A stretch of DNA of 64,000 bases from Candidatus Polarisedimenticolia bacterium (GTDB taxonomy: Bacteria > Acidobacteriota > Polarisedimenticolia > Gp22-AA2 > AA152): positions 326 through 64,325 of the forward strand of contig DASTZC010000281.1 in the NCBI GenBank assembly GCA_035764505.1. The letters are read 5' to 3'. Under the pieces are notes generated by a model. That model saw only the letters and a list, made by a program, of their open reading frames with translations. It had not been told where the DNA came from and did no database searches. Positions within the stretch are counted from its first letter, which is position 1. Each line of letters opens with the position of its first letter. This document shows positions 1 to 64,000 of the stretch, one piece after another. A program made the translations under genes and the position numbers.

Positions 1-299
1 TGCGTACTTCCGGTATTCTCGTTCTGGTGGGCGCGGTGCTGTGGATGGTCATCTCCGAGATGGTCCTCGGTGAGGGACGCGGCTCCCAGGTGCGCTTCCT
101 GCTCGGCGCCGGAGTCCTCCTGCTGGCGTCCAGCTTCGCCGTTTCGATGTTTACGCGGGTCAGTAGCAAGATGGCCGGAAAGCGCTGTCCGCGGTGCGGC
201 AAGCCGGTGCAGCAGGGGCACATCTACTGTGCCGACCACCTGAAAGAAGCGGTGAACCAGTTCCGCGACGCCCAGCGGAAGAAAGGCGATCTGGGTTGA
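1..299 (+). CDS. Membrane protein with C-terminal CxxC...C..H zinc-ribbon-like tail. Probably 5'-partial, since the frame stays open to the window edge.
   Basis: ORF track 27..299 has a GTG start but no in-frame stop upstream to position 1. It shows hydrophobic segments followed by CPRCGKP...HIYCADH. Its stop TGA 297-299 overlaps the miaA TTG start. Confidence 0.3.
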   Translation, partial: RTSGILVLVGAVLWMVISEMVLGEGRGSQVRFLLGAGVLLLASSFAVSMFTRVSSKMAGKRCPRCGKPVQQGHIYCADHLKEAVNQFRDAQRKKGDLG

Positions 300-1258
300 G
301 CTCCGGCGCGCCGCCGGAGCGGCCGATCGCCGTCGTTGTCATGGGTCCCACCGCTTCCGGGAAGAGCGAGATCGCGACGGCGCTCGCACGCCGTCTCGGG
401 GGCTGGATTCTCAGCGTCGATTCGATGGCGGTCTATCGCGGGCTGGACATCGGCACGTCGAAGCCGCCCGCGGAGGTCCGCCGGGAGATCCCGCACCGCG
501 GGCTGGATCTGGCCGAGCCGGGAGAAGATTACTCGGTCGGAGATTTCGTGCGCGCCGCGGATGCCGCTCTGGAGGAGATGCGCGCCGCCGGAGTGCTGCC
601 GATCCTGGTGGGCGGGAGCGGCCTTTACCTGCGAGGGATCCTGAAGGGGGTGTCGGAGCTGCCGCGCCGCGACGCGGTGGTGCGGCGGCGGCTGCGGGAA
701 CTGGAGGAGGCCGAGGGGACGGAGGCGCTGCACCGGCTGCTGCAGCGGCAGGACCCGGCTTCAGCACGCCGCATCGCCCCGACCGACCGCCAGAGGGTGG
801 CGCGCGCGCTGGAGCTGGCGGCCTCGGGCGTCACGGATGTCGTCGGCAAGCCGCGCGGCGAATGGCTGGGCCCCGATCGATTCCCCAGCGTCAAGATCGG
901 GCTGCGGCGCGGGCGCGAGGATCTGGCGAGCCGGATCCGGGAGCGGGCGGAAGGGTTTCTCGGGGCGGGAATGCTGGAGGAGACGCGCCGTCTGCTGGCT
1001 CGACCCGGTGCGCCGGGAAACGCCCTGAAGGCGCTCGGCTACCGCGAGCTGGCGGCGCACCTGCGCGGGGAGTGCGACCTGCCGGCGGCCCGTGAGGCGA
1101 TGGTTCGGGCGACCCTGCAGTACGCCAAGCGCCAGATGACCTGGTTCCGCAAGGAGCAGGACGTGCGCTGGTTCGACCTGGAGGGCCCGGCCTCCGCGGC
1201 GGCGCAGCGCATCGGCGATTACGTGGCCGAGCGCATCGGAGATACGAGCCGGGGTTAG
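296..1258 (+). CDS. miaA: tRNA dimethylallyltransferase (MiaA)
   Basis: P-loop GPTASGKS is followed by DSMAVYRGLDIGTSKP, which matches MiaA. The in-frame TTG at 296 gives a short N-terminus before the P-loop; the upstream part of ORF 194..1258 is likely not translated. Confidence 0.85.
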   Translation: MSSGAPPERPIAVVVMGPTASGKSEIATALARRLGGWILSVDSMAVYRGLDIGTSKPPAEVRREIPHRGLDLAEPGEDYSVGDFVRAADAALEEMRAAGVLPILVGGSGLYLRGILKGVSELPRRDAVVRRRLRELEEAEGTEALHRLLQRQDPASARRIAPTDRQRVARALELAASGVTDVVGKPRGEWLGPDRFPSVKIGLRRGREDLASRIRERAEGFLGAGMLEETRRLLARPGAPGNALKALGYRELAAHLRGECDLPAAREAMVRATLQYAKRQMTWFRKEQDVRWFDLEGPASAAAQRIGDYVAERIGDTSRG

Positions 1259-1287
1259 GGCGCCCGGTCGGGCGGGAAGGAGATTCC

Positions 1288-1608
1288 ATGGACCGAGAAG
1301 ACTCGCTGAACATCCAGAACGACTTTTTCAATCAGGCCCGCAAGGAGAAATCGCGCGTCCTGGTGTTTCTCAACAGCGGCAGGAAGATCACCGGGCGCAT
1401 CAAGAGCTTCGACAAGTTCACCGTAATCCTGGAGAGCTCCCAGGGGGAGCAGATGATCTTCAAGCACGCCATCGCCACGGTGAGCAGCAGCAAAACGTTC
1501 GGAAACTTCATCAAGTTCGATCCCGCCTCCGGGCGGCCCAAGGAAGGTCCGCGGGACGCGCCGGCACCGGAAGGGGGCGCGTCGGACGAAGGCCCGCTTC
1601 CCGAGTAG
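1288..1608 (+). CDS. hfq: RNA chaperone Hfq with an extended Gly/Pro-rich C-terminal tail
   Basis: Sm1/Sm2 motifs (VLVFLNSGRKITGRIKSFDKFTVIL...FKHAIATV) are present, and the gene sits directly after miaA in the classic miaA-hfq arrangement. Confidence 0.9.
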   Translation: MDREDSLNIQNDFFNQARKEKSRVLVFLNSGRKITGRIKSFDKFTVILESSQGEQMIFKHAIATVSSSKTFGNFIKFDPASGRPKEGPRDAPAPEGGASDEGPLPE

Positions 1609-1629
1609 GCCTCAGCGTCCGGAGGTCCC

Positions 1630-2217
1630 TTGGGATTCACCGCTGCGAACGTCGTCACCATCGGCCGGATGATTCTGGTCCCCGCCTTCATCATCCTGGT
1701 GGTGTCCAACCAGCCGGGCTGGGCCTTCGGGGTCTTCGCCGCGGCGGGCATCAGCGACGCGCTGGACGGCTTCGTGGCCCGGCGCTTCGGGCGGAGCGCG
1801 CTGGGGGCCTTCCTGGATCCGCTGGCCGACAAGCTCCTGATCACGGCCGCCCTGGTGGTTCTGTCGCTTCCCGACCATCCGGCCAGCTTTCCCGAGTTCA
1901 CCCTGCAGAACCGCTTCCCGATACTCCTGACGATCCTGACGATCAGCCGGGACGTCCTGATCGTTCTGATCGCGCTCGGCATCCATCTCGCCACCGGGCT
2001 CACTCGCTTCCCGCCGACGGTGTACGGCAAGATCACCACGGCGGTACAGGTCGCCACCGTGTCGGTCATCCTGCTCTACAACACCCTCGGGGTGCGCTCC
2101 GAGGTGGTCGTGCCCGGCATGATCCTGCTGACCCTGGGGTGCACGCTGTTCTCGGGGCTGCATTACGTGCCGCATGCGGCGCGGCTGGCAGCCACCGCCT
2201 CGGCTTCCGAGCGCTAG
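1630..2217 (+). CDS. pgsA: CDP-alcohol phosphatidyltransferase (CDP-diacylglycerol-glycerol-3-phosphate 3-phosphatidyltransferase-like)
   Basis: The CDP-OH phosphotransferase signature D-G-x2-AR...G...D-x3-D (ISDALDGFVARRFGRSALGAFLDPLADK) is present, with multiple TM segments and a TTG start. Confidence 0.8.
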   Translation: MGFTAANVVTIGRMILVPAFIILVVSNQPGWAFGVFAAAGISDALDGFVARRFGRSALGAFLDPLADKLLITAALVVLSLPDHPASFPEFTLQNRFPILLTILTISRDVLIVLIALGIHLATGLTRFPPTVYGKITTAVQVATVSVILLYNTLGVRSEVVVPGMILLTLGCTLFSGLHYVPHAARLAATASASER

Positions 2218-2241
2218 CGACACGCCGCTGCAGCGCTGCGA

Positions 2242-3876
2242 TCAGGAGCTCCAGCTCAGCTCGGCCTTGATGTTGATGTTGCGGCGGGGATCGGGAAAGA
2301 GCGCCTCATAGGTGCCGGCCTGCTGGGAGGAGAGGAAAGGAGGAGAGAGCGGCGCCTCGGAAGTGGCGACGACCTCACCCGAAGCATCGGTGAGCGTGAT
2401 CCTGACCTTGATGTCGGCAGCCGGCCCCATCCCGGCGTTGTAGACCGAGCCCTTCACCTTCAGCCTGCCGTCGAGCGTGATTTCGTGGCTGTTCTCCACG
2501 AATTGCAGGTTGGCGCGCGCAATCTCGCGCAGCCGCTCGAGGCGTGGCGCCATCTCGATGGCGCGCGGGTGGCTCTGTCCTTGGGGTGAGTAGACCTCGG
2601 CGCTGGTGGAAAGGATCTTCGTGCCGCTGCCGCCGGTCTCGGCTTCCTCCCGCGGGAGGGGGGAAGCCGCGCCAGACGTGGCCTTCAGGATGGAGGCTTC
2701 CAGCGGCGGCGCGTCGGGTGCCAAACGCGTCTCGCCGTGCGATTGCCGCAGGAAACCCCACAGGGCGATCACCCCAAGAGCGACGATCGGCAGAAGAATC
2801 CAGACCCCCGACCAGGAGCCGGCCCCGGGTGGCATCGCCGCCTCGGGCCTGGCCGGGCGCGCCGGGGGCGTCGGGAGGCCGATGGGCGCGAGCAGCCGGT
2901 CGAGCTCGCGGATCAGCGTATCGTAGTCCTTCGGCCGATCTTCCGGGCGCTTGGCCAGCATCCTTTGGGTCAGCGTGACCAGAGGAACGGGGAGATCGGG
3001 ACTGAACTGCCGCGGCGAGCGGAGCGGCTCGCGCACATGCTTCAGGATGATCGACACGGGAGTGGGGCCGTCGAAGGGGGGACGCCCGGTGACCAGCTCG
3101 TACAGCGTGGCCCCCAGCGAGTAGATGTCGGAGCGCAAATCGGCGGGAGCGCCGGAAGCCTGCTCGGGGGCCAGGTAGTTCGGCGATCCGAGGACCTCTC
3201 CGGTCAGCGTCAGCCCGGAGTCGGCCACGACCATCTTGGCCAGGCCGAAGTCGGTAACCTTGACGACCCCCTCGCGCGTCACCACCAGGTTGCTCGGCTT
3301 GATGTCACGATGAATGATGCCGCGGGCCGCGGCCGCTTTCAGGCCGACCGCCGCCTGGCGGATGAGATCGGACGCCCGCGCCGGGGCGAGCTTCCCTTCT
3401 TCCTTGAGGAGGGCGTCCAGCGGCCGCCCTTCGAGATACTCCATCGCGAAGAAAGGGCGCCCTTCGGCTTCACCGATGTCGTAGATCTGCGTCACATTGG
3501 GATGCGAGAGGGCGGCGACCGCCCGCGCCTCGCGCAGGAAGCGCTCGCAGAACCCCGGCTCCTTGGCCAGCTCCGGCTTGAGGGTCTTCACCGCCACGGC
3601 GCGGTTCAGCCGAACGTCCCAGCCTTGATAGACGATGCCCATTCCGCCGGCGCCGATCAGGCCGCGGATCTCGTAAGGCCCCAGAGTGGCCGGGGCCGCC
3701 GGAAGAGGAGCCGGCTCCGGGAGAGCCGCGCCGCGCGGGGAGTCGATGCGCTGCGTCGCATCGGTCGTGCCGGCGAGCAGCGGAAACTCGCGCCCGCAGG
3801 AGGCGCAGGTTGCCGCACTCCGGGAGGTCGGAAGCTCCTGGGTGCTGCGGCAGTAGGGGCAGCGGATGAGGGCCAT
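2242..3876 (-). CDS. Ser/Thr protein kinase with N-terminal zinc ribbon, Pro-rich linker, one TM segment and an extracytoplasmic C-terminal domain
   Basis: It has CPYCR...CASCG at the N-terminus. Hanks kinase motifs are present: GAGGMGIVY, VAVK, HRDIKPSNL, DFGLAK and APE. Confidence 0.85.
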   Translation of the reverse strand: MALIRCPYCRSTQELPTSRSAATCASCGREFPLLAGTTDATQRIDSPRGAALPEPAPLPAAPATLGPYEIRGLIGAGGMGIVYQGWDVRLNRAVAVKTLKPELAKEPGFCERFLREARAVAALSHPNVTQIYDIGEAEGRPFFAMEYLEGRPLDALLKEEGKLAPARASDLIRQAAVGLKAAAARGIIHRDIKPSNLVVTREGVVKVTDFGLAKMVVADSGLTLTGEVLGSPNYLAPEQASGAPADLRSDIYSLGATLYELVTGRPPFDGPTPVSIILKHVREPLRSPRQFSPDLPVPLVTLTQRMLAKRPEDRPKDYDTLIRELDRLLAPIGLPTPPARPARPEAAMPPGAGSWSGVWILLPIVALGVIALWGFLRQSHGETRLAPDAPPLEASILKATSGAASPLPREEAETGGSGTKILSTSAEVYSPQGQSHPRAIEMAPRLERLREIARANLQFVENSHEITLDGRLKVKGSVYNAGMGPAADIKVRITLTDASGEVVATSEAPLSPPFLSSQQAGTYEALFPDPRRNINIKAELSWSS

Positions 3877-3987
3877 CCCACCTCCGTTACGACTTCGTAA
3901 TCACGGGCGCACGGACCCCGGGGCCGGAGCGCCGGGCCTGGATGGAATCTAGGCGTCGTCGAGGGGAAGTCAAACCGGAACAGGAGG

Positions 3988-5481
3988 TCAGCCGCCGAAG
4001 ATCCCCTTCAGGATCCCCTTCTTGGATTCGGGGTGCAGCGCCTGGAGAGCGGTCTCGTTGGAGGGATCCCAGCCCAGCGCTTTCTGCAGGAACTCGTCGC
4101 CTCGCGCGGTCTGGCCCAGCTTGCGGTAGAGCAGGCCGAGCAGGGCGTAATTCTCGGCGCAGGTGGGGTTCAGCTCGATGGCCTTGATGAAGTTCTGTTC
4201 CGCTTCCCGGCGCAGCCGCGGATTGCGACTCTGCGTGATGGCCAGGTAGCGGCGGTACTCCTCGCGCGCGGGGTCTTGCTCGACCGCATGCGCGAAGCAC
4301 GACAAGGCCCGGCTCATCTCGCTGCGCTCCAGGTGCGCCTTGCCGTGCAGGAAGTTCTGGCGCGCCAGATCGCTCGAGGAAGTCTCGGGACCTGTCTTGA
4401 CGGCCACGGGCTGCAGGACCTGGTCGTATTCCTGGCGGCTCTCGGGCTTGGACAGCGTTGCGTAGGCCTCGGTGATGGCGGCGAACAGCTTCTCGGCCCG
4501 ATGCTTGGTCTCCTCTTCCGCGAACTTGTCGGGGTGCAGGCGCTTCGCCAGAGAATAATAGGCGTGCCGGATCTCGGATTCGGAGGCTCCGGATTGTATC
4601 CCGAGGATCTGATAGAGATTCTGCCCCGTCAGTGCGGCGAAACGCTCCAGTACCTCCTCCACCGGCCCCGCGGGTCGCGTGGCTTTGGCGGGTGACGGAC
4701 GCTGGGCAGGTCGCACGCGCACCGGAGCATCGGCGGCGACCGGGCGGGTCGGACCGGGCACGCCGGGCTCGCTTTCGGCGCCGTCCAGGCTGAGCAGTCC
4801 CGAGAGGATCAAGGCGCACAGCGCCCGTTCCGTCTCCTCGCTTCCGAGGGGACTCATGAGCGCGATCTCGCGCACCGTCAGGGTTCCATCGGCGCGCGAC
4901 ACGAGGAACCCCTCGGCGGGCGACAGCGGAACCTGATCTAGCGGCAGCGGGGGAGCGGTGTTCAGCCGGACGCGCGAGTCGCCCTCCCCCAGGGCGGACT
5001 TGAGACGATTCAAGTCGGTCGCCTGCCGCGCCAGGTCGAGGATGGCGATCCCGAGGCTGACGCCGGCGTCGTCGGGGTCGGAGAAAGGAAGCTCCCCTTC
5101 CTGGTACTCGTAGGCGGCGTCTTCCCAGCGCGAGGCAGACAGGAGGACTCTCTGGATCATCTCCCGCACCATCGCCTTGTGCTCGTCCGCGCTCAGGAAC
5201 CCGAGGCGCACCAGGGCGGACCCCAGCAGCTCGCTGGACTGCTTGGCGGCGGTGGCGCGGCGCATCTGGTCGGGATTGAAGCGCCCTTTCTGCTTGAGGT
5301 GCTCGCTGAGGCTCTCCGCCATGAGGTTCGAGGCGGCGTAGCGGATCGTCCGTCCCTTGTCGATGAACAGCTGCCTCACGGTCGATCCACGCGAGATCTT
5401 CAGGGCGCCGGAGCGCCCGAGGCGCAGGATCCGCCCGAGCGCCAGGACCAGGCTCTGCTCCGCGAGCTTGCCGCCGGCCAC
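3988..5481 (-). CDS. DUF4388 (PATAN-like) domain protein with central J-domain and C-terminal TPR repeats
   Basis: The N-terminus resembles that of the 7024..8979 protein (LKISRGSTVRQLFIDKG...). The J-domain YQILGI...HPDK is present, and the C-terminal region is TPR-like. Confidence 0.7.
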   Translation of the reverse strand: MAGGKLAEQSLVLALGRILRLGRSGALKISRGSTVRQLFIDKGRTIRYAASNLMAESLSEHLKQKGRFNPDQMRRATAAKQSSELLGSALVRLGFLSADEHKAMVREMIQRVLLSASRWEDAAYEYQEGELPFSDPDDAGVSLGIAILDLARQATDLNRLKSALGEGDSRVRLNTAPPLPLDQVPLSPAEGFLVSRADGTLTVREIALMSPLGSEETERALCALILSGLLSLDGAESEPGVPGPTRPVAADAPVRVRPAQRPSPAKATRPAGPVEEVLERFAALTGQNLYQILGIQSGASESEIRHAYYSLAKRLHPDKFAEEETKHRAEKLFAAITEAYATLSKPESRQEYDQVLQPVAVKTGPETSSSDLARQNFLHGKAHLERSEMSRALSCFAHAVEQDPAREEYRRYLAITQSRNPRLRREAEQNFIKAIELNPTCAENYALLGLLYRKLGQTARGDEFLQKALGWDPSNETALQALHPESKKGILKGIFGG

Positions 5482-5482
5482 C

Positions 5483-6976
5483 TCAGTGGCTCTCCGCGAA
5501 CTGCTGGACCAGGCGATCCATCCATCCCTGCTGCAGGGTGGCGAAGCTCTCGCGGGTCGCTGCGGCCAGCGCCTCCTCGTCCGGCTCTCCCTGCTTCATC
5601 CGATCCAACGTCTCGAGGATCACCTCGAAAGGATAGCGGTCGACGAGGTAGCGGGTGAAGGAGAGCGCCGACGGATAGCTGAAGTTGTCGTACCAGGATT
5701 TCCCCTGGGTCGCCGCCAGGTCGCGCGCCAGGGTGCGCTCCTCGCCGGCGGAGATCGCCTTTCCTTCGCTGATCTGGGCCAGTCCCTCCTGCAGCCAGCG
5801 AGGGGCATTGCCGCCGCTCTTGCCCGCCACGAAGGCGTGCGTCAGCTCGTGAACCAACACGGCCCGCAGCGGCGGGGACAGGCTCTTCACGCCGCCGAGG
5901 GGAATGCGGATCTTGCCGTCGAACAGTCCCGCGACGTTCGCCGGCTCCAGCGTCACTTCGTGGAACTGCCGGGACGGATAGAAGATGGCGACCACGGGCG
6001 CGGAGGGGGCGAACTGATAGCGGCTCGAGAGATCGGAATAATCCTCCTCGAGGGCGTCGCGCAAGGAGGAAGCCAGCCCCTCGGACACCGGACCGGATCC
6101 GTCGTAGCGGAACGTGAAATGGGGCGATTCCTTGCGTGCGTACTCGCCGCCGACGGAGAACTCGCGGCGCGCCTTCTCCAGCCGGGCCGCGACGCGCGGA
6201 TCGTCGAGCAGCGACAGGGAGAGCTCCCATTCCTCGATCGCCTCGCGCAGGCTTTCCTGCTCGTAGTGGACCTCGCCGAGCAGGTAGTGCAGCGACGGGT
6301 CCCTGGGAAAGGCCACCAGGCCTTCCTCGATCTGGGCCCGGGCGTACTGGTCCTTGCCCGCTCGCAAGTAGGCGGCCGACAGCCCGATGAGCGCCGGCAG
6401 GCAGCGCGAATCGTAGGTCAGGGCTTCGCCGAACCGTCCCTGCGCCGTCGCCAGGTCGTTACGATCGGCCGCCTCGCGTCCCAGGAGCGTCAGGACCAGC
6501 GCCGCCTGGCGGGAAGCCTGCTCGCGATCGGCGGAGGTGGAGCCGGCGGCGCGCTTCAGCTTTTCGGCGAGCTTCTCCAGATCGGCGGGCGACATCTCCT
6601 CCAGGTCGTCCTCATCGAGCGTCTCCACCTTGGGTGCGGCAGGGGGTCTGGCGTTGCCGTGCGTGCGCGCCGGCGGGATGGGCGGAGTCGCCGCGCGTGG
6701 CGACGGGGGCGGCACGGGCGCCGGGGAGGCCGGCGTGGCCGGCGCGGGGCTCGAGCTCTTGGCGGCGCTCGAAGCCGGAGCGGGGGTTGCCTCCACGGTC
6801 TTCTCGACGCGCTCCAGGAGCGACTTCGGGACGGTCACGCTGCCGCCGGCGATCTCGAAGATCAGGTTGTCGCCGCGGATTTCCCAGGACTCGACCTTCA
6901 GGCTGCGTCCATCTTTGAGGTGCAGGATGTCGGCCCATGCCGCGGCGGGAAACAGGAGGAGGCAGGCGGAAAGCAA
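5483..6976 (-). CDS. Secreted TPR-repeat protein with HExxH (MA-type metallopeptidase-like) motif. The start is uncertain.
   Basis: It has a signal-like LLLSACLLLFPAAAWA, TPR-like repeats and VLVHELTHAF. The ATG-initiated ORF runs to 7168 and would overlap the upstream gene by 144 nt. An in-frame TTG at 6976 is the nearest non-overlapping start. Confidence 0.5.
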   Translation of the reverse strand: MLSACLLLFPAAAWADILHLKDGRSLKVESWEIRGDNLIFEIAGGSVTVPKSLLERVEKTVEATPAPASSAAKSSSPAPATPASPAPVPPPSPRAATPPIPPARTHGNARPPAAPKVETLDEDDLEEMSPADLEKLAEKLKRAAGSTSADREQASRQAALVLTLLGREAADRNDLATAQGRFGEALTYDSRCLPALIGLSAAYLRAGKDQYARAQIEEGLVAFPRDPSLHYLLGEVHYEQESLREAIEEWELSLSLLDDPRVAARLEKARREFSVGGEYARKESPHFTFRYDGSGPVSEGLASSLRDALEEDYSDLSSRYQFAPSAPVVAIFYPSRQFHEVTLEPANVAGLFDGKIRIPLGGVKSLSPPLRAVLVHELTHAFVAGKSGGNAPRWLQEGLAQISEGKAISAGEERTLARDLAATQGKSWYDNFSYPSALSFTRYLVDRYPFEVILETLDRMKQGEPDEEALAAATRESFATLQQGWMDRLVQQFAESH

Positions 6977-7023
6977 CAGATTTCGCGCGCACCCCGGTCC
7001 GCCCTGTGGCGCGGCGGGCGGCG

Positions 7024-8979
7024 TCAATTGCCCTCCGTCGCGGTGATCCGGCGCAGCGCGATGACCACGGGATGGATGCCGCCTTCCGCCAGGACCGGGG
7101 GAATGGCTGCCGCGGCGCGCTCGGCCTGGTCGATGGAGGGGTAGAAGCCGAAGCAGAGGCGGAAACACGACCGTCCCTGCAGCAGAAACGGAGTCACGAA
7201 GAACGGATCGTCGGGGTGCGTGCCGCGTGCCGCCTTGCGCAGCGACTCCTCCTGGCAGGCGATGGCAATCTGCAGGGTGAATGATTCGGCGTGGGGGCGG
7301 AGCGCCTGCGAGAAGGAGCGCGCCGCCGCCGCATGCTCGCCGGCATCCAGCTGTGCCCGGGCCTTGGCCCAGGCAGCGGATGTCACGGCACCGGCGCGCG
7401 GCGCCTCGACGCCGGGTGAGGATGCAGGAGACGCCGCCGGCACGGGTGGCGAAGCCGCCGAAGAGGCTGGGTGAGGCGCGGTCGTTTCGACGGGCGTGGC
7501 GGGGGAAGTCTCGACGGGAGCGCTTTCGGGCGTGCCGGCACCCGGCTCAGAGGTCTCGGCGGAGGGCGCCGCATCGGTGGCGCCCGAAGGTGGAGTCTGT
7601 GCCTGGGCCGTGGCTTCCTGCGGAGTCCCGGAGGGCGCCGAGGAGACATCCTCCGGGCTCGCCTCGGGAGCGGCGGTCTCGCTCGGCGGCGCCGTTTCGC
7701 TCACACCCGCGGTATCGGAGGCGCGGGCGGGAGCGCGGAGGAACACGAACCAGTAGGAAATCAGCGCCAGTAGGACGACGCCGCTCAGGATCGACAGAAC
7801 GGTCCAGGGCCGGGAAGGCTCGCTGCGCGGCAGGTGCGCGGTCCGCAGGATGGGCACCTCTTCGCCGATCGGCTCGAGGGGGAAGCTTGCCGCTGCCGGG
7901 TGTGGAGCCTCCGGGGCCGTTTCCTCTTCCGCAGAGCTCGCCGAAGCAGCGCCCTGCTCGTCCTGAGCCGAAGAAGCGGACATGGAGAACGCGCTTTCGG
8001 CAGGCATGTCGCGAATCGAGGATGCGGCCGGGTGTGAAGTCAGCGGCGGCGGCAAAGGATCCCTCCTGGACGGCTCAGGGGGAGCCACGACATCACTCAT
8101 CGGCGCTTCAGCGTCTTCGGGGTCATCGCGTATCGAGACGACGCGGATTGGCTCGGCCCCGGAAGAAGCTTCGGACGGGTACGGCTCCGGAGACGGCCTT
8201 GCGGCGGACAGCATCGCCTCGGCGTCCTCCGAAACCGCAACGGCTGCCGCTTCCGGCGTCTCTTCCACCGGAGGGTGCTCGGGGGTCAGCCGTCCCAGCA
8301 ACGACAAGCCGTAGACAATCTTGCTGGCGGAGAAATCGTCCAGTCCCGCCGCCTGTCCGAAATCCCGGATCGCCATGGGATGCGGGAAGTGATCGATCAG
8401 CTCCTTCCATCGCCGCGGCAGGGGCGCGGTGTCGGCGCCGTTCCCGCCCGTCGCAGGGACATAGACGGTGTCCGGGGCTCCCACCTCGAGCAGCACGAAG
8501 CTCCGATCCGTCAAATCTCGGATCAGATCGAGCAGCAGCTCGCGAGTGTCGACGTTCAGCGAGGTGATCTCGCGCGGGAAGAAGCCCTCCTGGGTTTCGT
8601 AGCCGGCATCGGTGAGCGGCAGCACGCTGCCGACGATCTGCCGCAGCTGCTGGCGCGCGCCGGCGAACAGCTCGCCGCTGGTCAGGAAGCCCATCTGGAC
8701 CAGGACGCGGGCCAGCGAGACGCCCGGCCGCGTCGATTTGCGCGCCAGGTCCATTTGCTCCGGCTTCAACTTTCCGGCACGGATCAGGATCGGCGCGAGA
8801 TGGTCCGCCTGGTCGTTGGAGGATGCCATGGCGATCTCACCGCCCTGGAAATAGAGAAGCTTGAGTAGCGCCCCGCGGGACAGGCGCAGGGTTCCGTCGA
8901 ATCGATTGCGGTGCAGGCGGGCGAGCAGCCGCGGGCAGGAGATCTCGGAGAGAGTGCCCGACTTCTTCACCGTTTCCAT
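7024..8979 (-). CDS. DUF4388 (PATAN-like) domain protein with long Pro/Ala/Ser/Glu-rich linker, one TM segment and C-terminal periplasmic domain
   Basis: The N-terminus CPRLLARLHRNRFDGTLRLSRGALLKLLYFQGGEI is paralogous to the 3988..5481 N-terminus. The protein shows low-complexity acidic/Pro repeats followed by a hydrophobic helix. Confidence 0.6.
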   Translation of the reverse strand: METVKKSGTLSEISCPRLLARLHRNRFDGTLRLSRGALLKLLYFQGGEIAMASSNDQADHLAPILIRAGKLKPEQMDLARKSTRPGVSLARVLVQMGFLTSGELFAGARQQLRQIVGSVLPLTDAGYETQEGFFPREITSLNVDTRELLLDLIRDLTDRSFVLLEVGAPDTVYVPATGGNGADTAPLPRRWKELIDHFPHPMAIRDFGQAAGLDDFSASKIVYGLSLLGRLTPEHPPVEETPEAAAVAVSEDAEAMLSAARPSPEPYPSEASSGAEPIRVVSIRDDPEDAEAPMSDVVAPPEPSRRDPLPPPLTSHPAASSIRDMPAESAFSMSASSAQDEQGAASASSAEEETAPEAPHPAAASFPLEPIGEEVPILRTAHLPRSEPSRPWTVLSILSGVVLLALISYWFVFLRAPARASDTAGVSETAPPSETAAPEASPEDVSSAPSGTPQEATAQAQTPPSGATDAAPSAETSEPGAGTPESAPVETSPATPVETTAPHPASSAASPPVPAASPASSPGVEAPRAGAVTSAAWAKARAQLDAGEHAAAARSFSQALRPHAESFTLQIAIACQEESLRKAARGTHPDDPFFVTPFLLQGRSCFRLCFGFYPSIDQAERAAAAIPPVLAEGGIHPVVIALRRITATEGN

Positions 8980-9198
8980 CGATCGCAGGTCCTCGGGATG
9001 GAACGCGACCGCCGCGGCAGGAAAGGGGGCTGGTCGTTCACTACCCGGGAAGTATAGTGTCGCCTCCAGGGGGTGTCAACCGTTCCGCGGCGACGGCCCG
9101 GTTCTGATAAGTGATGAGGACACAGTAAGTTCTAACAGTTTCGTCATGGTAGAATCCGGAGCGAACGAGACGACCTGCGAGCGCTCGAAAGGACCAGG

Positions 9199-10773
9199 AT
9201 GAATCGGCACGAGGAATTCGAGGCCGTGATCGTAGGGAGCGGAATCGCCGGGCTGCGGGCCGCCGTAGAGCTGGCGGGTGCCGGCAGGAAGACGCTCCTG
9301 GTGACCAAGGACGATCCGACGCAGAGCAACACCGGCTATGCCCAGGGCGGCATCGCCGCGGCCTGGGCGGAGGACGACCGGGCGGAGCTGCACTACGAGG
9401 ACACTCTGCGCGCCGGCGACGGGCTGTGCGACGAGCAGGCGGTCCGGGTCATGGTGGAGGAGGGACCGCCGCGCATCCGCGAGTTGATCGGCTGGGGGAC
9501 CCGCTTCGATCGCGACCACGAGAAGCTGGCGCTGGCCCGCGAGGCGGCCCACAGCCGCCGGCGCGTGATCCATGCGGGAGGCGATTCCACGGGGGCGGAG
9601 ATCGTCCGTTCCCTGCTCGCGCGCGCGCGCGGCCTGCAGGCGCTGACGGTTCGCGCCTCCACCTTCAGCGTCGATCTGGTCCTGCAGGACGGGCGCTGCG
9701 CCGGAATCCTCCTGCAGGACGAGACCAGCGGCGACGTCTACGCGGCGCTCGCCGGCTGCGTCCTTCTGGCCACGGGGGGTGCGGGGCGCCTGTACCGCGA
9801 CACCACCAACCCGCCGCAGGCCACCGGGGATGGGGTGGCCATGGGCTATCGGGCCGGCGCCGTCGTCTGCGACCTCGAGTTCGTGCAATTCCATCCAACG
9901 GTCCTGATCGCGCCGGGGGCTCCGCGCTTCCTCCTGTCGGAGGCGCTGCGCGGGGAAGGAGCCGTGCTGCGCAACGGCGCAGGGGAGCGCTTCATGCGGC
10001 TTTATCATCCCGACGCCGAGCTGGCGCCACGCGACGTGGTGGCGCGCGGCATCGTCGAGGAGATGGCGCGAAGCGGCGAGGAGTGCGTCTATCTCGATCT
10101 CACCGGCCGCGACCCGCGGTTCGTGGAGGAGCGCTTTCCGAGCATTACCCGGACCTGCCTCGCCTTCGGCTTCGATCTGGCGCGCGACCGTGTCCCCGTG
10201 CGTCCCGCGGCGCACTACATGATGGGAGGATTGCAGACCGATCTGGACGGCCGGACCAGCGTGGCGGGGCTGTACGCCGCCGGGGAGGTGGCCTGCACCG
10301 GCGTGCACGGCGCCAACCGCCTGGCGAGCAACTCGCTGCTGGAAGGGGTCGTCTTCGGCGCGCGCGCGGCGGAGGCGATGCTGCAGGAGGCCGCGGCCCC
10401 GGCTCCTCGGGCAGCGGCGAAGCTGGCGACACCTCGATCCATTCCCGTCGAGGAGGCTGAGAGCCGGCGGGAGTCGGTTGCCGATCTCATGAGCGGCAAC
10501 GCCGGCGTGCGGCGCCGGGGCGCCGATCTCGAGGCGGCCCTCGCCCGGTTGCGCGAGGGCTCGGTGCGACTCGCGTCGGTCCCCCTCCGGCGCGCCGGAG
10601 TGGAGGCCCGTAACCTGCTGCTGGTCGGAGAGCTGGTGGTGGCCTCGGCGCGCGAGCGGGAGGAAAGCCGCGGCGCGCATTTTCGCATCGATTTTCCGGA
10701 GAAGCGGTCCGCGTGGCGACGGCGCCTCGCCCGGAGCGCGCCGCCGGCGGAGGACCTGCCGCGGCTCGATTAG
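9199..10773 (+). CDS. nadB: L-aspartate oxidase
   Basis: FAD-binding VIVGSGIAGL and YAQGGIAA are present, along with the fumarate reductase/succinate dehydrogenase flavoprotein fold and a C-terminal domain typical of NadB. Confidence 0.9.
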   Translation: MNRHEEFEAVIVGSGIAGLRAAVELAGAGRKTLLVTKDDPTQSNTGYAQGGIAAAWAEDDRAELHYEDTLRAGDGLCDEQAVRVMVEEGPPRIRELIGWGTRFDRDHEKLALAREAAHSRRRVIHAGGDSTGAEIVRSLLARARGLQALTVRASTFSVDLVLQDGRCAGILLQDETSGDVYAALAGCVLLATGGAGRLYRDTTNPPQATGDGVAMGYRAGAVVCDLEFVQFHPTVLIAPGAPRFLLSEALRGEGAVLRNGAGERFMRLYHPDAELAPRDVVARGIVEEMARSGEECVYLDLTGRDPRFVEERFPSITRTCLAFGFDLARDRVPVRPAAHYMMGGLQTDLDGRTSVAGLYAAGEVACTGVHGANRLASNSLLEGVVFGARAAEAMLQEAAAPAPRAAAKLATPRSIPVEEAESRRESVADLMSGNAGVRRRGADLEAALARLREGSVRLASVPLRRAGVEARNLLLVGELVVASAREREESRGAHFRIDFPEKRSAWRRRLARSAPPAEDLPRLD

Positions 10774-10906
10774 ATGTCGCGCATCCGAAATCCCGTTACC
10801 TTCGGCCGCCGTCCATCAGAGCGACAGCGCGATGCTGTCGGTCCCGGCTTGTGGCGTTGTGTCTCGCTTGCGTAGCCACATGGGTACGAAACGCCGGCGG
10901 GTGGCT

Positions 10907-11614
10907 TCAGCGAATCAGATCGAAGGAGCGGGCCCAGCGGGTGCGCGTGAACAGGTGGGTGATCTTCGACCAGATCGCCAGCACCCGATCCACCAGCCCG
11001 GTCTTCAGGTAGGCGTCGCGCTCTTCCTCGTAGGACCAGAAGATCACGAAGGCGCGTCCCTTGATGTAGTCGCGCGGGACGAACCCCCAGGCGCGCGAGT
11101 CGCGGCTGTTGTCGCGGTTGTCCCCCATCGCGAAGAAGCTGTCGGGTGGGATCTTGGTGGGCGCGTAGTCATCGGCGTCGATGTTGGTGGATTGCGGGTA
11201 GATGTGCTGGACGTAGGGCTCTTTCTGCAGGACACCGTTGAGGAAGAGCTGGCGATGGCGGATCTCGACCACGTCGCCCGGAATGCCGATGACCCGCTTG
11301 ATGTAGTCCTTCTCAGGCTCCTCGGGATATTTGAAGACGATGATGTCGCCGCGGCGGACGTCGCGGATCGGTAGCAGCTTGCGCTCCCAGGAGAAGCTGG
11401 TGGGAGCATAGACGTGCTTGTTGACCATGATGTAGTCGCCGATCAGGAGCGTCGGGATCATGGAGCCGGTCGGGATCTTCGACTGCTGGAAGACGAAGGT
11501 GCGGGCGAACAGCACGAAGATGACGCAGGTGACGATGGTCTCGAGATAGTCCCGCAGGATCCCCTTGGGCGGGGAGGATTCGGTGGCGGATGAGGCGGCG
11601 GAGGGCTCGCTCAT
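10907..11614 (-). CDS. lepB: Signal peptidase I
   Basis: It has the S26 motifs SGSMIPTL and GDNRDNSxDSR, with an N-terminal TM segment. Confidence 0.9.
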   Translation of the reverse strand: MSEPSAASSATESSPPKGILRDYLETIVTCVIFVLFARTFVFQQSKIPTGSMIPTLLIGDYIMVNKHVYAPTSFSWERKLLPIRDVRRGDIIVFKYPEEPEKDYIKRVIGIPGDVVEIRHRQLFLNGVLQKEPYVQHIYPQSTNIDADDYAPTKIPPDSFFAMGDNRDNSRDSRAWGFVPRDYIKGRAFVIFWSYEEERDAYLKTGLVDRVLAIWSKITHLFTRTRWARSFDLIR

Positions 11615-12138
11615 CGCAGGAACGCGGCGACCTGCTCGACCGCCTGCTCCGGCGTGAGGGCCGTCGTGGTGATGTCCAGTTGTTGCGCTTCGAGCATCTG
11701 GTGGCTTTTGAGCGAATCCAGGAAGCGGTCCCAGAAGTCCCCCAGCAGGACGATCCGCGTACGGGGAAGAAGCCCGCTTCGGTTCAGCGCCCAGAGAAAC
11801 GAGAGCTCCGCGAGAGTTCCGGATTTGCCGGACAGGATTATATAGGCGTCGGAAAGCTCTATCAAACGGCGGGTGCGCAGGAACAGGTCCGGCTCGTCGA
11901 GCGCTTCCGAGAGGTACGAGTTCGCCGGTCCGCGCGCGAAGGCCGCGGTGGTCACGCCGACCGAGGTCCCCCCGCCTTCACGGGCGCCGCGGCTCGCCGC
12001 TTCCATCACGCCGCCGTAGCCGCCGTTGACGACGCGCAATCCGGCGCGCGCCAGCAGCCATCCGCACCGCCGCGCCTGCTCGTAGAGGGCCTCTCCTTCC
12101 CGTGGCTCGGAGCTGCCGAACACGGCCACCGACTTCAT
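11611..12138 (-). CDS. LOG family protein (TIGR00730 Rossmann-fold nucleotide-binding/cytokinin riboside 5'-monophosphate phosphoribohydrolase-like)
   Basis: GGYGGVMEA...SGKSGTLAEL motifs are present. The stop overlaps the lepB start by 4 nt. Confidence 0.8.
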   Translation of the reverse strand: MKSVAVFGSSEPREGEALYEQARRCGWLLARAGLRVVNGGYGGVMEAASRGAREGGGTSVGVTTAAFARGPANSYLSEALDEPDLFLRTRRLIELSDAYIILSGKSGTLAELSFLWALNRSGLLPRTRIVLLGDFWDRFLDSLKSHQMLEAQQLDITTTALTPEQAVEQVAAFLR

Positions 12139-12157
12139 GAGGTCCTCCCTCGCGGTC

Positions 12158-12298
12158 TCAGCGCTCAGGGAGCCTGTCTTTGAGGCGTCGCAGCTGCGAG
12201 GAGACGGCGCGCAGTCGGACCGACAGGGTCAGGATGTAGGCGGCCAGCGCGACCCAGATAATCGTGTAGGCCCAGAACAGGTAGTTCAGGTTCTTCAT
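12158..12298 (-). CDS. ccmD: Heme exporter protein CcmD (small single-TM protein)
   Basis: MKNLNYLFWAYTIIWVALAAYIL followed by a basic tail begins 1 nt after the ccmC stop. The ORF track extends further 5' (12382), but an internal ATG at 12298 fits CcmD size and position. Confidence 0.5.
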   Translation of the reverse strand: MKNLNYLFWAYTIIWVALAAYILTLSVRLRAVSSQLRRLKDRLPER

Positions 12299-12299
12299 C

Positions 12300-13004
12300 T
12301 CAGGCTCCCGGGAGGCCTTCCCGCTCCCTCGCCTCGGCCAGGGCCTCCTGCAGCAGGCCGAGTCGGAATCGCAGACAGACAAGCAGGGTGAAGAACAGCG
12401 TCATGGTGAGCATGCACAGCAGGAACACCTTAAGCATGACCGGCTCCAGCCCCTCGCCGCCGCCCGCCTTGAACACGATGGGATGGTGTCCCCGCCAGAT
12501 CTTCACCGAGAAGTAGATCAGCGGCACGTCAAGGAAACCGACGATTCCGGTGACGGCGCACAGCCGAGCGCCCTGCTCGGGCGTCTCGGCTTGCGAGCGC
12601 AGGATCAGATAGGCGACGAAGACCAGCTCGAGGACAAGGGTGGTGGTGAGCCGCGCCTCCCAGGTCCACCAGGTGCCCCAGGCGGGGCGCGCCCAGATCG
12701 GCCCGGTGAAAAGCACGATGGCGCAGAACAGGACTCCGAGCTCCGCCGCGGCGTGGGCCAGCGTGTCCCAGGTGCGGTTGCGCGTGGCGAGATAGAGGAT
12801 GCTGGCGACGAAGACGATGAAGAACCCAAGGAACGCCACCCAGGCGGAGGGGACGTGGAAATAAAAGATGCGCTGCACCACTCCCATCGTCACTTCGTTC
12901 GGCACTACCCGGAAGACCCCGTACAAGCAGGCGATCATCAGGAGAAACACCGGAAAGAACAGGATCCGCTCGATGGCGTGGACGGTCTTTTCGAGGCGCT
13001 CCAT
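12300..13004 (-). CDS. ccmC: Heme exporter protein CcmC
   Basis: The WWD domain signature WGTWWTWEARLTTTL is present in a multi-TM protein. Confidence 0.85.
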   Translation of the reverse strand: MERLEKTVHAIERILFFPVFLLMIACLYGVFRVVPNEVTMGVVQRIFYFHVPSAWVAFLGFFIVFVASILYLATRNRTWDTLAHAAAELGVLFCAIVLFTGPIWARPAWGTWWTWEARLTTTLVLELVFVAYLILRSQAETPEQGARLCAVTGIVGFLDVPLIYFSVKIWRGHHPIVFKAGGGEGLEPVMLKVFLLCMLTMTLFFTLLVCLRFRLGLLQEALAEAREREGLPGA

Positions 13005-13010
13005 GACGTC

Positions 13011-13663
13011 TCATTCCTCCAGGACGTGATCGAAGACCAGGACGCCGGCCGCCAGGAAGGCGGCCGCGAAGCAGGCGGACAATCCCAGCAGCGGCCCATA
13101 GGCGGCGAAGGAGCGCCCGACCAGGCAGAGCCGCGTGGCCTTGACTCCCCAGATGATCACCGGCGTCGCGGCCGGAAGGAGAAGCAGAGGCAGCATGAGC
13201 TCGCTGCGCCTCGTGCGCACCGACACGGCGGCGAACAAGGTCCCCAGGGCTGAGAATCCGGCGGCGTTCACGGCAATCACGGAAGACAACGGCAGCCAGG
13301 CGCCGGACAGATCATAGCCGAAGAACACCGCCGAAATCGGCAGGATGAAGACCTGCACGATGAGCACGAAGAGAAAATTGGCCAGGAACTTTCCCAGGAA
13401 GACCGAGCTGGGATCGCAGGGGCAGAGCGCCAGGGCGGTCAGGCAGCTTCTCTCTCGCTCAATCAGAAACGAGTTCTGCAGGCTCAGGACCGCCGAGAAG
13501 GTGAGCGTGATCCACAGGGCGCCGGCTCCGACGTCCTGGAAGCCGAGGCCGAGGCGCTGGAAGTCGAAGGCGAAATTGAAAATCACCTGGACGAGCAGAG
13601 CGAAGAAAAAGGCGGCCGTAAAGCTCTCTCGCGTGCGGACCTCCTGCCGGAGGTCCTTCATGC
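13011..13663 (-). CDS. ccmB: Heme exporter protein CcmB
   Basis: A CcmB-like six-TM protein starts at MKDLRQEV. The long Arg/Gly-rich N-terminal extension of ORF 13011..14504 overlaps ccmA and is rejected. Confidence 0.75.
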
Positions 13664-13705
13664 AGATGGTCAGCGCCGGCCAGCGGCTCTCCAAGCTGCA
13701 GGACC

Positions 13706-14428
13706 TCAAGCGCCCCGGCGGGCGTGCGTGGCGTAGGCCGCCTCGAGCGTCTCGAAGCCCGCCTCGTGGCGCGCCGACTGGTAGGCGAGCACGCCGCCGG
13801 AGAGAATCGCGACGCGCTCGGCGGCTTCGTACCCGGAGCGCAGATCGTGCGACGTGAAAAGAATCGCCTTGCCGGCTGCGCTCCGTTTCCGCAAAAGGAT
13901 CGACAACGAAGCGGCGGCCTGCGGATCGAGCCCCGAGAAGGGCTCGTCCAGAAGGAGGAGGTCCGGATCGTTGACCAGGGCGCGGGCCACCGCCAGACGC
14001 TGCTGCATCCCTCGGGAGTAGCTGCCCACCAGATCGTCCTCGCGTCCCGAAAGGCCCACCTGCGCGAACAGGCTCCCGCAACGGTCGACCGTATCGCGTG
14101 CGCCGTACATGCGCGCGTAGAACAGCAGATTTTCCCGTCCGGTCAGACGCTCGTACAGCATGCTGTGATGGGAAAGAAAGCCGATGCGTGCCCGCCAGCG
14201 TCGGCGATCCTCGTGACCGGCGAGACGATTCCCATCCACCGCGATCTCGCCTTTCAAGGGCCTGAGCAGGGAGGCCAGGATGCGCAGGAGGGTCGTTTTC
14301 CCGGCGCCGTTCGGTCCGAACAGCGCCATCGACTCCCCCGGACGCATCGTCAAGCTTACCCCGCGCAACACCGGACGCAGGCCGAAGCCGAACTCCAGTC
14401 CCTTCGCCTCGACGAAGGGAGCGCTCAA
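13706..14428 (-). CDS. ccmA: Cytochrome c biogenesis ABC transporter ATP-binding protein CcmA
   Basis: Walker A GPNGAGKTTLL, the ABC signature and Walker B LLLLDEP are present. Confidence 0.85.
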   Translation of the reverse strand: MSAPFVEAKGLEFGFGLRPVLRGVSLTMRPGESMALFGPNGAGKTTLLRILASLLRPLKGEIAVDGNRLAGHEDRRRWRARIGFLSHHSMLYERLTGRENLLFYARMYGARDTVDRCGSLFAQVGLSGREDDLVGSYSRGMQQRLAVARALVNDPDLLLLDEPFSGLDPQAAASLSILLRKRSAAGKAILFTSHDLRSGYEAAERVAILSGGVLAYQSARHEAGFETLEAAYATHARRGA

Positions 14429-14763
14429 AGAGCAGCCTTCCTCGGCTGGAGAGGATCGGGCGGTCCGGCGGGAGAGCGCTCGAGCCTTGCTTCGAGAATC
14501 TCAATCTGGCGCAGAATCTCGGCGGCCTCGCCCTGATAGCGCGACTTCAGCTCCTGATAGTCCTTGTCGGCCATCTTCCCCATGCGGAAGTCGAACTCCA
14601 GATCTCGCAGCGTGTCGTAGGCGACGTTGCGCAGGGCGAGAAGGTCCTTCAGCTCGGAGGCCAGGGCGTATTCTCCCCCCTGGAATTCCTCCTTCTGCAG
14701 GAACGGCAGGAGAATCCAGAATCCAAGGCCCAAGGAAAGTGCCAGGAACGCCACGATTGCCAT
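14425..14763 (-). CDS. Small membrane protein (one TM segment plus a coiled-coil tail) inserted between ccmH and ccmA. It may be a CcmI-like accessory protein.
   Basis: An internal ATG (14763) lies within ORF 14425..15132 and gives a 112-aa MAIVAFLALSLGLGFWILLPFL... followed by a charged helical tail. Its start overlaps the ccmH stop. Confidence 0.4.
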   Translation of the reverse strand: MAIVAFLALSLGLGFWILLPFLQKEEFQGGEYALASELKDLLALRNVAYDTLRDLEFDFRMGKMADKDYQELKSRYQGEAAEILRQIEILEARLERSPAGPPDPLQPRKAAL

Positions 14764-15284
14764 CAGCGCTCCGACTGCTCCATCTCGGCTTGGACGCGTT
14801 TCAGATAGGAGGGATCGGGGGCCTTGATCCCTGAGGCGGGCAACGGCTGCACCAGCGGGGCCTCCCGCCAGGGAACGCGCGACCAGCGTCTCAGGACGAC
14901 GAGAAGGAGCACCGCGCCCGCCAGCACTGCGGCGAAGGGGGCGAGCCAGCCGACAAGGTTGAAGCCCTCGGTCGTGGGAGCCGCAAGAATCTGCTCTCCG
15001 TACTCGTCCACGTACGCCTGAAGGATCTGAGCGGGGCTCTGGCCCGAGCGGAGGCGAGTGCCGACGTCGGCGCGCACCTGATCCGCCTTGCCGCAGGTGC
15101 AGTTCTTGACCGTGAGATTGTTGCAGCCGCAATCGCAGACGATCTGCGCGGTAATCTCATCCACCGGACCGCCGTCGGGTGCATCGGCGAAGGCGCCGGC
15201 CGCGCTCAGGGCAAGCAGCACGGCGACAAACAGCCGTCGAATGCTACGCAAGAGTGCGCTCCTCCACCAGGCGGGCCCGCGCAA
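14763..15284 (-). CDS. ccmH: Cytochrome c-type biogenesis protein CcmH/NrfF-like
   Basis: It has a signal peptide, a Cys-rich segment (CDCGCNNLTVKNCTC) and a C-terminal TM segment. It is positioned between ccmF and ccmA. Confidence 0.6.
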   Translation of the reverse strand: MRGPAWWRSALLRSIRRLFVAVLLALSAAGAFADAPDGGPVDEITAQIVCDCGCNNLTVKNCTCGKADQVRADVGTRLRSGQSPAQILQAYVDEYGEQILAAPTTEGFNLVGWLAPFAAVLAGAVLLLVVLRRWSRVPWREAPLVQPLPASGIKAPDPSYLKRVQAEMEQSER

Positions 15285-17232
15285 GGAGGGCGCGCTCCCT
15301 GGCGTCGGGCCAGACGGCGACGTGCGTCCCGACGAAAATCACCATCCAGCCGATCCAGATCCAGTTGATCAGCGGATTGAGATAGGCTTTGAAGGTCGCC
15401 TGGCCGCTGTTCGGATCGAAGTCGATGAGGATCAGGTAGAGATCCTCGCGCAAGGTCGAGTGGATGTCGACCTCCGTCGAAGGCTGATTGAAGGCCTTGT
15501 AGAAGTTCCGTCCCGGGCGCAGGACCGCCACCGGATGTCCTGCCCGCTCCACCCCGAGGACGCCGATGAACGAATCCATGTTCGCGTCGCTGGTGGAGGA
15601 GGTGTCCTTGAAGGTGAGCCGGTAGGGCGACATGTCGAAAGATTCTCCCAGACGCAGCGAGAAGGTGCTCTCGCGCCGGAAGAACGAAGATCCCACTACG
15701 CCCATGAGAATCAGCACGACGCCAACGTGAACCGTGTAGCCTCCGTAGCGCCGGCGGTTCTTGCCGACGAGGTGCGCGAAGGCCGCAGGCAGCCGCTCCC
15801 CGGTGGAGAGATGTCGAGCGTGTGAGCCCCGGATGAATTCGTACGCCACGGTCCCCAGGACAAAGGCACAGAGCGTGAAAGCCACCAGCGGCGCGAAATC
15901 GCGCAATCCGCCGGCGAGCAGCACGACCAGAACCAGGGCGGCCCCCGCGGCGGGATAGAGGAAGATGCGCAGCAGGTGGTGTGCCGAGGCGCGACGCCAG
16001 GCGATCAGGGGGCATATTCCCGTGAGCGCGAGCAGGGCGAGCGCCAGGGGGAGATTGACCGTGTTGAAGAAAGGTGGCCCGACGGTGATCTTCACGCCGC
16101 GCACCGCCTCCGAGATTACCGGAAAGATGGTGCCCCAGAACACCGCGAAGCAGATCCCGACAAGAAGCAGGTTGTTGAACAGGAAGCTGCTTTCGCGAGA
16201 CACGAAGGAGTCGAGCCTTCCCTCGCTCTGCAGGCGCGGCAGCCGCCAGACCAGCAGCGTCACGGAGAACGTCACCACGATCCCCAGGAAGACTGCGAGG
16301 ACCGTGCCCACGCCGGACTTGGCGAAGGCATGGACCGAGGAGATCACACCGCTTCTTGTCAGGAAGGTTCCGAAGATTGACAGGCAGAAGGTGAGGAGAA
16401 TCAGCCCCATGTTCCATACCTTCAGCATGCGCTTCTTCTCCTGGATCATCACCGAGTGCAGGAAGGCCGTCGCCGTGAGCCAGGGCATCAGCGCCGCGTT
16501 CTCGACCGGATCCCACGCCCAGTAGCCCCCCCAACCCAGCTCGATGTAGGCCCAGTAGCCGCCCAGCAGCAGCCCGACCCCCAGAAAGAGCCAGGCGAAC
16601 AGGGTCCAGCGCCGAGTGGTGCGAATCCAGACGTCCCCGACCCTGCCCGACAGAAGCGCCCCCATGGCGAAGGCGAAAGGCACCGACACGCCGACGTATC
16701 CCAGATACAGCGTCGGCGGGTGTATCGCCATCAGTGGCGTCTGCAGCTGCGGGTTCAACCCATTGCCGTCGGGCGGGGTGAATCCCAGCAGATCGAACGG
16801 ATTGCTCGTGAAATTCAGGAGGATGAGGAAAAAGGTGGTGATGCCGGAGAGGGTGGCCACGACGTGCGGCATCAAGGCCCGGTTCTGCCTGCGGTTTTGC
16901 GCGATCACAATGGCGGAGAACACCGATAGGACGAGAACCCAGAGCAGGAGCGAGCCGGCGTGCCCACCCCAGAAGGCGGTGAACTTGAAAAGCGGAGGCA
17001 TCGCCCGGCTGGAGTACGAGGCGACGTACTCGACGTCGAAGCGGTCGCGCAGGAAAAGGGTCCACAGGGATACGGAGGCGGCGACCAGGGCGAAGGTGAC
17101 GCCCAGCGAGCCGCGCTCGCCACTTTGCACCAGCGAGCGCGAGCGCGTCAGCGCTCCCAGCGCGCAGGCCACCAGGGACCAGGCTGCGAGAACCAGGGCC
17201 AGGATCAGACAGAGGCCGCCGAACTGTGGCAT
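15244..17232 (-). CDS. ccmF: Cytochrome c-type biogenesis protein CcmF (heme lyase subunit)
   Basis: The WWD domain WGGYWAWDPVENAALMPW is present in a large polytopic membrane protein. Confidence 0.9.
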   Translation of the reverse strand: MPQFGGLCLILALVLAAWSLVACALGALTRSRSLVQSGERGSLGVTFALVAASVSLWTLFLRDRFDVEYVASYSSRAMPPLFKFTAFWGGHAGSLLLWVLVLSVFSAIVIAQNRRQNRALMPHVVATLSGITTFFLILLNFTSNPFDLLGFTPPDGNGLNPQLQTPLMAIHPPTLYLGYVGVSVPFAFAMGALLSGRVGDVWIRTTRRWTLFAWLFLGVGLLLGGYWAYIELGWGGYWAWDPVENAALMPWLTATAFLHSVMIQEKKRMLKVWNMGLILLTFCLSIFGTFLTRSGVISSVHAFAKSGVGTVLAVFLGIVVTFSVTLLVWRLPRLQSEGRLDSFVSRESSFLFNNLLLVGICFAVFWGTIFPVISEAVRGVKITVGPPFFNTVNLPLALALLALTGICPLIAWRRASAHHLLRIFLYPAAGAALVLVVLLAGGLRDFAPLVAFTLCAFVLGTVAYEFIRGSHARHLSTGERLPAAFAHLVGKNRRRYGGYTVHVGVVLILMGVVGSSFFRRESTFSLRLGESFDMSPYRLTFKDTSSTSDANMDSFIGVLGVERAGHPVAVLRPGRNFYKAFNQPSTEVDIHSTLREDLYLILIDFDPNSGQATFKAYLNPLINWIWIGWMVIFVGTHVAVWPDARERALLARARLVEERTLA

Positions 17233-17295
17233 TTCAACTCCGGAATTCGGTCGCCGGCTCTCGCCCGGGGGGGAGGAGGCGGTTTGCGGCCGGGC

Positions 17296-17745
17296 TCAGG
17301 GGGAAGCGGCCATCTTTGCCTTGGCCTGACTCTCGTACTTCGAAGGACATTTCGCCAGCAGGGTATGGGCCTCGAACGCCTCGCCGCGCATCCTTCCTTC
17401 GACCACGACCTCGGCATTGTCCACGAAGGTGTCCGGAAGCTCCTTGCCGAAGACGACCGGCAGCGTGCGGGTTCCATCGGTCATCACGAACCGCGCTCCG
17501 AGGCGACCGCTGGTCTTGACGATACTTCCCGGAACCACATGTCCGTTCACGCGGAAGTGGGAGTCGAGATCGGAGGGTGGATGGTCGATGAACTCGCCGA
17601 CCGTAAGATAGTAGACCATCGAGCTGCGAAAGCTGAGCCCGACGAGAGCGGTGAAGGCCGCCAGTAAGATGACGATGCAGATGACGATCTTGGGACTGAA
17701 CCGGAGGCGCACCGGGAAGCTCTCCCCGTCCTTTGCAAAATGCAA
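17296..17745 (-). CDS. ccmE: Heme chaperone CcmE, CxxxY variant
   Basis: It has an N-terminal TM anchor and an OB-fold. The C-terminal motif LAKCPSKY replaces the canonical LAKHDENY, so a Cys sits where the heme-binding His is expected. Confidence 0.8.
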   Translation of the reverse strand: MHFAKDGESFPVRLRFSPKIVICIVILLAAFTALVGLSFRSSMVYYLTVGEFIDHPPSDLDSHFRVNGHVVPGSIVKTSGRLGARFVMTDGTRTLPVVFGKELPDTFVDNAEVVVEGRMRGEAFEAHTLLAKCPSKYESQAKAKMAASP

Positions 17746-17829
17746 ATTGATGCTAACCCGAGACTTGCAGGGAAGTCAACCCGCGTAGCGGGGGATCCCG
17801 ATCAACCTGTGCGGCTGCAGAGCCGGGGC

Positions 17830-17857
17830 TTGACAGGCCCGCGAACGAGCCTATATT
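17830..17857 (+). promoter_or_regulatory. sigma70-like promoter (TTGACA, 16-nt spacer, TATATT)
   Basis: A near-consensus -35 and -10 sit in an AT-rich island of an otherwise 70% GC genome. It is on the plus strand, upstream of the hairpin/T-run and greA. Confidence 0.45.
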
Positions 17858-17863
17858 ACAATC

Positions 17864-18001
17864 AGATTTAGTATATATATGTTTTTGGATGCACCTCCTA
17901 CCTTTGCATCGAAAACATGCATATACAGCTCAGGCAGTCTTAAATCCTCCCAAACCCAACAACCCGATCGGGGACCGAAAGGTCCCCCCCTCCTTTTTTT
18001 T
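17864..18001 (+). ncRNA. Candidate ~135-nt small RNA or terminated greA leader transcript
   Basis: The candidate is bounded by the promoter at 17830-17857 and the intrinsic terminator at 17970-18001. The region is AT-rich and holds only a spurious 61-aa ORF. Confidence 0.35.
17970..18001 (+). terminator. Rho-independent terminator (GGGGACC-GAAA-GGTCCCC followed by an 8-T run)
   Basis: A perfect 7-bp GC stem with a GNRA-like loop is followed by CCCTCCTTTTTTTT. On the minus strand no T-run follows the stem, so the orientation is plus. Confidence 0.6.
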
Positions 18002-18110
18002 CTTCACCAATTGCGGCGCACTCGCCTTAAACCTTGAGCCGCAATGCGTTGACATCCCGTGGATCCGATCGTAGACTTCAAAAAATTCGACAAACGCAGG
18101 GAAACCGCGC

Positions 18111-18611
18111 ATGTTCAGGCAGGCCATCGAGCGTCTGGAAAAAGAGCTCCGCGCCTTGGAAAGGGAATTCCGCCACGACCTCCCCCAGGAAATCAAGAAG
18201 GCCCTCGCCATGGGGGACCTGCGCGAGAACGCCGAATACCATGCGGCCCTCGAGCGCCAGAGCTACGTCAAGGCGAAGATGGGGCAGATCAAGAAGCGCC
18301 TCTCGGAGATCGCCATGATCAAGCTCGATTCGCTGCCCAAGGACCGCGTAGGGCTCGGTTCCAGCGTTGTGCTGTTCGATCTCAAGGAGGAGAAGGAGGT
18401 GCACTACGAGCTGGTTTTCGCGGAGGACGCGGACGTCCCTCGCGGGATGATCTCGATCACCTCGCCGATCGGCAAGGGGCTTTCGGGCAAGCGCGAAGGG
18501 GACGAGGTCTCGATCCAGGTCCCCAGCGGCGTGAAGCGCTTCGAGATCGTCTCCTTGAAGACGGTGCACCAGAAGCGGCCGGCGGCCGCCCGGCCCGACG
18601 AGGAGGAATAG
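18111..18611 (+). CDS. greA: Transcription elongation factor GreA
   Basis: The coiled-coil N-terminal domain carries the acidic DLRENAEY motif, followed by an FKBP-like C-terminal domain. Confidence 0.9.
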   Translation: MFRQAIERLEKELRALEREFRHDLPQEIKKALAMGDLRENAEYHAALERQSYVKAKMGQIKKRLSEIAMIKLDSLPKDRVGLGSSVVLFDLKEEKEVHYELVFAEDADVPRGMISITSPIGKGLSGKREGDEVSIQVPSGVKRFEIVSLKTVHQKRPAAARPDEEE

Positions 18612-18617
18612 CGGCCC

Positions 18618-19601
18618 ATGCCCGAGCGCACCGCTACAGGACTCCGGCGGGCGCGCGCGCGCCGCGCCGCTCTGTGCCTCTCGGCGCTGCTCATTGCCGG
18701 GCTTTCGGCCTGTGCCGCGGAGGTCGACGTCGAGAAGCTGTTCGTGCAGTCCAACTCCGACGACTACGAGGAGCGCGTCGAGGCGCGGCAGCGGCTGGCC
18801 GAGCTGATCGAGAGCGGCAGCGTCGAGCCCTTCGCGAAAGGGCTGCAGAGCCCCAACGTCGAGACCCGCGTACAGTCGATCCTCCACCTGCTGGCGATCC
18901 ACACCCCCGAGTCGAAGAAGCCGCTCGTCGGCGAGCTGGAGCTGTCGCGCCGGTTCAACACCTTCTACAACCCGATCCGCCTCGTTCCGGTGTCGACGCC
19001 CAGCGACAGCCGCATCATGGTGGCGCACATCCTGGAGTCGAAGGGAGGCGATCCCAAGGCGGTCGAGATCCTGGCGGACAGCTACGGCAAGGAGCCGGAC
19101 ACCGCCACCCGCGTCGCCACCGTCTACGCCCTGGGGGCCCTGCAGGACAAGGCGGCGGTCCCCGCGCTGCACAAGGCCCTGCGCGATCCCGAGATGGATG
19201 TCGTCCGCGCCGCCCTCGAAGGATTGACGCAGATCCGCACTCCGGGAATCGCGGGCATGCTGATCGAAGGGCTCGCCGACCAGAACGAGACCATCCGCGC
19301 CAACTCGGCCACGGCGCTCTCGTCCTTCGGGGAGCCGGACGCGGCGAAAGCGCTGCTCGACGCGCTGCACAAGGATCCTTCCCCCAAAGTCAGGCTCTCC
19401 GCCGTCGGCGCGCTGCCGAACGCCGCAGGCTACGCGGCATTCAATCCGATCCTCTCCCTCCTGAAAGATCCACACGCGCCCCCCGAGATGAAGGACCAGG
19501 CGGCGACCTCCCTGCAGAGCCTCACCGGACAGGATTTCGGTCAGGACGCCGCCCGGTGGGCGAAGTGGTGGGAGCAGAACAAGACCACCCTGGCCCGGTA
19601 G
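18618..19601 (+). CDS. HEAT/PBS-lyase repeat lipoprotein
   Basis: A signal peptide with lipobox LSAC is followed by repeated VR..A...L HEAT-like units. Confidence 0.65.
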   Translation: MPERTATGLRRARARRAALCLSALLIAGLSACAAEVDVEKLFVQSNSDDYEERVEARQRLAELIESGSVEPFAKGLQSPNVETRVQSILHLLAIHTPESKKPLVGELELSRRFNTFYNPIRLVPVSTPSDSRIMVAHILESKGGDPKAVEILADSYGKEPDTATRVATVYALGALQDKAAVPALHKALRDPEMDVVRAALEGLTQIRTPGIAGMLIEGLADQNETIRANSATALSSFGEPDAAKALLDALHKDPSPKVRLSAVGALPNAAGYAAFNPILSLLKDPHAPPEMKDQAATSLQSLTGQDFGQDAARWAKWWEQNKTTLAR

Positions 19602-19605
19602 CGTC

Positions 19606-20457
19606 ATGTCCCTGCGCTTTCATGCATCGGTGGTCGACGCGCTGCGCCGCGGCCGGCGACTGGTGATCGCCACGGTCATCGAATCGGTCGGCTCGGCCCC
19701 GCGCAAGCCAGGCGCCTGCATGGCAGTCTTCGACGACGGAACGATAGTCGACTCCGTGGGAGGAGGGGCTTTGGAAGCCCTGGTCGTTCAGGACGCGCGT
19801 GCCCTTCTCGCATCGGGTGGTTCCCTGGTGAGGGAATACTCTCTGAAGGAGAGCTCGGAGCCGGAGAGCACCGGGATGATCTGCGGAGGGGCCGTGCGCG
19901 TGCACCTGCAATCCGAGTTTCCGCCCGAGCGCCTGGTGATCTTCGGAGCCGGACATGTCGGAGCCGCGCTCGCGGCGCTGGCGCCCGGCCTGGGCTTCGA
20001 TGCCACCGTGCTCGACGATCGGGAGGAATTCTTGGAGGCTTCCCGCTTTCCCGCCGAGGTGGCCCGCTTCCTGGCCGGGCGTGATTTCGCCGGAAGCCTG
20101 CCGCGGCTGGACGAGGAGACCTTCGTGGCCGTGGTGACGCGTTGCCACCGCAGCGACCTGGCGGCGCTGCGTCGGATCCTTCCGACCCCGGTGCGCTACG
20201 TCGGACTGATCGGCAGCCGCCGCAAGATCCGACTTCTGTCGGTGCGGCTGCGCGAAGAGGGGATACCGCCCGAGCGTCTGGAGGCGCTGCACGCCCCCAT
20301 CGGATTGTCGATCGGCGCCTGCACGCCCGCCGAAATCGCCGTCAGCATCGCGGCCGAGCTGATCCAGGTACGTCGCGGCTCGGCGGCAGAGGAGCGGAGT
20401 CCGGGCCGCCTGAGTGCAAAACGGTTCGCGGCGCGCCCCCTGGGCAGCGAGCTCTGA
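19606..20457 (+). CDS. XdhC/CoxI family protein (molybdenum cofactor insertion chaperone-like)
   Basis: It has the N-terminal XdhC_CoxI domain and a Rossmann-like C-terminal domain (VIFGAGHVGAALA). Confidence 0.75.
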   Translation: MSLRFHASVVDALRRGRRLVIATVIESVGSAPRKPGACMAVFDDGTIVDSVGGGALEALVVQDARALLASGGSLVREYSLKESSEPESTGMICGGAVRVHLQSEFPPERLVIFGAGHVGAALAALAPGLGFDATVLDDREEFLEASRFPAEVARFLAGRDFAGSLPRLDEETFVAVVTRCHRSDLAALRRILPTPVRYVGLIGSRRKIRLLSVRLREEGIPPERLEALHAPIGLSIGACTPAEIAVSIAAELIQVRRGSAAEERSPGRLSAKRFAARPLGSEL

Positions 20458-20465
20458 ACAGAGCC

Positions 20466-21200
20466 TCAGCGCCGGGCGGGAAGCGATTCCCGGCGGAGTG
20501 ACGCGGCCAGCCTGAGCCGCACTAGCGTGCGCAGGATGGCAATCCCCGCCCTCAATGTCCCCTGCACCGTTCCCGTGATCTTGGAGCGGCCGATGCGCCG
20601 CCGGTAGCTGACCGGCACCTCCATGGTCTTCCAGCCGGCCAGCGCGGCGCGCGCCTGCATCTCTACGGTCCACCCATAGGCACGATCCTCCATTCCAAGC
20701 TCCAGCAGCCGGCCGAAGCGCACCGCCCGGAAGGGACCGAGATCGGTGTAGCGCGCGCCGTAGAGCACCCGCAGGAGGAATACGGCGAGGAGATTCCCGG
20801 CGCGCGCCTGCGGCAGCAGGGCGCCCGGCTCGGCGCTTCCCAACACCCGCGATCCGATCACCAGATCGCAGCCCGCTTCGCGGATCGGGGCCAGCAGCGA
20901 CTTGATCTCCTCCGGATGATCACTGAAATCTCCATCGAGGAAGACGACGATATCGGGGGGATGCTCCCGAAGCCTATCCAGCCCGGCGAGGCAGGCGGAG
21001 CCGTAGCCGCGCCGCGCTTCGCGAACGACCGTTGCGCCGTTCGCCGCGGCTGCCTCGGCCGTCTTATCGGTCGAGCCATTGTCGACGACCAGGATCTGCT
21101 CGACGAGCCCGTCGGGGATCGCCTGCAGCACCCGGGGCAGGGAGGCTTCCTCGTTGAGAGCGGGGATGATTACGGCGACGCGGGACAGGGGAAAGGACAT
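20466..21200 (-). CDS. GT2 glycosyltransferase, polyprenyl-phosphate sugar synthase-like (DPM1/Ppm1-like soluble catalytic domain)
   Basis: VAVIIPALNEE...VVDNGSTD...DGD motifs are present. It lies divergent to a UbiA-family prenyl phosphoribosyltransferase. Confidence 0.75.
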   Translation of the reverse strand: MSFPLSRVAVIIPALNEEASLPRVLQAIPDGLVEQILVVDNGSTDKTAEAAAANGATVVREARRGYGSACLAGLDRLREHPPDIVVFLDGDFSDHPEEIKSLLAPIREAGCDLVIGSRVLGSAEPGALLPQARAGNLLAVFLLRVLYGARYTDLGPFRAVRFGRLLELGMEDRAYGWTVEMQARAALAGWKTMEVPVSYRRRIGRSKITGTVQGTLRAGIAILRTLVRLRLAASLRRESLPARR

Positions 21201-21297
21201 CGCTCCTCGAGCGGCGAAGAGGACAGGCCTTTGCAGGAAAGCGCAGCGGTGCTAACATCCGCGCCGCCTCGCGTCGCATGACGCCCAGCGGAGCACG

Positions 21298-22209
21298 ATG
21301 CCGGAGCCCCGGACGCCCAGCGGCTTCAAGCGTACCTTTCTCGACCTCCTGGAATCCACCCGCCCCCAGCAGTGGATCAAGAACCTTCTTCTCTTCGCAC
21401 CGCTCCTGTTCGCCAAGAAGCTGTCCGACAGGCACCGCATCGTCGAGGCGCTCGCCGCGTTCGCCGTCTTCTGCGCCCTGTCGGCGGGGGTCTACCTGCT
21501 CAACGATCTGCTCGACCGCAATAGGGATCTGAGCCATCCGGTCAAGTCGCGCCGGCCGATCGCCTCGGGCCGCCTGCGCCCGGGCACGGTGATCGCCGCG
21601 CTCCTGATCCTCTTCGCCGGAGGTCTCCTATCTGCCTGGCGGCTCTCCCCGGCCTTCGCGGCGACCGCCCTGTCCTACGTCCTGCTGAATCTCGCCTATT
21701 CCTTCTATCTCAAGGAAAAGGTCATCCTGGACGTCATGGCGATCGCCTTCGGGTTCGTGCTGAGGGCCCTGGCGGGAGCGGTCGCCATCGACGTGGAAAT
21801 CTCCCCCTGGCTCATCCTGTGCACCATTCTGTTGTCGCTATTCCTGGCCTTCTGCAAGCGGCGCTGTGAGCTGGAATCGCTGGAGCAGGATTCGGCGAAC
21901 CATCGGATCACGCTGGGGGAGTATTCTCTGGTCTTTCTGGACCAGATGATCTCGATCACCACGGCTTCGACCGTGGTCTGCTACTCCTTCTACACCATCT
22001 CCCCCGAGGTGGAGGAGAAGCTCGGCACGCAGCATCTGTTCATCACCATCCCTTTCGTCCTGTATGGGATCTTCCGCTACCTCTACCTGGTCCATCGCAA
22101 GGGGCAGGGCGGAAACCCCGCCTCGTCCCTTCTCGCCGATCGACCGCTGCTGGTGTGCGTCGGATTGTGGGCGGCCGTGGTGGCCGCCATCCTCTATCAC
22201 TACCACTGA
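21298..22209 (+). CDS. UbiA-family decaprenyl-phosphate phosphoribosyltransferase-like (DPPR synthase-like)
   Basis: YLLNDLLDRNRDLSHPVKSRRPIASG matches the NDxxDxxxD...HPxK..RPIA(A)G signature of DPPR synthases. The protein has 8-9 TM segments. Confidence 0.7.
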   Translation: MPEPRTPSGFKRTFLDLLESTRPQQWIKNLLLFAPLLFAKKLSDRHRIVEALAAFAVFCALSAGVYLLNDLLDRNRDLSHPVKSRRPIASGRLRPGTVIAALLILFAGGLLSAWRLSPAFAATALSYVLLNLAYSFYLKEKVILDVMAIAFGFVLRALAGAVAIDVEISPWLILCTILLSLFLAFCKRRCELESLEQDSANHRITLGEYSLVFLDQMISITTASTVVCYSFYTISPEVEEKLGTQHLFITIPFVLYGIFRYLYLVHRKGQGGNPASSLLADRPLLVCVGLWAAVVAAILYHYH

Positions 22210-22309
22210 GACATCCCCCTCCGCCGTTCTCCACGGTTGCCCCGTGGCGCTCCGGACACTAGAATGTTCATTCAAAGGCCCGCCAAGAGGCCCTTTCCCG
22301 GAGCGCTCG

Positions 22310-23458
22310 TTGCCTAAATCGAAAGTCGCCGTCCTCCGCACAGAGCCCGAGACGATCTTCCAGGACTATTCTCGCCTGATGCGCCTGGCGGGTTACCGGG
22401 ACATCCTCGACCCGGCGTCGCCGCTGCTGATCAAGCTCAACCTCTCCTGGACGAAATACTTCCCTGCCTGCTCGAGCCAGCCCTGGCAGCTGGAAGGGGT
22501 CCTGCAGACGCTGCGCGAGGACGGCTATCCGGGATCCCTCTTGACGCCGGTCGAGAACAAGACGGTGGTGACCGAGCCCTGGGCTGGAGCGCGCAACAAC
22601 CGCTGGCTCCCGGTGCTCGATCGCTTCGGGCTGAAGTTCCAGCCCCTCACCGAGGTGGAATGGATCGTCTATCGCTTCAAGTCCCCCCTGCTGATGCTCA
22701 ATCGGATTTTCCCGGAGGGGATCGAGATTCCTTCCATCTATCCGGGCCGCAACGTGCTGCACCTGCCGACCGTCAAGACCCACGGTCATTCCACCACGAC
22801 GGGATCGATCAAGAACGCTTTCGGCGGGCTCCTCAAGGAGGTGCGGCACTACGCCCACAAGCACATTCACGAGGTGCTCGTGGACCTGGTGATGATGCAG
22901 AAGGAGCTTCATCCGGCCGTTTTCACGGTGATGGACGGCACGGTGGCCGGAAATGGCGCCGGGCCCCGCACCATGGAGCCGATCGTCAAGGATACGCTGC
23001 TGGCGGCGGCCGACTCGGTCGCGATCGACGCAGTCGCCGCCAAGCTGATGGGGTTCGATCCGATGTCGATTCCTTACCTGAGGATGGCCCACGACCGGGG
23101 GCTCGGCACGGCCGACCCGCGCGACATCGAGATCGTCGGCACCTCGGTCCAAGGGCCGGGATGGGGATTCCACGCCAAGCGCAGCTTCGTGATCTGGGGG
23201 GACCAGATGCTGCGTCTCGGGCCGCTGCGCTTCCTGGAGAAGATCGCCCTGCACTCTCCGCTGGTGGTCTGGGCGCCCTTCGCCTCGAACGTCTACCACG
23301 ACTGGCTCTGGTACCCGACGGTCGGAAAAATGAAGATCGCCCGGTTCCGTGGCAGCAAGTGGGGGCAACTGTTCGATGGCAGGTACGGGGGCGGGTCGCG
23401 CGCGGGCGCCGGCCAGGCCGCGCCGATGCCAGCCTCCTCGCCCGGCGCTTCCCGCTGA
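22310..23458 (+). CDS. DUF362 domain protein
   Basis: KVAVLRTEPETIFQDY... resembles the DUF362 family. A TTG start with GGAG 7 nt upstream is used; the longer ORF from 22064 overlaps the UbiA gene. Confidence 0.5.
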   Translation: MPKSKVAVLRTEPETIFQDYSRLMRLAGYRDILDPASPLLIKLNLSWTKYFPACSSQPWQLEGVLQTLREDGYPGSLLTPVENKTVVTEPWAGARNNRWLPVLDRFGLKFQPLTEVEWIVYRFKSPLLMLNRIFPEGIEIPSIYPGRNVLHLPTVKTHGHSTTTGSIKNAFGGLLKEVRHYAHKHIHEVLVDLVMMQKELHPAVFTVMDGTVAGNGAGPRTMEPIVKDTLLAAADSVAIDAVAAKLMGFDPMSIPYLRMAHDRGLGTADPRDIEIVGTSVQGPGWGFHAKRSFVIWGDQMLRLGPLRFLEKIALHSPLVVWAPFASNVYHDWLWYPTVGKMKIARFRGSKWGQLFDGRYGGGSRAGAGQAAPMPASSPGASR

Positions 23459-23492
23459 AAACCGCCGAACCCTGAAAGAGACGAGGAGCGGA

Positions 23493-24383
23493 GTGCATTC
23501 CGCCGAGATCCGCCGCCCGTTTCCTCCCGCCGCCGTGCTGGTCGTCGCCGTCCTGGCGATCTCCTGGGGCTCGATCCTGGTCCGATACTGCACCGCCGGT
23601 CCGCTGGCGATTGCCTGCCTGCGGCTCACCTTCGCCACCCTGTTCCTGGCTCCGTTCGTCCTGCCGGGTCTCGGCCGCGCTGCGCCGCGCCCACGCGCCG
23701 CTTGGCGCACCTTGCTGGCTGCGGGCTTCCTGGCGCTGCACTTCGGGGCCTGGATCGCCTCCTTGCGCCTGACCAGCATCGGCAGCTCGGTTCTCCTGGT
23801 TTCCACTCAGCCGCTGTTCTCGGCGCAGTTGTCGGGCGCCTGGCTCGGCGAGCGGCCCGGCAAGCGCTTCTACGCGGGGATCGCCATCTGCCTGGCCGGA
23901 ATGCTCCTGCTCACGGGGGCCGATTTCGGCTCGTCGCGCGCGCGCCTGCTCGGGGATGCCCTGGCGCTGCTTGCGGCCGCTGCCGGCGCCGCCTATTTCG
24001 TTCTCGGCCGATCGGTACGCTCCGATGTCCCTTTCGGCGCCTATCTCTTCCTGGTCTACGGCGCCGCCGGGGCTTTTCTGGCGGTGGCGGCTTTTCTTGC
24101 CCATCAGCCGCTGATCGGATTCCCATCGCGCGAGTTTCTGCCGCTGGCGGCCATGGCCTTGTTTCCGAGCGTCCTCGGCCACGGCGGATTGAACTATGCC
24201 GTACGTCATCTGCCGGCCTTCACGGTCAGCCTGGCGGCATTGGGCGAGCCGGTGCTCGCCACGCTCCTCGCCCGATGGCTCTTCGACGAGCCGCTTTCCG
24301 CCGGGCTTCTCGCCGGCGGCTCGCTGATCCTCGCCGGGATGCTGCTGGCGGCGGCCCCGGCCGCCAAGGTGCAGCCGGCGTGA
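23493..24383 (+). CDS. EamA/DMT family transporter
   Basis: Ten predicted TM helices and two EamA repeats are present. The GTG start is preceded by AGGAG. The longer ORF from 23349 is rejected. Confidence 0.7.
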   Translation: MHSAEIRRPFPPAAVLVVAVLAISWGSILVRYCTAGPLAIACLRLTFATLFLAPFVLPGLGRAAPRPRAAWRTLLAAGFLALHFGAWIASLRLTSIGSSVLLVSTQPLFSAQLSGAWLGERPGKRFYAGIAICLAGMLLLTGADFGSSRARLLGDALALLAAAAGAAYFVLGRSVRSDVPFGAYLFLVYGAAGAFLAVAAFLAHQPLIGFPSREFLPLAAMALFPSVLGHGGLNYAVRHLPAFTVSLAALGEPVLATLLARWLFDEPLSAGLLAGGSLILAGMLLAAAPAAKVQPA

Positions 24384-26413
24384 GATTGAAGCGCGTGAAG
24401 GAAGATCGGCTGCGGCTTTCCACGCCGCTGTCCGGCGTACGCGGCATCGGCGAGACGCGCGCCGCGGCTCTGGCGGAGGCGGGATTGCGCCGCGTCGAGG
24501 ACCTGCTCTTGACGCTGCCGATGCGCTACGAGGATCGCGGGCGCTGCGCTTCCATCGCGTCGCTTTCCTGCGGGGATCGGGCCACCCTCCGGGCGCAGGT
24601 CGAGTGGCTGCGCATCATGGGATCGAGGAAAAGGGGCTTTGCCGTCCTGGAAGCGGAGCTGCGCGATGACACCGGCAGCCTGCTCGCCGCCTGGTACAAC
24701 CAGGTCTACCTGCGCAACCTGCTCAAGCCCGGGACCGAAATCGTCCTCTACGGTGAGGTGGGAAGCTCAGCCTCCCGCCCGGGAAGGCTCCTGCTCAAGA
24801 ACCCGCAATTCGAAGTCCTCGGTGAGGATCCGACCGGCATTCATACCGGGCGAATCGTGCCCATCTACCGCAAGACCGCCGGGCTCTCGACGCGCTCGCT
24901 GCGCTCCCTGATCCATCGCATTCTCGCCGCCCTTCCGCTCCAGCTGCCCGAGACGCTGCCGCCGTTTCTCTCCGCTCGCCCCGACCTGTGCCCGCGCGGG
25001 ACCGCTTTCCGCGAAGCGCATTTCCCCGCGCCCGGGACTTCCCAGGATCAGCTCGAGGAGAAGAAAACAGCGGCCCAGCGCCGCCTCGCCATGGAGGAGC
25101 TCTATCGCCTGCAGCGGAGCTTCGCGCGGGCGCGCCGGCTGCGATCCCGCCGTCGCGCTGTTGCGTGCCCGGCCCCGGCCGATTTGCGGGACCGCCTGCG
25201 GAGAATGTGCGCGTTCCATCTAACGGTGGCCCAGGAGCGCGCCCTGGGAGAAATCCTCGCCGACCTGGAGCGCCCCTTTCCGATGCAGCGGCTTCTCCAG
25301 GGAGACGTCGGATCCGGCAAGACGATCGTGGCGTTGCTCGCCGCCGTCTCCGCCATGGAGGCGGGGCTGCAGGTCGCCTGGATGGTTCCCACCGAGGTCC
25401 TGGCGCAGCAGCAGATGCGCTGCACGCTGGAGCTCCTGCGGGGCACCCGGTTTCGGGCCGCCCTTCTCACGTCGCGCACGCGCGAGTCATGGGAAGCGGG
25501 CTCCGGCCCGGACGCGGATCTGGTCGTGGGGACGCACTCCTTGATCCAGGAAAGCGTCCAGCTCGTTCGACTGGGACTCGTAGTCATCGACGAGCAGCAT
25601 CGCTTCGGCGTCCGACAGCGCGACCGGCTGGAGCGGAAAGGCCGCGATCTGCATCGTCTCCTGATGACCGCGACCCCCATCCCGCGATCTCTGGCGCATG
25701 CCTGCTACGGTGACCTGGACGTCTCGGTGATCGACGAGCTGCCCCCGGGAAGGGTGCCGATACGCACCGTGGTGCGGCGCGACGCCGATCGGGAGCGCAT
25801 CTACCGCTTCATCCGGGAAGAAGTGGCGCGAGGAGGACGCGCTGCATTCGTGCTTCCGGCCGTGCAGGCAGGCAAGGCCCCGGAGAGATCGGCGGTGGCC
25901 GCCCGTGAGAAGCTCGCGGCTTCCATCTTCCCGGATTTCAAGGTGGGTCTGCTGCACGGCGGCCTCGATCCGGCGGCGCGCGAGCAGGCGCTGCGCGAGT
26001 TCGCGGAAGGGGCGGCGCCCGTACTCGTCTCCACCACCGTCGTGGAGGTAGGCGTCGACGTCCCGGAAGCGTCGGTGATCGTCGTGGAGCAGGCGGATCG
26101 CTTCGGCCTGTCGCAGCTGCACCAGATGCGCGGCCGCGTCGGACGGGGCTCTCGTCCGTCGTGGTGCATCCTGATCCCGACCGAGGGAGCATCGCCGGAA
26201 GCTCTGGAGAGGATTCGTATATTACGGGAGGTGAGCGATGGCTTCGAGATCGCAAGAAGAGATCTCGAGATGCGAGGACCCGGCGAGCTGCGCGGATTGC
26301 GACAGTCCGGAGTTCCGGATCTTCGCGTGGCCGATCTCTCCAGAGATTTGGATCTGCTGGAAGCGGCGCGTCTCGCCGTATCGCGCGTTGCAATGACCGA
26401 TAAGGACTCCTGA
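24380..26413 (+). CDS. recG: ATP-dependent DNA helicase RecG
   Basis: It has a wedge domain and DEAD/DEAH helicase motifs: GDVGSGKT, DEQHRFG and a helicase C region with QLHQMRGRVGRG. The GTG start overlaps the upstream stop (GTGA). Confidence 0.9.
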   Translation: MRLKRVKEDRLRLSTPLSGVRGIGETRAAALAEAGLRRVEDLLLTLPMRYEDRGRCASIASLSCGDRATLRAQVEWLRIMGSRKRGFAVLEAELRDDTGSLLAAWYNQVYLRNLLKPGTEIVLYGEVGSSASRPGRLLLKNPQFEVLGEDPTGIHTGRIVPIYRKTAGLSTRSLRSLIHRILAALPLQLPETLPPFLSARPDLCPRGTAFREAHFPAPGTSQDQLEEKKTAAQRRLAMEELYRLQRSFARARRLRSRRRAVACPAPADLRDRLRRMCAFHLTVAQERALGEILADLERPFPMQRLLQGDVGSGKTIVALLAAVSAMEAGLQVAWMVPTEVLAQQQMRCTLELLRGTRFRAALLTSRTRESWEAGSGPDADLVVGTHSLIQESVQLVRLGLVVIDEQHRFGVRQRDRLERKGRDLHRLLMTATPIPRSLAHACYGDLDVSVIDELPPGRVPIRTVVRRDADRERIYRFIREEVARGGRAAFVLPAVQAGKAPERSAVAAREKLAASIFPDFKVGLLHGGLDPAAREQALREFAEGAAPVLVSTTVVEVGVDVPEASVIVVEQADRFGLSQLHQMRGRVGRGSRPSWCILIPTEGASPEALERIRILREVSDGFEIARRDLEMRGPGELRGLRQSGVPDLRVADLSRDLDLLEAARLAVSRVAMTDKDS

Positions 26414-27104
26414 AATCATTTCGTTTACTGCCGGCCGAAAAACTTCGCACTCTGAATTCGTGTTCTTACTCCCTCCGAGTTGTTTCATCTGGTTCATGCT
26501 GGGTCATCGGGCGCAGCGCGCCGAGAATCGCGTAATCCACACGTCGCGCTATGCTTAAGAGCAAGAATGTCCTCTGCTCCGGAATGACCGCTGACGAAAG
26601 TGAAAGCGGTTTTTTCCTTGACAAGAAAGCAGTTACGTCGTACCGTACCTGCCACACGGACGAGCATAAATAAAGCTGGTTCCATAAAATTCCGGTTTCG
26701 GTTTGCCGGAGCAACATAAAGCTAGACGAGGCTAGTGAGCGGGCGGACGAGGCCCGCGTCAGGGGTCCGAGTCGACGCTGCGGCTCGGGTCCGAGGACGG
26801 ACGCGTCGCCCTGGGTGTGCTGTCTGATGAGGTGGAGTCTTGCTGGAGTGAAGAGTGAGCAGACGGGTCCTTTTCCCCGACCCGGCTGTCAACTGTAGGT
26901 CGCTCCACCGGCGTTGTCAATCCTGAAATTGTAATCAAGCTTCTCCCATGCGCCCGGGGGATGAGTGTAGGGTCTTCCATTTCAAAAAGAGAATGGATTC
27001 CCTGATGTCCCACCCCCGTTAGTTTCGGCAGCATGAGGGGTCTTTTCCTACAGGGTTCGATCCGGCGCCGGCTGTAAGCTGAGCGTCGTGCGGGAGGTTC
27101 GACC
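26414..27104 (+). promoter_or_regulatory. Long (~690 nt) low-GC untranslated region preceding the glycan locus. It is a candidate promoter/leader and antitermination region.
   Basis: GC drops to about 50%. Only short, non-conserved ORFs are present. A TTGACA sits at 26618, GGGTCCGAG is directly repeated, and there are TGTCAA repeats. Confidence 0.3.
26587..26615 (+). terminator. Candidate intrinsic terminator (ACCGCT/AGCGGT stem, 12-nt loop, TTTTTT)
   Basis: A 6-bp stem plus T6 lies 175 nt downstream of the recG stop. TTGACA follows immediately afterwards. Confidence 0.3.
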
Positions 27105-27707
27105 ATGGTAAGGCGTCACCGGGCTTTTCTTTCGGCCGCTGCTCTGACTCTTCTACTGGCCCCGATTCTGGTGTTCGCCGACCCACCGCGAACCAAAGTG
27201 AAAGAGTCGGCGCCGCAGCCCCCCGGCGACTATCGCATCGGCGTGGGCGACATCCTCAACATCCAGGTATGGAAGGAGCCCGATCTGACCCGCTCCGTGC
27301 CGGTCAGACCCGACGGCAAGATCTCCTTCCCGCTTCTGGACGACATCCAGGCCGCGGGCCTTTCCCCGATCGAGCTCAAGGCGATTCTGGTGGAGAAGCT
27401 GCGGCAGTTCCTCAGCGAGCCGCGCGTCACGGTCCTCGTCGACGAAGTCAACAGCTACAAGGTCTACGTCATGGGCGAAGTCGTGACCCCGGGCGTCCTC
27501 ACGCTCAAATCCAAGACCAACCTGCTCCAGGTCATATCGCTCTCGGGCGGCTTCACGCCTTATGCCAAGCGCAACGACATCGTGATCCTGCGGAACAACG
27601 GCAAGCGGGACGAGAGGATCTCGGTGAGCTACGACAAGATTCTGGCCGGCAAGAGTCCCGAGCAGAATCTCTTGCTCGAGCCCGGGGATACGGTGGTCGT
27701 GCCATGA
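27105..27707 (+). CDS. Polysaccharide export protein (Wza/EpsA-like; Poly_export + SLBB)
   Basis: It has a signal peptide, and GDYRIGVGDILNIQVW...PVRPDGKISFPLL is typical of the Poly_export domain. Confidence 0.8.
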   Translation: MVRRHRAFLSAAALTLLLAPILVFADPPRTKVKESAPQPPGDYRIGVGDILNIQVWKEPDLTRSVPVRPDGKISFPLLDDIQAAGLSPIELKAILVEKLRQFLSEPRVTVLVDEVNSYKVYVMGEVVTPGVLTLKSKTNLLQVISLSGGFTPYAKRNDIVILRNNGKRDERISVSYDKILAGKSPEQNLLLEPGDTVVVP

Positions 27708-28969
27708 TCGACCACGCCCATCCCACCCCCCACCCTTTGCCGCGCTCCGGCTGGGCGCTGATCGTGGCGCTGGCCTGCGCCTCGGGGACCGGCGCGAGCC
27801 TGGCGCAAACTCCCCCTCCGCAGAAACCTCCCGGAGGGACGAGTCCCGACCTGCCGATCCGCGAAGGATCGAGCGTGAGAAACGAGGATGCCCCGACCCC
27901 GAACCAGTTTCATCTCGACTTCAACGCGGGCGCCCGCTCGAGCTCGAACGTCTTTTTCGATCCAGACGACGGCTCCCCACAGCAGGATTACATCGGCACC
28001 CTGGTCATGGATCTGAGCGCCACGCGCACCTCGCCGCGCACCGCCTGGACGATGGCCTACGTGCCGGTGCTGAACCACTATCAGACCTACGACCAGCTGG
28101 ACTCGACGAGCCATGCGTTCAATTACACCGGCCGGTATCGCCTGGGCGTCAGGGGAGGGCTCAATCTGCAGGAGCATTTCACCCTGAGCAATGATCCGAT
28201 CATTGTTTCGACGCCCCAGGAAGGGGATTCCCCGATCCTGGCCAACAACCAGCGCGTTACCCGCAACCGTGCCGAGATCAACATGGACCGCGAGCTGAGC
28301 CGCAGGACGCGCTTCAACATCGGCGCGACCCACATCCTCAACCGTTACGAGGATGAGAACTTCCAGGACTCGGACGGCTTGCTCGGACTGATAGGTCTGG
28401 ACTTCGCGGTAAGACGCGAGGACACCCTCGGCATGTCGTTGTCGGGGGGACGGCTGCAGTTCGAGGACGACGTTCCCGACGTCACGTCCGAGTCGGCCGC
28501 GCTCAACTGGAGCCATGTCCAAGATCGCTCCCGCGTGGAGCTCTCGGGCGGTGCGACGGTCGCCAAGCAGACGGAGACCGACAGCTTCTTCTCGGGCAGC
28601 GCCGCACTTTACCGTCGGTTCGGGCGCAATGCGGAGTTTGGCGGCGGCTGGAGGCGCAGCCTTACCGCCGACGTCGGGAACAACGGAACCTCCGTGGGGG
28701 ATCGCGTTTTCATGACCATCTCCGGGGATGCCGGCCGGCATCTCACCCTCATGGCCTCCGCCGATTACGGCAGGCGCGAATCGGTGGCGGGGGCCAGCGA
28801 GGTGAACCTGGATCTATGGGGTGGATCGTTCAGGGCGAGGGTCTCGATGGGGCAGCGCTGGGGGCTGGTGACGGGTGCCAATTATCGCCGCCAGGAAACC
28901 GTGCAGCCGGACATTGGAAGTCAGACCGTAAACAACTATTACCTGGGAATCACCTGCAGGGCCTTCTAG
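27704..28969 (+). CDS. Outer-membrane beta-barrel protein (PEP-CTERM-locus-type OMP-like)
   Basis: The start uses an ATGA overlap with wza. It has a signal peptide and amphipathic beta-strand periodicity, and it ends ...GITCRAF with the aromatic terminus typical of OMPs. The longer ORF from 27269 is rejected. Confidence 0.55.
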   Translation: MIDHAHPTPHPLPRSGWALIVALACASGTGASLAQTPPPQKPPGGTSPDLPIREGSSVRNEDAPTPNQFHLDFNAGARSSSNVFFDPDDGSPQQDYIGTLVMDLSATRTSPRTAWTMAYVPVLNHYQTYDQLDSTSHAFNYTGRYRLGVRGGLNLQEHFTLSNDPIIVSTPQEGDSPILANNQRVTRNRAEINMDRELSRRTRFNIGATHILNRYEDENFQDSDGLLGLIGLDFAVRREDTLGMSLSGGRLQFEDDVPDVTSESAALNWSHVQDRSRVELSGGATVAKQTETDSFFSGSAALYRRFGRNAEFGGGWRRSLTADVGNNGTSVGDRVFMTISGDAGRHLTLMASADYGRRESVAGASEVNLDLWGGSFRARVSMGQRWGLVTGANYRRQETVQPDIGSQTVNNYYLGITCRAF

Positions 28970-29011
28970 TCGGACGGAACGGGGATCGCATCCAGAGAGG
29001 GGCAAGGCCAG

Positions 29012-29245
29012 ATGGCGAGAAGAGAGGAAATCCTGACCAGCGCTGAGGCCCGTCGCTACTTGAAGATCGGACGGACCAAGCTATGGCAGCTCACCAAGGA
29101 GCAGGTGATTCCCTGCTACCGGCTGGGGAGCTCGCGCAACGCAACGATCCGGTACAAGCGCTCCGAGCTGCTGAAGTGGCTCGAGAAGCACCGCTTCGTG
29201 CCGACCGGGCCGATGGCGGGGAATGGGCAAGGCGACGGGCATTGA
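29012..29245 (+). CDS. Excisionase/MerR-like helix-turn-helix DNA-binding protein (77 aa)
   Basis: ARRYLKIGRTKLWQLTKEQVIPCYRLG resembles an Xis-family HTH. It lies immediately upstream of the NusG paralog. Confidence 0.55.
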   Translation: MARREEILTSAEARRYLKIGRTKLWQLTKEQVIPCYRLGSSRNATIRYKRSELLKWLEKHRFVPTGPMAGNGQGDGH

Positions 29246-29262
29246 GAGGGACGGGGAAGGGC

Positions 29263-29781
29263 ATGACATCCGGCTGGTATGCGATTCAGACCAAGCCTCG
29301 CAAGGAAGAGGCGGTTCTGGCGTCCCTGGGACGCAACGGGCTGGAAACCTACTGTCCTCGCACGCGGCGGCGGCGCCGCCTGCGGGGCAGGAGGGTCCAG
29401 GAGTCGGTGCCTCTTTTCCCGGGCTACCTGTTCGTCAGGCTGCAGTTTCCGCGCGACTATGCCGGCATCCGCTGGACGCCGGGGCTGGTGCGCATCGTCA
29501 GCCATGCCGGCGCGCCGGCGCGCATCGGCGAGGAGATCGTGGAAGGCATTCGCACCTTGGAGAGGACGGGAGGATTGCGAATCCCGGCGCTTCGCTTGAC
29601 CCCCGGGTCACGCGTCCGCGTGGTACAGGGTCCCTTCACCGGCTTTGAGGGGCGCGTCACGGCCCACCTCAGCGGCGGCGAGCGGATCCGAATCCTGCTC
29701 GAATTGTTCAGAAGGCATGCGGCGCTGGATTGCGACCCCGACTCCCTGCAGCCCATTGCGGCAGCAGTCGGGGCGGCCTAA
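29263..29781 (+). CDS. NusG-family specialised transcription antiterminator (RfaH/UpxY/LoaP-like paralog)
   Basis: An NGN domain (WYAIQTKPRKEE...PLFPGYLFVRL) and a KOW motif (GSRVRVVQGPFTGFEGRV) are present. The protein is 172 aa and sits inside a polysaccharide locus. Confidence 0.75.
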   Translation: MTSGWYAIQTKPRKEEAVLASLGRNGLETYCPRTRRRRRLRGRRVQESVPLFPGYLFVRLQFPRDYAGIRWTPGLVRIVSHAGAPARIGEEIVEGIRTLERTGGLRIPALRLTPGSRVRVVQGPFTGFEGRVTAHLSGGERIRILLELFRRHAALDCDPDSLQPIAAAVGAA

Positions 29782-29807
29782 GTCTTCTGGGCACAAAGCA
29801 TTGCATT

Positions 29808-30470
29808 ATGGCCCATGAAGGGCCTCGATGGCGGAGCTACATCATCATGGGGTCGTCTGAGAACCCGGCTCAGAACGTCCTCCCTTCCGAGACAGGGGTC
29901 TCGAACGGATGGAGAGGAAGAGGACTGACGCCGGTCTGGAAAAGCCTGTTGTCACCGCAGACGGGTCAGCAGGCGCTCGTGATTGGGAACGTCCCGGCGG
30001 ACCTGCTGCGCATGCTGGGGGAAGCCGGCGTCCAGATGCAGCGCGGCGAGACGATGAGCGGTCCGGTCCAGACGGGACGATTCGATTTGATCCTCGAAGA
30101 GCGCCCCGGCTGGAAAGCCAATGCTCTGCGACCCGACCAGGCCTCGTTCCTTTCCGAGCGAGGCCGCTGGGTCGTGGCCCTGAAAGGGTCACCGGCGATC
30201 GGCGTCCGAGGATGGTGGGTCCGGCGGCAGATGCGCCGCCGCGGCCTGGGAAAAGTGGAGTCGTATTACGCCCATTCAGCCCTGTGGTCTCCCGTCGTCC
30301 TGGTCCCCCTGGATCAGCGGGAGCCGTTCGATTACTTCCTGCGCCTGACCATTTCGGGGGGTTCCTTGCGCCGCTGGCTCATTCTTACCGTGTTCCAGGT
30401 CCTGGTCCACCTTCGCATCCACGCCGGTTTCCTGCCGAACTGCATCGTCGTCGCCCGGAGGACGCCATGA
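29808..30470 (+). CDS. Hypothetical protein (possibly the N-terminal partner of the downstream kinase-fold protein)
   Basis: No motif was recognised. It is ATGA-coupled to the next gene. An internal ATG at 29808 avoids overlap with the NusG-like gene. Confidence 0.35.
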   Translation: MAHEGPRWRSYIIMGSSENPAQNVLPSETGVSNGWRGRGLTPVWKSLLSPQTGQQALVIGNVPADLLRMLGEAGVQMQRGETMSGPVQTGRFDLILEERPGWKANALRPDQASFLSERGRWVVALKGSPAIGVRGWWVRRQMRRRGLGKVESYYAHSALWSPVVLVPLDQREPFDYFLRLTISGGSLRRWLILTVFQVLVHLRIHAGFLPNCIVVARRTP

Positions 30471-31486
30471 TCGGCGCCACCTCCGAATCGTTCCGGAGCT
30501 TCGCGGCCGAGGGCCTCGGTGTCGCGCCGCGCGATCTCACGGTGATGATGATCCACCGCCCCCACGAGGACAAGAACTACGTCGACCAGTCGATTTACTT
30601 CTACTTTCTGCCCCAGCAGCGCTATCCCGCGGTGGTCGGCAAGGTCGGCTTCGACAGGGATGGGGCCCGCTACCTGGAGCGCGAGCACCGCGGCCTGCAG
30701 GCGCTGGTGAGTCGCGGTCCGGCGATTCCGATCGAGTCGGTTCCCCGCCCGATCCTGTATCGCGAGATCTCCGGCAACTATCTCCTCCTGCAGTCGGCGC
30801 TCAAGGGGGACAAGATCGCCACCTGGATCACGCCCCGGGCACGTCTCAACGGCCGGGTCACGAGGCTGCTGCAGTGGGCCCCGCGGTTCAGCGCGGCGCT
30901 GGGCAACGCCACCCGCTGCGACGGCGGCGCCCTGGTCCCGGTCTGGACCGAGGAGTTCAGCGTCAAGCTGGACCGCACCGGCCGCTCACGCACGCTCCTG
31001 GAAACCGCCGCCCGCAACGTATGGGAGGCCTTTGGCAAGACCTTCCCGGCGGTCCTGGCGCACGGCGATTTCTGCGGCGAGAACATCCTCGAGGACGGCC
31101 CGCGCCACGGAGTGATCGACTGGGAGCTGTGCGACGAGCTCTCGCTGCCGGCGTACGACCTCCTGGACTTGTGCCTGTGGCTGTCGTTCCGCACCGAAGG
31201 GAGCGGCCGCTGGGATCCCTTCAACGCCCTCGACCGGGTGCTCAACGGCCGGGACTTCCTGGCGCAGGAGATGCGGAAAGCGCTGGGCGAGTACGCGCGC
31301 GAGATGCGCTTTCCGGCCCGCATCCTGCCCGAGGTCCTGGCGCTGGCCTGGGCCGGATACTGCCTGAAGAAGTTCCGTTACCTGCAGCAGGACGAGACCG
31401 GCAGCTTCGCCCGCGCCCGCGCGGGCGTGCGCAAGATTCTCGACACGCCGCCGGAGTTCCTCTCCGGTGAAGGGGGAACGGCGTGA
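30467..31486 (+). CDS. Aminoglycoside phosphotransferase (APH)/protein-kinase-like fold phosphotransferase
   Basis: The Brenner motif HGDFCGENIL and VIDWE are present. The longer ORF from 29909 is rejected. Confidence 0.6.
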   Translation: MIGATSESFRSFAAEGLGVAPRDLTVMMIHRPHEDKNYVDQSIYFYFLPQQRYPAVVGKVGFDRDGARYLEREHRGLQALVSRGPAIPIESVPRPILYREISGNYLLLQSALKGDKIATWITPRARLNGRVTRLLQWAPRFSAALGNATRCDGGALVPVWTEEFSVKLDRTGRSRTLLETAARNVWEAFGKTFPAVLAHGDFCGENILEDGPRHGVIDWELCDELSLPAYDLLDLCLWLSFRTEGSGRWDPFNALDRVLNGRDFLAQEMRKALGEYAREMRFPARILPEVLALAWAGYCLKKFRYLQQDETGSFARARAGVRKILDTPPEFLSGEGGTA

Positions 31487-32985
31487 GCATCGGCAGGGTG
31501 GTCCGCAACATCTCAGCCGGCTATGTCGGGGCGGCGGTCAACGGCGCGACGCTGCTGATCCTGACGCCCTTGGTGATCCGCAGCCTCGGCACCCTGGAGT
31601 ATGGCCTCTGGGTGACCGCGACGGCGCTGGGGAGCTACTTCGGCTCCCTCAACGCCGGCAGCGGCGCCGCCGGGGTCAGGTCGGTGGCTTCCGGCGCGGC
31701 GCGGGAGGGCTTCGACCAGGCCAGCCGGGAGCTGGGGTCCATCTTCCGCGTCTACTGCGTCCTGGGAATCCTGGCATGCGTCGGATTGATCGGTCTCGGC
31801 TTCATCACGCTCGACCGGTTCGGCGTTCCCCCGGAGCTGAAGGTCTCCATGCGCTGGCTGATCGCGCTCATCGGGATCAACTTTCTGATCTCCTTTCCCT
31901 TCGGCCTGACCCGCAGTGCGCTGGCCGGGATGCAGTATTTCGGGCTGCTCAACACCGTCGAGGTTGCCACAGCGCTTTTCCGCCTGGCGGCCACCGCGGC
32001 GCTGCTGGCGGCAGGGATGGGGGTCGTCTCGCTCGGGGTGGTGCAGCTGATCGCGTCGGTCGCCGGGCACCTCGCCCGCTGGCGCGCGATCCGCCGCCTG
32101 GCGCCGGAGATTCATCTGACCGGTGGCCCGACCTACCGCAAGCTGGTGCCCCAGGCCTTTCTCTTCTCCGCCCTTTCCTTCGGGTACGAGAGCCTGAGGA
32201 CGCTTTTCGAAAACTCCGATCTGCTGATCCTCGGCCTGCTCGCGGGGCCGCAGGCGGTGGCCCTGTTCGCCGTGGCGGCCACGGTCGCCTCCTTCGTTTC
32301 CAAGGGGCTGCAGCCCGTCTCCAACGTCCTGTTCCCGCTCGCCTCGCGCGCCGATTCCCAGGGAACGGCGCAGGCGCGCCTGCTCGAGGTGGCCACGCGG
32401 GTGAATCTGGCGCTGGCCCTGCCGGTGGTGACGCTCCTGATGGTGGACGGTGGCGCGCTCCTGCGGTTGTGGGCCGGTGAGTCTTTTGCCTCCAGCCTCC
32501 CGATCCTGCGCGCCCTCGCCCTGGCGGCGCTGGTCACGGCGGCCTCGCTGGCACCCACGACGCTGCTGTTCGGAGCCGGACGCGTGGGAGTCCTGCTGGG
32601 GGCGGAATCGTGGCGCTACGCCCTCAACCTCGCGCTTGTGGTGGTGGGATACCGCCTCTATGACTTGCCGGGCGCGGCGGTGGGCACGCTCGCGGCGACG
32701 CTCGGAATCGACGCCTGGCTGGTGCTGCGGCGCTGCTGTCCCTGGGGCGGCGTCGATCCGAAAAGCTTCCTGATCCATTCGGTGGGAGCCCCGCTCCTGA
32801 CCGGGCTCCCGGTGGTCCTCCTGATGGCCGCCTGGAAATCGTGGGCTCCTGATCCTTCTCTGCCTCTCCTGCTGGCCAGGGCCGCGGCGTGCCTCGGGGC
32901 TTTCGCCCTGATGTACGGCGTGAGCGGCACCTTCCGCGAGGAGCGGCGTCTCGTCGTGCGCGCATGGGCGGAGGTGTTCCGATGA
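31483..32985 (+). CDS. wzx: Wzx-type polysaccharide flippase (MOP/PST family)
   Basis: It has about 12-14 TM helices and a Polysacc_synt-like profile. Confidence 0.8.
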   Translation: MSIGRVVRNISAGYVGAAVNGATLLILTPLVIRSLGTLEYGLWVTATALGSYFGSLNAGSGAAGVRSVASGAAREGFDQASRELGSIFRVYCVLGILACVGLIGLGFITLDRFGVPPELKVSMRWLIALIGINFLISFPFGLTRSALAGMQYFGLLNTVEVATALFRLAATAALLAAGMGVVSLGVVQLIASVAGHLARWRAIRRLAPEIHLTGGPTYRKLVPQAFLFSALSFGYESLRTLFENSDLLILGLLAGPQAVALFAVAATVASFVSKGLQPVSNVLFPLASRADSQGTAQARLLEVATRVNLALALPVVTLLMVDGGALLRLWAGESFASSLPILRALALAALVTAASLAPTTLLFGAGRVGVLLGAESWRYALNLALVVVGYRLYDLPGAAVGTLAATLGIDAWLVLRRCCPWGGVDPKSFLIHSVGAPLLTGLPVVLLMAAWKSWAPDPSLPLLLARAAACLGAFALMYGVSGTFREERRLVVRAWAEVFR

Positions 32986-34736
32986 ATCCCGGTTTGGTGT
33001 CGCGAGCCCGCAAGTCTCCGCCTCCATTCGGCGAGGTACCGCTTCGCGAGTGGCTCTTCCCGCTCGGCGTGGCCGCTCTCCTGATGGCCATCGTGTGGAT
33101 TCCCTACTCTCTGGGCTACAGCCTGCAGGACGGCACGCATCGCTTCATGGGGCTGGTGGGCACGGACGCGATCGATGACAACAACGTTTACCTGGGCCTG
33201 ATGCGCCAGTCTGCCGAAGGACGGGTGCTGTTCACCAACAACTTCACGCCGGAGCCGAACCCGCCCGCGCTGTTCAACTTCCTCTACCTTTCGCTCGGCC
33301 GGATCTCGCGCTGGACCGGGATGAGCCTTGATCAGACGCATCGCGCGTTCGGCGCTCTGTCGATTCTGCTGCTCACGCTGACCATCTACGGCTTCATCGC
33401 CACCGCCATCCGTCGCCCTTTCTACCGCCGCTTCGCCCTGGTGCTCGCCTGCTTCGGAGGCGGCTTCCTGTGGCTCTCGCGCATCATCCTGCGGATGACC
33501 GGTGTCGACCTCAAGCCGATCACCGCCTGGCTCGTGGAAGTAAATCTCTTCCACGCGATGCTCGTCTATCCGCATTTTGTCTTCGCCGCCGCGCTGATGA
33601 CCGGCTCGCTCGTCATGTACCTCAAATCGGAGCGGGTGCGGCGCTACATGCCGGCGGCGGCGGCCGGCTGCGTGGCGACGATCCTCGCCGCCAGCCATGC
33701 CTTCGAGGCCGTGGCTTTCATTCCGATCGCCGGCGCCTATCTGGTGCTCGACGCGCTGGGGCTCGGGCGAATGCCGGGGGCCAGCCGCTGGAAGTGCTGC
33801 GCGCTGGTCATCGGGATGCCGGTGGGGATGCTGCTGGTGAATCGCTGGATGCTGATCCTGGAGCCGGCCTGGGGAGACGTGGTGACACGGCTGTCGTTCC
33901 AGACGCCGGAGCCCTTCCGCCTGATCCTCGGCCTGGGGGCCTCTTTCGCCATCTCGGTGCTGACTTTCGAAGGCTTCCTGCGCGTCGACCGCCCATCCGG
34001 AGAGCGCATGGCGAAGGCCTGGGTGCTCATGGTTCTGGTGCTGGCCTATGTACCGTACATCAACTGGCGCTGGCACCTGCTCAACGGCATCCAGATCCCG
34101 CTGTCCATTCTCGCGACCCAGGGGCTGCGGCGCACGGTGTTCCTGCGCATCCAGCGGCGGCGGCGGGCGCTCGGCAAGCGGCGCATTGTGCCGCGCGGCA
34201 TCTGGGCTCCGGCACCGCAGATGGCGGTCATGGCGCTGGTCGGCATCATCTGCTGCCTGAGCGTGGCGAACCTCTTCCTCCATTACAAATACCAGGTGCA
34301 GGACATGAGCTCGCCTACCTACCTCACCCGCGGCGAGCTGTCGGCGATGGACTGGATGAGCCGCAACGTGTCGCTCGATTCGGTGGTCCTCGGCTCCTAC
34401 AAGACCGGCAACTACGTGCCGCGACTGTCGGGACAGCGGGTCTTCCTGGGCGAGGACATGCTCACGCAGGCTTTCGAGATTCGCGCACGGGACGTGGGGG
34501 AGTTCTACTCGACGCATTGGAACGACACGCAGCGCGAGGCGCTCCTCAGGCACTACCAGGTGGGATACGTGGTGTACGGGCCGCCGGAGCGCGAGCTGGG
34601 CTCGTACGATCCGTCCGCCTCCAGCTTCCTGCACCGGATCTACGAGGCCGACGGGGTCGAGATCTTCGCGGTGAAGCAGGAGGGAGAGGGAGGCATGCGC
34701 ACCGCAACCCTTCCGGAAAAGGAGCCTTTGCCTTGA
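32982..34736 (+). CDS. Large polytopic membrane protein, putative GT-C fold glycosyltransferase or polymerase
   Basis: It has more than 12 TM segments. GTDAIDDNNVY in the first extracytoplasmic loop is a DD-type motif, and there is a C-terminal ~200-aa soluble domain. It uses an ATGA overlap. Confidence 0.45.
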   Translation: MNPGLVSRARKSPPPFGEVPLREWLFPLGVAALLMAIVWIPYSLGYSLQDGTHRFMGLVGTDAIDDNNVYLGLMRQSAEGRVLFTNNFTPEPNPPALFNFLYLSLGRISRWTGMSLDQTHRAFGALSILLLTLTIYGFIATAIRRPFYRRFALVLACFGGGFLWLSRIILRMTGVDLKPITAWLVEVNLFHAMLVYPHFVFAAALMTGSLVMYLKSERVRRYMPAAAAGCVATILAASHAFEAVAFIPIAGAYLVLDALGLGRMPGASRWKCCALVIGMPVGMLLVNRWMLILEPAWGDVVTRLSFQTPEPFRLILGLGASFAISVLTFEGFLRVDRPSGERMAKAWVLMVLVLAYVPYINWRWHLLNGIQIPLSILATQGLRRTVFLRIQRRRRALGKRRIVPRGIWAPAPQMAVMALVGIICCLSVANLFLHYKYQVQDMSSPTYLTRGELSAMDWMSRNVSLDSVVLGSYKTGNYVPRLSGQRVFLGEDMLTQAFEIRARDVGEFYSTHWNDTQREALLRHYQVGYVVYGPPERELGSYDPSASSFLHRIYEADGVEIFAVKQEGEGGMRTATLPEKEPLP

Positions 34737-35671
34737 GCCGGATCACCCCTGCCTCGGTCTCGGTCGTCGTCTGCACGCGCAACCGCGCGGGCCTGCTCGA
34801 CGGCTGCCTGGCGCGCCTGGCGATCCTCGACCCGGCGCCGCTGGAGATTCTGGTGGTGGACCAGGGGGACGACGATGCCGCGTCTCAGGTCGTGCTCCGC
34901 CATCGAGACCGCCTGCCCAACCTGCGCCACCTCCCCTCATCGAGTCGCGGCCTGAGCCGCGCGCGGAACCTCGGCATTGCCCAGGCGCACGGTGAGATTC
35001 TCAGCTTCACGGACGATGACTGCCTGGTGCGCAGCGACTGGGTGGCCTCGGTGGCGCGCGCTTTCGACCGCCATCCCGAGATCGCGGCCGTGACCGGCGG
35101 CTCGCTTCCCGACGGGGTGGACGACGCCGATCCGCGCATCCTGGCGGCGGCCACCTGGCATCCGGCGGCGCCCCGCCTCTACCGCAGCTTCGTGGATCCG
35201 GCGGTGGTGGGGGGCGGCTTCAATCTCTCCTTTCGCAAGGAGTGGGCCGAGAGGATCGGGAGGTTCGACGCCGACCTGGGCCCCGGCGCGCGGTTCCGCG
35301 GCGCCGACGACACCGATTTCATCCATCGCATCCTGCATGCCGGAGGGTCAATCCTCTACGACCCCGCCGTCGTGGTAGCCCACCTCCCATGGCGCAACGG
35401 CACCGTCCAGTCGGCGGTGGAATGGGAATATGGCCATGGCATCGCGGTGTGGGCACTGAAGCGGCTGCGGGTGCGCGACTTCTTCCCCGCCCGCGTCGCC
35501 CTGGGCGTGTTCGCTACCCAGGCCCGCCGCGTGGCGGGCGGGATCGTGCGTGGCGACGGCGGTGCCTTGCGCACCGGCTGGTCGTATGTCTCGGGGATGT
35601 GCCGCGGCGCGGCGAGCTGGCTGATGGCTTCTTCTCCCGCGCCCGTCGATCGGGAGGCCGGAAGTGTCTGA
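34733..35671 (+). CDS. GT2 glycosyltransferase
   Basis: VSVVVCTRNR...VVDQGDDD...FTDDDC (DxD) are present. TTGA overlap. Confidence 0.75.
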   Translation: MSRITPASVSVVVCTRNRAGLLDGCLARLAILDPAPLEILVVDQGDDDAASQVVLRHRDRLPNLRHLPSSSRGLSRARNLGIAQAHGEILSFTDDDCLVRSDWVASVARAFDRHPEIAAVTGGSLPDGVDDADPRILAAATWHPAAPRLYRSFVDPAVVGGGFNLSFRKEWAERIGRFDADLGPGARFRGADDTDFIHRILHAGGSILYDPAVVVAHLPWRNGTVQSAVEWEYGHGIAVWALKRLRVRDFFPARVALGVFATQARRVAGGIVRGDGGALRTGWSYVSGMCRGAASWLMASSPAPVDREAGSV

Positions 35672-36458
35672 GCGACGCGGCGTGACGATTCTCATGTACC
35701 ACTGGATCAGCGGCGATCCCGGGCAGCGGCTGCGGCACTGGGGCGTCACGCCGGAGCAGTTCGCGGCGCAAGTGCGCTGGCTGCACGAGGAAGGGTACCG
35801 CACGCTGACCCTGGACCAGGTGGTCCAGATCGTCCGCAACCTGGCGCCCATGCCGGAGCGCGCTGTGGCGCTCACCTTCGATGACGGCTACCGCGATTTC
35901 CTGGAGGGCGCCTCCCAGGTCCTGCTCGATCATGGCTTCACCGCCACCATCTTCCTGGTCGCCGACCGGGTCGGCACCACCAACTCCTGGGATGCGCGCC
36001 ACGGCGATCCGCCCCGCCGCCTCCTCTCCTGGTCGGAGGCGCGGGAGCTGGCGCGGCGCGGCTTCGAGCTCGGCTCTCACACGCGGACGCATCGCATGCT
36101 GCCGACGCTGTCGGATGCCGAGCTGGACGACGAGATCGCCGGCTCGAAAGCCCTCCTTCAGGATCGGCTCGGCATGGCGGTGCGGCATTTCTCCTATCCG
36201 CACGGGGAGCTCGACGGGCGCTGTTTGCGGCGAGTGCGCGCCGCCGGCTACGCCAGCGCCTGCTCCGACCGGCGTGGCGGCAACCGGCCGGGAGTCGATC
36301 CCTTCCTGCTGAAGCGCAGCCTGATCACCTGCCATGAGAGCCGCTGGTCCTTCTCGTTCAAGGCGCGCACCGGCTTCGGCATCCGGGAATGGACGACGAC
36401 CCGGATCTCGCGGCGGCGGATCCCCGGCACGCCCGCGGCTCTCGGAGGGCGGCCATGA
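35664..36458 (+). CDS. Polysaccharide deacetylase (CE4/NodB homology)
   Basis: LTFDDGY...H..H motifs are present. GTG start. Confidence 0.8.
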   Translation: MSERRGVTILMYHWISGDPGQRLRHWGVTPEQFAAQVRWLHEEGYRTLTLDQVVQIVRNLAPMPERAVALTFDDGYRDFLEGASQVLLDHGFTATIFLVADRVGTTNSWDARHGDPPRRLLSWSEARELARRGFELGSHTRTHRMLPTLSDAELDDEIAGSKALLQDRLGMAVRHFSYPHGELDGRCLRRVRAAGYASACSDRRGGNRPGVDPFLLKRSLITCHESRWSFSFKARTGFGIREWTTTRISRRRIPGTPAALGGRP

Positions 36459-37456
36459 GCACCCCGGCGCTCAGCATCGTCGTTCCGACCTACAACCGCC
36501 GCGAGCTTCTCTCCCGGACGCTGCCGGCTCTGCTTCAGCGGGCTCGTGAAGAGGGGCCGGCCGAGGTAATCGTCGTGGTGGACGGATCCGCCGACGGGAC
36601 TCTCGAGATCCTCGCGGGATACGTTCATGATCCCGGTCTTCAAGTGATTTTCCAGGAAAATCGCGGATTGGCCGCGGCGCGCAACCGCGGCACGGCGGCC
36701 GCCGCCGCCGAGGCGGTGCTCTTCCTGGACGACGACATGCTGCTCGACGAGGGCGCCTTGGCGCAGCACCGCGCGGCGCATGCCCCCGAAGGGGAGCGGG
36801 TGGTCTTTGGATCCCTGGGCCTGGCGCCCGGCCCCCGCAGGTCCTTCCTGAAGGAAGGGGTCGAGGTCTGGGGAGAACAGGTGCGCGAGCGGCTGTCGGC
36901 ACCGGGCTATCGCTTCCGCTTCGACGATTGCCATTTCGGCCATGCCTCGGTATCGCGCTCCCTGCTGCGCTCCCGCGGTGGCTTCGACGAGACCTACGTG
37001 AAGTTCGGCAACGAAGACTACGACCTGGGCTGGCGACTGATCCAGGCGAGCGCGGAGATGCGCTTTCTCCCAGAGGCCGTGGCCCGCCAGATCTACGACA
37101 AGGATATGCCTCGCTGGCTGCGGGACTGCCAGTGCGTCGGCGAGGCCGATCAGGTCCTGGCCGCCAAGCATCCCCTCCTGAGGAGCCACCTGCGCCTGTC
37201 GGCGCTGCCGGAGCATCCGCTGCGCCGCCTGGCGCGTCGCAGCGGCCTGTCCGCCGCGGATCCCCTGGCGCCCCTGTGGGCGCTGCTCGAGTCGTCATTG
37301 TCGCGCCTCGAGAGAAGGGGCGCGCGCGGCCGCTGGCTGGGGATGGCCCAGTCCCTGGTGGGGGAGCGCCGTTACTGGATGGGAGTCCGGAGCCGCTCCG
37401 GAGAGATGCCCAGCGTCGCCTCTTCCCGCCAGGCGCGCAGCCGGAGCGTCGCATGA
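36455..37456 (+). CDS. GT2 glycosyltransferase
   Basis: LSIVVPTYNR...VVVDGSADGT...LDDDM are present. ATGA overlap. The longer ORF from 36389 is rejected. Confidence 0.75.
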   Translation: MSTPALSIVVPTYNRRELLSRTLPALLQRAREEGPAEVIVVVDGSADGTLEILAGYVHDPGLQVIFQENRGLAAARNRGTAAAAAEAVLFLDDDMLLDEGALAQHRAAHAPEGERVVFGSLGLAPGPRRSFLKEGVEVWGEQVRERLSAPGYRFRFDDCHFGHASVSRSLLRSRGGFDETYVKFGNEDYDLGWRLIQASAEMRFLPEAVARQIYDKDMPRWLRDCQCVGEADQVLAAKHPLLRSHLRLSALPEHPLRRLARRSGLSAADPLAPLWALLESSLSRLERRGARGRWLGMAQSLVGERRYWMGVRSRSGEMPSVASSRQARSRSVA

Positions 37457-38370
37457 GCCGCGCGCGCATCTCGGTGCTCATCGCCACGGCCGACCGCCCC
37501 GAGCTGATGGAGGATTGCCTGGCGCACGTGGCCCGGGCCGCCACGAGTGCCGACGAGATCATCGTCCTGGATCAGAGCCGCGATGCCGTGTCGATTCTGC
37601 GGCTGCCGGATGACACGGGCCCGGTGCTGCGCCATCTGCGCTGTCCGCGGCGCGGCAAGAGCGCGGCGCTGAACGTCGGCGTGGCGGAGGCGTGCGGCTC
37701 CCTGCTGGCCTTCACCGACGACGACTGCCGGGTTGCCCCCGACTGGCTCGAGGTGATGCACCATGCCTTCGCGCGATCCGGGGCAGGGGTGGCGCTGACC
37801 GGACGAGTGCTCGCCGGAGAGGCCGAGCCGGGAGCGGTGCGCGCCCCGTCTCTGCGCGAGGATTCCGAGGCGCGCGAGTACCGCAGCCCCCTCTACCGCG
37901 ACGTGCTTTTCGGCAACAACATGGCGCTGCCGGCCGAGGCGCTGCGCCGGGTCGGCAGGTTCGACGAATCGCTGGGACCTGGGACCCGCTTCCCCGCGGC
38001 CGAGGACAACGACCTCGGCTATCGCCTCTTGAGGGCCGGGATCCCGATCCACTACCTGCCGGGAATGACGGTGCGGCACCGATCCTGGAGGGGCGCGTCG
38101 CAGCAGGTCGACCTGTTCCGGGCCTACGGGGTGGGGCAGGGGGCGTTCTACGGCAAGCATGCCCGCGCCGGCGACTGGCACATGCTCGGCCGGATGGCCA
38201 AGAACCTGTGGGATGGCTGCCGCGACGCGGGCGGCGCGGCCATTCTCGGGCGCGCTTATGACTTCCGGGCTTCGATCTCATTCTCGAAAGGACTGCTGCA
38301 AGGCTTTTTCGGAGCGGCCGTGCGCGGGGGGAACGGCCGGACCGCGGCGCTGCAGACGGAGAAGCCGTGA
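37453..38370 (+). CDS. GT2 glycosyltransferase
   Basis: ISVLIATADRP...FTDDDCRV are present. ATGA overlap. Confidence 0.75.
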   Translation: MSRARISVLIATADRPELMEDCLAHVARAATSADEIIVLDQSRDAVSILRLPDDTGPVLRHLRCPRRGKSAALNVGVAEACGSLLAFTDDDCRVAPDWLEVMHHAFARSGAGVALTGRVLAGEAEPGAVRAPSLREDSEAREYRSPLYRDVLFGNNMALPAEALRRVGRFDESLGPGTRFPAAEDNDLGYRLLRAGIPIHYLPGMTVRHRSWRGASQQVDLFRAYGVGQGAFYGKHARAGDWHMLGRMAKNLWDGCRDAGGAAILGRAYDFRASISFSKGLLQGFFGAAVRGGNGRTAALQTEKP

Positions 38371-39170
38371 GCCCGGAGGGAGTCGAGGCGGAGGCCTCGA
38401 CTCGAGCGCGCGAGGCGCGCCGCGTGGTGCGGCGAATCGCGCATCCCAAGATCTGGCAGTACGACTACTTGATGCTGCGGGAAATCGTCGCGGGTCTGCG
38501 GCGCCAGGCCGGGGCGCTGAACGGCGGCGGGAATCTGGAGATTCTGGACGTGGGATGCAAATACCAGCCGTACCGGGAGCTGTTCGAGGCGCGGGCGGCG
38601 AGCTACGTGGGCGTCGATCTGGCCCCTTTCCACGGGGTCGGAGTGCGCGGCGACGCCCTGGCGCTCCCTTTTCGCTCCGATGCCTTCGACCTGGTGGTCT
38701 GCACCCAGGCTTTCTACCTGATGACCGATTTCCGCCGCGCCTTGTCGGAGCTGGTGCGGGTGACCCGCTCGGGCGGCAGGATTCTCCTGACCACGATCGG
38801 CATCTGGCCCTATCCGCCGGCGGTGAGGCTGCACCGCTGGAGCCGGCGCGAGCTGGAGGAGGCGCTGGCGGAGTTCGGGGAGACGCGCGTGGAAGAGAGC
38901 GGCGGATTGCTGCAGCTGGTGCCGCAGCTGGCCAACGCTCTGCTCGCCATGGGAGTGGAAGGGCCGCTGGTGCAGCGGCACCCGCGCGGCGGACGGCTGC
39001 TGGCGCTGCCTCTGAAGGGGCTCTACCTGTCGGTGAACGTCCTCGGGATGGCCGCGTCGCGGATGATCCGCGCCGCTGCCCGTGCGGGGCTCGGGACGGC
39101 GCGCTCGATGCAGGATGTCGACACGCACCTCGCCATCAACTATCTGGCCGTGCTGCGGCCGCGGAAGTGA
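38367..39170 (+). CDS. Class I SAM-dependent methyltransferase
   Basis: LEILDVGCKYQPY (motif I) ... GGRILL is present. GTGA overlap. Confidence 0.7.
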   Translation: MSPEGVEAEASTRAREARRVVRRIAHPKIWQYDYLMLREIVAGLRRQAGALNGGGNLEILDVGCKYQPYRELFEARAASYVGVDLAPFHGVGVRGDALALPFRSDAFDLVVCTQAFYLMTDFRRALSELVRVTRSGGRILLTTIGIWPYPPAVRLHRWSRRELEEALAEFGETRVEESGGLLQLVPQLANALLAMGVEGPLVQRHPRGGRLLALPLKGLYLSVNVLGMAASRMIRAAARAGLGTARSMQDVDTHLAINYLAVLRPRK

Positions 39171-39181
39171 GGGACTGAGAA

Positions 39182-40282
39182 ATGTCGTACGAGTTGGGAG
39201 CGCGGCTCAAGGAGATCCTGCTGCGGACGGCTCCGGCCTTCATGGCGGACCGCTGGCAGGCCCCGCGAGTCCTCACCTTCATGATGACCTACCGCTGCAA
39301 CCTGCGCTGCACCATGTGCTGGCAATGGGGCGAGCAGGGTCTGTTCCACGAGATGCCGCGCGAGCACGAGCTGCAGCAGCTGGATCTCGCCACGCTGCGC
39401 GCGGTGGTGGATGATGTCGCCGCGGAAGGTACGGGAGTCTTCCTGTGGGGCGGCGAGCCCTTCCTGCACCGCGACCTCCTCCCCTTCGTCGAGCACGTCA
39501 AGTCCCTGGGAATGTACTGCAGCATCAACACCAACGGAACCTACCTGCCGCGCGACGCCCGCCGGCTGGTGGATCTGGGGGTGGACGCCATCATGGTGTC
39601 GGTGGACGGCCCGCGCGAGGTGCACGACCGGATCCGCGGCATGGACGGCTCGTTCCAGAAGATTGCCGACGGTTTGAAGGCGGTGCGCGCGGCGCGCAAC
39701 GGCGGCGCCAAGCCGGAGATCGTCGTCAACACCACCGTCTCCCCCGGCAACCAGGATGTTCTCTTGAAGACCTACGAGACCGTGGAGGCCCTGGGCGCAG
39801 ATCGGATGATTCTTTCGCAGCTCTGGTTCACCACCGAGGAGATCGGCCGAGCCAACGAGGCCTACTTCCGCGAGAAATTCAGCGCCCACGCCGGGTCATG
39901 GAAAGGCTTCGTGATGGACGTGTCGAGTCTCGACCCCGATCTCATCGGTTCGCAGATGCGCGAGATGGCGCGCCGTGACAAGTCGCTCCCCCTGAGCTTC
40001 CTCCCGGACCTGCATCCCGGACAGATCGCGGCCTATTACCGTAAGCCATCCGAGGCCTTCGGCAAGACGCGCTGCCTGGTCCCGTGGCTGGAGGCCGAGA
40101 TTCTGCCGAACGGGGACGTTACGCCCTGCTCCGATCGGCCCGATCTGATCATGGGCAACGTCCGCCGGCAGCGCTTCGGTGAAATATGGAACAACGAGCC
40201 CTACCAGACCTTCCGCCGCGCCATGCGGGAGGACGGGCTTTTCCCTTACTGCTCCCGCTGCTGCGGGCTCTGGTCTCATTGA
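39182..40282 (+). CDS. Radical SAM protein with C-terminal SPASM/twitch auxiliary cluster domain
   Basis: CNLRCTMC (Cx3Cx2C) is about 45 residues from the N-terminus, and the C-terminal Cys cluster (CLVPW...C...CSRCCG) is present. The protein is 366 aa. Confidence 0.8.
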   Translation: MSYELGARLKEILLRTAPAFMADRWQAPRVLTFMMTYRCNLRCTMCWQWGEQGLFHEMPREHELQQLDLATLRAVVDDVAAEGTGVFLWGGEPFLHRDLLPFVEHVKSLGMYCSINTNGTYLPRDARRLVDLGVDAIMVSVDGPREVHDRIRGMDGSFQKIADGLKAVRAARNGGAKPEIVVNTTVSPGNQDVLLKTYETVEALGADRMILSQLWFTTEEIGRANEAYFREKFSAHAGSWKGFVMDVSSLDPDLIGSQMREMARRDKSLPLSFLPDLHPGQIAAYYRKPSEAFGKTRCLVPWLEAEILPNGDVTPCSDRPDLIMGNVRRQRFGEIWNNEPYQTFRRAMREDGLFPYCSRCCGLWSH

Positions 40283-40292
40283 GGTCGTCGTG

Positions 40293-41210
40293 ATGCGCTC
40301 CATATCGGTCCTCATCTGCACCCGCGATCGCAGCGCCATGCTGGAAGAGTGCCTGCGTTCGGTGCTGGCCTGCGCGCCGGGGGCCACCGAGATCGTGGTG
40401 GTGGACCAGAGCGCCGATGAGACGACCCGGCTGGCGGTCTGCCGACAGCAGGGAGGCAAGGTGCCGGTGCGCTACCTGCGCAGCCGGGGCAAGGGGCTGT
40501 CGCACGCGAAGAACCAGGGAATTGCCGATTGCACCTCCGACATCGTCGCCTTCACCGACGATGACTGCCGGGTCGATGCGGGCTGGCTCGGAGCGATCAC
40601 CGGCCCGATTGCCGCCGGCACGGCGGGCGCCGTCGCCGGCCGGACCCTGCCGGAGCCCGGGAGCGACGGAGGCGAGGAGACCCGCTCGATGTACGCGCCG
40701 CCGCAGGCCCGCTCCTTTTCGGCCCGGACGCATCCCTGGCGGGTCGGCGGGGGAGGAAATTTCGCGGTGCTGCGCGAGGCGATGCGCCGCGTCGGACCGT
40801 TCGACGAGCGCTTCGGCCCCGGCGCCCCCCTCGAGAGCGCCGAGGATATGGACATGGTGCATCGCCTGCTGCGCGCCGGCTTCCGTATCGTCTACGTCCC
40901 CGAAGCGGTGGTGCAGCACCGCTCCTGGCGGGCTCCGGTGGAGAACCGCCGCCTGGCCCGCCGCTACGGCGTGGGCGCGGGCGGCTATTTCGCCAAGCAT
41001 TTCGTCGCGGGCGATTTGATCAGCGGATGGCGCTTCGTGCAGCGCGCCGGAGTGCGCAGCCTGTCGCTCGCTTCGGGAGCGCTGCGCGGCGACGGCCGGA
41101 AGATGGAAGAACAGCTCGAGTATTTGAAGGGCCTTTTCCAGGGGGGCGCGCGTTACTTCGCATGTATCTCCGCCGGAATGGCGGGACTCGAGAAAGGACG
41201 GGCCCGATGA
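40293..41210 (+). CDS. GT2 glycosyltransferase
   Basis: ISVLICTRDR...VVDQSADE...FTDDDCRV are present. Confidence 0.75.
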   Translation: MRSISVLICTRDRSAMLEECLRSVLACAPGATEIVVVDQSADETTRLAVCRQQGGKVPVRYLRSRGKGLSHAKNQGIADCTSDIVAFTDDDCRVDAGWLGAITGPIAAGTAGAVAGRTLPEPGSDGGEETRSMYAPPQARSFSARTHPWRVGGGGNFAVLREAMRRVGPFDERFGPGAPLESAEDMDMVHRLLRAGFRIVYVPEAVVQHRSWRAPVENRRLARRYGVGAGGYFAKHFVAGDLISGWRFVQRAGVRSLSLASGALRGDGRKMEEQLEYLKGLFQGGARYFACISAGMAGLEKGRAR

Positions 41211-42691
41211 CGCGCCGCATCGGGGAGATGGAAGTGAGAACGCTGGTCGGGGTCCTGGTCGGCTCCGCGGTGGCCGTGTTCATCCTGGCGGCTGCCTTCG
41301 GACTGTTCAATCCTCAAGATACCTCGCAGCCCGAGGGAGCGGTGGTCGCCGCAGCTCTGCGGGTGGCGCATGGCGAGCCCCTGTTCCTGAACATCCACAA
41401 GGGACCTTACGTGACCGCCATGTACGGGCCGGTGCTCTATCTGGCGCTGGGGGCGATGACCCGGCTTTTCGGGGCCGGCGTCGACGGGGCTTACCTGCTG
41501 GGCCGGATCCTGGCCCTCGCATCGGCCGTCGCGAGCGCGCTGATCCTGATCCGCCTGGCGCGGCATGCCGGGGCCGATCGTTTCGGAGCGCGAGTGGCCG
41601 GCGCGCTGTTCCTCGCCTCTCCCATCATCCTGCCGGTGGCCTATTCATCGCGCAGCGACGTGCCCGCCGTGGCGCTCTCGCTTCTCGGGATGCTGATCTA
41701 CACGTTGCACGCCGATTCCCCCCGCCGGTACTGGGCGATTCTGCCGCTGGTGGCGGCCGCCTTCACCAAGCAGACCGCCCTGGCGGCGACGCTGGCAATC
41801 GCGCTGCATCTGATCTGGGAGAAGAAGCCCGGGAAGGCCATCCTCTTTATAGGGGCCGTCGCGGTTCCCTGCCTGGCCATCCTGCTGGGCCTGGATCGGC
41901 TCACCGGGGGGCTGGCCACGATGAACCTCTTCGAGGTTCCCGGCTCCTCGCCACTGAGCTTCATCAGCCGGCCGCTGGGGGGGTTGGCGATGTTCCTGGC
42001 GCTCGCCGCCCTGCCGCTGATCCTGGCGGCGCCGGCAATTCTGTCGGGACCGGATCCGAAGCTGCGTCTTCCGGCCTGCTACCTGCTGGTCTCCGTGGCC
42101 GTCTCCATGGCCGCCTCCACCAAGCTGGGGAGCGACACCTATTACTTCATGGAGCCGCTGGCCGCCGCTCTGATTCTCGCCGGAGCGGGGTTGGCGCGAC
42201 TCGCCGGGCGCGAAGGTGCCACACTGCAGCAGGCGCCGGCCGCCCTGCTGGCGGGGCTGTTCTGCGTCGGCATCGCCTCTTCGGTCGGGATGACCGGGAG
42301 GATGGCCGAGTTCCGCTATCGCCCCAACCAGGATGCGGTGCGCATCGCCGCCGAGGCACCGGGCGACGTCCTGATCGAGGACGAGAACGTGGCCCTCAAG
42401 TGCGGCAAGCCGCTCACCATCATGGATCCCTTCGCCTTCGCCTACATGGAGAAGCGAGGCCGGTGGGATCCGGGGCCCCTGAACCGGCGGATCCTGGCGC
42501 GCGAGTTCGGAGCGATCCTGCTGCGCTCGCCGCTCGAGCACCCCAGCCATTACCAGGGAGAGAACTACTGGGCACCCACCACGCTCGAGGCGATGGACCG
42601 CGCCTACCGCATGGATCGGATCGTGGACGGCTTGTTCGTCTACCGGCCGCGGGCCGAGCTGGCAGCGAGTGCCGCGGGAGGGCGCTCATGA
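41207..42691 (+). CDS. GT-C fold membrane glycosyltransferase (PMT_2/ArnT-like)
   Basis: It has about 12 TM segments and a first-loop acidic motif, and it resembles the 42688, 44358 and 58813 proteins. ATGA overlap. Confidence 0.55.
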   Translation: MTRRIGEMEVRTLVGVLVGSAVAVFILAAAFGLFNPQDTSQPEGAVVAAALRVAHGEPLFLNIHKGPYVTAMYGPVLYLALGAMTRLFGAGVDGAYLLGRILALASAVASALILIRLARHAGADRFGARVAGALFLASPIILPVAYSSRSDVPAVALSLLGMLIYTLHADSPRRYWAILPLVAAAFTKQTALAATLAIALHLIWEKKPGKAILFIGAVAVPCLAILLGLDRLTGGLATMNLFEVPGSSPLSFISRPLGGLAMFLALAALPLILAAPAILSGPDPKLRLPACYLLVSVAVSMAASTKLGSDTYYFMEPLAAALILAGAGLARLAGREGATLQQAPAALLAGLFCVGIASSVGMTGRMAEFRYRPNQDAVRIAAEAPGDVLIEDENVALKCGKPLTIMDPFAFAYMEKRGRWDPGPLNRRILAREFGAILLRSPLEHPSHYQGENYWAPTTLEAMDRAYRMDRIVDGLFVYRPRAELAASAAGGRS

Positions 42692-44361
42692 GCGTGCGGG
42701 GTGCTCTGGGAGAGATGTCGATTCTGCCGCTGCGCGCCGCCGCCGACCGGGCCCTGCCGGGATGGTCGGCGCGCCACGAGATCCTTGCGCTGGTGCTGGC
42801 GCTCGCCGCCTTCGCCGCGGCGCTCGCGCCCGCCCTGAGGGAATCGGGGACGCCGCCCGGCTGGGATCCCGCGAATCATCTGCGCGACAGCCTGGTCGTC
42901 GAGCGGATCCTGACCCATCCGGGGACCGTGAGCCTGCCCGTTGTGCGCGCCATCCTGCACGGCTCCGAGGACTACCCGCTGATCACGCCGACCGGCTACT
43001 ACCCTCCGCTGGTCCCCGCCGTGACGGCCTTGCTCTATCTCGCGGCGGGCCACAGCTACGAGACGGCGATGGCGACGAACCTGCTCTTCCTCGGAGTGCT
43101 CGCCTTCGCGGTGTGGGGGCTGGGCAACGCGCTGGCGCCGCGGCCCGCCGGATTGCTGGCGGCCCTGCTGGTGCTGGCCGCGCCCGGCATCCGCTCCAAC
43201 GCCCGGGAGTACATGCTCGATCTGCCGCTGGCGGCGCTGGTGATCCTGGCGGTCTGGGCCCTGCTGAAGACACGCGGCTTTGCCGATCGCCGCTGGAGCC
43301 TTTTCTTCGGAGCGCTGTGCGGTACCGGCATGCTGGCCAAGTGGAGCTTCTTCTTGTTCCTGGCGCCCCCGATGACCTGGGCCGTTGCGCGCAGCTGGGT
43401 TGCGGACGGCAGGGAAGCCTCGCCGCGGCGCCGGGCGGCCAACCTGGGGTTGGCGCTGCTCGTCGGGGCGGCGCTCGTCGCACCGTATTACCTGCCGATC
43501 CTGCCAATCCTGGCTCGCAAGACCTGGGTGCACGCGGGGGGCGCCGCCGATGGCTTCGAGTCTCCCTTCACCCTCTTCTCGGTGCGCTACCACCTCGAGG
43601 CGCTGCCGAGAAGGCTGATGGGGTGGCCCCTCACGCTGGCGACCGCCGCCGGGATCGCAGCGGGTCTGTGGCGCGGCACGGCGCGGCGATCGATCGGGCT
43701 GCTGCTGGGCTGGGCGGCGGTCCTCTACGTCGTTTTCACCTTCGGCGTCGCCAACAAGCAATCACGCTACCTGCTCCCCTGGATCCCGGTGCTCCTGCTG
43801 GCCGCCTCCATCGGCCTGGCCGATCTCTGGCGGCGCGCCGCCTCCCGGCACGTCGCGGTCACGGGCGCGGCCGCCGTGCTGCTGCTGATGCCGGCGGCGG
43901 GTCTGCGCGGCGGATGGGAGGCCGGCGGTAGCGGCGACTGGAAAATGGCGGCGCTGACCGGGGCGATCGAGAAGGATCTCTCCGAGCACAAGGCGTCGGA
44001 TCGCGTCCGCAAGGTCGGAGTGGTGGCCGACATGCAGTCGGTCAACGGCCCGACGGTCGCCTACTTCACGGCGCGCCGCGGTCTGCCGGTCACCGTCGTA
44101 CAGCTGGTGAACCGGATGAAATCGCATGTCGCCATGGAAGTCGGGCTGGACCCTTTCGGGCGTCCCGACTTCTACCAGTCCTTCACGGAGTACGACTACC
44201 TGGTCACCAAGACCGGCGACAGCGCGGTGCCGCCGTGGGAAGGGGTGGTGCCCGAGATGATGCGCTACGTCGAGAGCCGCAGAAGCGAGCTGGACGAGAT
44301 CGCCACTTTTGCGGTTCCCGACGGATCGATCGTGTCGCTGTACGGGAGGAAGGACCGATGA
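42688..44361 (+). CDS. GT-C fold membrane glycosyltransferase (PMT_2/ArnT-like)
   Basis: HGSEDYPLITPTGYYPP is followed by multiple TM segments and a C-terminal soluble domain. ATGA overlap. Confidence 0.55.
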   Translation: MSVRGALGEMSILPLRAAADRALPGWSARHEILALVLALAAFAAALAPALRESGTPPGWDPANHLRDSLVVERILTHPGTVSLPVVRAILHGSEDYPLITPTGYYPPLVPAVTALLYLAAGHSYETAMATNLLFLGVLAFAVWGLGNALAPRPAGLLAALLVLAAPGIRSNAREYMLDLPLAALVILAVWALLKTRGFADRRWSLFFGALCGTGMLAKWSFFLFLAPPMTWAVARSWVADGREASPRRRAANLGLALLVGAALVAPYYLPILPILARKTWVHAGGAADGFESPFTLFSVRYHLEALPRRLMGWPLTLATAAGIAAGLWRGTARRSIGLLLGWAAVLYVVFTFGVANKQSRYLLPWIPVLLLAASIGLADLWRRAASRHVAVTGAAAVLLLMPAAGLRGGWEAGGSGDWKMAALTGAIEKDLSEHKASDRVRKVGVVADMQSVNGPTVAYFTARRGLPVTVVQLVNRMKSHVAMEVGLDPFGRPDFYQSFTEYDYLVTKTGDSAVPPWEGVVPEMMRYVESRRSELDEIATFAVPDGSIVSLYGRKDR

Positions 44362-46355
44362 GTCCGGTGCCCGTTCCGATGCGCGCCGAGGACGCGCTTC
44401 CCGTGGTAGAGCCGATGGGATCCCGCGGCCGTCACCTGCTCGCCGCCGCATTGGCCCTGACCGGGTTGTCTGCAGGATACCTGGCGATGCATCTCGAGCC
44501 GATGCTGGGCCGCTTCGACACGCTCACCTTCCTCCTGGCCGATCCGGCGGGACGGATGGAGCGGATCAAGCTGTCGATCCTGGCGTGCGGCGGGCTGCTG
44601 TCGCTGCTGGCGCTCGCCTCCTTGATCTCGGTCCGGCTCGCCGCGGCTGCCGCGGGCGTGGCGATGCTGGCCGCGGCAGCCCTGAGCCATCCGCTGGGCA
44701 GTCAGCTGCTCTCGCAGGAGAGAGGATTGGAGGAGAGCCTTCTGTATCGTCTGCGCGGACTGGCCGACATCTCTCTGGTCGCCGGGTTGTTCCTCCTCTT
44801 CCTGGCGGTGCTCCCGACCCTGCTCGCCGCGGAGCCGCGCAAGGTGGAGGGCGCGCTGCAGCGGTTCCTGGAATCGGCGCGCCGGATCTGGCGCTCGATG
44901 CGACCGGCGCGGCGGCGACTGCTGCTCGCCGCTCTGGTTTTCGCGACGGCGGTGATCCTGGGGCAGGTCGTGCTGCAGGACTTCCCCAACTCCTCGGATG
45001 AGAGCTCGTACCTGACACAGGCGCGCATCTTCGCCGACGGCCGGCTGTGGGTGCCGGCGCCGCCTCACCCGGAGTTCTTCCGCGCCCGCAGCTTCGTGAT
45101 GGATGTCGAGCATGGACGCTTCTTCGCCAAGGCATTTCCCGGCTGGTCGGCGCTGCTGGCCATCTTCGTGAAGCTCGGAGTGCCGCAGATCCTCAACCCG
45201 CTCCTCGCCGCGCTGACCGTGGCGCTGTTCGGCTGGCTGGCGGCCCGGCTCCTGGGACCGCGGAGCGAGGCTTTGGCCCTCTCGCTCCTGGCGGCAGCAC
45301 CCTTCTTCCTGTTCAACGCCGCATCGTATTTCAACCACCCTCTCACCCTTCTGCTGGTCACCGCCTTTCTCGCCGCGGTGTGGAGGGTGGAGGAGACCGG
45401 CTCGGCGCGCTGGACGGCGGCGGCCTCGGCGGCGGCCGCCGCGGCGCTGACGGTACGGCCCGCATCGGCCCTGCTCCTCACCGGGCCTTTCGTGATCTAT
45501 CTGGCCTGGCGGTTCATGACCGCGCGGCGCGGGGCGCACCTGGCGGCGCTGGTGATGCCGCTGGCGGCTTCCGTGGCGCTGCTGGCCTTCTTCAATGGGA
45601 CGCTGTATGGCTCGGCCTGGCGATCCGGATATCAGGCCTACGATCCCGGCGACATCCAGGCCGGGCTCGGCCCCGGGAATCTGATGGTGACGGCCTGGTG
45701 GCTGGTCAAGCTGATGCTCTGGGTCGTCCCGGGGAGCCTCGTGGGGATCGCTTTCCTCGCGAGCGGACGGGCGGGGGAGCGCGCGACGCCGCGCCGGCGG
45801 ATTCTGACTCTGGCGGCCATCGCCTTCGTCCTGGATGCGGTGGGACACCTCATCTTCCAGAACAAGGGGAGCAACGAGTATGGTCCGCGCTACTACCTCG
45901 ACGGCTTCGTCTACCTCGTCCTGCTGGCGACCGCGGGATGGCAGAAGTGGCTGGCCCAGCGGCGCGGCGAGGAAGGGGAACGCGCCCGGCGCGGCCTGGT
46001 CCTGTCCGGCGCCGCGGCGCTCGCCCTGACCTTCGGGCTGACCCTGCCGCTGCTGGCCTACCACTATCGCGACAAAGTAGCCCACAACCGCGACCTGTAC
46101 GCCACGGTGCGGGCGACCGGATTGAAATCGGCCCTCGTCTTCCTGCAGACCGGCAGCGGCCGCATGCCGCCGGGCGATCTGGTGCGCAACCCGCTCGATT
46201 TCCGCACCGGGATCGTCTACGCGCGCGATCTGGGCCAGGAGAGCCGGCGTCAGCTGCAGGCCCTTTATCCCGACCGCCCGGCCCTGGTCTATTCGTACGA
46301 TCCGTTCCGGCGGCGCTCCCATCTGGAGCTGCTGGAATCGGGAGGCACGCGATGA
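44358..46355 (+). CDS. GT-C fold membrane glycosyltransferase (PMT_2/ArnT-like), 665 aa
   Basis: DESSYLTQARIF (DE motif) is followed by more than 10 TM segments. ATGA overlap. Confidence 0.5.
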   Translation: MSPVPVPMRAEDALPVVEPMGSRGRHLLAAALALTGLSAGYLAMHLEPMLGRFDTLTFLLADPAGRMERIKLSILACGGLLSLLALASLISVRLAAAAAGVAMLAAAALSHPLGSQLLSQERGLEESLLYRLRGLADISLVAGLFLLFLAVLPTLLAAEPRKVEGALQRFLESARRIWRSMRPARRRLLLAALVFATAVILGQVVLQDFPNSSDESSYLTQARIFADGRLWVPAPPHPEFFRARSFVMDVEHGRFFAKAFPGWSALLAIFVKLGVPQILNPLLAALTVALFGWLAARLLGPRSEALALSLLAAAPFFLFNAASYFNHPLTLLLVTAFLAAVWRVEETGSARWTAAASAAAAAALTVRPASALLLTGPFVIYLAWRFMTARRGAHLAALVMPLAASVALLAFFNGTLYGSAWRSGYQAYDPGDIQAGLGPGNLMVTAWWLVKLMLWVVPGSLVGIAFLASGRAGERATPRRRILTLAAIAFVLDAVGHLIFQNKGSNEYGPRYYLDGFVYLVLLATAGWQKWLAQRRGEEGERARRGLVLSGAAALALTFGLTLPLLAYHYRDKVAHNRDLYATVRATGLKSALVFLQTGSGRMPPGDLVRNPLDFRTGIVYARDLGQESRRQLQALYPDRPALVYSYDPFRRRSHLELLESGGTR

Positions 46356-47302
46356 GGCTGCCGCTGAGCATTCTGGTTTGCACGCACAACCGTGCCGGCG
46401 TCCTGCGCGACGCGCTCGCCAGCCTGGAGGCGCAGACGCTGCCGCGGGATCGCTTCGAGGTCCTGGTGGTGGACAACGCCTCCACCGACGACACGCCGGA
46501 GGTTGTGGCCGGCTTCGCCCGCCGCGGGATACTCGATGTGCGCGTGTTCCGCGAGATGGAGCTGGGTCTCGACGCCGCCCGCAACCGGGGGGTGCGCGAG
46601 GCCAAGGGAGAGATCATCGCCTTTCTGGACGATGACGCGCGGGCACGTCCCGAGTGGGCCGCCGCCATCCTCGATGGCTTCGCCCGTCACGACGCGCCCA
46701 TCGTGGGGGGAAAGGTGGATCTGGTCTGGGAGGCGCCGCGGCCGATCTGGTTCAGCGACGTCCTGCTGCGCTACTTGATCCACTGCGACTATGGCACACA
46801 GGTCATCGAGATCGTCTCTCCGCCCTGGTTGTATGGGACCAACGTCGCGTTCCGGCGGGAGATCTTCCAGGAGATCGGCTTGTTCCGACTGGATCTGGAT
46901 CGCAAGGGGAGCTCACTCATGGGAGGCGGCGACACCGAGTTCTTCATCCGGGCGCGTGCCCGCGGCAAGCGCCTCCTCTACCTCCCGGAGCTGGTGGTCG
47001 ATCATCTGGTTCCCGCCAGCCGTCTGACCCGGGAGTTTTTTCGCGAGCGCCTGTTCTACTCCGGCTACACGCGCGCGGCGCACGGCACCGAATCGGTGCC
47101 GCGCCGGGCGGCGAATTGCCTGGTATTCGCGGCGGGGGGCCCCGCCTGCGCCGTCGCAGCGGGGGCGCTGCGGCTCGCGGGGCTCGCGCGGCAGAGCTTC
47201 GCCCAGGAGCGCCGTGCGCTCCTGGCCTGCGGCTATCTCTACTACTTCCTCCTCAAGGCCGGCGGCCGCGTCCCCCCGCCGCGCCTGGAGGCATGGACCT
47301 GA
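46352..47302 (+). CDS. GT2 glycosyltransferase
   Basis: LSILVCTHNR...VVDNASTDDT...LDDDA are present. ATGA overlap. Confidence 0.75.
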   Translation: MRLPLSILVCTHNRAGVLRDALASLEAQTLPRDRFEVLVVDNASTDDTPEVVAGFARRGILDVRVFREMELGLDAARNRGVREAKGEIIAFLDDDARARPEWAAAILDGFARHDAPIVGGKVDLVWEAPRPIWFSDVLLRYLIHCDYGTQVIEIVSPPWLYGTNVAFRREIFQEIGLFRLDLDRKGSSLMGGGDTEFFIRARARGKRLLYLPELVVDHLVPASRLTREFFRERLFYSGYTRAAHGTESVPRRAANCLVFAAGGPACAVAAGALRLAGLARQSFAQERRALLACGYLYYFLLKAGGRVPPPRLEAWT

Positions 47303-47336
47303 TGCGTCGTCTTCGAGCGCGAGGGAGTCGAACTTC

Positions 47337-48818
47337 ATGAAGAGGATATTGCTGCTGAACGGCCCGGACGACCGCGTCGATTCGGTCATGATCCGGAGCG
47401 GCGATCGCTGGCCGCACCGCCTGCCGCGCAAGCTCAGCCGGCAGGTGCCGCACGCCTACCCGTTCTGGTTCGCCCAATGCGGCGCGCTGCTGAAGGCGGA
47501 AGGGCACGAGGTCACCTATGTCGACGCCATCGCAGAGAATCTGGGGATCGACGGCACCGTCGAGCGTTATGCCACCCTGCGCCCCGACCTGGTGATCGTC
47601 GCCACCTCCACGCCGACCATCCACACCGACCTGCTGATGGCGCGGCTGGCCAAGGAGAAGATCGGGGCGTTCACCGTGCTGGTGGACACCCACGTGACCG
47701 TGTTCCACCGCGAGCTGGCCTCCGAGCCCTTCGTCGACGCGGCGGTACGGGGCGAGTTCGAAGTGGCGGTGAGCGAGATCGCCCGGGTCCTGGAGCAGGG
47801 AGCGGACCTCTCCGGCATCCCCGGGGTGACCTGGAAGCGCGCCGGCGAGGTGGTGGTGAACCCCGACCGCCCCCTCCTGAAAGACCTGGACCACCTTCCC
47901 TGGCCGGACCGCAGCCTGGTCCCCGCCGACCAGTACATCGTCGGATTGCGGACGCAGGATCCCTGCTACATGGTAATGGCCAGCCGGGGCTGCCCGTTCC
48001 GCTGCACCTTCTGCCTGTGGGTCCCGGTGATGTTCAACAACAAGGTCCGCTTCCGCGACGTCGAGAAGGTGGTGGACGAGATCGTCGATTTGCAGAAGCG
48101 CTTCGGGGCGCGCGAGGTCTTCTTCCACGACGACACCGTGAACGTCACGGTGCGCCGCGTAGAGGAGATCTGCAACGCCATCCTGCGGCGCGGGGTGCGC
48201 ATTGGCTGGATCGCCAACTTCCGCGCCGACCAGACCACACCCGAGCTTTTCCGGCTGATGAAGCGGGCCGGCTGCACGAAGATCCTCCTGGGGGTCGAGA
48301 GCGGCTCCCAACGCCTCCTGGACGAGACCATCGACAAGGAGATCACTCTGAAGGAGGTGGAGGACACGATCCGCTGGGCCAAGTCGGCGGGTATCCGCGT
48401 GCACTGCACCTACTCGCTCGGCGCTCCGGGAGAGACGCGCGAGACGATGCGCGAGACCCTGGAGTTCATCAAGAAGACCGATCCCGACGACATTCAGGTG
48501 AGCCTGATGACGCCGATTCCCGGCACCCCCTTCTACGAGAAGGTGAAGCACGAGGTAGCCGACTGGCACGACTTCGACGGCGTCTCGGGGCGCTCCTGGT
48601 GCGACCTGCCGACACCCGAGCTGAAGAACGCCATGAACCGGATCTACATCGAGCACTATCTGACGCCGCGGCGCATCCTCAAGCGGGTGACGCGCATGCG
48701 CAACCTCTACGACGTCAAGGAGAACTGGCGCCAGTTCAAGGCGTTCCTGAGCCGCTACGCGGCAACCGGTTTCCCGCGTCCCATCGGCACCTCTTTCGAG
48801 AGCGGAGAGCAGGCGTGA
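47337..48818 (+). CDS. B12-binding domain radical SAM protein (class B)
   Basis: An N-terminal cobalamin-binding Rossmann region is followed by SRGCPFRCTFC and a TIM-barrel rSAM core. The protein is 493 aa. Confidence 0.8.
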   Translation: MKRILLLNGPDDRVDSVMIRSGDRWPHRLPRKLSRQVPHAYPFWFAQCGALLKAEGHEVTYVDAIAENLGIDGTVERYATLRPDLVIVATSTPTIHTDLLMARLAKEKIGAFTVLVDTHVTVFHRELASEPFVDAAVRGEFEVAVSEIARVLEQGADLSGIPGVTWKRAGEVVVNPDRPLLKDLDHLPWPDRSLVPADQYIVGLRTQDPCYMVMASRGCPFRCTFCLWVPVMFNNKVRFRDVEKVVDEIVDLQKRFGAREVFFHDDTVNVTVRRVEEICNAILRRGVRIGWIANFRADQTTPELFRLMKRAGCTKILLGVESGSQRLLDETIDKEITLKEVEDTIRWAKSAGIRVHCTYSLGAPGETRETMRETLEFIKKTDPDDIQVSLMTPIPGTPFYEKVKHEVADWHDFDGVSGRSWCDLPTPELKNAMNRIYIEHYLTPRRILKRVTRMRNLYDVKENWRQFKAFLSRYAATGFPRPIGTSFESGEQA

Positions 48819-50017
48819 GAATCGCGGTGCTGTGCGGCCATTACCCCTATAGCGGGGCCGGGGTCATCGCCTTCGAGGCGGCCCGCGAGCTGGCGCGCGC
48901 CCACGAGGTTGCTTTCATCCATGGCGGCAGCGAGGAGCTCGACCTGCGGGAGGAAGGGCTGCGGCGGATTTCGCTGCCGCTGCCGCCCGAGCCGGACCGC
49001 CGCCCCTGGCATCTGTTCTGGAATCCGGCGATGATCCGCAAGCTGAAGGCGGCGCTGCGCTCCTTCCAGCCCGAGATCCTGCACTTCCACATCGTGCAGA
49101 GGCGCAGCTTCTCGCTGGCCGCCCTCCTCCTGTCGCGCCGCGCTCCGACCGTGTGGACGCTGCACGATCAGTGGCACCTCTGCCTGCGCTCGGTTCCCGA
49201 GCCGCCGTCGTGCGAAGGGATGCGGCGCCTGTGCGTCTTCTGCAGCGCCTGGCCGGGCGCTTCGATCGCGGGCAAGCTGCTCAAGGAGGCGGTCTACGCC
49301 GCCTCGCCCCTCGAAGTGGTGGTGCCGTCGCGCTGGCTCGAGGAGCTCACCCGCTACTCGCTTCTGGGACGCAAGAAGATGCATCTCGTCTACAACGGCA
49401 TCGACCTCGAGCGCTTCCAGCCCGCCTCGGAGGAGGCCGGCGATCGCGCCGTGACCCTGCTGTTCGTCTCCGGCCCGAACGATCCGACCAAGGGGCTCGC
49501 CGAGCTCCTGCAGGCCTTCCAGGCCCTGCGCGCGGCGCATCCGAAGGTAAAGCTGCGCCTGGTCGGGACACTCCCTCCCGGCGCGCCCGCCGAGGGGATC
49601 GAGGCGACCGGCAGCGTGGAGCGCGAGCGCATGCCCGAGGAATACCGGCGCGCCGATCTGTTCGTCCTCCCGACTCTGGCCGACAATACTCCCGTGACGC
49701 TCATGGAGGCGATGGCTTCCGGCCTGCCTTCCGTGGCCACCAGGGTGGGCGGCATCCCCGAGCTCGTGAGGGACGACGTCACGGGCCGTCTGGTGGCTCC
49801 CGGCGACGTCGCCGGTCTGACATCGGCCCTGGATGATCTGGTGCGCGACGGAGCGCAGCGTCGCGCCATGGGGCGTGCGGCCCGCCGCGAAGCGGAGGCC
49901 CGCTTCTCGCGGCGCCGGATGGCAGGGCAGCTGGAAGGAATCTACCGGGGAATGCTGGGTCGGATAGAGATGCGCGCGGCCGGCGCAGAGGCCTCGGCGG
50001 CGGGAGGTGCCTCATGA
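48815..50017 (+). CDS. GT4 (GT-B) glycosyltransferase
   Basis: A Glycos_transf_1 C-terminal domain (E..G.P....EAMA.G.P) is present. GTGA overlap. Confidence 0.75.
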   Translation: MRIAVLCGHYPYSGAGVIAFEAARELARAHEVAFIHGGSEELDLREEGLRRISLPLPPEPDRRPWHLFWNPAMIRKLKAALRSFQPEILHFHIVQRRSFSLAALLLSRRAPTVWTLHDQWHLCLRSVPEPPSCEGMRRLCVFCSAWPGASIAGKLLKEAVYAASPLEVVVPSRWLEELTRYSLLGRKKMHLVYNGIDLERFQPASEEAGDRAVTLLFVSGPNDPTKGLAELLQAFQALRAAHPKVKLRLVGTLPPGAPAEGIEATGSVERERMPEEYRRADLFVLPTLADNTPVTLMEAMASGLPSVATRVGGIPELVRDDVTGRLVAPGDVAGLTSALDDLVRDGAQRRAMGRAARREAEARFSRRRMAGQLEGIYRGMLGRIEMRAAGAEASAAGGAS

Positions 50018-51750
50018 AAGCAGTCATTCTCGCGGGCGGCCAGGACACCCACATGGTGCCGCTCGTCCGCACGGTCCCCAAGGCCCTGCTGCCCGTGGCC
50101 AACCGCCCGATGGTGGAATACCTGCTGCACCTCTTGAAGTCGAACGGGGTGCGCGAGGTCGCCCTGGCGGTAAGCGGCTCGGGAGATGCCTACAGCCATA
50201 CCCTCGGCGACGGAAAGGCCATCGGGATGCAGCTGCACTACTCGCAAGAGGCGCTGCCGCGCGGGACGGCCGGGTGCCTCCTCCCCTTGAAGGACTTCAT
50301 CGACTCGGAGCCCTTCATGGTGATCCACGGCAGCCTCTTCCTGGACGCCGACCTCGGCTCGCTCGGCGCGTTCCACCAGGACAAGGGGGCGGCGGTCACC
50401 ATCGCGGTGCGCCCCTACTCGGAAGGCTCCCGCGACTGGCACCACATGGAGCTCGAGGTAGGCGAGGAGGGGGAGGTCAGCTCCATGCGGGTGCGCAACC
50501 TCTCCCAGAGCGACCGCCTGGCCCGCGTGCCGGTGGGTGTCTACGTCTTCGATCCCGGGGTCCTCGATGTGATCCAGCCGGGAGTCTACTTCGACATCAA
50601 AGAGCAGCTCCTGCCGCGCCTGCGCGAGGAGGGCCGCGCCATCCAGGCGGTGGACCTGGACGGCTACTGCAAGAACGTCCTGGAATTGCGCGACTATCTG
50701 CGGGTCAACCGGGCGGTCCTGCTGGGGCACGTCAACGGCTACAGTTTCGAAGGCGAGATTGCCGATCGGATCTGGGTCGGGCGCGGCAGCCGCGTGTCCA
50801 ACATGTCGCACCTGTTCGGCCCGGTGATGATCGGACGCGATTGCGTCATCGGCTCCCAGACGCAGCTCATCGGGCCGGTGTGCATCGGTGACGGCTGCGT
50901 GGTGGAGGACGGCGCCGTGATCCGCGAGAGCTTGCTGCTCCCCGGGTCCCACGTGGAGCGCGACTCGCGGGTGGACGGCTGCGTCCTGGCGGCCGACACC
51001 GTCGTCTCCCCGGGCCAGAGCCTGCGCGGGGTGGTGGCGATCCCGGAGAGTCTGGACATCGGCGAGGTGGATCTCTCCGACGCCGACTTGGTCATCCAGG
51101 GGCTGGCCTCGTCGGCCGGGCATTACGCCCGCGGCCTCGCGGCGCGCGCCATGTACCGCTTCTTCAAGCGGGCCATGGATCTGGGGGCGGCGCTGGCCGG
51201 TCTCGTCCTGCTGCTGCCGGTGATTCTGGTGGTCGCCGCCGTCGTGAAGGCGACCTCTCCCGGGCCGATCTTCTTCCGCCAGAAGCGCTGCGGCCGCAAC
51301 GGACGCGAGTTCAAGATGGTCAAGTTCCGCACGATGGTGAAGGACGCCGAGGCGATGCAGACCGACCTGCGCCCCAAGAACGAGGTGGACGGTCCCATGT
51401 TCAAGATGGAGAACGATCCCCGCTCGACCAAGCTGGGGAAGCTCCTGCGCCGCTTCAGCATCGACGAGATCCCCCAGCTGTGGAACGTGCTGATGGGAGA
51501 GATGAGCCTGGTGGGCCCGCGCCCCCTGGCCGAGAAGGAGATGCAGTTCTGCCCGGCCTGGCGCGACGCGCGATTGAAGGTGCGGCCGGGGATCACCGGC
51601 CTGTGGCAGGTCAGCGGCCGGAGCAAGACGTCGTTTCACGACTGGATCCGCCTCGACATCGAATACGTGCGGGAGCGGTCCCTGATGCTGGATCTGAGAA
51701 TCCTCTTGCGGACCCTGTTCATCGTGTTCCACACGCGCGGGTCCTTCTGA
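50014..51750 (+). CDS. Fusion protein: an N-terminal sugar-1-phosphate nucleotidyltransferase with LbH domain, joined to a C-terminal polyprenyl-phosphate phosphoglycosyl transferase (Bac_transf/PglC-like initiating enzyme)
   Basis: The N-terminus has the NTP-transferase G-x-G-T-R-L-like motif (MKAVILAGGQDTHMVPL) and hexapeptide repeats. The C-terminus has a reentrant helix plus DEIPQLWNVL...VGPRP, the PGT catalytic signature. Confidence 0.75.
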   Translation: MKAVILAGGQDTHMVPLVRTVPKALLPVANRPMVEYLLHLLKSNGVREVALAVSGSGDAYSHTLGDGKAIGMQLHYSQEALPRGTAGCLLPLKDFIDSEPFMVIHGSLFLDADLGSLGAFHQDKGAAVTIAVRPYSEGSRDWHHMELEVGEEGEVSSMRVRNLSQSDRLARVPVGVYVFDPGVLDVIQPGVYFDIKEQLLPRLREEGRAIQAVDLDGYCKNVLELRDYLRVNRAVLLGHVNGYSFEGEIADRIWVGRGSRVSNMSHLFGPVMIGRDCVIGSQTQLIGPVCIGDGCVVEDGAVIRESLLLPGSHVERDSRVDGCVLAADTVVSPGQSLRGVVAIPESLDIGEVDLSDADLVIQGLASSAGHYARGLAARAMYRFFKRAMDLGAALAGLVLLLPVILVVAAVVKATSPGPIFFRQKRCGRNGREFKMVKFRTMVKDAEAMQTDLRPKNEVDGPMFKMENDPRSTKLGKLLRRFSIDEIPQLWNVLMGEMSLVGPRPLAEKEMQFCPAWRDARLKVRPGITGLWQVSGRSKTSFHDWIRLDIEYVRERSLMLDLRILLRTLFIVFHTRGSF

Positions 51751-51754
51751 GGGG

Positions 51755-53995
51755 TTGAGAGGAGAGAGGGAAATGAGGGAAGAGACGCAGCAGCAACAGA
51801 CCTCCGAGCTCGAGTTCGATATCCAGGCCTATCTCCGCCTGATCGCAGCCAACAAGTGGATCATCATCTCCTTCACGATCGTGCTCGGCGTCGCCGTGGG
51901 GGTCTGGTCGTCCCTGCAGCCCAAGCTGTACGAGGCCCAGAGCAGCGTCCTCGCGGGGCGCGAATTGCCCCGCCTGCTCAGCTTCGACGACGTCCTGCCG
52001 GGCGAGCAGATCCGCGACCTCAACTACGTCCAGACGCAGGTGGCGATCCTCGGGAGCCGCAGCTTCCTGCAGAAAGCGGTGAAGCGCCTCATCCGGGAGG
52101 GCTTCTACGGCAAGGTGGACGAGAAGGACGTCGAGAACAAGTCGCGCAAGCTCGCCAAGATGATGGAGCCGCGTATCAACGTCATGCCGGCCGGGCAGTC
52201 GCGCGTCCTCAAGATCACCGTGCGCGGCGGCTTCCCCGACCGGGTGGCGCGCATCGCCGATGCCATCGCCGAAGAATACGTCGACAGCAACCTGGAGAAG
52301 AAGCAGCAGATGGCGGACCAGGGGGTGACCTGGCTGGAATCAAGGCTGGCCGAGCAGAAGGCGAAGCTGGGCGAGGCCGAGTCGGCGCTGCAGACCTTCA
52401 AGGAGCAGGAGAACATCATGGCCTCCGACGAGGAGGATCCCTTCTCGACTCTGGCGCTGGGACGGCTGAATGAAGAGTACCTGACCACCCGCTTCCAGCG
52501 CATGGAACGCGAGCAGCGCATCGAGGCGCTCAAGCGCGCCACCAAGGGCGGCAGCTCCTCTTCTTCGGGGGCGAAGAGCGCCACCAACGCTCTCGACGCG
52601 GAGGTTCAGAACGCGGTCAAGGAGCAGATGAAGAAGGAATATGTCGACGGCCAAATCCAGCTGCGCGAGCTGTCGCAGCGCTACGGCCCGGACCATCCCG
52701 ACATCCTGTCCCTCAAGCTCAAGGTGGATCGGATCGGCGCGGAGCTGAAGACCATGGATGTCCCGGACATGGGGACGCCGAGTGCCGACCCGTCGCTGAA
52801 GGGTGCCTCCCTGGCCGAGCTGACCTCCGACTACAACATCCTCAAGAACAAGGAAGACGCCCTCGCCAAGACCCTCGAGTCCCACAAGGCGGCAGTGCGC
52901 AACGTCGGCCGCGTGGGGGTGCGCTACGGCTTCCTGAAGCAGGAGGTCGAGATCAATCGCACGACCTACAACGGGCTGCTGCAGCGCCTCAACGAGACGA
53001 AGCTGTCGGGCGAGATCAAGAACCCGGCCGTGCTGGTCCTGGACAAGGCCGAGGTCCCGACCATACCGGTGGAGCCCAACGTAGGGCGCAACATCATGAT
53101 GGCCCTGGTTCTCGGGCCGGTGTTCTCCATCGGCTTCGTCCTGCTGCGCGAGCACCTGGACAGCCGGATGAAGGGGCCGGATGACGCGGGCCGGACGCTG
53201 GGCCTGCCGGTCCTGTGCGTGGTCCCCGAGCTGCCGGGCGGGCCGGGCGAGAAGGTGAACGGCGTCATGCCGCTGCTGACGGTGAACGAGCCGCGCTCGC
53301 ACGTGGCGGAGATGTACCGAAATTTGAGAACCTCGATCCTGTTCTCCTCGGGGAAGCAGAACATCAAGACGGTCCTGGTCACCAGCGCGGTGGCGGGTGA
53401 AGGGAAGTCGACCACGGCGGCCAACCTCGCCGCGGTCATGGCCCAGAGCGGACGCAAGGTCCTGCTGATCGACGCCGATCTGCGGCGCCCCGCCCTGCAC
53501 CGCTATTTCAACCGCGAGCAGGGACGCGGCATCGTCCGTCTCCTGACCACCGACTGCACGCTGGAGGAGGCGATCCAGACCTCGAGCGTGGAAAACCTGG
53601 ATCTGCTGCTGTGCGTCGGCATCCCGCCCAATCCTTCCGAGCTGCTGGGCTCGGAGCGCGCGCGCATGGTCATGGAGCAGCTGAAGGCACGCTACGACCT
53701 GATCGTCGTCGACTCGCCGGTCCTGATCTCGGTGACCGACTCGGTGATCCTGGCGGCGCGCTCGGACGCGGTGCTGATGGTGCATCGTCCCGGGGCGGCG
53801 GAGCGTACCCTCGTGCGTCGGGCGCGGGAAAGGCTGGACGAGGTCCAGGCCAACGTCATCGGGCTGGTCCTGAACAAGGTGAATCTCAAGAAGCAGGGCT
53901 ACCGGTATCCGGAATACGGCTACTACGGCTACGAGGGCTATCCCTCGCAGGACGCCGCGGCCGAGAAACCCAAGGGAAAGCAGAAAAAGGCGTGA
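51755..53995 (+). CDS. wzc: Polysaccharide co-polymerase/BY-kinase (Wzc/EpsB-like tyrosine autokinase)
   Basis: It has an N-terminal TM segment, a Wzz periplasmic coiled coil, a second TM segment and Walker A GEGKSTTAANLA. The C-terminus carries the Tyr cluster YRYPEYGYYGYEGY. Confidence 0.85.
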   Translation: MRGEREMREETQQQQTSELEFDIQAYLRLIAANKWIIISFTIVLGVAVGVWSSLQPKLYEAQSSVLAGRELPRLLSFDDVLPGEQIRDLNYVQTQVAILGSRSFLQKAVKRLIREGFYGKVDEKDVENKSRKLAKMMEPRINVMPAGQSRVLKITVRGGFPDRVARIADAIAEEYVDSNLEKKQQMADQGVTWLESRLAEQKAKLGEAESALQTFKEQENIMASDEEDPFSTLALGRLNEEYLTTRFQRMEREQRIEALKRATKGGSSSSSGAKSATNALDAEVQNAVKEQMKKEYVDGQIQLRELSQRYGPDHPDILSLKLKVDRIGAELKTMDVPDMGTPSADPSLKGASLAELTSDYNILKNKEDALAKTLESHKAAVRNVGRVGVRYGFLKQEVEINRTTYNGLLQRLNETKLSGEIKNPAVLVLDKAEVPTIPVEPNVGRNIMMALVLGPVFSIGFVLLREHLDSRMKGPDDAGRTLGLPVLCVVPELPGGPGEKVNGVMPLLTVNEPRSHVAEMYRNLRTSILFSSGKQNIKTVLVTSAVAGEGKSTTAANLAAVMAQSGRKVLLIDADLRRPALHRYFNREQGRGIVRLLTTDCTLEEAIQTSSVENLDLLLCVGIPPNPSELLGSERARMVMEQLKARYDLIVVDSPVLISVTDSVILAARSDAVLMVHRPGAAERTLVRRARERLDEVQANVIGLVLNKVNLKKQGYRYPEYGYYGYEGYPSQDAAAEKPKGKQKKA

Positions 53996-55008
53996 AGCTC
54001 ATCATCCAGATCCCCTGCTTGAACGAGGAGACCACCCTCCCGATCACTCTCGCGGGGCTGCCGCGCAGCCTCCCCGGGGTGGATCGCATCGAGCTTCTGG
54101 TCATCGACGACGGGAGCACCGACCGCACCGCGGAGGTGGCCCGGCGCCTGGGCGTGCATCACGTCGTGGTGCTGCCGACCCACCAGGGGCTGGCACGCGC
54201 CTTCACCCAGGGACTGGACGCGGCCCTCAAGCTCGGCGCCGACATCATCGTGAACACCGATGCCGACAACCAGTACGACGCTCGCGATCTGGAGCGGCTC
54301 ATCACCCCCATCCTCGAGGGCACGGCGGATCTCGTCGTGGGCGATCGGCGGGTCCAGACGCTCGGGCACTTCTCACGGGTCAAGCGGATGCTGCACCGCC
54401 TCGGGGACCACGTGATGCGGCGCCTTTCGGGGCTGGAGCTGCTCGACTCGACCAGCGGCTACCGGGCCTTCAGCCGGGAGGCGGCGCTGCGGCTGAATGT
54501 CTTCTCGCGCTTCACCTATACCCTGGAGACGCTGATTCAGGCCGGCAAGAAGCATCTGGCGGTGGCGCACGTGCCGGTAGGTGTCAACAAACAGCTGCGC
54601 GAATCGCGGCTGTTCCCGAACCTGTGGTTCTACATCAAGCGGTCGGTGAGCACGATGGTGCGGATCTATGCGCTCTACGAGCCGCTGAAGGTCTTTGCCT
54701 ACGCCGGCCTGACGCTGCTGGCCGGCGGCGGGCTGCTGATCGCCCGGTTCTTCTACTTCTATTTCACCGCCGAGGGGTCCAGCGGCCACACCCAGTCGTT
54801 CCTGGCGGGGACGGCGCTCTCCATCCTCGGGGCGGTGACCATCCTCTTCGGCGTCGTCAGCGACCTGATGGCGGCCAACCGGCAGCTGGTCGAGGACGTG
54901 CAGTACCGGCTGCGCAAGATGGAGCTGGAGAATCTGGAGAGCGACTCGGAGCACGCCGCCTCGCGACGGAAGACTTCCTCCTGGGGCGGCGGAGGGAAGC
55001 CGTCATGA
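53992..55008 (+). CDS. GT2 polyprenyl-phosphate sugar synthase (GtrB/ArnC/DPM1-like) with two C-terminal TM helices
   Basis: IIQIPCLNEE...VIDDGSTD...DADNQY are present, with C-terminal TM segments. GTGA overlap. Confidence 0.75.
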   Translation: MKLIIQIPCLNEETTLPITLAGLPRSLPGVDRIELLVIDDGSTDRTAEVARRLGVHHVVVLPTHQGLARAFTQGLDAALKLGADIIVNTDADNQYDARDLERLITPILEGTADLVVGDRRVQTLGHFSRVKRMLHRLGDHVMRRLSGLELLDSTSGYRAFSREAALRLNVFSRFTYTLETLIQAGKKHLAVAHVPVGVNKQLRESRLFPNLWFYIKRSVSTMVRIYALYEPLKVFAYAGLTLLAGGGLLIARFFYFYFTAEGSSGHTQSFLAGTALSILGAVTILFGVVSDLMAANRQLVEDVQYRLRKMELENLESDSEHAASRRKTSSWGGGGKPS

Positions 55009-56135
55009 CGATGCGGCGCGTCCTCGTCACGGGAGGAGCCGGATTCATCGGCTCGCACCTGGTCGCCGCGCTGAGAGCGCGCGGGCACCGCGTGCGCGTC
55101 CTGGATGTCCTCGATCCGCAGGTGCACGGCCGCGACGGCCGGCACCGAGGCACGCCCGAGGACGTCGAGATGCTGCGCGGCGACATCCTGGACGAGGAGC
55201 TGCTCGGCCGTGCTCTGGAGGGCATCGAGGTGCTGTTTCATCAGGCCGCCAGCGTGGGCGTCGGCCAATCGATGTACGAGGCGGCCGCTTATACGCGGGT
55301 GAACAGCCTGGGGACGGCGCTGCTCATGCAGCGCCTGGCGGCGCCGGGCTCGAAGGTGGAGAAGGTCGTCGTCGCCTCGTCGATGTCGCTCTACGGCGAG
55401 GGATACTACTCCTGTCCCTCCTGCGGCCCGGTCCATCCGCAGCCGCGCAGCCGGCGCAGCCTGTCGCCGGGCGAATGGGAGCCGGCCTGCCCGCGCTGCA
55501 AGGCGCCGCTGGAGCCTCTACCCACGGCGGAGACGGTGCCACCTGCGCCCACATCGATCTACGCCATCACCAAGCGCTGCCAGGAGGAGACGGTGCTGGT
55601 GATGGGGCGCGCCTACGGCATTCCGGCCGTCGCCTTGCGCTACTTCAATGTCTATGGCCCCGGCCAGGCGCTGTCGAACCCTTACACCGGCGTGGCGGCG
55701 ATTTTCGCCAGCCGCCTGCTCAATGGGGCGGCCCCGATCCTCTTCGAGGACGGCATGCAGAGCCGCGATTTCATCCATGTCTCCGATATCGTGCGCGCCA
55801 ACCTGCTGGCGATGGAGAAGCCGCAGGCGGACGGCGAGGTGTTCAACGTGGGGACCGGCCGGCGCACGACCTTGCTGGAGATGGCCTCCTCGCTGGCGGC
55901 CAAGCTGCGCCCTCAGGGAGACGCGGCGCCCCAGGTGGCGGGGACCTTCCGGGAAGGCGACATCCGACATTGCTTCGCGGACGTGACGAAGATCGGCAAG
56001 GCCCTCGGATTCGAGGCGGCAATGCCCTTGGAGCGCGGCTACGAGGACCTGGCCGAGTGGGCCAGGACCCAGAAGCCGCAGGATTTCACCCGCGAGGCGG
56101 TCGCGGAGCTCGAGGCGCGCGGGCTGGTCTCCTGA
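55005..56135 (+). CDS. NAD-dependent epimerase/dehydratase (extended SDR) with inserted Cys4 zinc-ribbon
   Basis: GGAGFIGSHL, YxxxK and YFNVYGP are present. A ~40-aa insertion YYSCPSCGPV...PACPRCK interrupts the Rossmann core. Confidence 0.8.
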   Translation: MTMRRVLVTGGAGFIGSHLVAALRARGHRVRVLDVLDPQVHGRDGRHRGTPEDVEMLRGDILDEELLGRALEGIEVLFHQAASVGVGQSMYEAAAYTRVNSLGTALLMQRLAAPGSKVEKVVVASSMSLYGEGYYSCPSCGPVHPQPRSRRSLSPGEWEPACPRCKAPLEPLPTAETVPPAPTSIYAITKRCQEETVLVMGRAYGIPAVALRYFNVYGPGQALSNPYTGVAAIFASRLLNGAAPILFEDGMQSRDFIHVSDIVRANLLAMEKPQADGEVFNVGTGRRTTLLEMASSLAAKLRPQGDAAPQVAGTFREGDIRHCFADVTKIGKALGFEAAMPLERGYEDLAEWARTQKPQDFTREAVAELEARGLVS

Positions 56136-56182
56136 CCCGCGCCGCCCGGGAATCTCATTCACCGAAAGGAGTGCGCAGTTCC

Positions 56183-57673
56183 ATGTTCAAGGCTCTCGTG
56201 ACCAACCCACCCTGGCCAGGGGACGGCTACGGCGCCCGGTCCTCCGTGCGCTGGCCGCACAAACGCAAGGACAAGAAGCTCGAATTCCCCATTTTCCTCG
56301 CCTACACCGTCGCGCTCCTGAAAGAGAAGGGGGTGGAGACCGTCTTCCTGGACGGCGTCTGCGACGAGCTGGACATCGAGCGCTACGCCGCCGAGGTGGC
56401 GCGCATCGCGCCCGACTTCATCGCCATGGAGTGCTCGACTCCCTCCATCGATCACGACCTCCAGTCGATCCGACGAATCAAGGAGCTGCGGCCGCAGACC
56501 TTCGTGGCGCTGATGGGCTCGCACGCGACCTACTATCACCAGGAGCTGCTGCGGGAGCACCCGGAGATCGGCGCCATCATCCGCGGCGAGTTCGAGGTCA
56601 CGGTGCGCGAGGTGGCCCTGGCGCTCCGCGCCGGCTCGAATCTGGAGAAAGTCGCCGGAGTGACCTGGCGCGGCGAAGGCGGCATCCGCGTCAATCCGGA
56701 TCGCCCCTTCGAGGGTGATCTCGACCGCTGGCCCTATCCCGATCGCGAATCGATCCTGATGGAGAAGTACCAGACGGCGCAGTACCAGGGGAAAAAGGGG
56801 ACCTTCATGCTCTCCAGCCGCGGCTGCCCCTATCGCTGCACCTTCTGCCTGTGGCCGGGGACGATGGTGGGGCGCGACTTCCGTGCCCGCGACCCGGAGT
56901 CGGTGGTCGACGAGATGGAGTACCTCGTGCGCCAGCACGGCGTCGACGACATCTACTTCGACGACGACACCATGACCATCGATCGGGAGCGGCTCCTGCG
57001 GATCTGCCGGCTGATCCAGGAGCGCGACCTGAAAGTCCACTGGATCTCCATGGGGCGCGTCGACACGGTGGACGATGAGCTGCTCAGTGAGATGCGCAAG
57101 GCCGGGTGCGACAACCTGTACCTCGGGGTCGAGTCGGGATCGCAGGAGATCCTCAATCGCCTGAAGAAAGGGATCACGCTCGATCAGGTCGTGAAGGCCT
57201 TCCAGGCGGCGCGGCGCGCCGGCATCAAGACCCAGGCCTTCTTCATGCTGGGCGGACCGGGAGAGACGAAGGAGACCTTGAAGGAGACCATCGACTTCGC
57301 CGTGAAGCTGGATCCCGACAACGCTCAGTTCGCCGCCGCGGTGCCCTATCCCGGCACCGAGATGTACGAAGAGTCGCTGCGCAAGGGCTATCTGCGGGCC
57401 ACCAGCTGGGAGGACTACGCCGCCAAGGACATCGTCCTGGAGACCGAGACCCTGTCGCGCCTGGACCTCGAGAAGGCCCGGCTCGAAGCCTACCGGCGCT
57501 TCTACCTGCGCCCTCGCTTCATCATGCGCACGGCGTCACGGCTGACCAGCACGCGCGAGTTCCGGCGCGTCTGGCGGGGCACCGTCTCCATCGTGAGTCG
57601 GCTGCTCTACTTCTCCAAGAACGTCCGCCGCAAGACGCGCTCCACGACGCGCGGCGCCCTGGAATCGGCGTGA
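56183..57673 (+). CDS. B12-binding domain radical SAM protein (class B), paralog of 47337..48818
   Basis: The same architecture, with SSRGCPYRCTFC, is present. The two share VRWPH/DRWPH and other blocks. Confidence 0.8.
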   Translation: MFKALVTNPPWPGDGYGARSSVRWPHKRKDKKLEFPIFLAYTVALLKEKGVETVFLDGVCDELDIERYAAEVARIAPDFIAMECSTPSIDHDLQSIRRIKELRPQTFVALMGSHATYYHQELLREHPEIGAIIRGEFEVTVREVALALRAGSNLEKVAGVTWRGEGGIRVNPDRPFEGDLDRWPYPDRESILMEKYQTAQYQGKKGTFMLSSRGCPYRCTFCLWPGTMVGRDFRARDPESVVDEMEYLVRQHGVDDIYFDDDTMTIDRERLLRICRLIQERDLKVHWISMGRVDTVDDELLSEMRKAGCDNLYLGVESGSQEILNRLKKGITLDQVVKAFQAARRAGIKTQAFFMLGGPGETKETLKETIDFAVKLDPDNAQFAAAVPYPGTEMYEESLRKGYLRATSWEDYAAKDIVLETETLSRLDLEKARLEAYRRFYLRPRFIMRTASRLTSTREFRRVWRGTVSIVSRLLYFSKNVRRKTRSTTRGALESA

Positions 57674-57674
57674 G

Positions 57675-58826
57675 ATGACCGTTTGCTACTGGGGGACCTA
57701 CGACCGCGATTATCCGCGCAACCGCATTCTCATCCAGGGGCTGCGCGCCAACCAGGTCGTGGTCCGCGAGATGCACGCGCCGCTGTGGGGATCCACCGCC
57801 GAAAAGGTGCGGCGCGCGCGCGGCCGTTGGCTGGGCCCCGGCCTGGTATTGCGGGCGGCCTGGGCCTACCTGCGCCTCGGCGCCCGGTTCCTTGCATCAC
57901 CCCGCCCTGATTTCCTGTTCGTCGGCTATTCGGGGCATTTCGACGTCTTTCCCGCCTGGGTCCTCAGCCGCGTCCGCCGGGTCCCCCTGGTCTTCGACGC
58001 GTTCCTGTCGCTGTACGACTCTCTGGTCCTCGACCGCGGCGCGCTGGCGCCGCGCGGTCTCAAGGCGCGGGCCCTCGCTTGGGTGGACCGCTGGTCCTGC
58101 CGCCTGGCGGACCGGGTCCTCCTCGACACCAGCGCGCATCGTGAGTTCTTCTGCCGGCAGTTCGGCGTGCCTCCGGAAAAATTCTGGATTCTGCCGATCG
58201 GGGCCGACGACACCGTGTTCACCCCCGCCGCGGAACCTCCCGGCAACGGACATCAACCGCCGACGGTGCTGCACTTCGGGCGCTACATTCCGCTGCACGG
58301 TATGGAAACGGTGGTGCGGGCCGCGGCGCTGCTGGAGGAATCCGGCGAGCCCTGCCGGTTTCTGCTGGTGGGAGACGGAGAGGAGCGGCCGCGCATCGAG
58401 GCTCTGGCGCACGAGCTCGGGCTGCGCAGCGTGGAGTTCGTCGGGAGCCAGTCCCCGGAGATGCTGGCCGAGACGGTACGGCGCTCGGATCTCTGCCTCG
58501 GAATCTTCGGCACCACCGGGAAAGCCGCCCGCGTCGTGCCCAACAAGGTTTACGAGGCGATGGCTTCCGGCAAGCCGATCCTGACCGCCGATTCGCCGGC
58601 GGCGCGCGAGATGCTCACCGACGGGGTCGACTGCCTGCTGTGCGAGAGCGGCAATCCGCAGAGCCTTGCAGACGCCATCCGGCGGGCCCGCTCCGACCTC
58701 GAGCTGGCGAATCGACTGGGGAGCAATGCGCGGCGCCGCTTCGAGCTGTGCGCCGCTCCCGCCGTGATCGGACAGACCCTGGCGCGAAACCTGCAGGTCC
58801 TGGGAGGGGCGCATGCCGCTTCTTGA
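57675..58826 (+). CDS. GT4 (GT-B) glycosyltransferase
   Basis: EAMASGKPIL in the C-terminal Glycos_transf_1 domain. Confidence 0.7.
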   Translation: MTVCYWGTYDRDYPRNRILIQGLRANQVVVREMHAPLWGSTAEKVRRARGRWLGPGLVLRAAWAYLRLGARFLASPRPDFLFVGYSGHFDVFPAWVLSRVRRVPLVFDAFLSLYDSLVLDRGALAPRGLKARALAWVDRWSCRLADRVLLDTSAHREFFCRQFGVPPEKFWILPIGADDTVFTPAAEPPGNGHQPPTVLHFGRYIPLHGMETVVRAAALLEESGEPCRFLLVGDGEERPRIEALAHELGLRSVEFVGSQSPEMLAETVRRSDLCLGIFGTTGKAARVVPNKVYEAMASGKPILTADSPAAREMLTDGVDCLLCESGNPQSLADAIRRARSDLELANRLGSNARRRFELCAAPAVIGQTLARNLQVLGGAHAAS

Positions 58827-60255
58827 TCCGGGGGCGGCGCGCGAGAAGCGCTGGGTCGTGGGGCTCCTGATACTGGCCCTGATGCTGCGCCTCGGCTTCG
58901 TGTTGATGCAGCCGTCGGGATTCTATTTCTTCGATTCGGTGGAGTTCGATCGGGCCGCCCGCACGCTGCTGGATCTGGGCCGCTTCCACCACTCCTACGA
59001 GCACCTGCCCGGATATCCGATCTTCATGGCGGGAGTCTACGCGCTGTTCGGCCGCGAGGTGCTGCCGCTGCGGCTGGTGCAGGCGCTGCTTTCCACCGGC
59101 CTTTGCGCGCTGATCTGGCTGCTCGGCCGGCGGCTGTTCGGCCGCCGAGCGGGGCTGTTGGCGCTGGCCCTGTGCGTTTTCTTCCCGGTACAGATCGTCC
59201 TGCCCGGGATCGAGTACCCGCTGGTCGTGGGGAGCCTGGCGATATGGGGGGGGCTGACGCTGCAGGCGCTGCGCTCCGGGGAGCCGCGGCGCGACTTCAT
59301 CTGCCTGGCCGGCGCGGGCGTCCTGATCGGAGCAGCCTGCCTGACGTTCGAGGCCGGATGGGCCGCGGCCGTGTTCATGGGTTTCTGGCTGCTGATGGAA
59401 GGCGGTACCCTGAAGCGACGGGCCGGAGCCTCAGCGGTGTTCACGGCGGCGGTGCTGGTCACCGCGATTCCCTTCCTGGTGGGCATGGCCGAGTCGGACG
59501 ACTTCCGGCCGGTGCTCAAGCGGGCGGGGGTCCATCTGCCGGCCGCCCCCGACAGCGACGCGCCCCTTTCGCAGGGAAACGGCACGAACCTGGTGGAGGC
59601 CAAGCTCACGGCGATGGCCGAACGACCCGGGTTCACTTTGAAGCACATCGCTTCCGAGTTCGTGCGCTTCTGGAACCCCTATCCCGACCGGCTTTGGGCG
59701 GCGAGCGCCGGATTTCGCGAGAAAGCGCACCGCGAGGACGCGCGCATGCGCCTCCAGAATCCTCTCGTCACCAATCGGAAGAAGCTTCTCTATGCCGCGG
59801 GCTTCTCCGTCCTGCTCGCGGGAGCGGCGCTCGGCGCTTTCATGGCCCGCCGCAAGGTGGTCGGCTGGGGCTTCCTGGCAGGGTGGCCGGTTGCCCTGGG
59901 TTTGGCTTACGCTCCTTTCTTCACCCAGATGCGTTATCGCATTCCCGCCGATCCGGCTTTTTTCCTGCTGGCCGCCTATGCGGCGGATCAACTCTTGGAA
60001 GGAGAGCTCGTGAACGCCCTACGATCCCTGCCCGCCGCCCTCTGGGAAGGCTGGAAGCGGGTGGCCCTGAAAATCGCCCTGGTCCAGACGTTCCTCCTCC
60101 TGGCCCTGCTGTTCGGCCTGGTCCTGGGCCCCCTCTCCCTGTTGATGAAGCTGTTCCGCAAGGATCCCATGGAAGGGGTCGTGCAGGGGTCGTCCTTCTG
60201 GGTGGTCCGGGAGAAGACGAGCGAGGGCCTGCAAGAATGTCTCAGACAGTTCTGA
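58813..60255 (+). CDS. GT-C fold membrane glycosyltransferase (PMT_2/ArnT-like)
   Basis: FFDSVEFDRAA in the first loop is followed by HLPGYPIFMAGVYALFG, typical of PMT_2, with about 11 TM segments. Confidence 0.6.
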   Translation: MPLLDPGAAREKRWVVGLLILALMLRLGFVLMQPSGFYFFDSVEFDRAARTLLDLGRFHHSYEHLPGYPIFMAGVYALFGREVLPLRLVQALLSTGLCALIWLLGRRLFGRRAGLLALALCVFFPVQIVLPGIEYPLVVGSLAIWGGLTLQALRSGEPRRDFICLAGAGVLIGAACLTFEAGWAAAVFMGFWLLMEGGTLKRRAGASAVFTAAVLVTAIPFLVGMAESDDFRPVLKRAGVHLPAAPDSDAPLSQGNGTNLVEAKLTAMAERPGFTLKHIASEFVRFWNPYPDRLWAASAGFREKAHREDARMRLQNPLVTNRKKLLYAAGFSVLLAGAALGAFMARRKVVGWGFLAGWPVALGLAYAPFFTQMRYRIPADPAFFLLAAYAADQLLEGELVNALRSLPAALWEGWKRVALKIALVQTFLLLALLFGLVLGPLSLLMKLFRKDPMEGVVQGSSFWVVREKTSEGLQECLRQF

Positions 60256-60268
60256 TTGGATGGAGTGC

Positions 60269-62005
60269 ATGAACATACTCGGAATCTCCTGTTTCTACCA
60301 TGATTCGGCCGCCTGCCTGATCCAGGACGGGCGGGTGGTCGCAGCCGCTTCCGAGGAGCGGTTCACCCGTAAGAAGCACGACGAAGACTTTCCCAAGAAC
60401 GCGGTGGAGTACTGCCTGAAGGCGGGCGGTATCACGACGGCCGATCTGGATTACGTCGGCTTCTACGACAAGCCCTTCCTGAAGTTCGAGAGGCTGCTCT
60501 CCACCTATCTGTCGACCTTCCCGCGCGGCTTCCGCTCCTTCAGCAAGGCGATGCCGGTCTGGCTCAAGGAAAAGCTCTGGATCCCGCAGATGATCCGGAA
60601 GGAGCTGAACTACAAGGGAAAAATCCTGTTCACCGAGCACCACATGTCGCACGCCGCCAGCGCCTTCCTGGTCTCGCCTTTCAAGGAGGCGGCCATCCTC
60701 ACGGTGGACGGGGTCGGCGAGTGGGCCACCGCCAGCTACGGCGTGGGGCGCGACCGCAAGATCGAGCTGTTCAAGGAGATTCGCTTCCCGCATTCCCTCG
60801 GGCTGCTGTACAGCGCCTTCACCTACTACCTCGGCTTCAAGGTCAACAGCGCCGAGTACAAAGTGATGGGGCTGGCACCTTACGGCGAGCCGAAATATGT
60901 CGACCTGATCCGCAAGCTGATCGCCGTCAAGGACGACGGCAGCTTCGAGATGGACATGCGCTACTTCTCCTATCACTACGGCCTGCGCATGGTGAACGGC
61001 AGCTTCGCGAAGCTGTTCGGGGCGCCGCCGCGCGAGGCCGAATCGAAGCTCGAGCAGCACCACAAGGACCTGGCCGCCTCGGTCCAGAAAGTGACCGAGG
61101 AGATCATGCTCAAGATGGCCGATTACCTGCACCGCGAGACCGGCATGGAGAACCTCTGTCTGGCGGGCGGCGTGGCCCTGAACTGCGTGGCCAACGGCCG
61201 GGTCCTGCGCGAAGGCCCCTTCAAGGACCTGTTCATCCAGCCCGCCGCCGGGGATGCCGGTGGTGCGCTCGGGGTGGCGGCCTACATCTATCACAGCGTC
61301 CTGGACCAGCCGCGCACAGAGAGCATGAGCCACGCCTATCTGGGCCCGGAATTCTCGGACGACGAGGTCCAGGCGATCCTCGAAAAGTACAGGGCGCCGG
61401 CCGAGAAGCTGGATCGCGACACCTTGGTGAAGCGGGTGGCGGCGCTGATCGAAGGGCAGACGGTCATCGGCTGGTTCCAGGGCAAGATGGAATTCGGACC
61501 GCGGGCCCTGGGCGGACGGAGCATCCTCGCCGACGCCCGCAATCCCGAGAACAAGGACGTGGTCAATCTCAAGATCAAGTTCCGCGAGAGCTTCCGCCCC
61601 TTCGCGCCGACGGTGCTGGAAGAGCGCATCTCCGAATATTTCGAAATCGATCGTCCCAGCCCCTACATGCTTCTGGTGGCGCCTGTGCGGGAGGAGAAGC
61701 GCATCATCCCGTCGGTGACCCACGTGGACCATTCGGCGCGCATCCAGAGCATCAACCGGGAGCAGAACGCCCTGTACTACGATCTGATCAAGGAGTTCGA
61801 TCGCCGGACCGGCGTCCCGGTGATCATCAACACCTCCTTCAACGTCCGGGGGGAGCCCATTGTCTGCACGCCGGATGATGCGTACCGCTGTTTCATGCGC
61901 ACGCACATGGACTATCTGGTGATGGGGCCTTACGTTCTCGACAAGAAGGCCCAGCCTGCCTTCCAGGAGGAAGGGGACTGGCGGCAGGAATTCCAACTCG
62001 ACTAG
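60269..62005 (+). CDS. Carbamoyltransferase (NodU/CmcH family)
   Basis: MNILGISCFYHDSAACLI..G.VVAAASEERFTRKKHD plus the YrdC/Kae1-like C-terminal half. The ATG at 60260 is an alternative start. Confidence 0.85.
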   Translation: MNILGISCFYHDSAACLIQDGRVVAAASEERFTRKKHDEDFPKNAVEYCLKAGGITTADLDYVGFYDKPFLKFERLLSTYLSTFPRGFRSFSKAMPVWLKEKLWIPQMIRKELNYKGKILFTEHHMSHAASAFLVSPFKEAAILTVDGVGEWATASYGVGRDRKIELFKEIRFPHSLGLLYSAFTYYLGFKVNSAEYKVMGLAPYGEPKYVDLIRKLIAVKDDGSFEMDMRYFSYHYGLRMVNGSFAKLFGAPPREAESKLEQHHKDLAASVQKVTEEIMLKMADYLHRETGMENLCLAGGVALNCVANGRVLREGPFKDLFIQPAAGDAGGALGVAAYIYHSVLDQPRTESMSHAYLGPEFSDDEVQAILEKYRAPAEKLDRDTLVKRVAALIEGQTVIGWFQGKMEFGPRALGGRSILADARNPENKDVVNLKIKFRESFRPFAPTVLEERISEYFEIDRPSPYMLLVAPVREEKRIIPSVTHVDHSARIQSINREQNALYYDLIKEFDRRTGVPVIINTSFNVRGEPIVCTPDDAYRCFMRTHMDYLVMGPYVLDKKAQPAFQEEGDWRQEFQLD

Positions 62006-62018
62006 GGGGAAGGGCAGG

Positions 62019-62198
62019 ATGAGCATCAAGGAATCGGTGAAGGACAAGGTCCAATTCGGCAGGGAATTCTGGGAATTCCTGCGGGTCAGGAAGAAGTGGT
62101 GGCTGGCGCCGATCATCATTCTGAGCGCGCTGTTGGGAATTCTGATCGTGCTGACCCACGGCTCCGCCCTGGCTCCGTTTATCTATACCATTTTCTGA
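62019..62198 (+). CDS. DUF5989-like small membrane protein (59 aa), absent from the ORF track
   Basis: Manual translation gives MSIKESVKDKVQFGREFWEFLRVRKKWWLAPIIILSALLGILIVLTHGSALAPFIYTIF. It lies immediately downstream of the carbamoyltransferase, as is commonly seen for this family. Confidence 0.55.
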   Translation: MSIKESVKDKVQFGREFWEFLRVRKKWWLAPIIILSALLGILIVLTHGSALAPFIYTIF

Positions 62199-62394
62199 GT
62201 TTTTCCCGGCAACACGACGGTGACCACGATGATCCGACAAGCACCCTGGGGAGCGCCGCCGCGGCCGCTTCCTTGCCATCAAGCCAAGAATCGCTTTCAA
62301 CATCGCCCCCAATCGCGGGGCGTGTGCGCCACTTCGGACCGGAGCCGGCACGTAACCAGCGCGTGCGGCGGGGGCGGGCGGCGCTGAGCCGGCG

Positions 62395-63579
62395 ATGACC
62401 CGAACCCCGATCCGGGTGCTGGCGATCGTCAACAGTCTCGGGTTCGGCGGCACGGAGAGGATGCTGGAGCGCCTGGCCGTGGAGCTGCAGGCCTCCGGGC
62501 GCGTGGCGATGACCGTCGCCAGCCTCGAAGACGTCGGCGCCATCGGCGCGCGCCTGCAGGCCCGCGGCATCGAGGTGCTCGCCTTCGGCGGGCGCGGCTC
62601 CACGCTGCGCATCGTGGGAGGAGGCTTTCTCACGTTGCGCCGGCTGATGCGCCGGCGCCGCTTCGACCTGATCCACAGCTTCCTGTATCGCTCGCACTGT
62701 GCCGCGCGGCTCACCCGCCTCTTCACCCTCCGCCGGGTACCCCTGATCTCCTCGGAGCGCTGCCTCGGGGACAACCGTTCCCCGGCGGCGCTCTGGATCA
62801 ACCGTGTCTCCAGTCCCCTCAGCACTCGCATCCTGGCCGTGTCCGAAGCGGTCGCGGAGCGCCTCGAGAGCCGGGATCGCGTGCCACGCAGCCGCATCGC
62901 CGTCGTGCGCAACGGCATCGAAGCCGTGGAGCCCTCGCCGCGCTGGGGTGCGCGGCTTCGTTGCCGCCTCGGAATCGCCCCCGAGGAAGCGGTGCTGCTC
63001 CTCTTGGGGCGCCTGCATGCGGAAAAGGGGCCCGATCTCCTCCTCGAGGCGCTGGCGTTGATGGACGCCGGTCCCTGTCCGCCCTGGCGTGCCCTGCTGG
63101 TCGGAGATGGACCGGAGGCTGCCGCGCTGAAGGATCTGGCCCGCCGGCGGGGGCTGCAGGAGCGGGTTTTCTTTGCCGGGTCGCGCGGCTTCGTGGCTCC
63201 CTGGATAGAAGCCTGCGATCTCCTGGTGCTTCCTTCGCGCGAAGAGGGGCTGCCGGTGGCGCCGCTGGAAGCGATGGCGCGCGGCAAACCGGTCGTGGCG
63301 TCCCGGGTCGGCGGAAGCGGCGAAGTGGTGGTGGATGGCGTGACCGGCAGGCTGGTCCCGCCTGAAGATCCCGCGGCCCTGGCGGTCGCCTTGAGCGGGC
63401 TGATCAGCAGTTCCGATCTGCGCCGCCGGCTCGGGTCGCAGGCCCTCGAGCGTGTCCGTAGCGAATTCTCGATTCAGCGCATGGCCCGCGATACCCTGAA
63501 TCTTTACGACGAGCTGCTCTTGTCGAACCGAGGCAGTCGCCTCGATTCCAAGCCGCAGGAGCCCTTATGGCAGCCGTGA
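62395..63579 (+). CDS. GT4 (GT-B) glycosyltransferase
   Basis: Glycos_transf_1 motif E..G.PV.EAMARGKPVV. Confidence 0.75.
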   Translation: MTRTPIRVLAIVNSLGFGGTERMLERLAVELQASGRVAMTVASLEDVGAIGARLQARGIEVLAFGGRGSTLRIVGGGFLTLRRLMRRRRFDLIHSFLYRSHCAARLTRLFTLRRVPLISSERCLGDNRSPAALWINRVSSPLSTRILAVSEAVAERLESRDRVPRSRIAVVRNGIEAVEPSPRWGARLRCRLGIAPEEAVLLLLGRLHAEKGPDLLLEALALMDAGPCPPWRALLVGDGPEAAALKDLARRRGLQERVFFAGSRGFVAPWIEACDLLVLPSREEGLPVAPLEAMARGKPVVASRVGGSGEVVVDGVTGRLVPPEDPAALAVALSGLISSSDLRRRLGSQALERVRSEFSIQRMARDTLNLYDELLLSNRGSRLDSKPQEPLWQP

Positions 63580-64000
63580 CGACCTCTTCGGGCCGCTGGA
63601 AGCTCCCTTTCACCCCCGCCGCGGCGTCCACCGCCAAGTCGGCGCGCTCCTGGAGTTTTCCCCGCTGGCTCACCGTGCCGTTCTGGATCGTGACCTCGGC
63701 GCTGACTCTGGCGTGGGTGATCCTGATGCTGCCTCCGGCCGGGGCCGCATTCCTGGCCATCGTCGGGGCGGGCGTGACGATCTGGGTCCTGGTCCCCATG
63801 ATCAGCCTGTACGCCATCGTGGTGCTCTCGCCCTTCGAGATGGCCTACGAGGTCGGCGGACTCAACGGCGTGCGGGCGTTGGATGCCGTGATTCTCACGC
63901 TCGTCGTGGTGACCACCGGCTCCATCCTCGCCCGGGCGCGCGGCGGGGCGCGCTTCCTGAGCCCCTTGACCCGGGTCTTCATGGCGCTCTGGGCTTTTCT
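63567..64000 (+). CDS. Wzy-type O-antigen polymerase/ligase-like membrane protein (3'-partial)
   Basis: A polytopic hydrophobic N-terminus starts with an ATG overlapping the previous stop. It runs off the window. Confidence 0.4.
   Translation, partial: MAAVTTSSGRWKLPFTPAAASTAKSARSWSFPRWLTVPFWIVTSALTLAWVILMLPPAGAAFLAIVGAGVTIWVLVPMISLYAIVVLSPFEMAYEVGGLNGVRALDAVILTLVVVTTGSILARARGGARFLSPLTRVFMALWAF

Follow-up and report, generated by a model that had tools for sequence, protein, structure and literature searches.

The long run of tightly packed plus-strand genes in this DNA raises the question of whether it forms one transcription unit serving a single machine, and of what its products would make. 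The window, the whole 64,000-nt stretch that was analysed, belongs to a Candidatus Polarisedimenticolia bacterium (Acidobacteriota). A preliminary description had read positions 27105–62198 as about 27 genes whose 4-nt overlaps imply stoichiometric co-expression of a glycan assembly machine. We consider it probable that this region forms the conserved core of a chromosomal operon, which spans at least 37 kb, has no fewer than 32 genes and most likely encodes a Wzx/Wzy-dependent pathway by which a heavily modified heteropolysaccharide would be made and exported; this estimate covers the explanation as a whole. Judged from its genes, the locus most likely yields a heavily decorated surface polysaccharide built and exported by an uncultured soil acidobacterium. 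The cluster is large, confined to one strand and tightly packed, but it is of a well-known kind, with some unusual enzymes.

In a third-position GC frame plot the plus strand is coding without a break from position ~27100 up to the end of the window, confirming that every gene in the interval 27105–62198 lies on that strand. The gene model was derived from stop-to-stop open reading frames and start candidates and was corrected against orthologous loci (two corrections). Ortholog comparison added a 77-aa HTH_17 gene, and for the NusG paralog a start at 29083 was rejected and 29263 adopted. The interval accordingly holds 30 genes rather than about 27, with 29 junctions, and the cluster extends beyond 62198. 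Eighteen junctions overlap, 16 of them by exactly 4 nt (ATGA, GTGA or TTGA), and the other 11 are gaps of 1–47 nt.

27704, 30467, 31483, 32982, 34733, 36455, 37453, 38367, plus strand: exact 4-nt overlaps
41207, 42688, 44358, 46352, 48815, 50014, 53992, 55005, plus strand: exact 4-nt overlaps, remainder
35664 (8 nt), 58813 (14 nt), plus strand: the two longer overlaps

The earlier statement that the largest internal gaps stay under 50 nt holds. Fifteen of the 17 overlap positions then listed are exact 4-nt overlaps, the exceptions being 58813 and 63567, which lies outside the interval; 31483 had been missed. Just beyond the interval an ATGA overlap occurs at 62395, and the junction at 63567 is a 13-nt overlap if translation starts at ATG, with an in-frame GTGA alternative at 63576. 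Eighteen overlaps in 29 junctions has P ~1e-8 at a background of 15%, the approximate published genome-wide mean for overlapping co-directional gene pairs (PMC6728339), and 3e-4 at 30%. By a rough count, the flanking 27 kb holds only ~3 such junctions among ~14 same-strand pairs.

Long spurious reading frames and alternative starts are common at this genome's GC content of 68%, and the overlaps might on that account be annotation or assembly artefacts, the products of frameshifts or of wrongly called starts in a high-GC metagenome-assembled genome (MAG). The chance of this is minute, and the artefact reading is effectively refuted by recurring junction types, Shine–Dalgarno (SD) motifs and ortholog alignments. 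Of 17 overlap starts, 13 are preceded at a distance of 5–18 nt by an SD-like motif (GGAG, GAGG or AGGA), its background frequency being 15% over all positions and 13% at the region's 202 other NTGA sites (binomial P ~3e-8), and orthologous proteins align from residue 1. Junction type is kept position by position in orthologous clusters on ~30 contigs assembled independently (JGI, NCBI submitters, Logan). The g20–g21 junction is ATGA in 12 of 12 loci, and g22–g23 is a 4-nt overlap in 16 of 16 while its start codon alternates between ATG, GTG and TTG; a 4-nt overlap is found in none of 13 loci at g21–g22 and none of 17 at g26–g27. Because the overlap-or-gap state is conserved across clusters from independent assemblies, assembly artefacts are ruled out, and the SD enrichment together with the shared junction types indicates that the overlap starts are real start sites.

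These overlaps do not imply stoichiometric co-expression of one machine. The claim is unsupported because 4-nt overlaps are commonplace, being the commonest junction type of compact operons and normal in them, because coupling is not 1:1, and because most of the products are enzymes rather than subunits of a complex. Coupling yields 1:1 output only at 100% efficiency (PMC6728339). From the observed sequence features, namely untranslated gaps of at most 47 nt and mostly 4-nt overlaps with an SD in the upstream gene, we infer that ribosome re-initiation would be favoured and that little free RNA would be left for Rho. Such packing would give correlated expression, not fixed stoichiometry.

Whether the genes share one transcript depends on signals upstream of and within the array; the candidate elements and regulators at its start are these.

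26575–26606, plus strand: short hairpin then T-run directly after recG, a probable recG terminator; the block is conserved in related loci L060 and L149
26613–26641, plus strand: candidate promoter of the operon, TTGACA-17 nt-TACCGT, with the first gene ~465 nt downstream
26885–26992, plus strand: conserved leader elements, a 50-nt block GTCAA...GTTGTCAATCCTGAAATTGTAATC and a small hairpin CCATTTC...GAATGG
29012–29245, plus strand: g2b, small HTH_17 DNA-binding protein, 77 aa (Pfam PF12728, 43 bits)
29263–29781, plus strand: g3, specialised NusG paralog, 172 aa, RfaH/UpxY-like (Pfam NusG NGN, 67.6 bits)

Transcription would start at the conserved sigma-70-like promoter just past recG and proceed through a ~455-nt leader. 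Across the window, L149 and L060 the –35 hexamer of this promoter is invariant and the –10 reads TA(C/T)CGT; the consensus scan missed the site because the –10 is weak. The window, L059, L149 and L060 share the leader elements, which together make a candidate site for regulation or for recruitment of the NusG paralog. In the leader the E. coli ops consensus is not matched and no comparable recruitment site was found; the leader also matches no Rfam family and has a fold without unusual stability (z = –1.16). The g3 protein falls below the cut-off of every RfaH, UpxY, LoaP and NusG equivalog model; its PDB sequence matches are to NusG and RfaH, and 114 homologs of ~170 aa were found. NusG paralogs have been described as dedicated antiterminators of long operons, some being encoded inside the operon that they regulate (PMC7593976). 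By family, g3 is predicted to be the antiterminator of this operon, keeping RNA polymerase processive along the long unit, and the HTH_17 protein, with orthologs in L059, L060 and L149, may assist.

Gene order, for which a check in relatives had been proposed, is conserved. The left half is syntenic with L059 (84% amino acid identity), L149, L060/L061 (62%) and L062 (54%), and the right half with L064 (89% nucleotide identity), L065, L066 and 23 metagenome contigs. L060/L061 retain the cluster without the NusG paralog; in the L062/L150 lineage a lyase gene parts wza from the rest, and L150 adds two oppositely oriented genes. Given the separation of wza and the loss of NusG, the unit is not indivisible, and the single array originally proposed is instead modular, with genes gained and lost among relatives.

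This modularity bears on a second reading, possible though rather doubtful, in which several adjacent operons or sub-operons with internal promoters replace the one transcription unit (for example wza–OMP, HTH/NusG to g18, g19–g24, g25–g29 and the tail), with the 4-nt overlaps as mere general genome compaction inside each sub-unit. Such a division would fit the isolation of wza in the L062/L150 lineage, the variable tail past 62198, preceded here by a 196-nt gap, and the gaps of 22–47 nt that precede g19, g22, g25 and the HTH_17 gene in every relative and could house promoters. However, a consensus scan of the coding strand gave no promoter-like site inside the array, which is weak evidence because promoters in Acidobacteriota may depart from the consensus that was applied, and terminator-like matches lie at or below shuffle expectation, all within genes; neither kind of site is in excess over shuffled controls. 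No gap is longer than 47 nt, the genes all share a strand, and an operon-encoded NusG paralog is the type of factor tied to very long single units. A single operon is the preferred reading.

The components for initiation, flipping and export, together with the end of the core and the tail that follows it, are these.

27105–27707, plus strand: g1, Class-3 OPX polysaccharide export protein (Wza-like), 200 aa (PF02563, 89 bits)
27704–28969, plus strand: g2, probable outer-membrane beta-barrel partner of g1, 421 aa
31483–32985, plus strand: g6, Wzx-type MOP flippase, ~11 TM segments by hydropathy (PF01943 and PF13440 above threshold)
50014–51750, plus strand: g21, bifunctional initiating enzyme (PF00483, 77 bits; PF02397, 228 bits)
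51773–53995, plus strand: g22, Wzc-type polysaccharide co-polymerase/tyrosine autokinase (TIGR01007, 184 vs cut-off 108)
62019–62198, plus strand: g29, DUF5989 small membrane protein, 59 aa (PF19451, 86.5 bits)
62236–62362, plus strand: deletion scar, 127 nt vs a 1,052-nt stretch in L064 (blastn)
62395–63579, plus strand: g30, GT4 glycosyltransferase, variable tail (PF00534, 128 bits)
63567–64000, plus strand: g31, N-terminal part of a Wzy-type polymerase truncated by the window end, at least 3 TM segments

The assignment to a Wzx/Wzy/Wzc-type assembly and export locus is borne out by g6, g22, the initiating phosphoglycosyl transferase in g21 and the OPX protein g1. The label wza applies to the last with a qualification: g1 combines a signal peptide with a Poly_export domain and a single SLBB that reaches the C-terminus, lacks an outer-membrane helix domain, and scores 157 against TIGR03027, under the cut-off of 180. 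Class-3 OPX proteins with a beta-barrel partner have been described (PMC9603273, PMC12819527). For g2 this role is suggested by a signal peptide, a C-terminal Phe, weak matches to EpsL and TIGR03016, and a PF10082 BBP2_2 match in one of six orthologs (E = 9e-8). The g21 protein joins two enzymes, an LbH-containing sugar-1-phosphate nucleotidylyltransferase (residues 1–357 match nucleotidyltransferases in the PDB) and a monotopic phosphoglycosyl transferase (residues 378–577 match WbaP/PglC); the fusion, kept in relatives at 578 aa, fits the Bi-PGT class (PMC10942596). The g22 protein carries Wzz and GNVR domains, a Walker A motif and a C-terminal Tyr cluster; no Wzb-type phosphatase was seen within the window. 

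The polymerase had been placed inside the interval and is instead g31. Because the window ends inside this gene, its identity as Wzy comes from the L064 ortholog (498 aa, 65% identity, Wzy_C 48 bits vs cut-off 31.7). The conserved core ends with g29, syntenic in 12 loci. The 196 nt that follow are non-coding and, by comparison with L064, the closest relative, represent the scar of a deleted GT2 gene, the stretch missing here encoding a 361-aa GT2 (Pfam).

The seven GT2 enzymes originally counted therefore reduce to six in the interval, the seventh being deleted in this genome. Three GT4 enzymes are present in the locus as described, with two inside the interval and the third at 62395, and the three radical SAM enzymes are all there.

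32982–34736, plus strand: g7, GT-C fold membrane glycosyltransferase, 584 aa (AF2 and Foldseek)
34733–35671, plus strand: g8, GT2 glycosyltransferase (PF00535, 79 bits)
36455–37456, plus strand: g10, GT2 glycosyltransferase (PF00535, 90 bits)
37453–38370, plus strand: g11, GT2 glycosyltransferase (PF00535, 59 bits)
40293–41210, plus strand: g14, GT2 glycosyltransferase (PF00535, 78 bits)
41207–42691, plus strand: g15, polytopic membrane protein, ~8 TM segments, probable GT-C (weak NCBIfam matches only)
42688–44361, plus strand: g16, GT-C type membrane glycosyltransferase (PMT_2, 30.6 vs cut-off 26.1)
44358–46355, plus strand: g17, GT-C type membrane glycosyltransferase (GT22 and LA_3751-family matches, all sub-threshold)
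46352–47302, plus strand: g18, GT2 glycosyltransferase (PF00535, 104 bits)
48815–50017, plus strand: g20, GT4 (Pfam)
53992–55008, plus strand: g23, GT2 like polyprenyl-phosphate sugar synthases, two C-terminal TM segments
57675–58826, plus strand: g26, GT4 (family match)
58813–60255, plus strand: g27, GT-C (PMT_2) membrane glycosyltransferase (PF13231, 36.9 vs cut-off 26.1)

A count of five GT-C proteins, as proposed, is plausible: two of them, g16 and g27, score above the PMT_2 threshold, g7 shows the fold, and g17 and g15 give weak or ortholog-level matches only (the L060 ortholog of g15 matches MptA_B weakly; g15 is missing from the L062 lineage). The g7 protein has no Pfam match, and its AF2 model (pLDDT 87) places it in the GT-C fold: the top 38 Foldseek PDB matches are all GT-C enzymes (best E-value 3e-9), among them STT3, DPY19, AglB, PglB, AftA and ArnT. 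Its first loop holds a DD pair, with D65 at least 90% conserved and D66 invariant. The g7 sequence also supports the origin of the DNA, since it shares 100% identity with a protein carrying a Candidatus Polarisedimenticolia annotation.

The remaining genes contribute deacetylase, methyl-, carbamoyl- and kinase-type modifiers, and the radical SAM enzymes.

29808–30470, plus strand: g4, conserved protein without assigned function, 220 aa, syntenic in all relatives examined; no family match in profile searches
30467–31486, plus strand: g5, APH-family kinase-like protein (PF01636, 54 bits)
35664–36458, plus strand: g9, polysaccharide deacetylase (PF01522, 91 bits)
38367–39170, plus strand: g12, SAM-dependent methyltransferase (PF08241, 50 bits)
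39182–40282, plus strand: g13, radical SAM enzyme with SPASM domain (PF04055, 83 bits; PF13186, 60 bits)
47337–48818, plus strand: g19, B12-binding radical SAM enzyme, with g20 next (Pfam); HpnJ model for the g19/g20 entry (47337–50017), 245, under cut-off 578
55005–56135, plus strand: g24, SDR epimerase/dehydratase (family match)
56183–57673, plus strand: g25, B12-binding radical SAM enzyme (family match)
60269–62005, plus strand: g28, NodU/CmcH-type carbamoyltransferase (PF02543, 330 bits; PF16861, 246 bits), start set by ortholog alignments

Based on this inventory, a simple model would have g21 make an NDP-sugar and then transfer sugar-1-phosphate to undecaprenyl phosphate. Cytoplasmic GT2 and GT4 enzymes would extend the repeat unit, to be modified by the deacetylase, methyltransferase, kinase-like protein, carbamoyltransferase, SDR and three radical SAM enzymes. 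Wzx (g6) would flip it, and Wzy (g31), controlled by Wzc (g22), would polymerise it. On the periplasmic face, the ~five GT-C enzymes may add side residues from polyprenyl-phosphate sugars supplied by g23, in the manner of the Arn and Gtr systems. Export would then involve Wzc together with the short OPX protein g1 and its neighbour g2, the putative beta-barrel. It is fair to infer a heavily decorated polymer, which may be a secreted EPS, a capsule or an O-antigen-like chain; that the locus is far more elaborate than a typical one is a matter of degree only.

The likeness to Arn and Gtr systems also admits an improbable alternative, two merged glycan systems, in which a Wzx/Wzy/Wzc polymer locus adjoins a separate module (g23–g27 and other GT-C genes) that decorates another acceptor (lipid A/LPS, another lipid or proteins) via polyprenyl-phosphate sugars. 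GT-C enzymes often act on proteins or lipids, the closest folds to g7 include oligosaccharyltransferases as well as ArnT, and the GT2–SDR–B12 radical SAM–GT4 cassette stands alone in unrelated phyla, which suggests a mobile module. Yet the Foldseek TM of ~0.5 tells fold, not acceptor; the cassette and all GT-C genes hold fixed positions in the clusters of relatives (54–85% protein identity), and they overlap their neighbours, which argues for one pathway. The four-gene order g23–g26 is found also in an Omnitrophota MAG, and the association of SDR with radical SAM is seen in distant loci. This cross-phylum SDR and B12-radical-SAM cassette is the best lead from the locus.

The plus-strand genes running from a wza-like polysaccharide export (OPX) gene at 27105 to a DUF5989 gene ending at 62198 constitute the conserved core of a large, previously undescribed, probable Wzx/Wzy/Wzc polysaccharide operon of a well-known kind, which encodes an OPX protein of Class 3 and a NusG paralog of its own. 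Literature searches on the cluster or on Polarisedimenticolia EPS returned nothing specific. The functional assignment made in the preliminary description was largely right, and its counts and boundaries are corrected here. Because the window has a GC content of ~68%, raw ORF lists were crowded with spurious frames. The gene model (genes g1 to g31 in order, with g2b) was built from a third-position GC (GC3) frame plot, stop-to-stop ORFs, and start candidates, and was corrected in two places from orthologous loci. The frame plot shows uninterrupted plus-strand coding from ~27100 to the window end. One correction introduced an HTH_17 gene, g2b (77 aa, 29012-29245). For the NusG paralog, g3, a start at 29083 (232 aa, leaving a 113-nt gap) was ruled out by homolog lengths and the orthologous loci, which place the start at 29263. 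The DUF5989 gene (62019-62198, 86.5 bits) is a true gene and closes the interval as first described; an ORF at 62096-62398 was rejected as the small gene in this region, as it lies in the wrong GC3 frame, has zero family matches, and gives a junk translation.

The resulting array of 30 genes has 29 junctions, comprising 16 exact 4-nt start/stop overlaps ([A/G/T]TGA), an 8-nt overlap at 35664, a 14-nt overlap at 58813, and 11 gaps of 1-47 nt, in agreement with the initial estimate that the largest internal gap is below 50 nt. Fifteen of the 17 overlaps listed initially are exact 4-nt overlaps. Of the other two, the junction at 58813 is the 14-nt overlap, and 63567 lies beyond the interval, being a 13-nt overlap given an ATG start, with an in-frame GTGA alternative at 63576; a further 4-nt overlap, at 31483, was missing from that list. 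A Shine-Dalgarno (SD)-like tetramer is found 5-18 nt 5' of 13 of 17 overlap starts (P ~3e-8), against a background of 15% of all positions and 13% of 202 other NTGA sites in the region. Only about three overlap junctions of this kind occur in the flanking 27 kb. Operon-internal gene pairs are richer in overlaps than the genome average. Overlapping co-directional pairs make up ~15% on average genome-wide and ~30% in the extreme (PMC6728339), and the 18 overlaps among 29 junctions are enriched relative to both values.

Each junction keeps its type across 24 syntenic metagenome contigs and six further loci retrieved on protein identity. The g20-g21 junction is ATGA in 12 of 12 loci, the g22-g23 junction is a 4-nt overlap in all 16 (with the start codon varying between ATG, GTG, and TTG), and the g23-g24 junction is a 4-nt overlap in 19 of 20. 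Conversely, a 4-nt overlap was never found at g21-g22, g26-g27, g27-g28, or g28-g29 in the loci compared. This comparative conservation is the strongest evidence against chance or artefact. In particular, the possibility that the overlaps are assembly artefacts, named at the outset as an observation that would overturn the description, is excluded because the junction types recur in independent relatives. The array is a clean example of a conserved junction type with a drifting start codon; the overlap pattern itself is no discovery.

Gene order, whose conservation in related genomes had been proposed as a check, is syntenic in relatives for both halves of the array. The left half (wza to g17) is found in the related loci L059 (84% amino acid identity), L149, L060/L061 (62%), and L062 (54%), and the right half (g17 to the DUF5989 gene) in the closest relative, L064 (89% nucleotide identity), in L065 and L066, and in 23 JGI or NCBI metagenome contigs. 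The DUF362-EamA-RecG context upstream is also kept in relatives. The DUF5989 gene marks the end of the conserved core, which coincides with the stop point chosen initially. Downstream of it, the tail varies: in L064 it consists of GT2, GT4, Wzy, GT4, and further genes, and in L065/L066 of a fused GT2-GT4, a GT4, a UDP-glucose dehydrogenase, and Wzy. In the window, 127 nt (62236-62362) stand in place of 1,052 nt in L064 (16060-17111), the site of a 361-aa GT2 gene; a 55-codon remnant ORF remains, and this is the sole gap above 50 nt in the array. Compared with L064, to which the sequence is 89% identical elsewhere, this replacement is a strain-level loss of one glycosyltransferase. It explains both the 196-nt gap after 62198 and the earlier count of seven GT2 enzymes: six are present, and the seventh is replaced by the 127 nt.

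As the gene content of its relatives shows, the array is modular in evolution. HTH_17 is kept and the NusG gene is absent in L060/L061, and the reverse holds in the L062 and L150 lineage. Directly after wza, both L062 (2387-4426) and L150 (686-2767) carry a gene for a heparinase II/III-like polysaccharide lyase, which may have a role in polymer trimming or turnover. In L150, two oppositely oriented genes lie between wza and the rest, and the remainder begins after an intergenic region of ~900 nt; in L062, g15 is absent and there is one extra methyltransferase. The pair formed by g4 (220 aa, no detectable family) and g5 (APH-type kinase-like), at 29808-31486, overlaps and directly precedes wzx in every relative; sugar or lipid phosphorylation is one possibility for its role.

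Upstream of wza, relatives at 62-84% protein identity have a set of leader blocks in common:

26575-26992, within: hairpin and T-run downstream of recG, conserved
Just after the hairpin and T-run, ~465 nt before wza: promoter-like TTGACA-17-TA(C/T)CGT (TACCGT in the window), conserved
26575-26992, within: 50-nt leader block with two GTCAA repeats, conserved
26575-26992, within: leader hairpin CCATTTC...GAATGG, conserved

An Rfam scan of the whole window gave zero matches, a search for the E. coli ops element gave matches at chance level with none inside the leader, and the predicted folding stability of the leader RNA was no greater than that of shuffled sequences. Consensus scans inside the array revealed no excess of promoter-like or terminator-like sites.

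The product of g3 (172 aa), encoded within the polysaccharide operon, matches the NusG NGN domain (67.6 bits) and, just below the cut-off of 22.3, KOW (21.2). This fits specialised NusG paralogs, NGN-KOW proteins of ~160-180 aa whose genes lie away from the housekeeping nusG context. Against the subfamily models it scores 96.1 for RfaH (cut-off 144.5), 84.2 for UpxY (100), 51.5 for LoaP (125), and 50.7 for NusG itself (135.7), which marks it as a NusG paralog outside the curated subfamilies, with RfaH and UpxY closest. The genes g2b (29012-29245) and g3 (29263-29781) adjoin inside the operon. Specialised NusG paralogs have been described as antiterminators dedicated to long operons, with the genes for some of them lying within the operon they act on (PMC7593976). 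On the strength of this precedent, together with the lack of excess internal sites, the array would be transcribed as a single long primary transcript that g3 keeps processive. In the capsular polysaccharide operons of Bacteroides (UpxY, UpxZ) and the RfaH-dependent LPS and capsule operons of E. coli, likewise, a long polysaccharide operon encodes or needs a specialised NusG paralog, and the shared features include a paralog gene near the 5' end, behind a long leader. However, g3 is the fourth gene rather than the first, it is preceded by the HTH_17 gene and not followed by UpxZ, it falls short of the RfaH, UpxY, and LoaP cut-offs, no ops-like site was identified, and one relative has no NusG gene.

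At the level of translation, gaps of at most 47 nt and SD motifs inside the upstream genes would favour re-initiation and leave little naked RNA for Rho. The preliminary description took the overlaps to imply stoichiometric co-expression of a single machine. That step is not sustained: equal output would need 100% coupling efficiency (PMC6728339), and most of the products are enzymes rather than complex subunits. From the junction packing, we infer correlated, not stoichiometric, expression.

The export components begin with g1, a protein of 200 aa in which Poly_export (residues 38-112) is followed by SLBB (119-199), the latter reaching the protein end, with no Wza_C or GfcC domain. Class-3 OPX proteins are defined by Poly_export-SLBB(n) without Wza_C or GfcC (PMC9603273), an architecture that g1 fits on its predicted domains. 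The adjacent gene g2, joined to g1 by a 4-nt overlap, encodes a protein with a signal peptide and a Phe as its last residue. Its matches are weak (EpsL, TIGR03016, BBP2-type), and one of six orthologs matches BBP2_2 (E = 9e-8). A profile of the orthologs gave zero matches in the PDB, and a single-sequence AF2 model was unusable (pLDDT 29); g2 is probably the β-barrel partner of g1. The flippase Wzx (g6) is a MOP-family protein with ~11 TM segments (PF01943, 47.8 versus cut-off 28.2; PF13440, 44.9 versus 23). Wzc (g22) is of the PCP-2a type with a BY-kinase domain, carrying Wzz and GNVR domains (TIGR01007, 184 versus 108), the Walker A motif AVAGEGKS, and a C-terminal cluster of seven Tyr (YRYPEYGYYGYEGY). 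Matches to Wzy_C within the window were zero; g31 ends at the window edge after 144 aa, and its L064 ortholog (498 aa, 65% identical to g31 where both are present) reaches 48 for Wzy_C (cut-off 31.7). By way of this ortholog, g31 is the predicted Wzy.

The EPS, BPS, and MASC systems of Myxococcus xanthus share with this locus Wzx, Wzy (predicted here), a Wzc-type co-polymerase, and a Bac_transf initiating enzyme. They also share an OPX protein of ~200 aa consisting of Poly_export and SLBB only (WzaX/S/B), whose gene lies beside an outer-membrane protein gene (the WzpX/S/B porin in Myxococcus, the putative barrel g2 here). The M. xanthus clusters are dispersed, however, and are not known to carry GT-C and radical SAM genes, whereas here a single contiguous, co-oriented array contains both; the barrels in M. 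xanthus are PgaA-like with 18 strands. In a further difference, g1 has neither a lipobox Cys nor the WzaB-type C-terminal Phe-Phe motif (described in PMC12819527). The logic of the group 1 capsule and colanic acid systems of E. coli is shared as well: initiation by a PGT is combined with Wzx, Wzy (predicted here), an OPX protein, and a Wzc tyrosine autokinase that carries a C-terminal Tyr cluster. The locus differs, however, in that neither a Wza_C outer-membrane helix domain nor a Wzb phosphatase is encoded in the window. It has about twice the gene number and a nucleotidyltransferase-phosphoglycosyl transferase (PGT) fusion in place of the large WbaP-type PGT of WbaP/WcaJ.

This fusion, g21 (50014-51750), consists of a nucleotidyltransferase with an LbH domain (residues 1-357) and a PglC-like Bac_transf core (378-577) that scores 228 bits for PF02397 (cut-off 27) and matches WbaP and PglC in the PDB. 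The fusion is held at strictly 578 aa within the cluster family. On these matches, g21 is assigned as a sugar-1-phosphate nucleotidylyltransferase fused to a monotopic PGT core, a predicted Bi-PGT. It resembles that class (O'Toole et al. 2021, as cited in PMC10942596) in having another functional domain N-terminal to its PglC-like core; the fused partner in g21 is the sugar-1-phosphate nucleotidylyltransferase with its LbH domain. In a pattern-seeded scan of species-representative genomes, a set from which the source species is absent, only one of the 57 loci returned matched both domains, in an Acidobacteriota MAG (36% identity), and no synteny surrounded the g21 matches.

The remaining enzymes of the array and its tail fall into the following families:

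g8, g10, g11, g14, g18, g23, plus strand: GT2, six
g20, g26, g30, plus strand: GT4, three
g16, g27, plus strand: GT-C, PMT_2 above threshold; g17, plus strand: GT-C, weak
g15, plus strand: weak matches, with one ortholog giving a weak MptA_B match
g9, plus strand: deacetylase, a modifier
g12, plus strand: methyltransferase, a modifier
g5, plus strand: APH-like kinase, a modifier
g28, plus strand: carbamoyltransferase, a modifier
g24, plus strand: SDR, a modifier
g13, plus strand: radical SAM (SPASM), a modifier
g19 and g25, plus strand: radical SAM, both B12-binding, modifiers

A candidate for the polymerase had also been g7, which has zero Pfam matches and is 100% identical to a protein encoded on a 66.4-kb contig of a MAG annotated as Candidatus Polarisedimenticolia. 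The AF2 model of g7 (pLDDT 87, pTM 0.88) returned 38 top Foldseek matches in the PDB that were all GT-C enzymes (best E-value 3e-9, TM ~0.5), and among 32 homologs the Asp pair in the first extracytoplasmic loop of g7 is invariant at D66 and at least 90% conserved at D65. The protein thus has a GT-C membrane fold with an acidic first-loop motif, and g7 was ruled out as the missing Wzy, a role assigned to g31.

Taken together, the predicted functions suggest a pathway in which g21 would prime undecaprenyl phosphate, the GT2 and GT4 enzymes and the modifiers would build the repeat unit, Wzx would flip it, and Wzy with Wzc would polymerise it. Lipid-linked donors would be supplied by g23, a role proposed from its similarity to polyprenyl-phosphate sugar synthases and the pair of TM helices at its C-terminus, and about five GT-C enzymes would attach side residues in the periplasm. 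The product would then be exported by Wzc, g1, and g2. The Arn (ArnC/ArnT) and Gtr (GtrB/GtrC-type) systems share the g23-like GT2 with C-terminal TM helices, the PMT_2/GT-C proteins (g27, g16), and a sugar-nucleotide SDR (g24); here, by contrast, about five GT-C genes and B12-binding radical SAM genes lie inside a Wzx/Wzy locus, and there is no ArnA/B/D equivalent. The acceptor of the periplasmic modification is presumed to be the polymer. With XrtA/PEP-CTERM EPS loci, the array shares the best NCBIfam matches of many of its proteins (TIGR03027, TIGR03025, TIGR03007, TIGR03018, stp2). All of these PEP-CTERM-system matches are below cut-off, however, the nearest being TIGR03025 (287.4 versus 295.6), and the window ORFs scanned with Pfam or NCBIfam included no exosortase gene; membership in the XrtA/PEP-CTERM (EpsH exosortase) group was rejected on both counts.

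The nearest model for both B12-binding radical SAM proteins is HpnJ, with scores of 290 for g25 and 245 for g19. These are far below the cut-off of 577.6, and the neighbours are glycan genes rather than hpn genes, so neither protein was identified as HpnJ. The g25 protein is unusually conserved. Its homologs, at 49-56% identity, are present in 59 of the related loci examined (many of them sediment metagenome contigs) as well as in one Bathyarchaeota genome and one Omnitrophota MAG, mostly among glycosyltransferase (GT4) genes and often near an SDR 53-58% identical to g24. The Omnitrophota locus has the order GT2-SDR-radical SAM-GT4, identical to that of g23-g26. Among 30 distant loci with at least 4 kb upstream of the g25 homolog, 13 have a g24-like SDR (at least 45% identity) within 6 kb, 23 have a GT4, and 12 have a second B12-binding radical SAM enzyme. 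Here, the g24-g25 pair (55005-57673, plus strand) is flanked by the polyprenyl-phosphate sugar synthase-like GT2, a GT4, and a GT-C. The association of the g25 homolog with SDR and GT4 genes across distant loci points to a widespread radical-SAM sugar modification. That g24 and g25 together form an uncharacterised pathway of this kind, whose sugar reaches the polymer on a periplasmic lipid carrier, is a speculative reading to which we assign a low probability. By analogy with HpnJ, the nearest characterised relative, the pathway might yield either a sugar that carries a C-methyl group on an unactivated carbon or one with a contracted ring (a carbocyclic sugar). Literature searches on B12-binding radical SAM enzymes in EPS loci or on a g25-type modification found nothing specific. 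A radical SAM gene is followed by a GT4 gene both at g19-g20 (47337-50017, 4-nt overlap) and at g25-g26 (56183-58826, 1-nt gap). Tandem duplication of such a module is not convincing, with g19 and g25 37% identical and g20 and g26 just 26% identical over half their length.

Soils and sediments are rich in Acidobacteriota, whose extracellular polysaccharides are thought to be relevant to soil aggregation, desiccation tolerance, and carbon storage. To our knowledge, almost nothing is known of EPS genetics in uncultured classes such as Polarisedimenticolia. The locus provides a conserved, well-delimited core of ~30 genes that is recognisable in many metagenomes. Its tractable parts are the operon-encoded NusG paralog with its conserved leader, the nucleotidyltransferase-PGT fusion, the Class-3 OPX protein with its putative porin, an unusually large GT-C set, and the cross-phylum cassette of SDR and B12-binding radical SAM genes. 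The radical SAM cassette, the NTP-transferase-PGT fusion, and the NusG/leader system are somewhat more noteworthy than the overlap finding as originally stated.

Just upstream of recG, at 20466-24383, a GT2 (minus strand), a UbiA prenyltransferase, DUF362, and an EamA transporter form a small conserved group. The EamA-RecG junction is a 4-nt GTGA overlap, showing that this type of overlap is not confined to the cluster. Farther upstream, at 2242-8979, the minus strand encodes a Ser/Thr protein kinase together with a pair of DUF4388-domain proteins, of which one has DnaJ and TPR domains; these are unrelated to the array.

Follow-up and report, generated by a model that had tools for sequence, protein, structure and literature searches.

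Specialised paralogs of NusG switch on long, costly operons, which include those for capsules, toxins, antibiotics and conjugation. To our knowledge, the recruitment of such a paralog has been worked out only for RfaH of E. coli, UpxY of Bacteroides and, in part, LoaP. The last of these recognises a UNCG hairpin in the leader RNA and acts against NusA at intrinsic terminators. The side chains with which RfaH reads the ops element are K10, H20, R23 and R73, the last of which lines the T6 pocket of the RfaH:ops structure (PMC5995543). F56 is an RfaH-specific, high-affinity determinant for RNA polymerase; Phe at this position and Lys at the K10 position are hallmarks of specialised paralogs (PMC7593976). 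Bacteroides UpxY and UpxZ are described as locus-specific, the non-template hairpins of opsX as having GCG...AGC stems, and some UpxY proteins as enhancing pausing at their own ops site (PMC11685472). LoaP is encoded beside the long biosynthetic operons that it activates, and its neighbours include polysaccharide loci (PMC12691694). Distal expression is raised by every characterised operon-linked paralog, that is by RfaH, UpxY, LoaP and TaA (PMC7819879).

Here, we analysed a locus from a Candidatus Polarisedimenticolia MAG, by computational means throughout. The window, which is the whole stretch of DNA under analysis, is 64,000 nt long and has a GC content of 67%. An earlier note on this DNA had described a coupled array of 35 kb, and this array is real: a glycan operon of 29 genes lies on the + strand at 27105-62005 (34.9 kb), with 4-nt overlaps at 17 of its 28 junctions and no gap above about 65 nt. 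Within it, both open reading frames of interest were found on the + strand, a 172-aa NGN+KOW gene (a NusG paralog) directly preceded by a 77-aa HTH gene. No sigma-70-like promoter match was found inside the gene array. Terminator-like hairpins inside the operon were no commoner than in shuffled sequence, a result which applies to the intrinsic type and has Rho-dependent sites outside its method. Our reading, to which we give a probability of roughly 60%, is that the paralog acts as an operon-resident, RfaH-like antiterminator that would load just after its own gene. The features of the locus are as follows.

26618 to 26646, + strand: promoter-like site P1 (TTGACA, 17 nt, TACCGT), a consensus match within a conserved block.
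26919 to 26934, + strand: conserved leader box AATCCTGAAATTGTAA (pattern AATCCNNAAANNGTAA), which follows P1 by about 300 nt and precedes the first gene by 185 nt.
27105 to 27707, + strand: first operon gene, polysaccharide export protein (Poly_export + SLBB; Pfam E 1.9e-25).
27704 to 28969, + strand: putative outer-membrane protein of 421 aa, weakly similar to PEP-CTERM-associated TIGR03016 and EpsL.
29012 to 29245, + strand: 77-aa HTH_17 gene (Pfam HTH_17).
29263 to 29781, + strand: gene of the 172-aa NusG paralog (NGN + KOW), RfaH/UpxY-like, with its ATG at 29263.
29828 to 29841, + strand: ops-like element ATGGCGGAGCTACA with its core GGCGGAGC at 29830-29837, candidate loading and pause site for the paralog.
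29847 to 30470, + strand: gene of a conserved 207-aa protein, 3' of the paralog gene and present in all three locus configurations.
30467 to 62005, + strand: remaining 24 genes of the glycan operon (Pfam matches), the presumed target of the paralog.

The nearest NCBIfam model to the export protein is the PEP-CTERM-type exporter TIGR03027 (157 bits, under the 180-bit cut-off). The synteny of the outer-membrane protein gene is kept in all related loci, and the gene of the 207-aa protein directly follows the paralog gene in every orthologous locus. The 207-aa protein has no match in Pfam, NCBIfam, PADLOC or PDB sequences. According to Pfam, the remaining genes code, among others, for an APH-like kinase, a flippase, GT2 and GT4 glycosyltransferases, a deacetylase, a methyltransferase, radical-SAM enzymes, a fused NTP-transferase/Bac_transf protein, a Wzz/tyrosine-kinase protein and an epimerase. 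The loci used for comparison come mostly from a metagenome scan and exact-protein look-ups; the scan of a genome collection gave only two related loci.

The 172-aa protein (HEU5182753.1, annotated by NCBI as 'NusG family protein') matched the Pfam NusG/NGN model with an E-value of 1.5e-18. Its Pfam KOW match is partial (21.2 bits vs a cut-off of 22.3), and the assignment is backed by alignment to the KOW domains of Aquifex and E. coli NusG. In the AlphaFold model, the NGN domain has a pLDDT above 90, and the C-terminal domain forms a five-strand beta-barrel with a pLDDT of 65-80. The top Foldseek matches were NusG and RfaH, and the NGN domain was superposed on RfaH chain 8pen_P with an rmsd of 1.6 A. 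The best-scoring named family was RfaH (TIGR01955, 97.4 bits, cut-off 144.5), ahead of UpxY (NF033644, 85.5 bits, cut-off 100), LoaP (NF033641, 52.8 bits, cut-off 125) and housekeeping NusG (TIGR00922, 52.4 bits, cut-off 135.7). The protein stays under every one of these cut-offs and is therefore a member of an unnamed paralog clade. Both the paralog and the HTH gene are conserved (187 and 89 homologues, respectively), and distant relatives of the paralog likewise sit in polysaccharide loci. The data support placing the 172-aa protein among the specialised NusG paralogs of the RfaH/UpxY type, with its gene inside a very long polysaccharide operon.

The paralog shares with E. coli RfaH the two-domain NGN+KOW build, the linkage to long polysaccharide operons and the RNA polymerase patch. 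Its residues F52, Y55 and F57 align with RfaH F51, Y54 and F56 and do not vary among 66 members of the family, so the polymerase-binding residues, a check set by the earlier note, are kept in the NGN domain. It has Phe at the F56 position, where NusG has Leu, and Lys at the K10 position, where NusG has Phe. Two of the ops-reading residues of RfaH, K10 and R23, are present as K11 and R24. The T6-pocket residues differ from those of RfaH, with S21 in place of H20, Asn in place of Q24 and P73 in place of R73. The autoinhibition residues of RfaH also differ (E48, I93 and F130 are each replaced by Val), and AlphaFold models the C-terminal domain as a beta-barrel, with no helical autoinhibited state, although structure prediction cannot exclude fold switching. 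The KOW loop reads LFR, which is nearer to the Rho-binding IFG of NusG than to the LIN of RfaH, and loss of Rho binding is therefore not established for the paralog.

Some of these traits would also suit a protein that works in the NusG manner, enhancing pausing or Rho termination, or only coupling transcription to translation, and so serving as a brake or tuner on the operon. The NusG-like barrel, the valines at the E48 and F130 positions and the resemblance of LFR to the IFG loop, which contacts Rho in NusG (PMC7593976), are consistent with such a role, as is the enhanced pausing caused by some UpxY proteins at their ops site (PMC11685472). However, the paralog has the Phe and Lys of specialised paralogs at the F56 and K10 positions, not the Leu and Phe of NusG, and scores only 52 bits with the housekeeping NusG model, whose cut-off is 136. 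The raised distal expression reported for all characterised operon-linked paralogs (PMC7819879) also speaks against it. We therefore give this explanation little credence and prefer an antiterminator for the operon.

The 77-aa protein (HEU5182752.1, annotated by NCBI as 'HTH domain-containing protein') matched Pfam HTH_17 with an E-value of 5e-11 (43 bits, cut-off 27), and its score with TIGR01764, the 'excisionase family', was 27.9 bits, just below the cut-off of 28.8. The AlphaFold model has the topology beta-alpha-alpha-beta-beta-alpha, and the nearest solved folds are CvkR, BldC, the DNA-binding domain of SoxR and the RdfS/Xis excisionases. On BldC, the model was superposed at 2.0-2.2 A over 53-54 residues, with about 20% identity and Foldseek E-values of 0.03-0.3, which are weak because the domain is small. 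The homologues are 70-96% identical, with an invariant helix LKIGRTKLW..LT, and the invariant residues fall on the recognition helix and the wing of the DNA-binding fold. Judging from the model, the protein is a stand-alone winged-helix DNA binder of the MerR/Xis/BldC type. In this respect it resembles BldC of Streptomyces and the Xis/RdfS excisionases, which are stand-alone MerR/Xis-type winged helices of about 60-70 residues. As BldC exemplifies, such a small winged-helix protein can be an ordinary transcription regulator.

The names of the family models, with the TIGR01764 score just given, and the fact that the only PDB sequence match of the HTH profile is the Tn916 excisionase (E 0.087), might suggest that the gene is a relic excisionase of a mobile element, without a role in the locus. 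We regard this as highly improbable. In contrast to excisionases of the Xis/RdfS type, the protein has no recombinase partner at this locus. There are no tRNA genes in the whole window, no integrase-family Pfam match was seen in the flanking genes of the fetched loci, and the GC content of the 1-kb windows around the HTH gene is close to that of the neighbouring windows. Across lineages, the gene also stays in one place, with the outer-membrane gene on one side and the next gene on the other, despite neighbouring proteins that have diverged to about 30-70% identity; the identity of the HTH protein itself stays at 69-96%. We prefer to see it as a regulator that belongs to the locus.

The earlier note had combined the two genes into a dedicated antitermination module and likened the pair to the cross-regulation of UpxY and UpxZ. 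Neither proposal was supported. Among the orthologous loci with the same synteny, both genes occur in 11 fetched loci and in the window, the paralog without the HTH gene in 6 and the HTH gene without the paralog in 2 (L096 and L097). Close HTH homologues (63-70% identity) were also found in other acidobacterial polysaccharide loci that lack a NusG paralog, and an HTH of this family was found in none (0/74) of the fetched flanks of distant paralog loci. From this distribution, the HTH gene is a separable neighbour of the paralog and not an obligate partner. The paralog-less operons L096 and L097 exist, so the embedded factor is either not indispensable there or supplied from elsewhere in those genomes. 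Three natural versions of the locus also show that co-localised regulators should not be taken for a module unless comparative evidence says so.

A two-protein module, in which the HTH protein modulates the paralog in the UpxZ manner or loads it, still deserves to be weighed. The two genes are co-oriented and adjacent, with gaps of 17-52 nt (17 nt in the window), in the 11 fetched loci and the window, and these loci cover paralog identities of 58-86%. There is also a precedent for excisionase-fold proteins that work through protein-protein contact, namely TorI, which inhibits the response regulator TorR. In Proteobacteria, RfaH cluster CL4 has been reported to adjoin an HTH regulator (PMC7593976). 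Against this stand the loci with only one of the two genes, the homologues in loci with no paralog and the empty flanks of the 74 distant loci, as well as the invariant residues on the DNA-binding surface. Moreover, in the closest comparisons no other protein of the locus is as conserved as the HTH protein (in L005, 79% identity vs 66% for the paralog), which is the opposite of the pattern of the locus-specific UpxY and UpxZ (PMC11685472). The product of the gene in front of the paralog, a DNA-binding HTH protein, does not resemble an anti-UpxY protein. We consider a joint module improbable, and propose instead that the HTH protein is a separate, BldC/Xis-like DNA-binding regulator that goes with the export genes of such loci, with the conserved leader box AATCCnnAAAnnGTAA as its possible site of action.

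The leader in front of the first gene was analysed by comparison. The block GTTTTTyyCTTGACAAGnAAnCAnTTAnGnCGTAyCGT, which contains P1, is kept in the otherwise unalignable leaders of L005, L015, L016, L007, L096 and L097. On the strength of its consensus match, P1 is likely the start of the operon transcript, with a 5' leader of about 450 nt. The leader box pattern AATCCNNAAANNGTAA has one match in the 64-kb window, where 0.01 are expected by chance. Exact matches were found only in the leaders of the HTH-bearing loci L003, L005/6, L007, L015, L016, L096 and L097, and in 0/89 other loci; this distribution suggests the box AATCCTGAAATTGTAA as a candidate operator for the HTH protein. The leaders of Mor1 and L013, which carry the HTH gene and are otherwise unrelated, have no shared blocks. 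On the minus strand, the leader has an antisense promoter (TTGACA-17-TACAGT, 26920 to 26892) that four lineages share. Since L007, L096 and L097 have lost its -35 element and retain the overlapping + strand box, it was set aside as lineage-specific. The apparent matches of small leader ORFs arose in several reading frames and on either strand; they fall without exception on the conserved promoter block and were therefore attributed to conservation of DNA, not of protein.

According to the earlier note, a recruitment signal was to be sought in the leader (26414-27104) and in the spacer in front of the HTH gene (28969-29012). Neither contains an ops or JUMPstart-like element. With one mismatch allowed, ops GGCGGTAGnnTG has five matches in the window, a number expected by chance, and none of them is in the leader, near the paralog gene or near the start of the locus. 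A permissive Rfam search of 26300-30000 gave two chance-level matches only, with no JUMPstart or epsC/EAR. In the spacer 28969-29012 and in that between the HTH and paralog genes, only Shine-Dalgarno-like purine runs are conserved. An RNA structure of the conserved leader core is unsupported (consensus energy -3.95 kcal/mol, hairpins mostly invariant or not conserved), and no conserved leader hairpin with covariation was found that would be comparable to that of LoaP; the LoaP locus resembles the one studied here in that the factor is encoded beside a long biosynthetic operon, with polysaccharide loci among its reported neighbours (PMC12691694).

Recruitment of the paralog in the 5' leader (26650-27104), as in the case of UpxY, would be an alternative, in which the sequence GGCGGAGC after the gene is a mere conserved coding start. 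The leader is long (about 450 nt) and holds conserved blocks, namely the box at 26919-26934 and the hairpin CCATTTC-AAAAAG-GAATGG at 26976-26999. However, the box is missing from the loci that have the paralog alone and present in those without it, the leader lacks ops, JUMPstart or any other Rfam match, and no leader motif common to the HTH+NusG and the NusG-only clades rose above shuffled controls. A resemblance between the leaders of the two clades, AATCYYGAA, is weak and was judged to be chance.

The best candidate for the recruitment site lies at 29830-29841, just 3' of the paralog gene and not in the leader or spacer. The sequence GGCGGAGCTACA starts there, 49 nt after the paralog stop, and is a variant of E. 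coli ops GGCGGTAGCGTG that lacks the sixth base (T). The 11-mer ATGGCGGAGCT (29828-29838) has a single copy in the window and a single copy in each of the 16 fetched orthologous loci that bear NusG (16/16), in every case 46-52 nt past the NusG stop. In most of them, it forms codons 1-4 (MAEL) of the next gene, and coding constraint is therefore not fully excluded; this N-terminus of the downstream protein is also a point for recruitment in the leader. In the window and in L003, the 11-mer is out of frame with the next gene and yet kept, which argues against a mere coding start. In the window, the element opens a 10-codon mini-ORF, MAELHHHGVV* (29828-29860), and the roughly 35 codons that follow the 11-mer are hypervariable. 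A second copy of GGCGGAGC, about 110 nt into the downstream gene, was rejected; it encodes a conserved W-R-S and varies synonymously. The window element ends in CA, whereas E. coli ops and most distant sites have TG at positions 11-12, and pausing at the element is therefore uncertain.

The survey was extended to 77 distant paralog loci (28-41% identity, 37-71% GC). In the 300 nt that follow the paralog gene, the coding strand carried the motif GGCGG[N]AGC in 23/76 loci, compared with 1/76 on the opposite strand, 3/67 in the next 320 nt and 1/77 inside the paralog gene. Among 168 base permutations, GGCGGAGC ranked first, with 13 loci against a mean of 0.9 and 5 for the runner-up. In most of these loci, the site precedes the next gene or falls at its start. 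The same core is enriched after paralog genes whose downstream genes are unrelated, a further point against recruitment in the leader, while the motif upstream of the paralog gene (within 320 nt) in a further 7/75 loci would favour it. On balance, we consider leader recruitment unlikely and keep the site 3' of the paralog gene as the preferred one. The canonical motif was absent in 48/77 loci. It is a short motif in DNA of 67% GC and has 15 + strand matches in the window. When a sequence model was trained only on the distant loci, 29823-29843 ranked second in 128 kb (the window, both strands) with 9.3 bits and E 0.09; 35551-35574, within a glycosyltransferase gene, scored slightly higher.

The element covaries with the protein. 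The candidate element and E. coli ops share GGCGG..AGC, and relatives in the search set carry exact ops: in L069, the 12-mer is identical to E. coli ops, and the paralog protein resembles RfaH at K10, R23, Q24, E48 and R73. Where the element has a pyrimidine at position 6, Arg is present at RfaH position 73 in 6/9 loci. In the case of the 8-mer without the sixth base, position 73 is Arg in 2/30 loci and Pro in 27/30. The association gave a Fisher p of 6e-4, or 6e-3 with the 13 close orthologues taken as one observation, in a statistic that ignores phylogeny. Within this set, Arg or Pro at position 73 tracks the presence or absence of the sixth base. In the window, the element has no T6 and the paralog has Pro.

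In the order of events that we envisage, transcription would start at the conserved sigma-70-type promoter (about 26618-26646), and polymerase would traverse about 450 nt of leader, then both export genes and the genes of the HTH protein and the paralog. At 49 nt past the paralog stop, the non-template strand would expose GGCGGAGCTACA. There, the paralog would bind the elongation complex, with the F52/Y55/F57 patch of its NGN domain on the beta' clamp helices and its basic patch (K11, R24) in contact with the exposed DNA. It would then stay on the polymerase and suppress pausing and termination throughout the 32 kb and 25 genes that are left. With the paralog gene placed just 5' of the site where its product loads, the distal biosynthetic genes would depend for their expression on prior proximal transcription, which would make a feed-forward gate. 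In this scheme, domain identity, conserved residues, synteny, and the motif with its distribution and its covariation with the protein are what the analysis shows, and the use of the promoter, pausing, loading at the site, antitermination and the part played by the HTH protein are inferred.

Such an arrangement differs from that of E. coli, where the RfaH gene is unlinked to its target; here, the target operon itself contains the paralog gene, with the candidate site just 3' of it. Bacteroides UpxY is closer in being encoded by the locus, dedicated to one polysaccharide operon and acting on its own transcript, as we propose for the paralog. The stems of the opsX hairpins (PMC11685472) have the same core as the candidate element. 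The order upxY then upxZ has a counterpart in the paralog gene followed by the gene of the 207-aa protein of no known family. We recognised no UpxZ homologue here, as judged from family matches of the 207-aa protein and not from direct comparison with UpxZ sequences. UpxY is the product of the first gene, with ops in the upstream leader, whereas the paralog gene is the fourth (the second in the NusG-only clade) and its candidate site is downstream.

If the element is non-functional, the locus is an ordinary further case of a NusG paralog in a polysaccharide operon. If it is a real loading site, the RfaH-type signal in non-template DNA is far more widespread than documented and reaches Acidobacteriota and many metagenomic lineages, with a common architecture in which the factor gene lies immediately upstream of its own loading site. 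The correlation between residue and base would then be directly testable by swapping Pro73 and Arg73 together with the sixth base. We put forward, as a tentative and rather doubtful generalisation, that many uncharacterised NusG paralogs outside Proteobacteria use the ops core of RfaH right after their own gene, with a code in which Arg73 reads the flipped pyrimidine at ops position 6 and Pro73 goes with its absence. In this reading, the element of this lineage overlaps the start codon of the next gene. Factor loading and ribosome recruitment would then coincide, and the factor would have just been translated from that very transcript; the targets of such paralogs would be predictable from sequence alone.

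The 29 co-oriented genes at positions 27105-62005 form a tightly packed operon, in which 17 of the 28 junctions overlap by 4 nt and gaps stay at or below about 65 nt. The window belongs to a contig of a Candidatus Polarisedimenticolia (Acidobacteriota) MAG. An array of about 35 kb, as claimed in the earlier note, is therefore present, and the claim that it holds a NusG paralog with NGN and KOW domains directly preceded by a 77-aa helix-turn-helix (HTH) gene was borne out in full by the reading frames, Pfam, AlphaFold and Foldseek:

29012-29245 (+), HTH gene, 77 aa, Pfam HTH_17 (E 5e-11)
29263-29781 (+), NusG paralog gene, 172 aa, NGN (Pfam NusG, E 1.5e-18) and a partial KOW match

The genes are separated by 17 nt. 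The HTH protein is HEU5182752.1 in NCBI (100% identity) and the paralog is HEU5182753.1; the HTH protein scored slightly under the cut-off of the TIGR01764 'excisionase family' model. In the AlphaFold model of the paralog (66 homologues as input), the NGN was confident (pLDDT >90), the linker (residues 105-110) was disordered, and the C-terminal domain was predicted as a five-strand beta-barrel (pLDDT 65-80). A Foldseek search with this model returned NusG and RfaH structures, and the NGN lay on that of RfaH at 1.6 A. The operon encodes a polysaccharide exporter, an outer-membrane protein (OMP), a flippase, a Wzz/tyrosine-kinase protein, many glycosyltransferases, a deacetylase, a methyltransferase, radical-SAM enzymes, an epimerase and a fused NTP-transferase/initiating sugar transferase. 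The three radical-SAM enzymes (39182-40282, 47337-48818 and 56171-57673, +), of which one has a SPASM domain and the other two have B12-binding domains, are unusual in a polysaccharide locus and hint at C-methylation or other radical chemistry on a sugar or peptide.

The paralog was scored against the NCBIfam models of named NusG families.

Table. NCBIfam scores of the paralog (model; score; cut-off)
RfaH (TIGR01955); 97 bits; 144.5
UpxY; 85.5 bits; 100
LoaP; 53 bits; 125
Housekeeping NusG; 52 bits; 136

Since every score is below the cut-off, the protein is a specialised NusG paralog of an unnamed clade, closest to RfaH and UpxY. It was aligned to NusG and to E. coli RfaH (sequence identical to PDB 2oug_A). 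Residues F52, Y55 and F57, which correspond to RfaH F51, Y54 and F56, are invariant across the family, and F56 is the determinant of the tighter RNA polymerase binding by RfaH-type paralogs (PMC7593976). By the earlier note, an NGN lacking residues needed for polymerase binding would refute its reading; as these three are kept, the reading is not refuted on this ground. The side chains that read the ops element in RfaH are K10, H20, R23 and R73 (PMC5995543); the paralog retains K10 and R23, and has S for H20 and P for R73. Q24 of the T6 pocket is replaced by N. The residues of RfaH autoinhibition are also altered (E48 to V, F130 to V, I93 to V). Read with the beta-barrel of the AlphaFold model, these changes make an autoinhibited transformer like RfaH less probable, as far as a structure prediction can tell. 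Because the KOW loop is LFR, as against IFG in NusG, the paralog may or may not have lost Rho binding. NusG paralogs within polysaccharide operons are well documented, for example in Bacteroides (UpxY), in Shewanella (RfaH cluster CL7) and among the neighbours of LoaP, and cluster CL4 has an HTH neighbour (PMC7593976; PMC7819879; PMC11685472; PMC12691694), and the JGI name for the family is 'antiterminator RfaH'. As first described, the paralog is thus an ordinary further member.

Related loci were fetched by exact-protein look-ups and one metagenome scan, and the window proteins were mapped onto them by tblastn. The gene order is RecG or another neighbour, a long leader, exporter, OMP, HTH and NusG paralog (each present or absent), a 207-aa protein, an APH-like kinase, flippase and glycosyltransferases. 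Three versions were found.

Table. Versions of the locus (version; order; loci; paralog identity to the window)
A; OMP-HTH-NusG; window, L003/4, L005/6, L007/8, L014-L017; 58-86%
B; OMP-NusG, without HTH; L001, L002, L009, L010, L018, L019; 52-57%
C; OMP-HTH then 207-aa gene, without NusG; L096, L097; no paralog

The 12-kb version C loci gave zero matches to the NusG profile, even at E 10, and the HTH-family profile was found in 0 of 74 distant paralog loci. HTH homologues (63-70% identity) occur in other acidobacterial polysaccharide loci without a NusG paralog, where they either close an export module or have a CapD-like gene as neighbour; one of them is in the complete Mor1 genome. In the closest loci the HTH is the best-conserved protein; between the window and L005 the identities are 79% for HTH, 72% for the APH-like kinase, 69% for exporter and flippase, 66% for the paralog and 33% for OMP. 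Its model is a MerR/Xis-type winged helix; BldC, CvkR, the SoxR DNA-binding domain and excisionases are among the closest relatives with a solved structure. We concluded that the HTH protein regulates such loci by binding DNA and that its gain and loss are independent of those of the paralog. The proposal of the earlier note that the two form a dedicated module is not supported, given versions B and C and the lack of HTH in the distant loci; the UpxZ-like role suggested for HTH is not borne out, given the winged-helix fold, independent gain and loss, and top conservation in the closest loci. By position, the analogue of UpxZ would be the 207-aa protein and not HTH. In the window, L001-L019, L096 and L097, the 207-aa gene comes next after the paralog gene, or after the HTH gene where the paralog is missing, and is followed by the APH-like kinase in every version. 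Searches of Pfam, NCBIfam, PADLOC and PDB sequences gave nothing for its product; the N-terminal ~35 residues are hypervariable, and the remainder is conserved with the motifs PLWRSLL, FDLVLE, GRWVV and LPNLIVVARR.

Three further observations concern these loci. In Acidobacteria bacterium Mor1 (CP011806; L012 658-1281), an HTH_17 domain is fused to a response-regulator receiver domain beside an HTH-bearing polysaccharide locus; thus, the fold is also used there by a two-component regulator. In an Acidobacteria gp22 MAG (L002 4291-4594), the paralog gene has an internal deletion, with only residues 5-32 and 110-170 matched; most of the NGN is gone, yet the ATGGCGGAGCT element behind the gene is intact. 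The gene is probably a pseudogene of recent origin, and L002 represents a fourth natural state of the locus. In version B (L009 5250-8138, L010 5267-8149, L018, L019), a heparinase II/III-like gene lies between the exporter gene and OMP. OMP is preceded by a ~550-nt leader and by a strong promoter-like site of its own (CCCTTGACACC, 16 nt, TATATT); the operon is split in another way than in the window.

The leader (26414-27104) contains the following features:

26618-26646 (+), P1, a conserved promoter-like site of the sigma-70 type, TTGACA-17-TACCGT
26919-26934, box AATCCNNAAANNGTAA
26920 to 26892 (-), near-consensus antisense promoter-like site, TTGACA, 17 nt, TACAGT
26976-26999 (+), hairpin TCCATTTC-AAAAAG-AGAATGGA with an A-rich loop

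P1 was found in versions A and C, its spacer is conserved as well, and its position implies a putative 5' UTR of ~450 nt. The earlier note had looked to the leader and the spacer before HTH (28969-29012) for ops/JUMPstart-like motifs. The leader held no E. coli-type ops, JUMPstart or other Rfam family and no well-supported RNA structure, the leaders of A and B shared no motif above shuffled controls, and in the spacers around the HTH gene only ribosome-binding purine runs were conserved. The best-conserved element downstream of P1 is AATCCNNAAANNGTAA, with a single match in the window against 0.01 expected. It occurs only in leaders of HTH-bearing loci, NusG-less ones included, and is absent from version B; it is therefore a better candidate for an HTH operator than for a paralog recruitment site. 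Common descent of versions A and C could account for this distribution equally well.

The P1 block (26617-26646, +) also carries a pair of short palindromes: CTTGACAAG spans the -35, and TACGnCGTA spans the spacer and -10. Both are conserved across lineages along with the hexamers, which suggests that the promoter is overlapped by a regulator site. The antisense site points into the leader and faces P1 at ~270 bp. Its -10 is TACATT or TATATT in L003, L005, L015 and L016, and L007, L096 and L097 keep the overlapping plus-strand AATCCNNAAANNGTAA without this -35; the site may be half of a convergent promoter pair confined to some lineages, or it may simply follow from the box. The hairpin is near-invariant in the window, L003, L005, L015 and L016 and not conserved in L007, L096 and L097. 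It was ruled out as a terminator, as it has no U-tract, and covariation was too sparse to call it an RNA element.

An ops-like element was found behind the paralog gene. Alignment of this spacer over versions A and B revealed an invariant ATGGCGGAGC; the window has these features here:

29828-29838, 11-mer ATGGCGGAGCT, the only copy in the window
29828-29860, 10-codon mini-ORF MAELHHHGVV-stop, opened by the 11-mer
29847-30470 (+), 207-aa gene, its ATG overlapped by the mini-ORF

One copy of ATGGCGGAGCT was present in each of the 16 fetched NusG-bearing orthologous loci (16/16), always 46-52 nt past the paralog stop, and zero copies in version C between the HTH and 207-aa genes. The core resembles E. 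coli ops GGCGGTAGCGTG minus T6, and the window copy is without TG at positions 11-12. In most loci the 11-mer forms codons 1-4 (MAEL) of the 207-aa gene, ahead of the hypervariable residues, and this coding role is a caveat on the ops reading. In two independent assemblies, the window and L003, the 11-mer is not in the frame of the 207-aa gene and opens only the mini-ORF (2988-3020 in L003). A second GGCGGAGC, deeper in the gene and confined to some of the loci, encodes a conserved W-R-S; therefore, synonymous change is tolerated there and not in the first copy.

We searched 77 distant paralog loci from the metagenome scan (28-41% identity, 37-71% GC) for GGCGG[N]AGC.

Table. GGCGG[N]AGC in distant paralog loci (region; loci with a site)
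Within 300 nt downstream of paralog stop, coding strand; 23/76
Same region, opposite strand; 1/76
Next 320 nt downstream; 3/67
Inside paralog gene; 1/77
Within 320 nt upstream of paralog gene; 7/75

GGCGGAGC ranked first among all 168 permutations of its eight bases (13 loci; mean 0.9, runner-up 5). In most of these loci the sites precede the next gene or coincide with its start; these genes are unrelated between loci. In an ungapped alignment GGCGG is kept at positions 1-5, and TG at 11-12 in most sites, as in ops. L069 has the exact E. coli ops 12-mer, and its protein is RfaH-like at K10, R23, Q24, E48 and R73. L025 (37% GC) carries GGCGGAGCTATG twice within the 185-nt spacer behind its paralog gene. 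The canonical motif was absent from 48 of the 77 loci.

Two side observations belong to this set. The first copy in the AT-rich L025 (ATG at 5746) also opens a 10-codon mini-ORF, MAELCFYNGK-stop. In L095, the first gene after a paralog 33% identical to that of the window (1992-3755) encodes the same nucleotidyltransferase, hexapeptide and Bac_transf (initiating sugar transferase) fusion as window 50014-51750 (+), and GGCGGAGC is located 65 nt ahead of its start.

The residue aligned to RfaH R73 was tabulated against element type. Arg was found in 6/9 loci with T or C as the sixth base of the element; among loci with the 8-mer GGCGGAGC, Arg was found in 2/30 and Pro in 27/30 (Fisher p 6e-4; 6e-3 with 13 close orthologues counted once, kinship being otherwise ignored). 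In the RfaH:ops structure, R73 is one wall of the pocket that takes the flipped T6 (PMC5995543), so the direction of the correlation is structurally sensible. A sequence-only model trained on 29 distant sites was run over both strands of the whole window with filters off. The stretch 29823-29843 ranked second (9.3 bits, E 0.09), after a match inside a glycosyltransferase gene; this result is supportive but weak, in line with the shortness and high GC of the motif and the 67% GC of the window. Taken together, the placement across the family, the bias to one strand and the covariation with the paralog indicate that the element is a nucleic-acid signal, which would be read by the NGN. In the literature searched we found no account of an ops core that is conserved in Acidobacteriota and in many lineages known from metagenomes, of its usual placement directly after the paralog's own gene, or of a T6-less variant paired with Pro73; a related precedent is an RfaH encoded on a plasmid, with an ops-like site close to the RfaH promoter (PMC11880322).

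Against a mechanism of loading and antitermination stand the NusG-less versions of the operon, the lack of an excess of predicted intrinsic terminators in it, the overlap with the MAEL codons, the missing TG in the window copy, the distant loci without the motif and the LFR loop. In the mechanism that we consider most likely, RNA polymerase from P1 would transcribe the four proximal genes without the paralog and pause at 29830-29841. As the element and the next gene's start codon overlap, the KOW domain, for which ribosome recruitment has been proposed in RfaH, may, more speculatively, also recruit a ribosome there. With the paralog loaded at the same site, the complex would then resist pausing and termination over the remaining 25 genes.

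Follow-up and report, generated by a model that had tools for sequence, protein, structure and literature searches.

Three radical SAM genes in an exopolysaccharide operon of a Candidatus Polarisedimenticolia genome and their most likely role in sugar modification

Operon structure and gene content

The window analysed, a stretch of 64,000 nucleotides from the MAG of an uncultured acidobacterium (Candidatus Polarisedimenticolia), contains a tightly packed + strand exopolysaccharide operon of ~36 kb, preceded by a low-GC leader (26.4-27.1 kb). The + strand coding signal is unbroken across the operon in a third-position GC (GC3) frame plot, and its genes encode a Wza/Wzc/Wzx-type polysaccharide pathway. 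These include a Wza-like exporter, HTH_17 and NusG-like genes, an APH-like kinase, Wzx, a deacetylase (Polysacc_deac_1 in Pfam), a priming transferase, a Wzc-like kinase, an epimerase, a carbamoyltransferase and many GT2, GT4 and GT-C-like glycosyltransferases (GTs), with four GT-C/PMT_2-like membrane proteins. An earlier note on this DNA had described a Wzx/Wzy locus; Wzx is present but Wzy is represented only by a candidate, a 584 aa protein that matches nothing in Pfam and is predicted to have nine hydrophobic (TM-like) segments. Among ~20 genes of the operon are three that encode radical SAM (rSAM) proteins. Their bounds, set by the GC3 frame plot and start-codon inspection and supported by Pfam, are exactly those given in the earlier note, which was also correct in placing the first directly after a SAM methyltransferase and all three in a glycan context. 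The features discussed are as follows.

27105..63579, + strand, whole operon (GC3 frame plot, overlapping junctions, Pfam)
38367..39170, + strand, SAM-dependent methyltransferase (Pfam Methyltransf_11, 3.9e-13), directly upstream of the Twitch rSAM
39182..40282, + strand, rSAM with a Twitch-type (half-SPASM) C-terminal domain, 366 aa (Pfam Radical_SAM 4e-23, SPASM 3e-16)
40290..41210, + strand, GT2 (Pfam 1.4e-21), directly downstream of the Twitch rSAM
46352..47302, + strand, GT2 (Pfam 9.7e-30), directly upstream of B12a and syntenic in contig L001
47337..48818, + strand, B12-domain rSAM B12a, 493 aa (Pfam Radical_SAM 2e-25, B12-binding 1e-11)
48815..50017, + strand, GT4 (Pfam), 4-nt overlap with the B12a stop codon
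55005..56135, + strand, NAD-dependent sugar epimerase/dehydratase, extended SDR (Pfam Epimerase 3.4e-52), upstream of B12b
56183..57673, + strand, B12-domain rSAM B12b, 496 aa (Pfam Radical_SAM 7e-32, B12-binding 7e-15)
57675..58826, + strand, GT4, designated GT4b (Pfam), starting 1 nt past the B12b stop codon
60260..62005, + strand, NodU/CmcH-type O-carbamoyltransferase (Pfam Carbam_trans_N 3e-98, Carbam_trans_C 2e-73)
62019..62198, + strand, DUF5989 membrane protein, 59 aa (Pfam 1.2e-24), downstream of the carbamoyltransferase

At most junctions of the operon, adjacent genes overlap by 4 nt. The rSAM genes have short 5′ gaps (11, 34 and 47 nt), each with its own ribosome-binding site, and 3′ junctions of +7, -4 and +1 nt; the translational coupling claimed for all three therefore holds only downstream of the two B12-type genes. 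The co-operonic arrangement of the rSAM genes is clear.

Features of the three rSAM proteins

All three proteins have the CX3CX2C motif, and the absence of predicted TM segments from each indicates that they are soluble. No characterised subfamily accommodates them; every NCBIfam match is far below its curated cut-off. Beyond CX3CX2C, the only conserved cysteines in the 366-aa protein are C298, C316, C357 and C360, a CX17C...CX2C spacing with room for one auxiliary cluster. From these four residues, the protein is of the Twitch type, like BtrN, and not a two-cluster SPASM peptide maturase, and so the analogy with anSME, AlbA, MftC and PqqE, which the earlier note named, is weak. An AF2 model (pLDDT 92.5) has BlsE as its best PDB fold match (TM 0.67/0.75), BlsE is also the best PDB match by sequence (22% identity), and the C-terminus aligns with the auxiliary domain of BtrN. 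SkfB, CteB and SuiB are other good fold matches. A bridging region of ~70 residues (230-297) has no assigned counterpart in BtrN or BlsE. The core begins at residue 30 of the model, with ~28 residues ahead of it and no N-terminal RRE domain. Many peptide maturases, for example StsB, WgkB and PapB, give partial NCBIfam matches, all at or below about a quarter of the cut-off, and the 25 best matches do not include anSME.

B12a and B12b share 37% identity over 467 aa (E 5e-103), and each is closer (48-56%) to proteins from other lineages than to the other. For this reason they are members of two old, separately conserved orthogroups rather than products of a recent duplication. They are, as noted earlier, related proteins with Pfam B12-binding matches, but such a match is a domain call and does not prove cobalamin use, given that AprD4, the best structural match, binds no cobalamin (PMC12931638). 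By sequence, AprD4 is the best PDB match of B12b (E 2e-34, 24% identity), and it is likewise the best by fold (TM 0.72/0.78), with 478 aligned columns that span nearly the full length of both proteins. In NCBIfam, HpnJ is the best match of both, aligned over the full length at about half the cut-off (245 bits for B12a and 290 for B12b, cut-off 577.6), followed by weaker matches to a ladderane/lipid B12-rSAM family and HpnR. The AprD4 model gives 111-140 bits (cut-off 500) and BchE also scores well below its cut-off. With these and all other curated scores below cut-off, no function can be transferred. The nearest solved structures are nevertheless those of sugar-modifying rSAMs: BlsE and the BtrN auxiliary domain for the Twitch protein, and AprD4 for B12b.

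Conservation and gene neighbourhoods in other genomes

Four orthologous contigs (L001, L092-L094) are syntenic with the operon gene for gene, so the three-rSAM arrangement is not a chance association. Their Twitch proteins are 79-84% identical to that of the window, the methyltransferase-Twitch rSAM pair is kept in all four, and the downstream GT2 keeps its position in L001, L002, L092 and L093. B12a has orthologues at 77-99% identity and then a dozen clusters at 42-55%, with B12a-type copies in L009 (48%) and L172 (49%). More than 2,200 homologues of B12b were found, and a large group of these, from both bacteria and archaea, are 50-56% identical to it. In five loci (L012-L015, L043) from Chloroflexi, PVC, Binatia-labelled and unclassified MAGs, every homologue (49-79%) has GT4 or GT2 genes at its flanks, and L012 repeats the gene order GT2-epimerase-B12-GT4. 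At 52-56%, homologues in L009 (GC 43%), L010 (Bathyarchaeota) and L011 are in clusters with GT, Wzx, epimerase and carbamoyltransferase genes. GT4 adjoins the B12b-type gene in the first five loci and in L009 and L011.

The same rSAM types reappear with GT4, carbamoyltransferase and DUF5989 genes in the divergent loci (GC 43-62%). L172 has a Twitch homologue (35%) and B12a-type and B12b-type (53%) genes, together with carbamoyltransferases, a GT4b homologue (50%) and two DUF5989 genes. In L009 and L172 the rSAM genes occur together with carbamoyltransferase homologues (46-50%), and another adjoins a Twitch homologue in L106. In the window the rSAM genes are paired with transferases as methyltransferase-Twitch rSAM-GT2, GT2-B12a-GT4 and epimerase-B12b-GT4, and these pairings, with the carbamoyltransferase and DUF5989, constitute a cassette conserved across lineages.

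Glycosyltransferases make up ~1-2% of prokaryotic genes. As counted on ORFs from a crude greedy ORF caller and without a matched random control, 22 of the 126 immediate neighbours of 66 B12-type homologues encode glycosyltransferases and 25 encode further rSAM proteins; for 37 distant Twitch homologues, DegT-type sugar aminotransferases, GT4 and GT2 each account for 6 of 73. In one protein, P0322, an Alg14/GT28-N-like domain is naturally fused to a B12-domain rSAM. Most homologues are from anaerobic lineages, many of them archaea. The family-wide context is enriched for glycan genes but it is not uniform, since distant homologues (~30-40% identity) are present in mixed contexts, including multi-rSAM clusters of obscure purpose and, in L005, a cluster with a sulfatase two genes away.

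Probable substrates and closest known systems

Unrelated microbes carry these rSAMs alongside the same sugar-handling genes, so the most likely target of the enzymes is a sugar, modified in an unusual way, and not a peptide; the earlier note already expressed this preference, and the comparative context now favours it. The alternative given there, a peptide or protein partner, gains no support from the locus. The junctions leave no room for a precursor gene between genes at 38-58 kb, and that region has no small Cys/Ser/Gly-rich ORF; the only small ORF encodes the DUF5989 membrane protein, which is not a RiPP precursor. The list of the commonest neighbour families of homologues includes no RiPP-type family, peptidase, leader-cleaving transporter or precursor family, and there is no sulfatase among the window genes scanned. 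If at least one rSAM were a peptide or protein maturase, of the RiPP or anSME-like kind and perhaps acting on a secreted or glycosylated protein of the same locus, this would account for the Pfam SPASM match, the partial maturase matches and the SkfB, CteB and SuiB folds. The PMT_2-like GT-C proteins, with a fold that glycosylates proteins in other systems, and the sulfatase in L005 could also be cited. With one conserved auxiliary-cluster Cys set in place of the seven-Cys SPASM motif, no RRE domain, maturase scores so far below cut-off, and a linkage to the polysaccharide locus that is conserved, we regard such a maturase as very improbable.

Two other readings are each unlikely. The rSAMs could be oxygen-independent stand-ins for an ordinary sugar-nucleotide dehydrogenase, epimerase or deoxygenase, giving a polymer of common sugars by no new chemistry. 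The synthesis of 2-deoxystreptamine pairs BtrN, an rSAM dehydrogenase, with an aminotransferase, a logic mirrored by the DegT genes that often adjoin distant Twitch homologues; AprD4 performs a deoxygenation step, and the homologues are mostly from anaerobes. The window's own locus, however, has no DegT aminotransferase by Pfam and already has an NAD-dependent epimerase/dehydratase, and the presence of three rSAM orthogroups, each conserved separately, alongside a carbamoyltransferase points to more than a plain substitution. It is similarly doubtful that the B12-domain enzymes modify a lipid, whether the polyprenyl carrier, a glycolipid anchor or head group, or membrane lipids. Several B12-rSAM enzymes that modify lipids are described in reviews (PMC13459092), with parallels in HpnJ and HpnR (hopanoids), Cds (calditol lipids) and the GDGT-modifying rSAMs of archaea and acidobacteria; the best curated match is to the lipid-pathway HpnJ, and many homologues are in archaea and anaerobes rich in unusual lipids. 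But hopanoid and lipid-synthesis genes are absent from the locus and the other window genes scanned, and GT4, GT2, Wzx, epimerase and carbamoyltransferase genes surround the closest homologues. HpnJ and Cds, moreover, target a sugar head group and not the hydrocarbon (PMC9204698, PMC13459092), so that even the lipid analogy points to a sugar substrate.

In the reading we favour, which we consider reasonably probable, the exopolysaccharide pathway uses the three soluble proteins as tailoring enzymes in the cytoplasm, where they act on sugars before the Wzx flip. We infer sugar as the substrate class from context and the nearest solved structures, and draw the reaction types from analogous enzymes. 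The substrates would be either nucleotide sugars or, before Wzx flips it, the polyprenyl-diphosphate-linked repeat unit. The Twitch enzyme would abstract a sugar C-H and then bring about a two-electron oxidation, epimerisation or decarboxylation of the BtrN/BlsE type, with the single auxiliary cluster as electron acceptor. B12a and B12b, by likeness to HpnJ, MoeK5 and AprD4, may catalyse C-methylation at an unactivated sugar carbon, for which cobalamin would be required, or a radical rearrangement or deoxygenation; ring contraction or diol dehydration would perhaps not require it. O-carbamoylation of the modified residue probably follows. With four GT-C/PMT_2-like proteins in the locus, the final product could be a glycolipid or protein-linked glycan instead of a free polysaccharide.

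Among known systems, BtrN (2-deoxy-scyllo-inosamine dehydrogenase), further sugar rSAMs with a Twitch domain, and BlsE (cytosylglucuronate decarboxylase) have, like the Twitch protein, an rSAM core and a short C-terminal CX17C...CX2C domain with one auxiliary cluster. The Twitch rSAM, similarly small, soluble and without an RRE, has homologues that adjoin sugar aminotransferases and GTs. It differs in its low identity to BlsE and its bridging region, and BtrN and BlsE act on free small molecules in antibiotic pathways rather than in a Wzx-type polysaccharide operon. AprD4, the rSAM 1,2-diol dehydratase of apramycin synthesis and the best solved match of B12b, also has a sugar substrate, the pseudodisaccharide paromamine, but identity and model score are low and it requires a partner reductase, AprD3, none of which was identified in the locus.

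HpnJ, of hopanoid cyclitol-ether synthesis, with which we group the calditol synthase Cds, is the closest curated family for B12a and B12b. Its proposed reaction is a ring contraction on the glucosamine of a glycolipid (PMC9204698, PMC13459092). It acts on lipid-linked glucosamine after a GT2 (HpnI) and a deacetylase (HpnK) (PMC13459092), and the window locus resembles this in its GT2 genes and polysaccharide deacetylase. The scores of B12a and B12b are, however, far below the HpnJ cut-off, and the window has no hpn or shc genes, the context being a Wza/Wzc/Wzx pathway. HpnK is from a different deacetylase family than Polysacc_deac_1, to which the window deacetylase belongs. MoeK5, the cobalamin rSAM that C-methylates the lipid-linked uronic acid of moenomycin, co-clusters with HpnJ in a sequence similarity network (PMC9204698). 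It is likened to B12a and B12b by description and network: a B12-domain rSAM, a NodU/CmcH-type carbamoyltransferase and several GTs act together on a lipid-linked saccharide. MoeM5 is reportedly the carbamoyltransferase of that pathway. Moenomycin is a phosphoglycolipid antibiotic and not a Wzx-exported polymer, but the rSAM-carbamoyltransferase association recurs in the window and in L009, L172 and L106.

Gene order and surface-polysaccharide pathway

The third-position GC frame plot shows an uninterrupted series of + strand genes extending from ~27.1 kb to the end of the window, which has a GC content of ~68%. Start codons were chosen at ATGA/GTGA overlaps or after Shine-Dalgarno-like motifs, and the gene order is based on Pfam scans. 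Most operon junctions are 4-nt overlaps. The gene calls, Pfam order and overlaps establish that the coordinates and domain calls given in the earlier note for the three radical SAM (rSAM) genes are correct.

Genes of the exopolysaccharide operon (27105-63579), in order. GT, glycosyltransferase; Twitch rSAM, B12a and B12b, the three rSAM enzymes.
27105-27707, +, Wza-like exporter (Poly_export and SLBB)
after the Wza-like exporter and before the HTH_17 gene, +, uncharacterised 421-aa protein
29012-29245, +, HTH_17 gene, 77 aa (Pfam)
29263-29781, +, NusG-like gene (Pfam)
between the NusG-like gene and the APH-like kinase, +, uncharacterised 220-aa protein
30467-31486, +, APH-like kinase, upstream of wzx
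31483-32985, +, Wzx (Polysacc_synt)
32982-34736, +, Wzy candidate after wzx, 584 aa, nine predicted hydrophobic (TM-like) segments, no Pfam match
directly 3' of the Wzy candidate, +, GT2
between this GT2 and the next two GT2 genes, +, polysaccharide deacetylase
after the deacetylase and before the methyltransferase, +, GT2 and GT2
38367-39170, +, methyltransferase (Pfam)
39182-40282, +, Twitch rSAM, 366 aa (rSAM and SPASM in Pfam)
directly after the Twitch rSAM, +, GT2
41207-46355, +, three polytopic membrane proteins (one PMT_2/GT-C match, two weak or sub-threshold)
directly before B12a, +, GT2
47337-48818, +, B12a, B12-domain rSAM, 493 aa
directly after B12a, +, GT4
50014-51750, +, fused nucleotidyltransferase-hexapeptide-Bac_transf priming enzyme (Bac_transf 8e-68)
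after the priming enzyme, +, Wzc-like kinase (Wzz, GNVR and AAA_31)
between the Wzc-like kinase and the epimerase/dehydratase, +, GT2
directly before B12b, +, epimerase/dehydratase
56183-57673, +, B12b, B12-domain rSAM, 496 aa
directly after B12b, +, GT4 (GT4b)
58813-60255, +, PMT_2-like protein (Pfam)
60260-62005, +, carbamoyltransferase (Pfam)
62019-62198, +, DUF5989 membrane protein, 59 aa, after the carbamoyltransferase
after the DUF5989 gene, last of the listed genes, +, GT4

The components of a Wzx-type pathway are all recognized by Pfam, namely a priming phosphoglycosyl transferase, a Wzx flippase, a Wzc-type co-polymerase/kinase and a Wza exporter. The earlier description of a Wzx/Wzy locus therefore stands for Wzx, Wzc, Wza and the priming enzyme, with Wzy represented only by the 584-aa candidate. 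Contigs encoding Twitch rSAM orthologues with 79-84% identity (L001, a 272-kb soil contig, and L092 to L094) have the same operon, gene for gene. A protein with 100% identity to the Twitch rSAM is present in NCBI, encoded on a 66.4-kb contig of a Candidatus Polarisedimenticolia MAG (Acidobacteriota). The first 27 kb of the window contains housekeeping genes (miaA, a Ser/Thr kinase, an L-aspartate-oxidase-like gene, ccm genes and recG), with the kinase, of the eukaryotic type, encoded on the minus strand at 2245-3900. The window genes scanned include neither sulfatase nor hopanoid genes.

Several additional features of the operon are apparent. It is preceded by a leader of ~700 bp (from position 26400) that has a lower GC content and no coding signal, and the HTH_17 and NusG-like genes form a pair near the operon head that is retained in L001. 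The leader and this gene pair suggest RfaH/UpxY-style, operon-specific antitermination of a 36-kb transcript. The gene encoding the APH-family kinase-like protein, whose substrate may be a sugar or a polymer, retains its position between the NusG-like gene and wzx in L001 and L092. The priming enzyme, a 578-aa fusion also encoded in L001, consists of a sugar-1-phosphate nucleotidyltransferase, a left-handed beta-helix (hexapeptide) and a Bac_transf phosphoglycosyl transferase, an organization in which activation and transfer of the first sugar would be combined in a single protein. The four polytopic membrane proteins (41207-46355 and 58813-60255) have 6-10 predicted hydrophobic (TM-like) segments each; two match PMT_2 (GT-C) and two have weak or sub-threshold matches to GT22 or to Leptospira/Azospirillum glycopolymer families. 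They hint at extra glycosylation in the periplasm that draws on polyprenyl-phosphate sugars, donors that the numerous GT2 genes could provide.

Classes of the three radical SAM enzymes

The enzyme originally described as a SPASM protein has a PF13186 score of 59.9 bits, above the cut-off of 21.5, and its fold is therefore SPASM-related. Beyond the CX3CX2C motif (C39, C43, C46), its only cysteines are at positions 113, 298, 316, 357, 360 and 361. In alignments of 16 and 69 homologues, extending to 30% identity, only C298, C316, C357 and C360 are conserved in addition to the rSAM triad. They form a conserved C298-X17-C316 motif, with G311-X4-C316, followed by C357-X2-C360, the pattern of a Twitch domain, a truncated SPASM with one auxiliary cluster (CX(~17)C, then CX2C ~40 residues on). 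This CX17C...CX2C spacing is that of BtrN, and the C-terminus aligns with residues 184-255 of the BtrN chain, the auxiliary domain. In NCBIfam, N_Twi_rSAM is a partial match (81 bits versus a cut-off of 170). With four conserved cysteines, the protein lacks the seven-Cys motif, CX9-15GX4C...CX2CX5CX3C...C, of the two-cluster SPASM enzymes (anSME, AlbA, PqqE and MftC type). The SPASM designation consequently holds as a Pfam match and not for the type with two auxiliary clusters; as judged from its conserved cysteines, this enzyme is Twitch-type with one predicted auxiliary-cluster site.

BlsE is both the best PDB sequence match overall and the best PDB fold match (TM 0.67/0.75), followed in fold by SkfB, CteB, SuiB, DesII, PqqE and anSME. 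The NCBIfam matches are partial matches to the core, all far under their cut-offs (the top match has 110 bits versus 380), and anSME is absent from the best 25. Together with the single auxiliary cluster, and with no sulfatase among the window genes scanned, this argues against the case that the earlier note had raised against its own reading, an anSME-clade enzyme with a sulfatase elsewhere in the genome.

A peptide or protein partner had been proposed as the alternative to a sugar substrate. No small ORFs outside the called genes, on either strand from 27 kb on, were found within 38-58 kb, a region with no unassigned space. The sole gap in the operon (62005-62395) is occupied by the DUF5989 gene, and the ORF at 62019-62198, considered as a RiPP precursor, encodes this DUF5989 protein instead. 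In the AF2 model of the Twitch rSAM (pLDDT 92.5) the first core strand begins at residue 30, which leaves the protein without an RRE domain, and RiPP-type families are absent from the most frequent neighbour families listed for homologues. With no precursor, no RRE and no such neighbours, a role as a RiPP maturase was rejected, and a peptide substrate for these enzymes is unlikely. No TM segments are predicted in any of the three rSAM proteins.

B12a and B12b, which are 37% identical, both have the class B layout of an N-terminal Rossmann-type B12-binding domain and a CX3CX2C rSAM core (C219/C223/C226 and C215/C219/C222), with PF02310 scores of 45.0 and 55.3 bits versus a cut-off of 32.1, in agreement with their initial description as two B12-binding-domain rSAM genes. 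A recent duplication is ruled out, as contigs L009 and L172 each encode one copy 48-49% identical to B12a and another 53-56% identical to B12b, with cross-comparisons at 34-38%. In the HMM search for subfamilies, none of the three rSAM proteins reaches the cut-off of any NCBIfam model. HpnJ (TIGR03471) is the top NCBIfam match of B12a and B12b, with 244.8 and 290.4 bits versus a cut-off of 577.6, and membership was rejected as the scores are approximately half the cut-off and there are no hopanoid genes among the window genes scanned. BchE (TIGR02026), the second match, was rejected on score (198.6 and 213.8 bits versus 481) and context. Every methylase, P-methylase, AprD4 and lipid model in NCBIfam likewise scores both proteins well under its cut-off. 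The automated JGI names for homologues, 'anaerobic Mg-protoporphyrin cyclase' and 'YgiQ', are generic.

By sequence and by fold (TM 0.72/0.78), the closest solved relative of B12b is AprD4, followed by TsrM, MgmA, OxsB, TokK and CysS. AprD4 has the same domain layout as the B12-type enzymes, yet binds no cobalamin (PMC12931638), and the Pfam B12-domain call therefore marks B12a and B12b as possible users of this cofactor. The next fold matches, TsrM, MgmA, OxsB and TokK, are cobalamin binders.

Gene neighbourhoods of homologues

Homologues of the three orthogroups number in the hundreds to thousands, are uncharacterised and come from bacteria and archaea of uncultured, largely anaerobe-associated lineages; many adjoin glycosyltransferases. 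In five B12b-type genome matches with 49-79% identity (L012 to L015 and L043), a GT4 and/or GT2 gene adjoins directly; a sixth match, in L025 (51% identical to B12b), is at the contig end with no detectable neighbour. Three metagenomic B12b-type homologues (52-56%), from contigs with GC contents of 43%, 47% (a Bathyarchaeota genome) and 55%, are located within clusters of GT, Wzx, epimerase, PMT_2 and carbamoyltransferase genes. Glycosyltransferases constitute ~1-2% of genes as background; for 66 B12-type homologues, as detected with a crude ORF caller and without a matched control, GTs account for 22 and further rSAM proteins for 25 of the 126 immediate neighbours. The more distant homologues (30-40%) are heterogeneous and include clusters with up to ~ten B12-rSAM paralogues. 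One relative, 35% identical to B12a, is a 640-aa protein encoded on a 149.9-kb ENA contig, in which an Alg14/GT28-N-like domain (~40-160) is fused to a B12-domain rSAM (195-533), a natural fusion that ties the B12-rSAM family to glycosyl transfer in the Rosetta-stone manner. In some MAGs, among them those of an unclassified bacterium, Bacteroidales, Methanosarcinales and Omnitrophota, rSAM paralogues are densely arrayed with GT2 genes in between, reaching ~ten B12-domain or six SPASM/Twitch-type copies in 20 kb (L016, the whole locus; L048 and L062, 8400-15500; L022; L078).

The settings of the five hand-inspected Twitch homologues (36-41% identity) are mixed. Two of the loci, near-duplicates of each other, have an adjoining GT1, one homologue belongs to a GT1/sulfatase cluster, another is coupled to an uncharacterised gene, and the fifth is part of a B12-rSAM-GT2-Twitch-acetyltransferase run close to PEP-CTERM and Bac_transf genes. 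For 37 further homologues, again with the crude ORF caller and no matched control, DegT-type sugar aminotransferases, GT4 and GT2 each account for 6 of the 73 immediate neighbours. These aminotransferases (DegT/DnrJ/EryC1), adjacent to distant homologues in L095 to L164, resemble BtrN-plus-aminotransferase logic, in which transamination comes after rSAM oxidation; no DegT-type aminotransferase is encoded in the operon of the window itself. In L005 (4843-9170), the Twitch homologue (39% identical) is two genes from a sulfatase, in a cluster with GT1, SnoaL, Tricorn/PD40-like and phosphodiesterase genes, and L095 also has a SnoaL neighbour; the role of this subgroup may differ and is possibly sulfatase-related.

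L172 (GC content 62%) encodes a Twitch homologue, both B12 types, two carbamoyltransferases, a GT4b homologue (50%) and two DUF5989 proteins (5975-6133 and 7468-7629) that also accompany carbamoyltransferases, and from these gene positions the carbamoyltransferase-DUF5989 pairing appears conserved. A ~195-aa protein with no Pfam match is encoded just upstream of a carbamoyltransferase in both L009 (16871-17452) and L172 (11520-12119). These proteins share 35% identity with each other (E 4e-40), and there is no homologue in the window. In L172 the gene directly follows the B12a-type gene, and in L009 wzx and a sulfotransferase gene are positioned between them.

Probable sugar tailoring and comparison with known systems

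Radical SAM sugar tailoring has been characterised for small-molecule antibiotics (aminoglycosides, blasticidin and moenomycin) and for the lipid head groups of hopanoids and calditol. No characterised rSAM step in a Wzx-type surface-polysaccharide pathway was found in NCBIfam or in full-text searches of a paper library, which yielded no relevant report on rSAM enzymes in capsule, O-antigen or exopolysaccharide loci or on Leptospira rfb rSAM genes. The view that this locus corresponds to no characterised pathway is thus borne out within these searches.

The evidence supports a glycan or sugar substrate for the three rSAM enzymes and a functional cassette with the GT4 and carbamoyltransferase. 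Of the readings weighed, the carbohydrate one is best supported and is probably correct. More tentatively, the Twitch, B12a-type and B12b-type rSAM proteins, GT4, carbamoyltransferase and DUF5989 protein might constitute a cassette, conserved across Acidobacteriota-like MAGs and other uncultured lineages, that makes a sugar residue new to surface polysaccharides. It could be a C-methyl-branched or ring-contracted (cyclitol-like) residue, also carbamoylated, generated by radical chemistry on the lipid-linked repeat unit. If so, tailoring by an rSAM enzyme would be described here for the first time in Wzx-type polysaccharide assembly.

The reaction types are proposed by analogy. The Twitch enzyme could catalyse a BtrN/BlsE-like oxidation, epimerisation or decarboxylation, and the B12-type enzymes a C-methylation as by MoeK5 (PMC9204698) or GenK, a ring contraction as by HpnJ/Cds (PMC9204698, PMC13459092) or an AprD4-like dehydration. 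The conserved cassette is a small, concrete gene set; the function of one member would provide names for a large block of 'radical SAM / YgiQ / BchE-like' annotations, and could also bring to light novel sugar chemistry in environmental exopolysaccharides. A parallel is moenomycin biosynthesis, in which MoeK5 occurs with MoeM5, the carbamoyltransferase of that pathway, and the same trio is assembled as here, a B12-domain rSAM, a NodU-type carbamoyltransferase and glycosyltransferases that act on a lipid-linked sugar.
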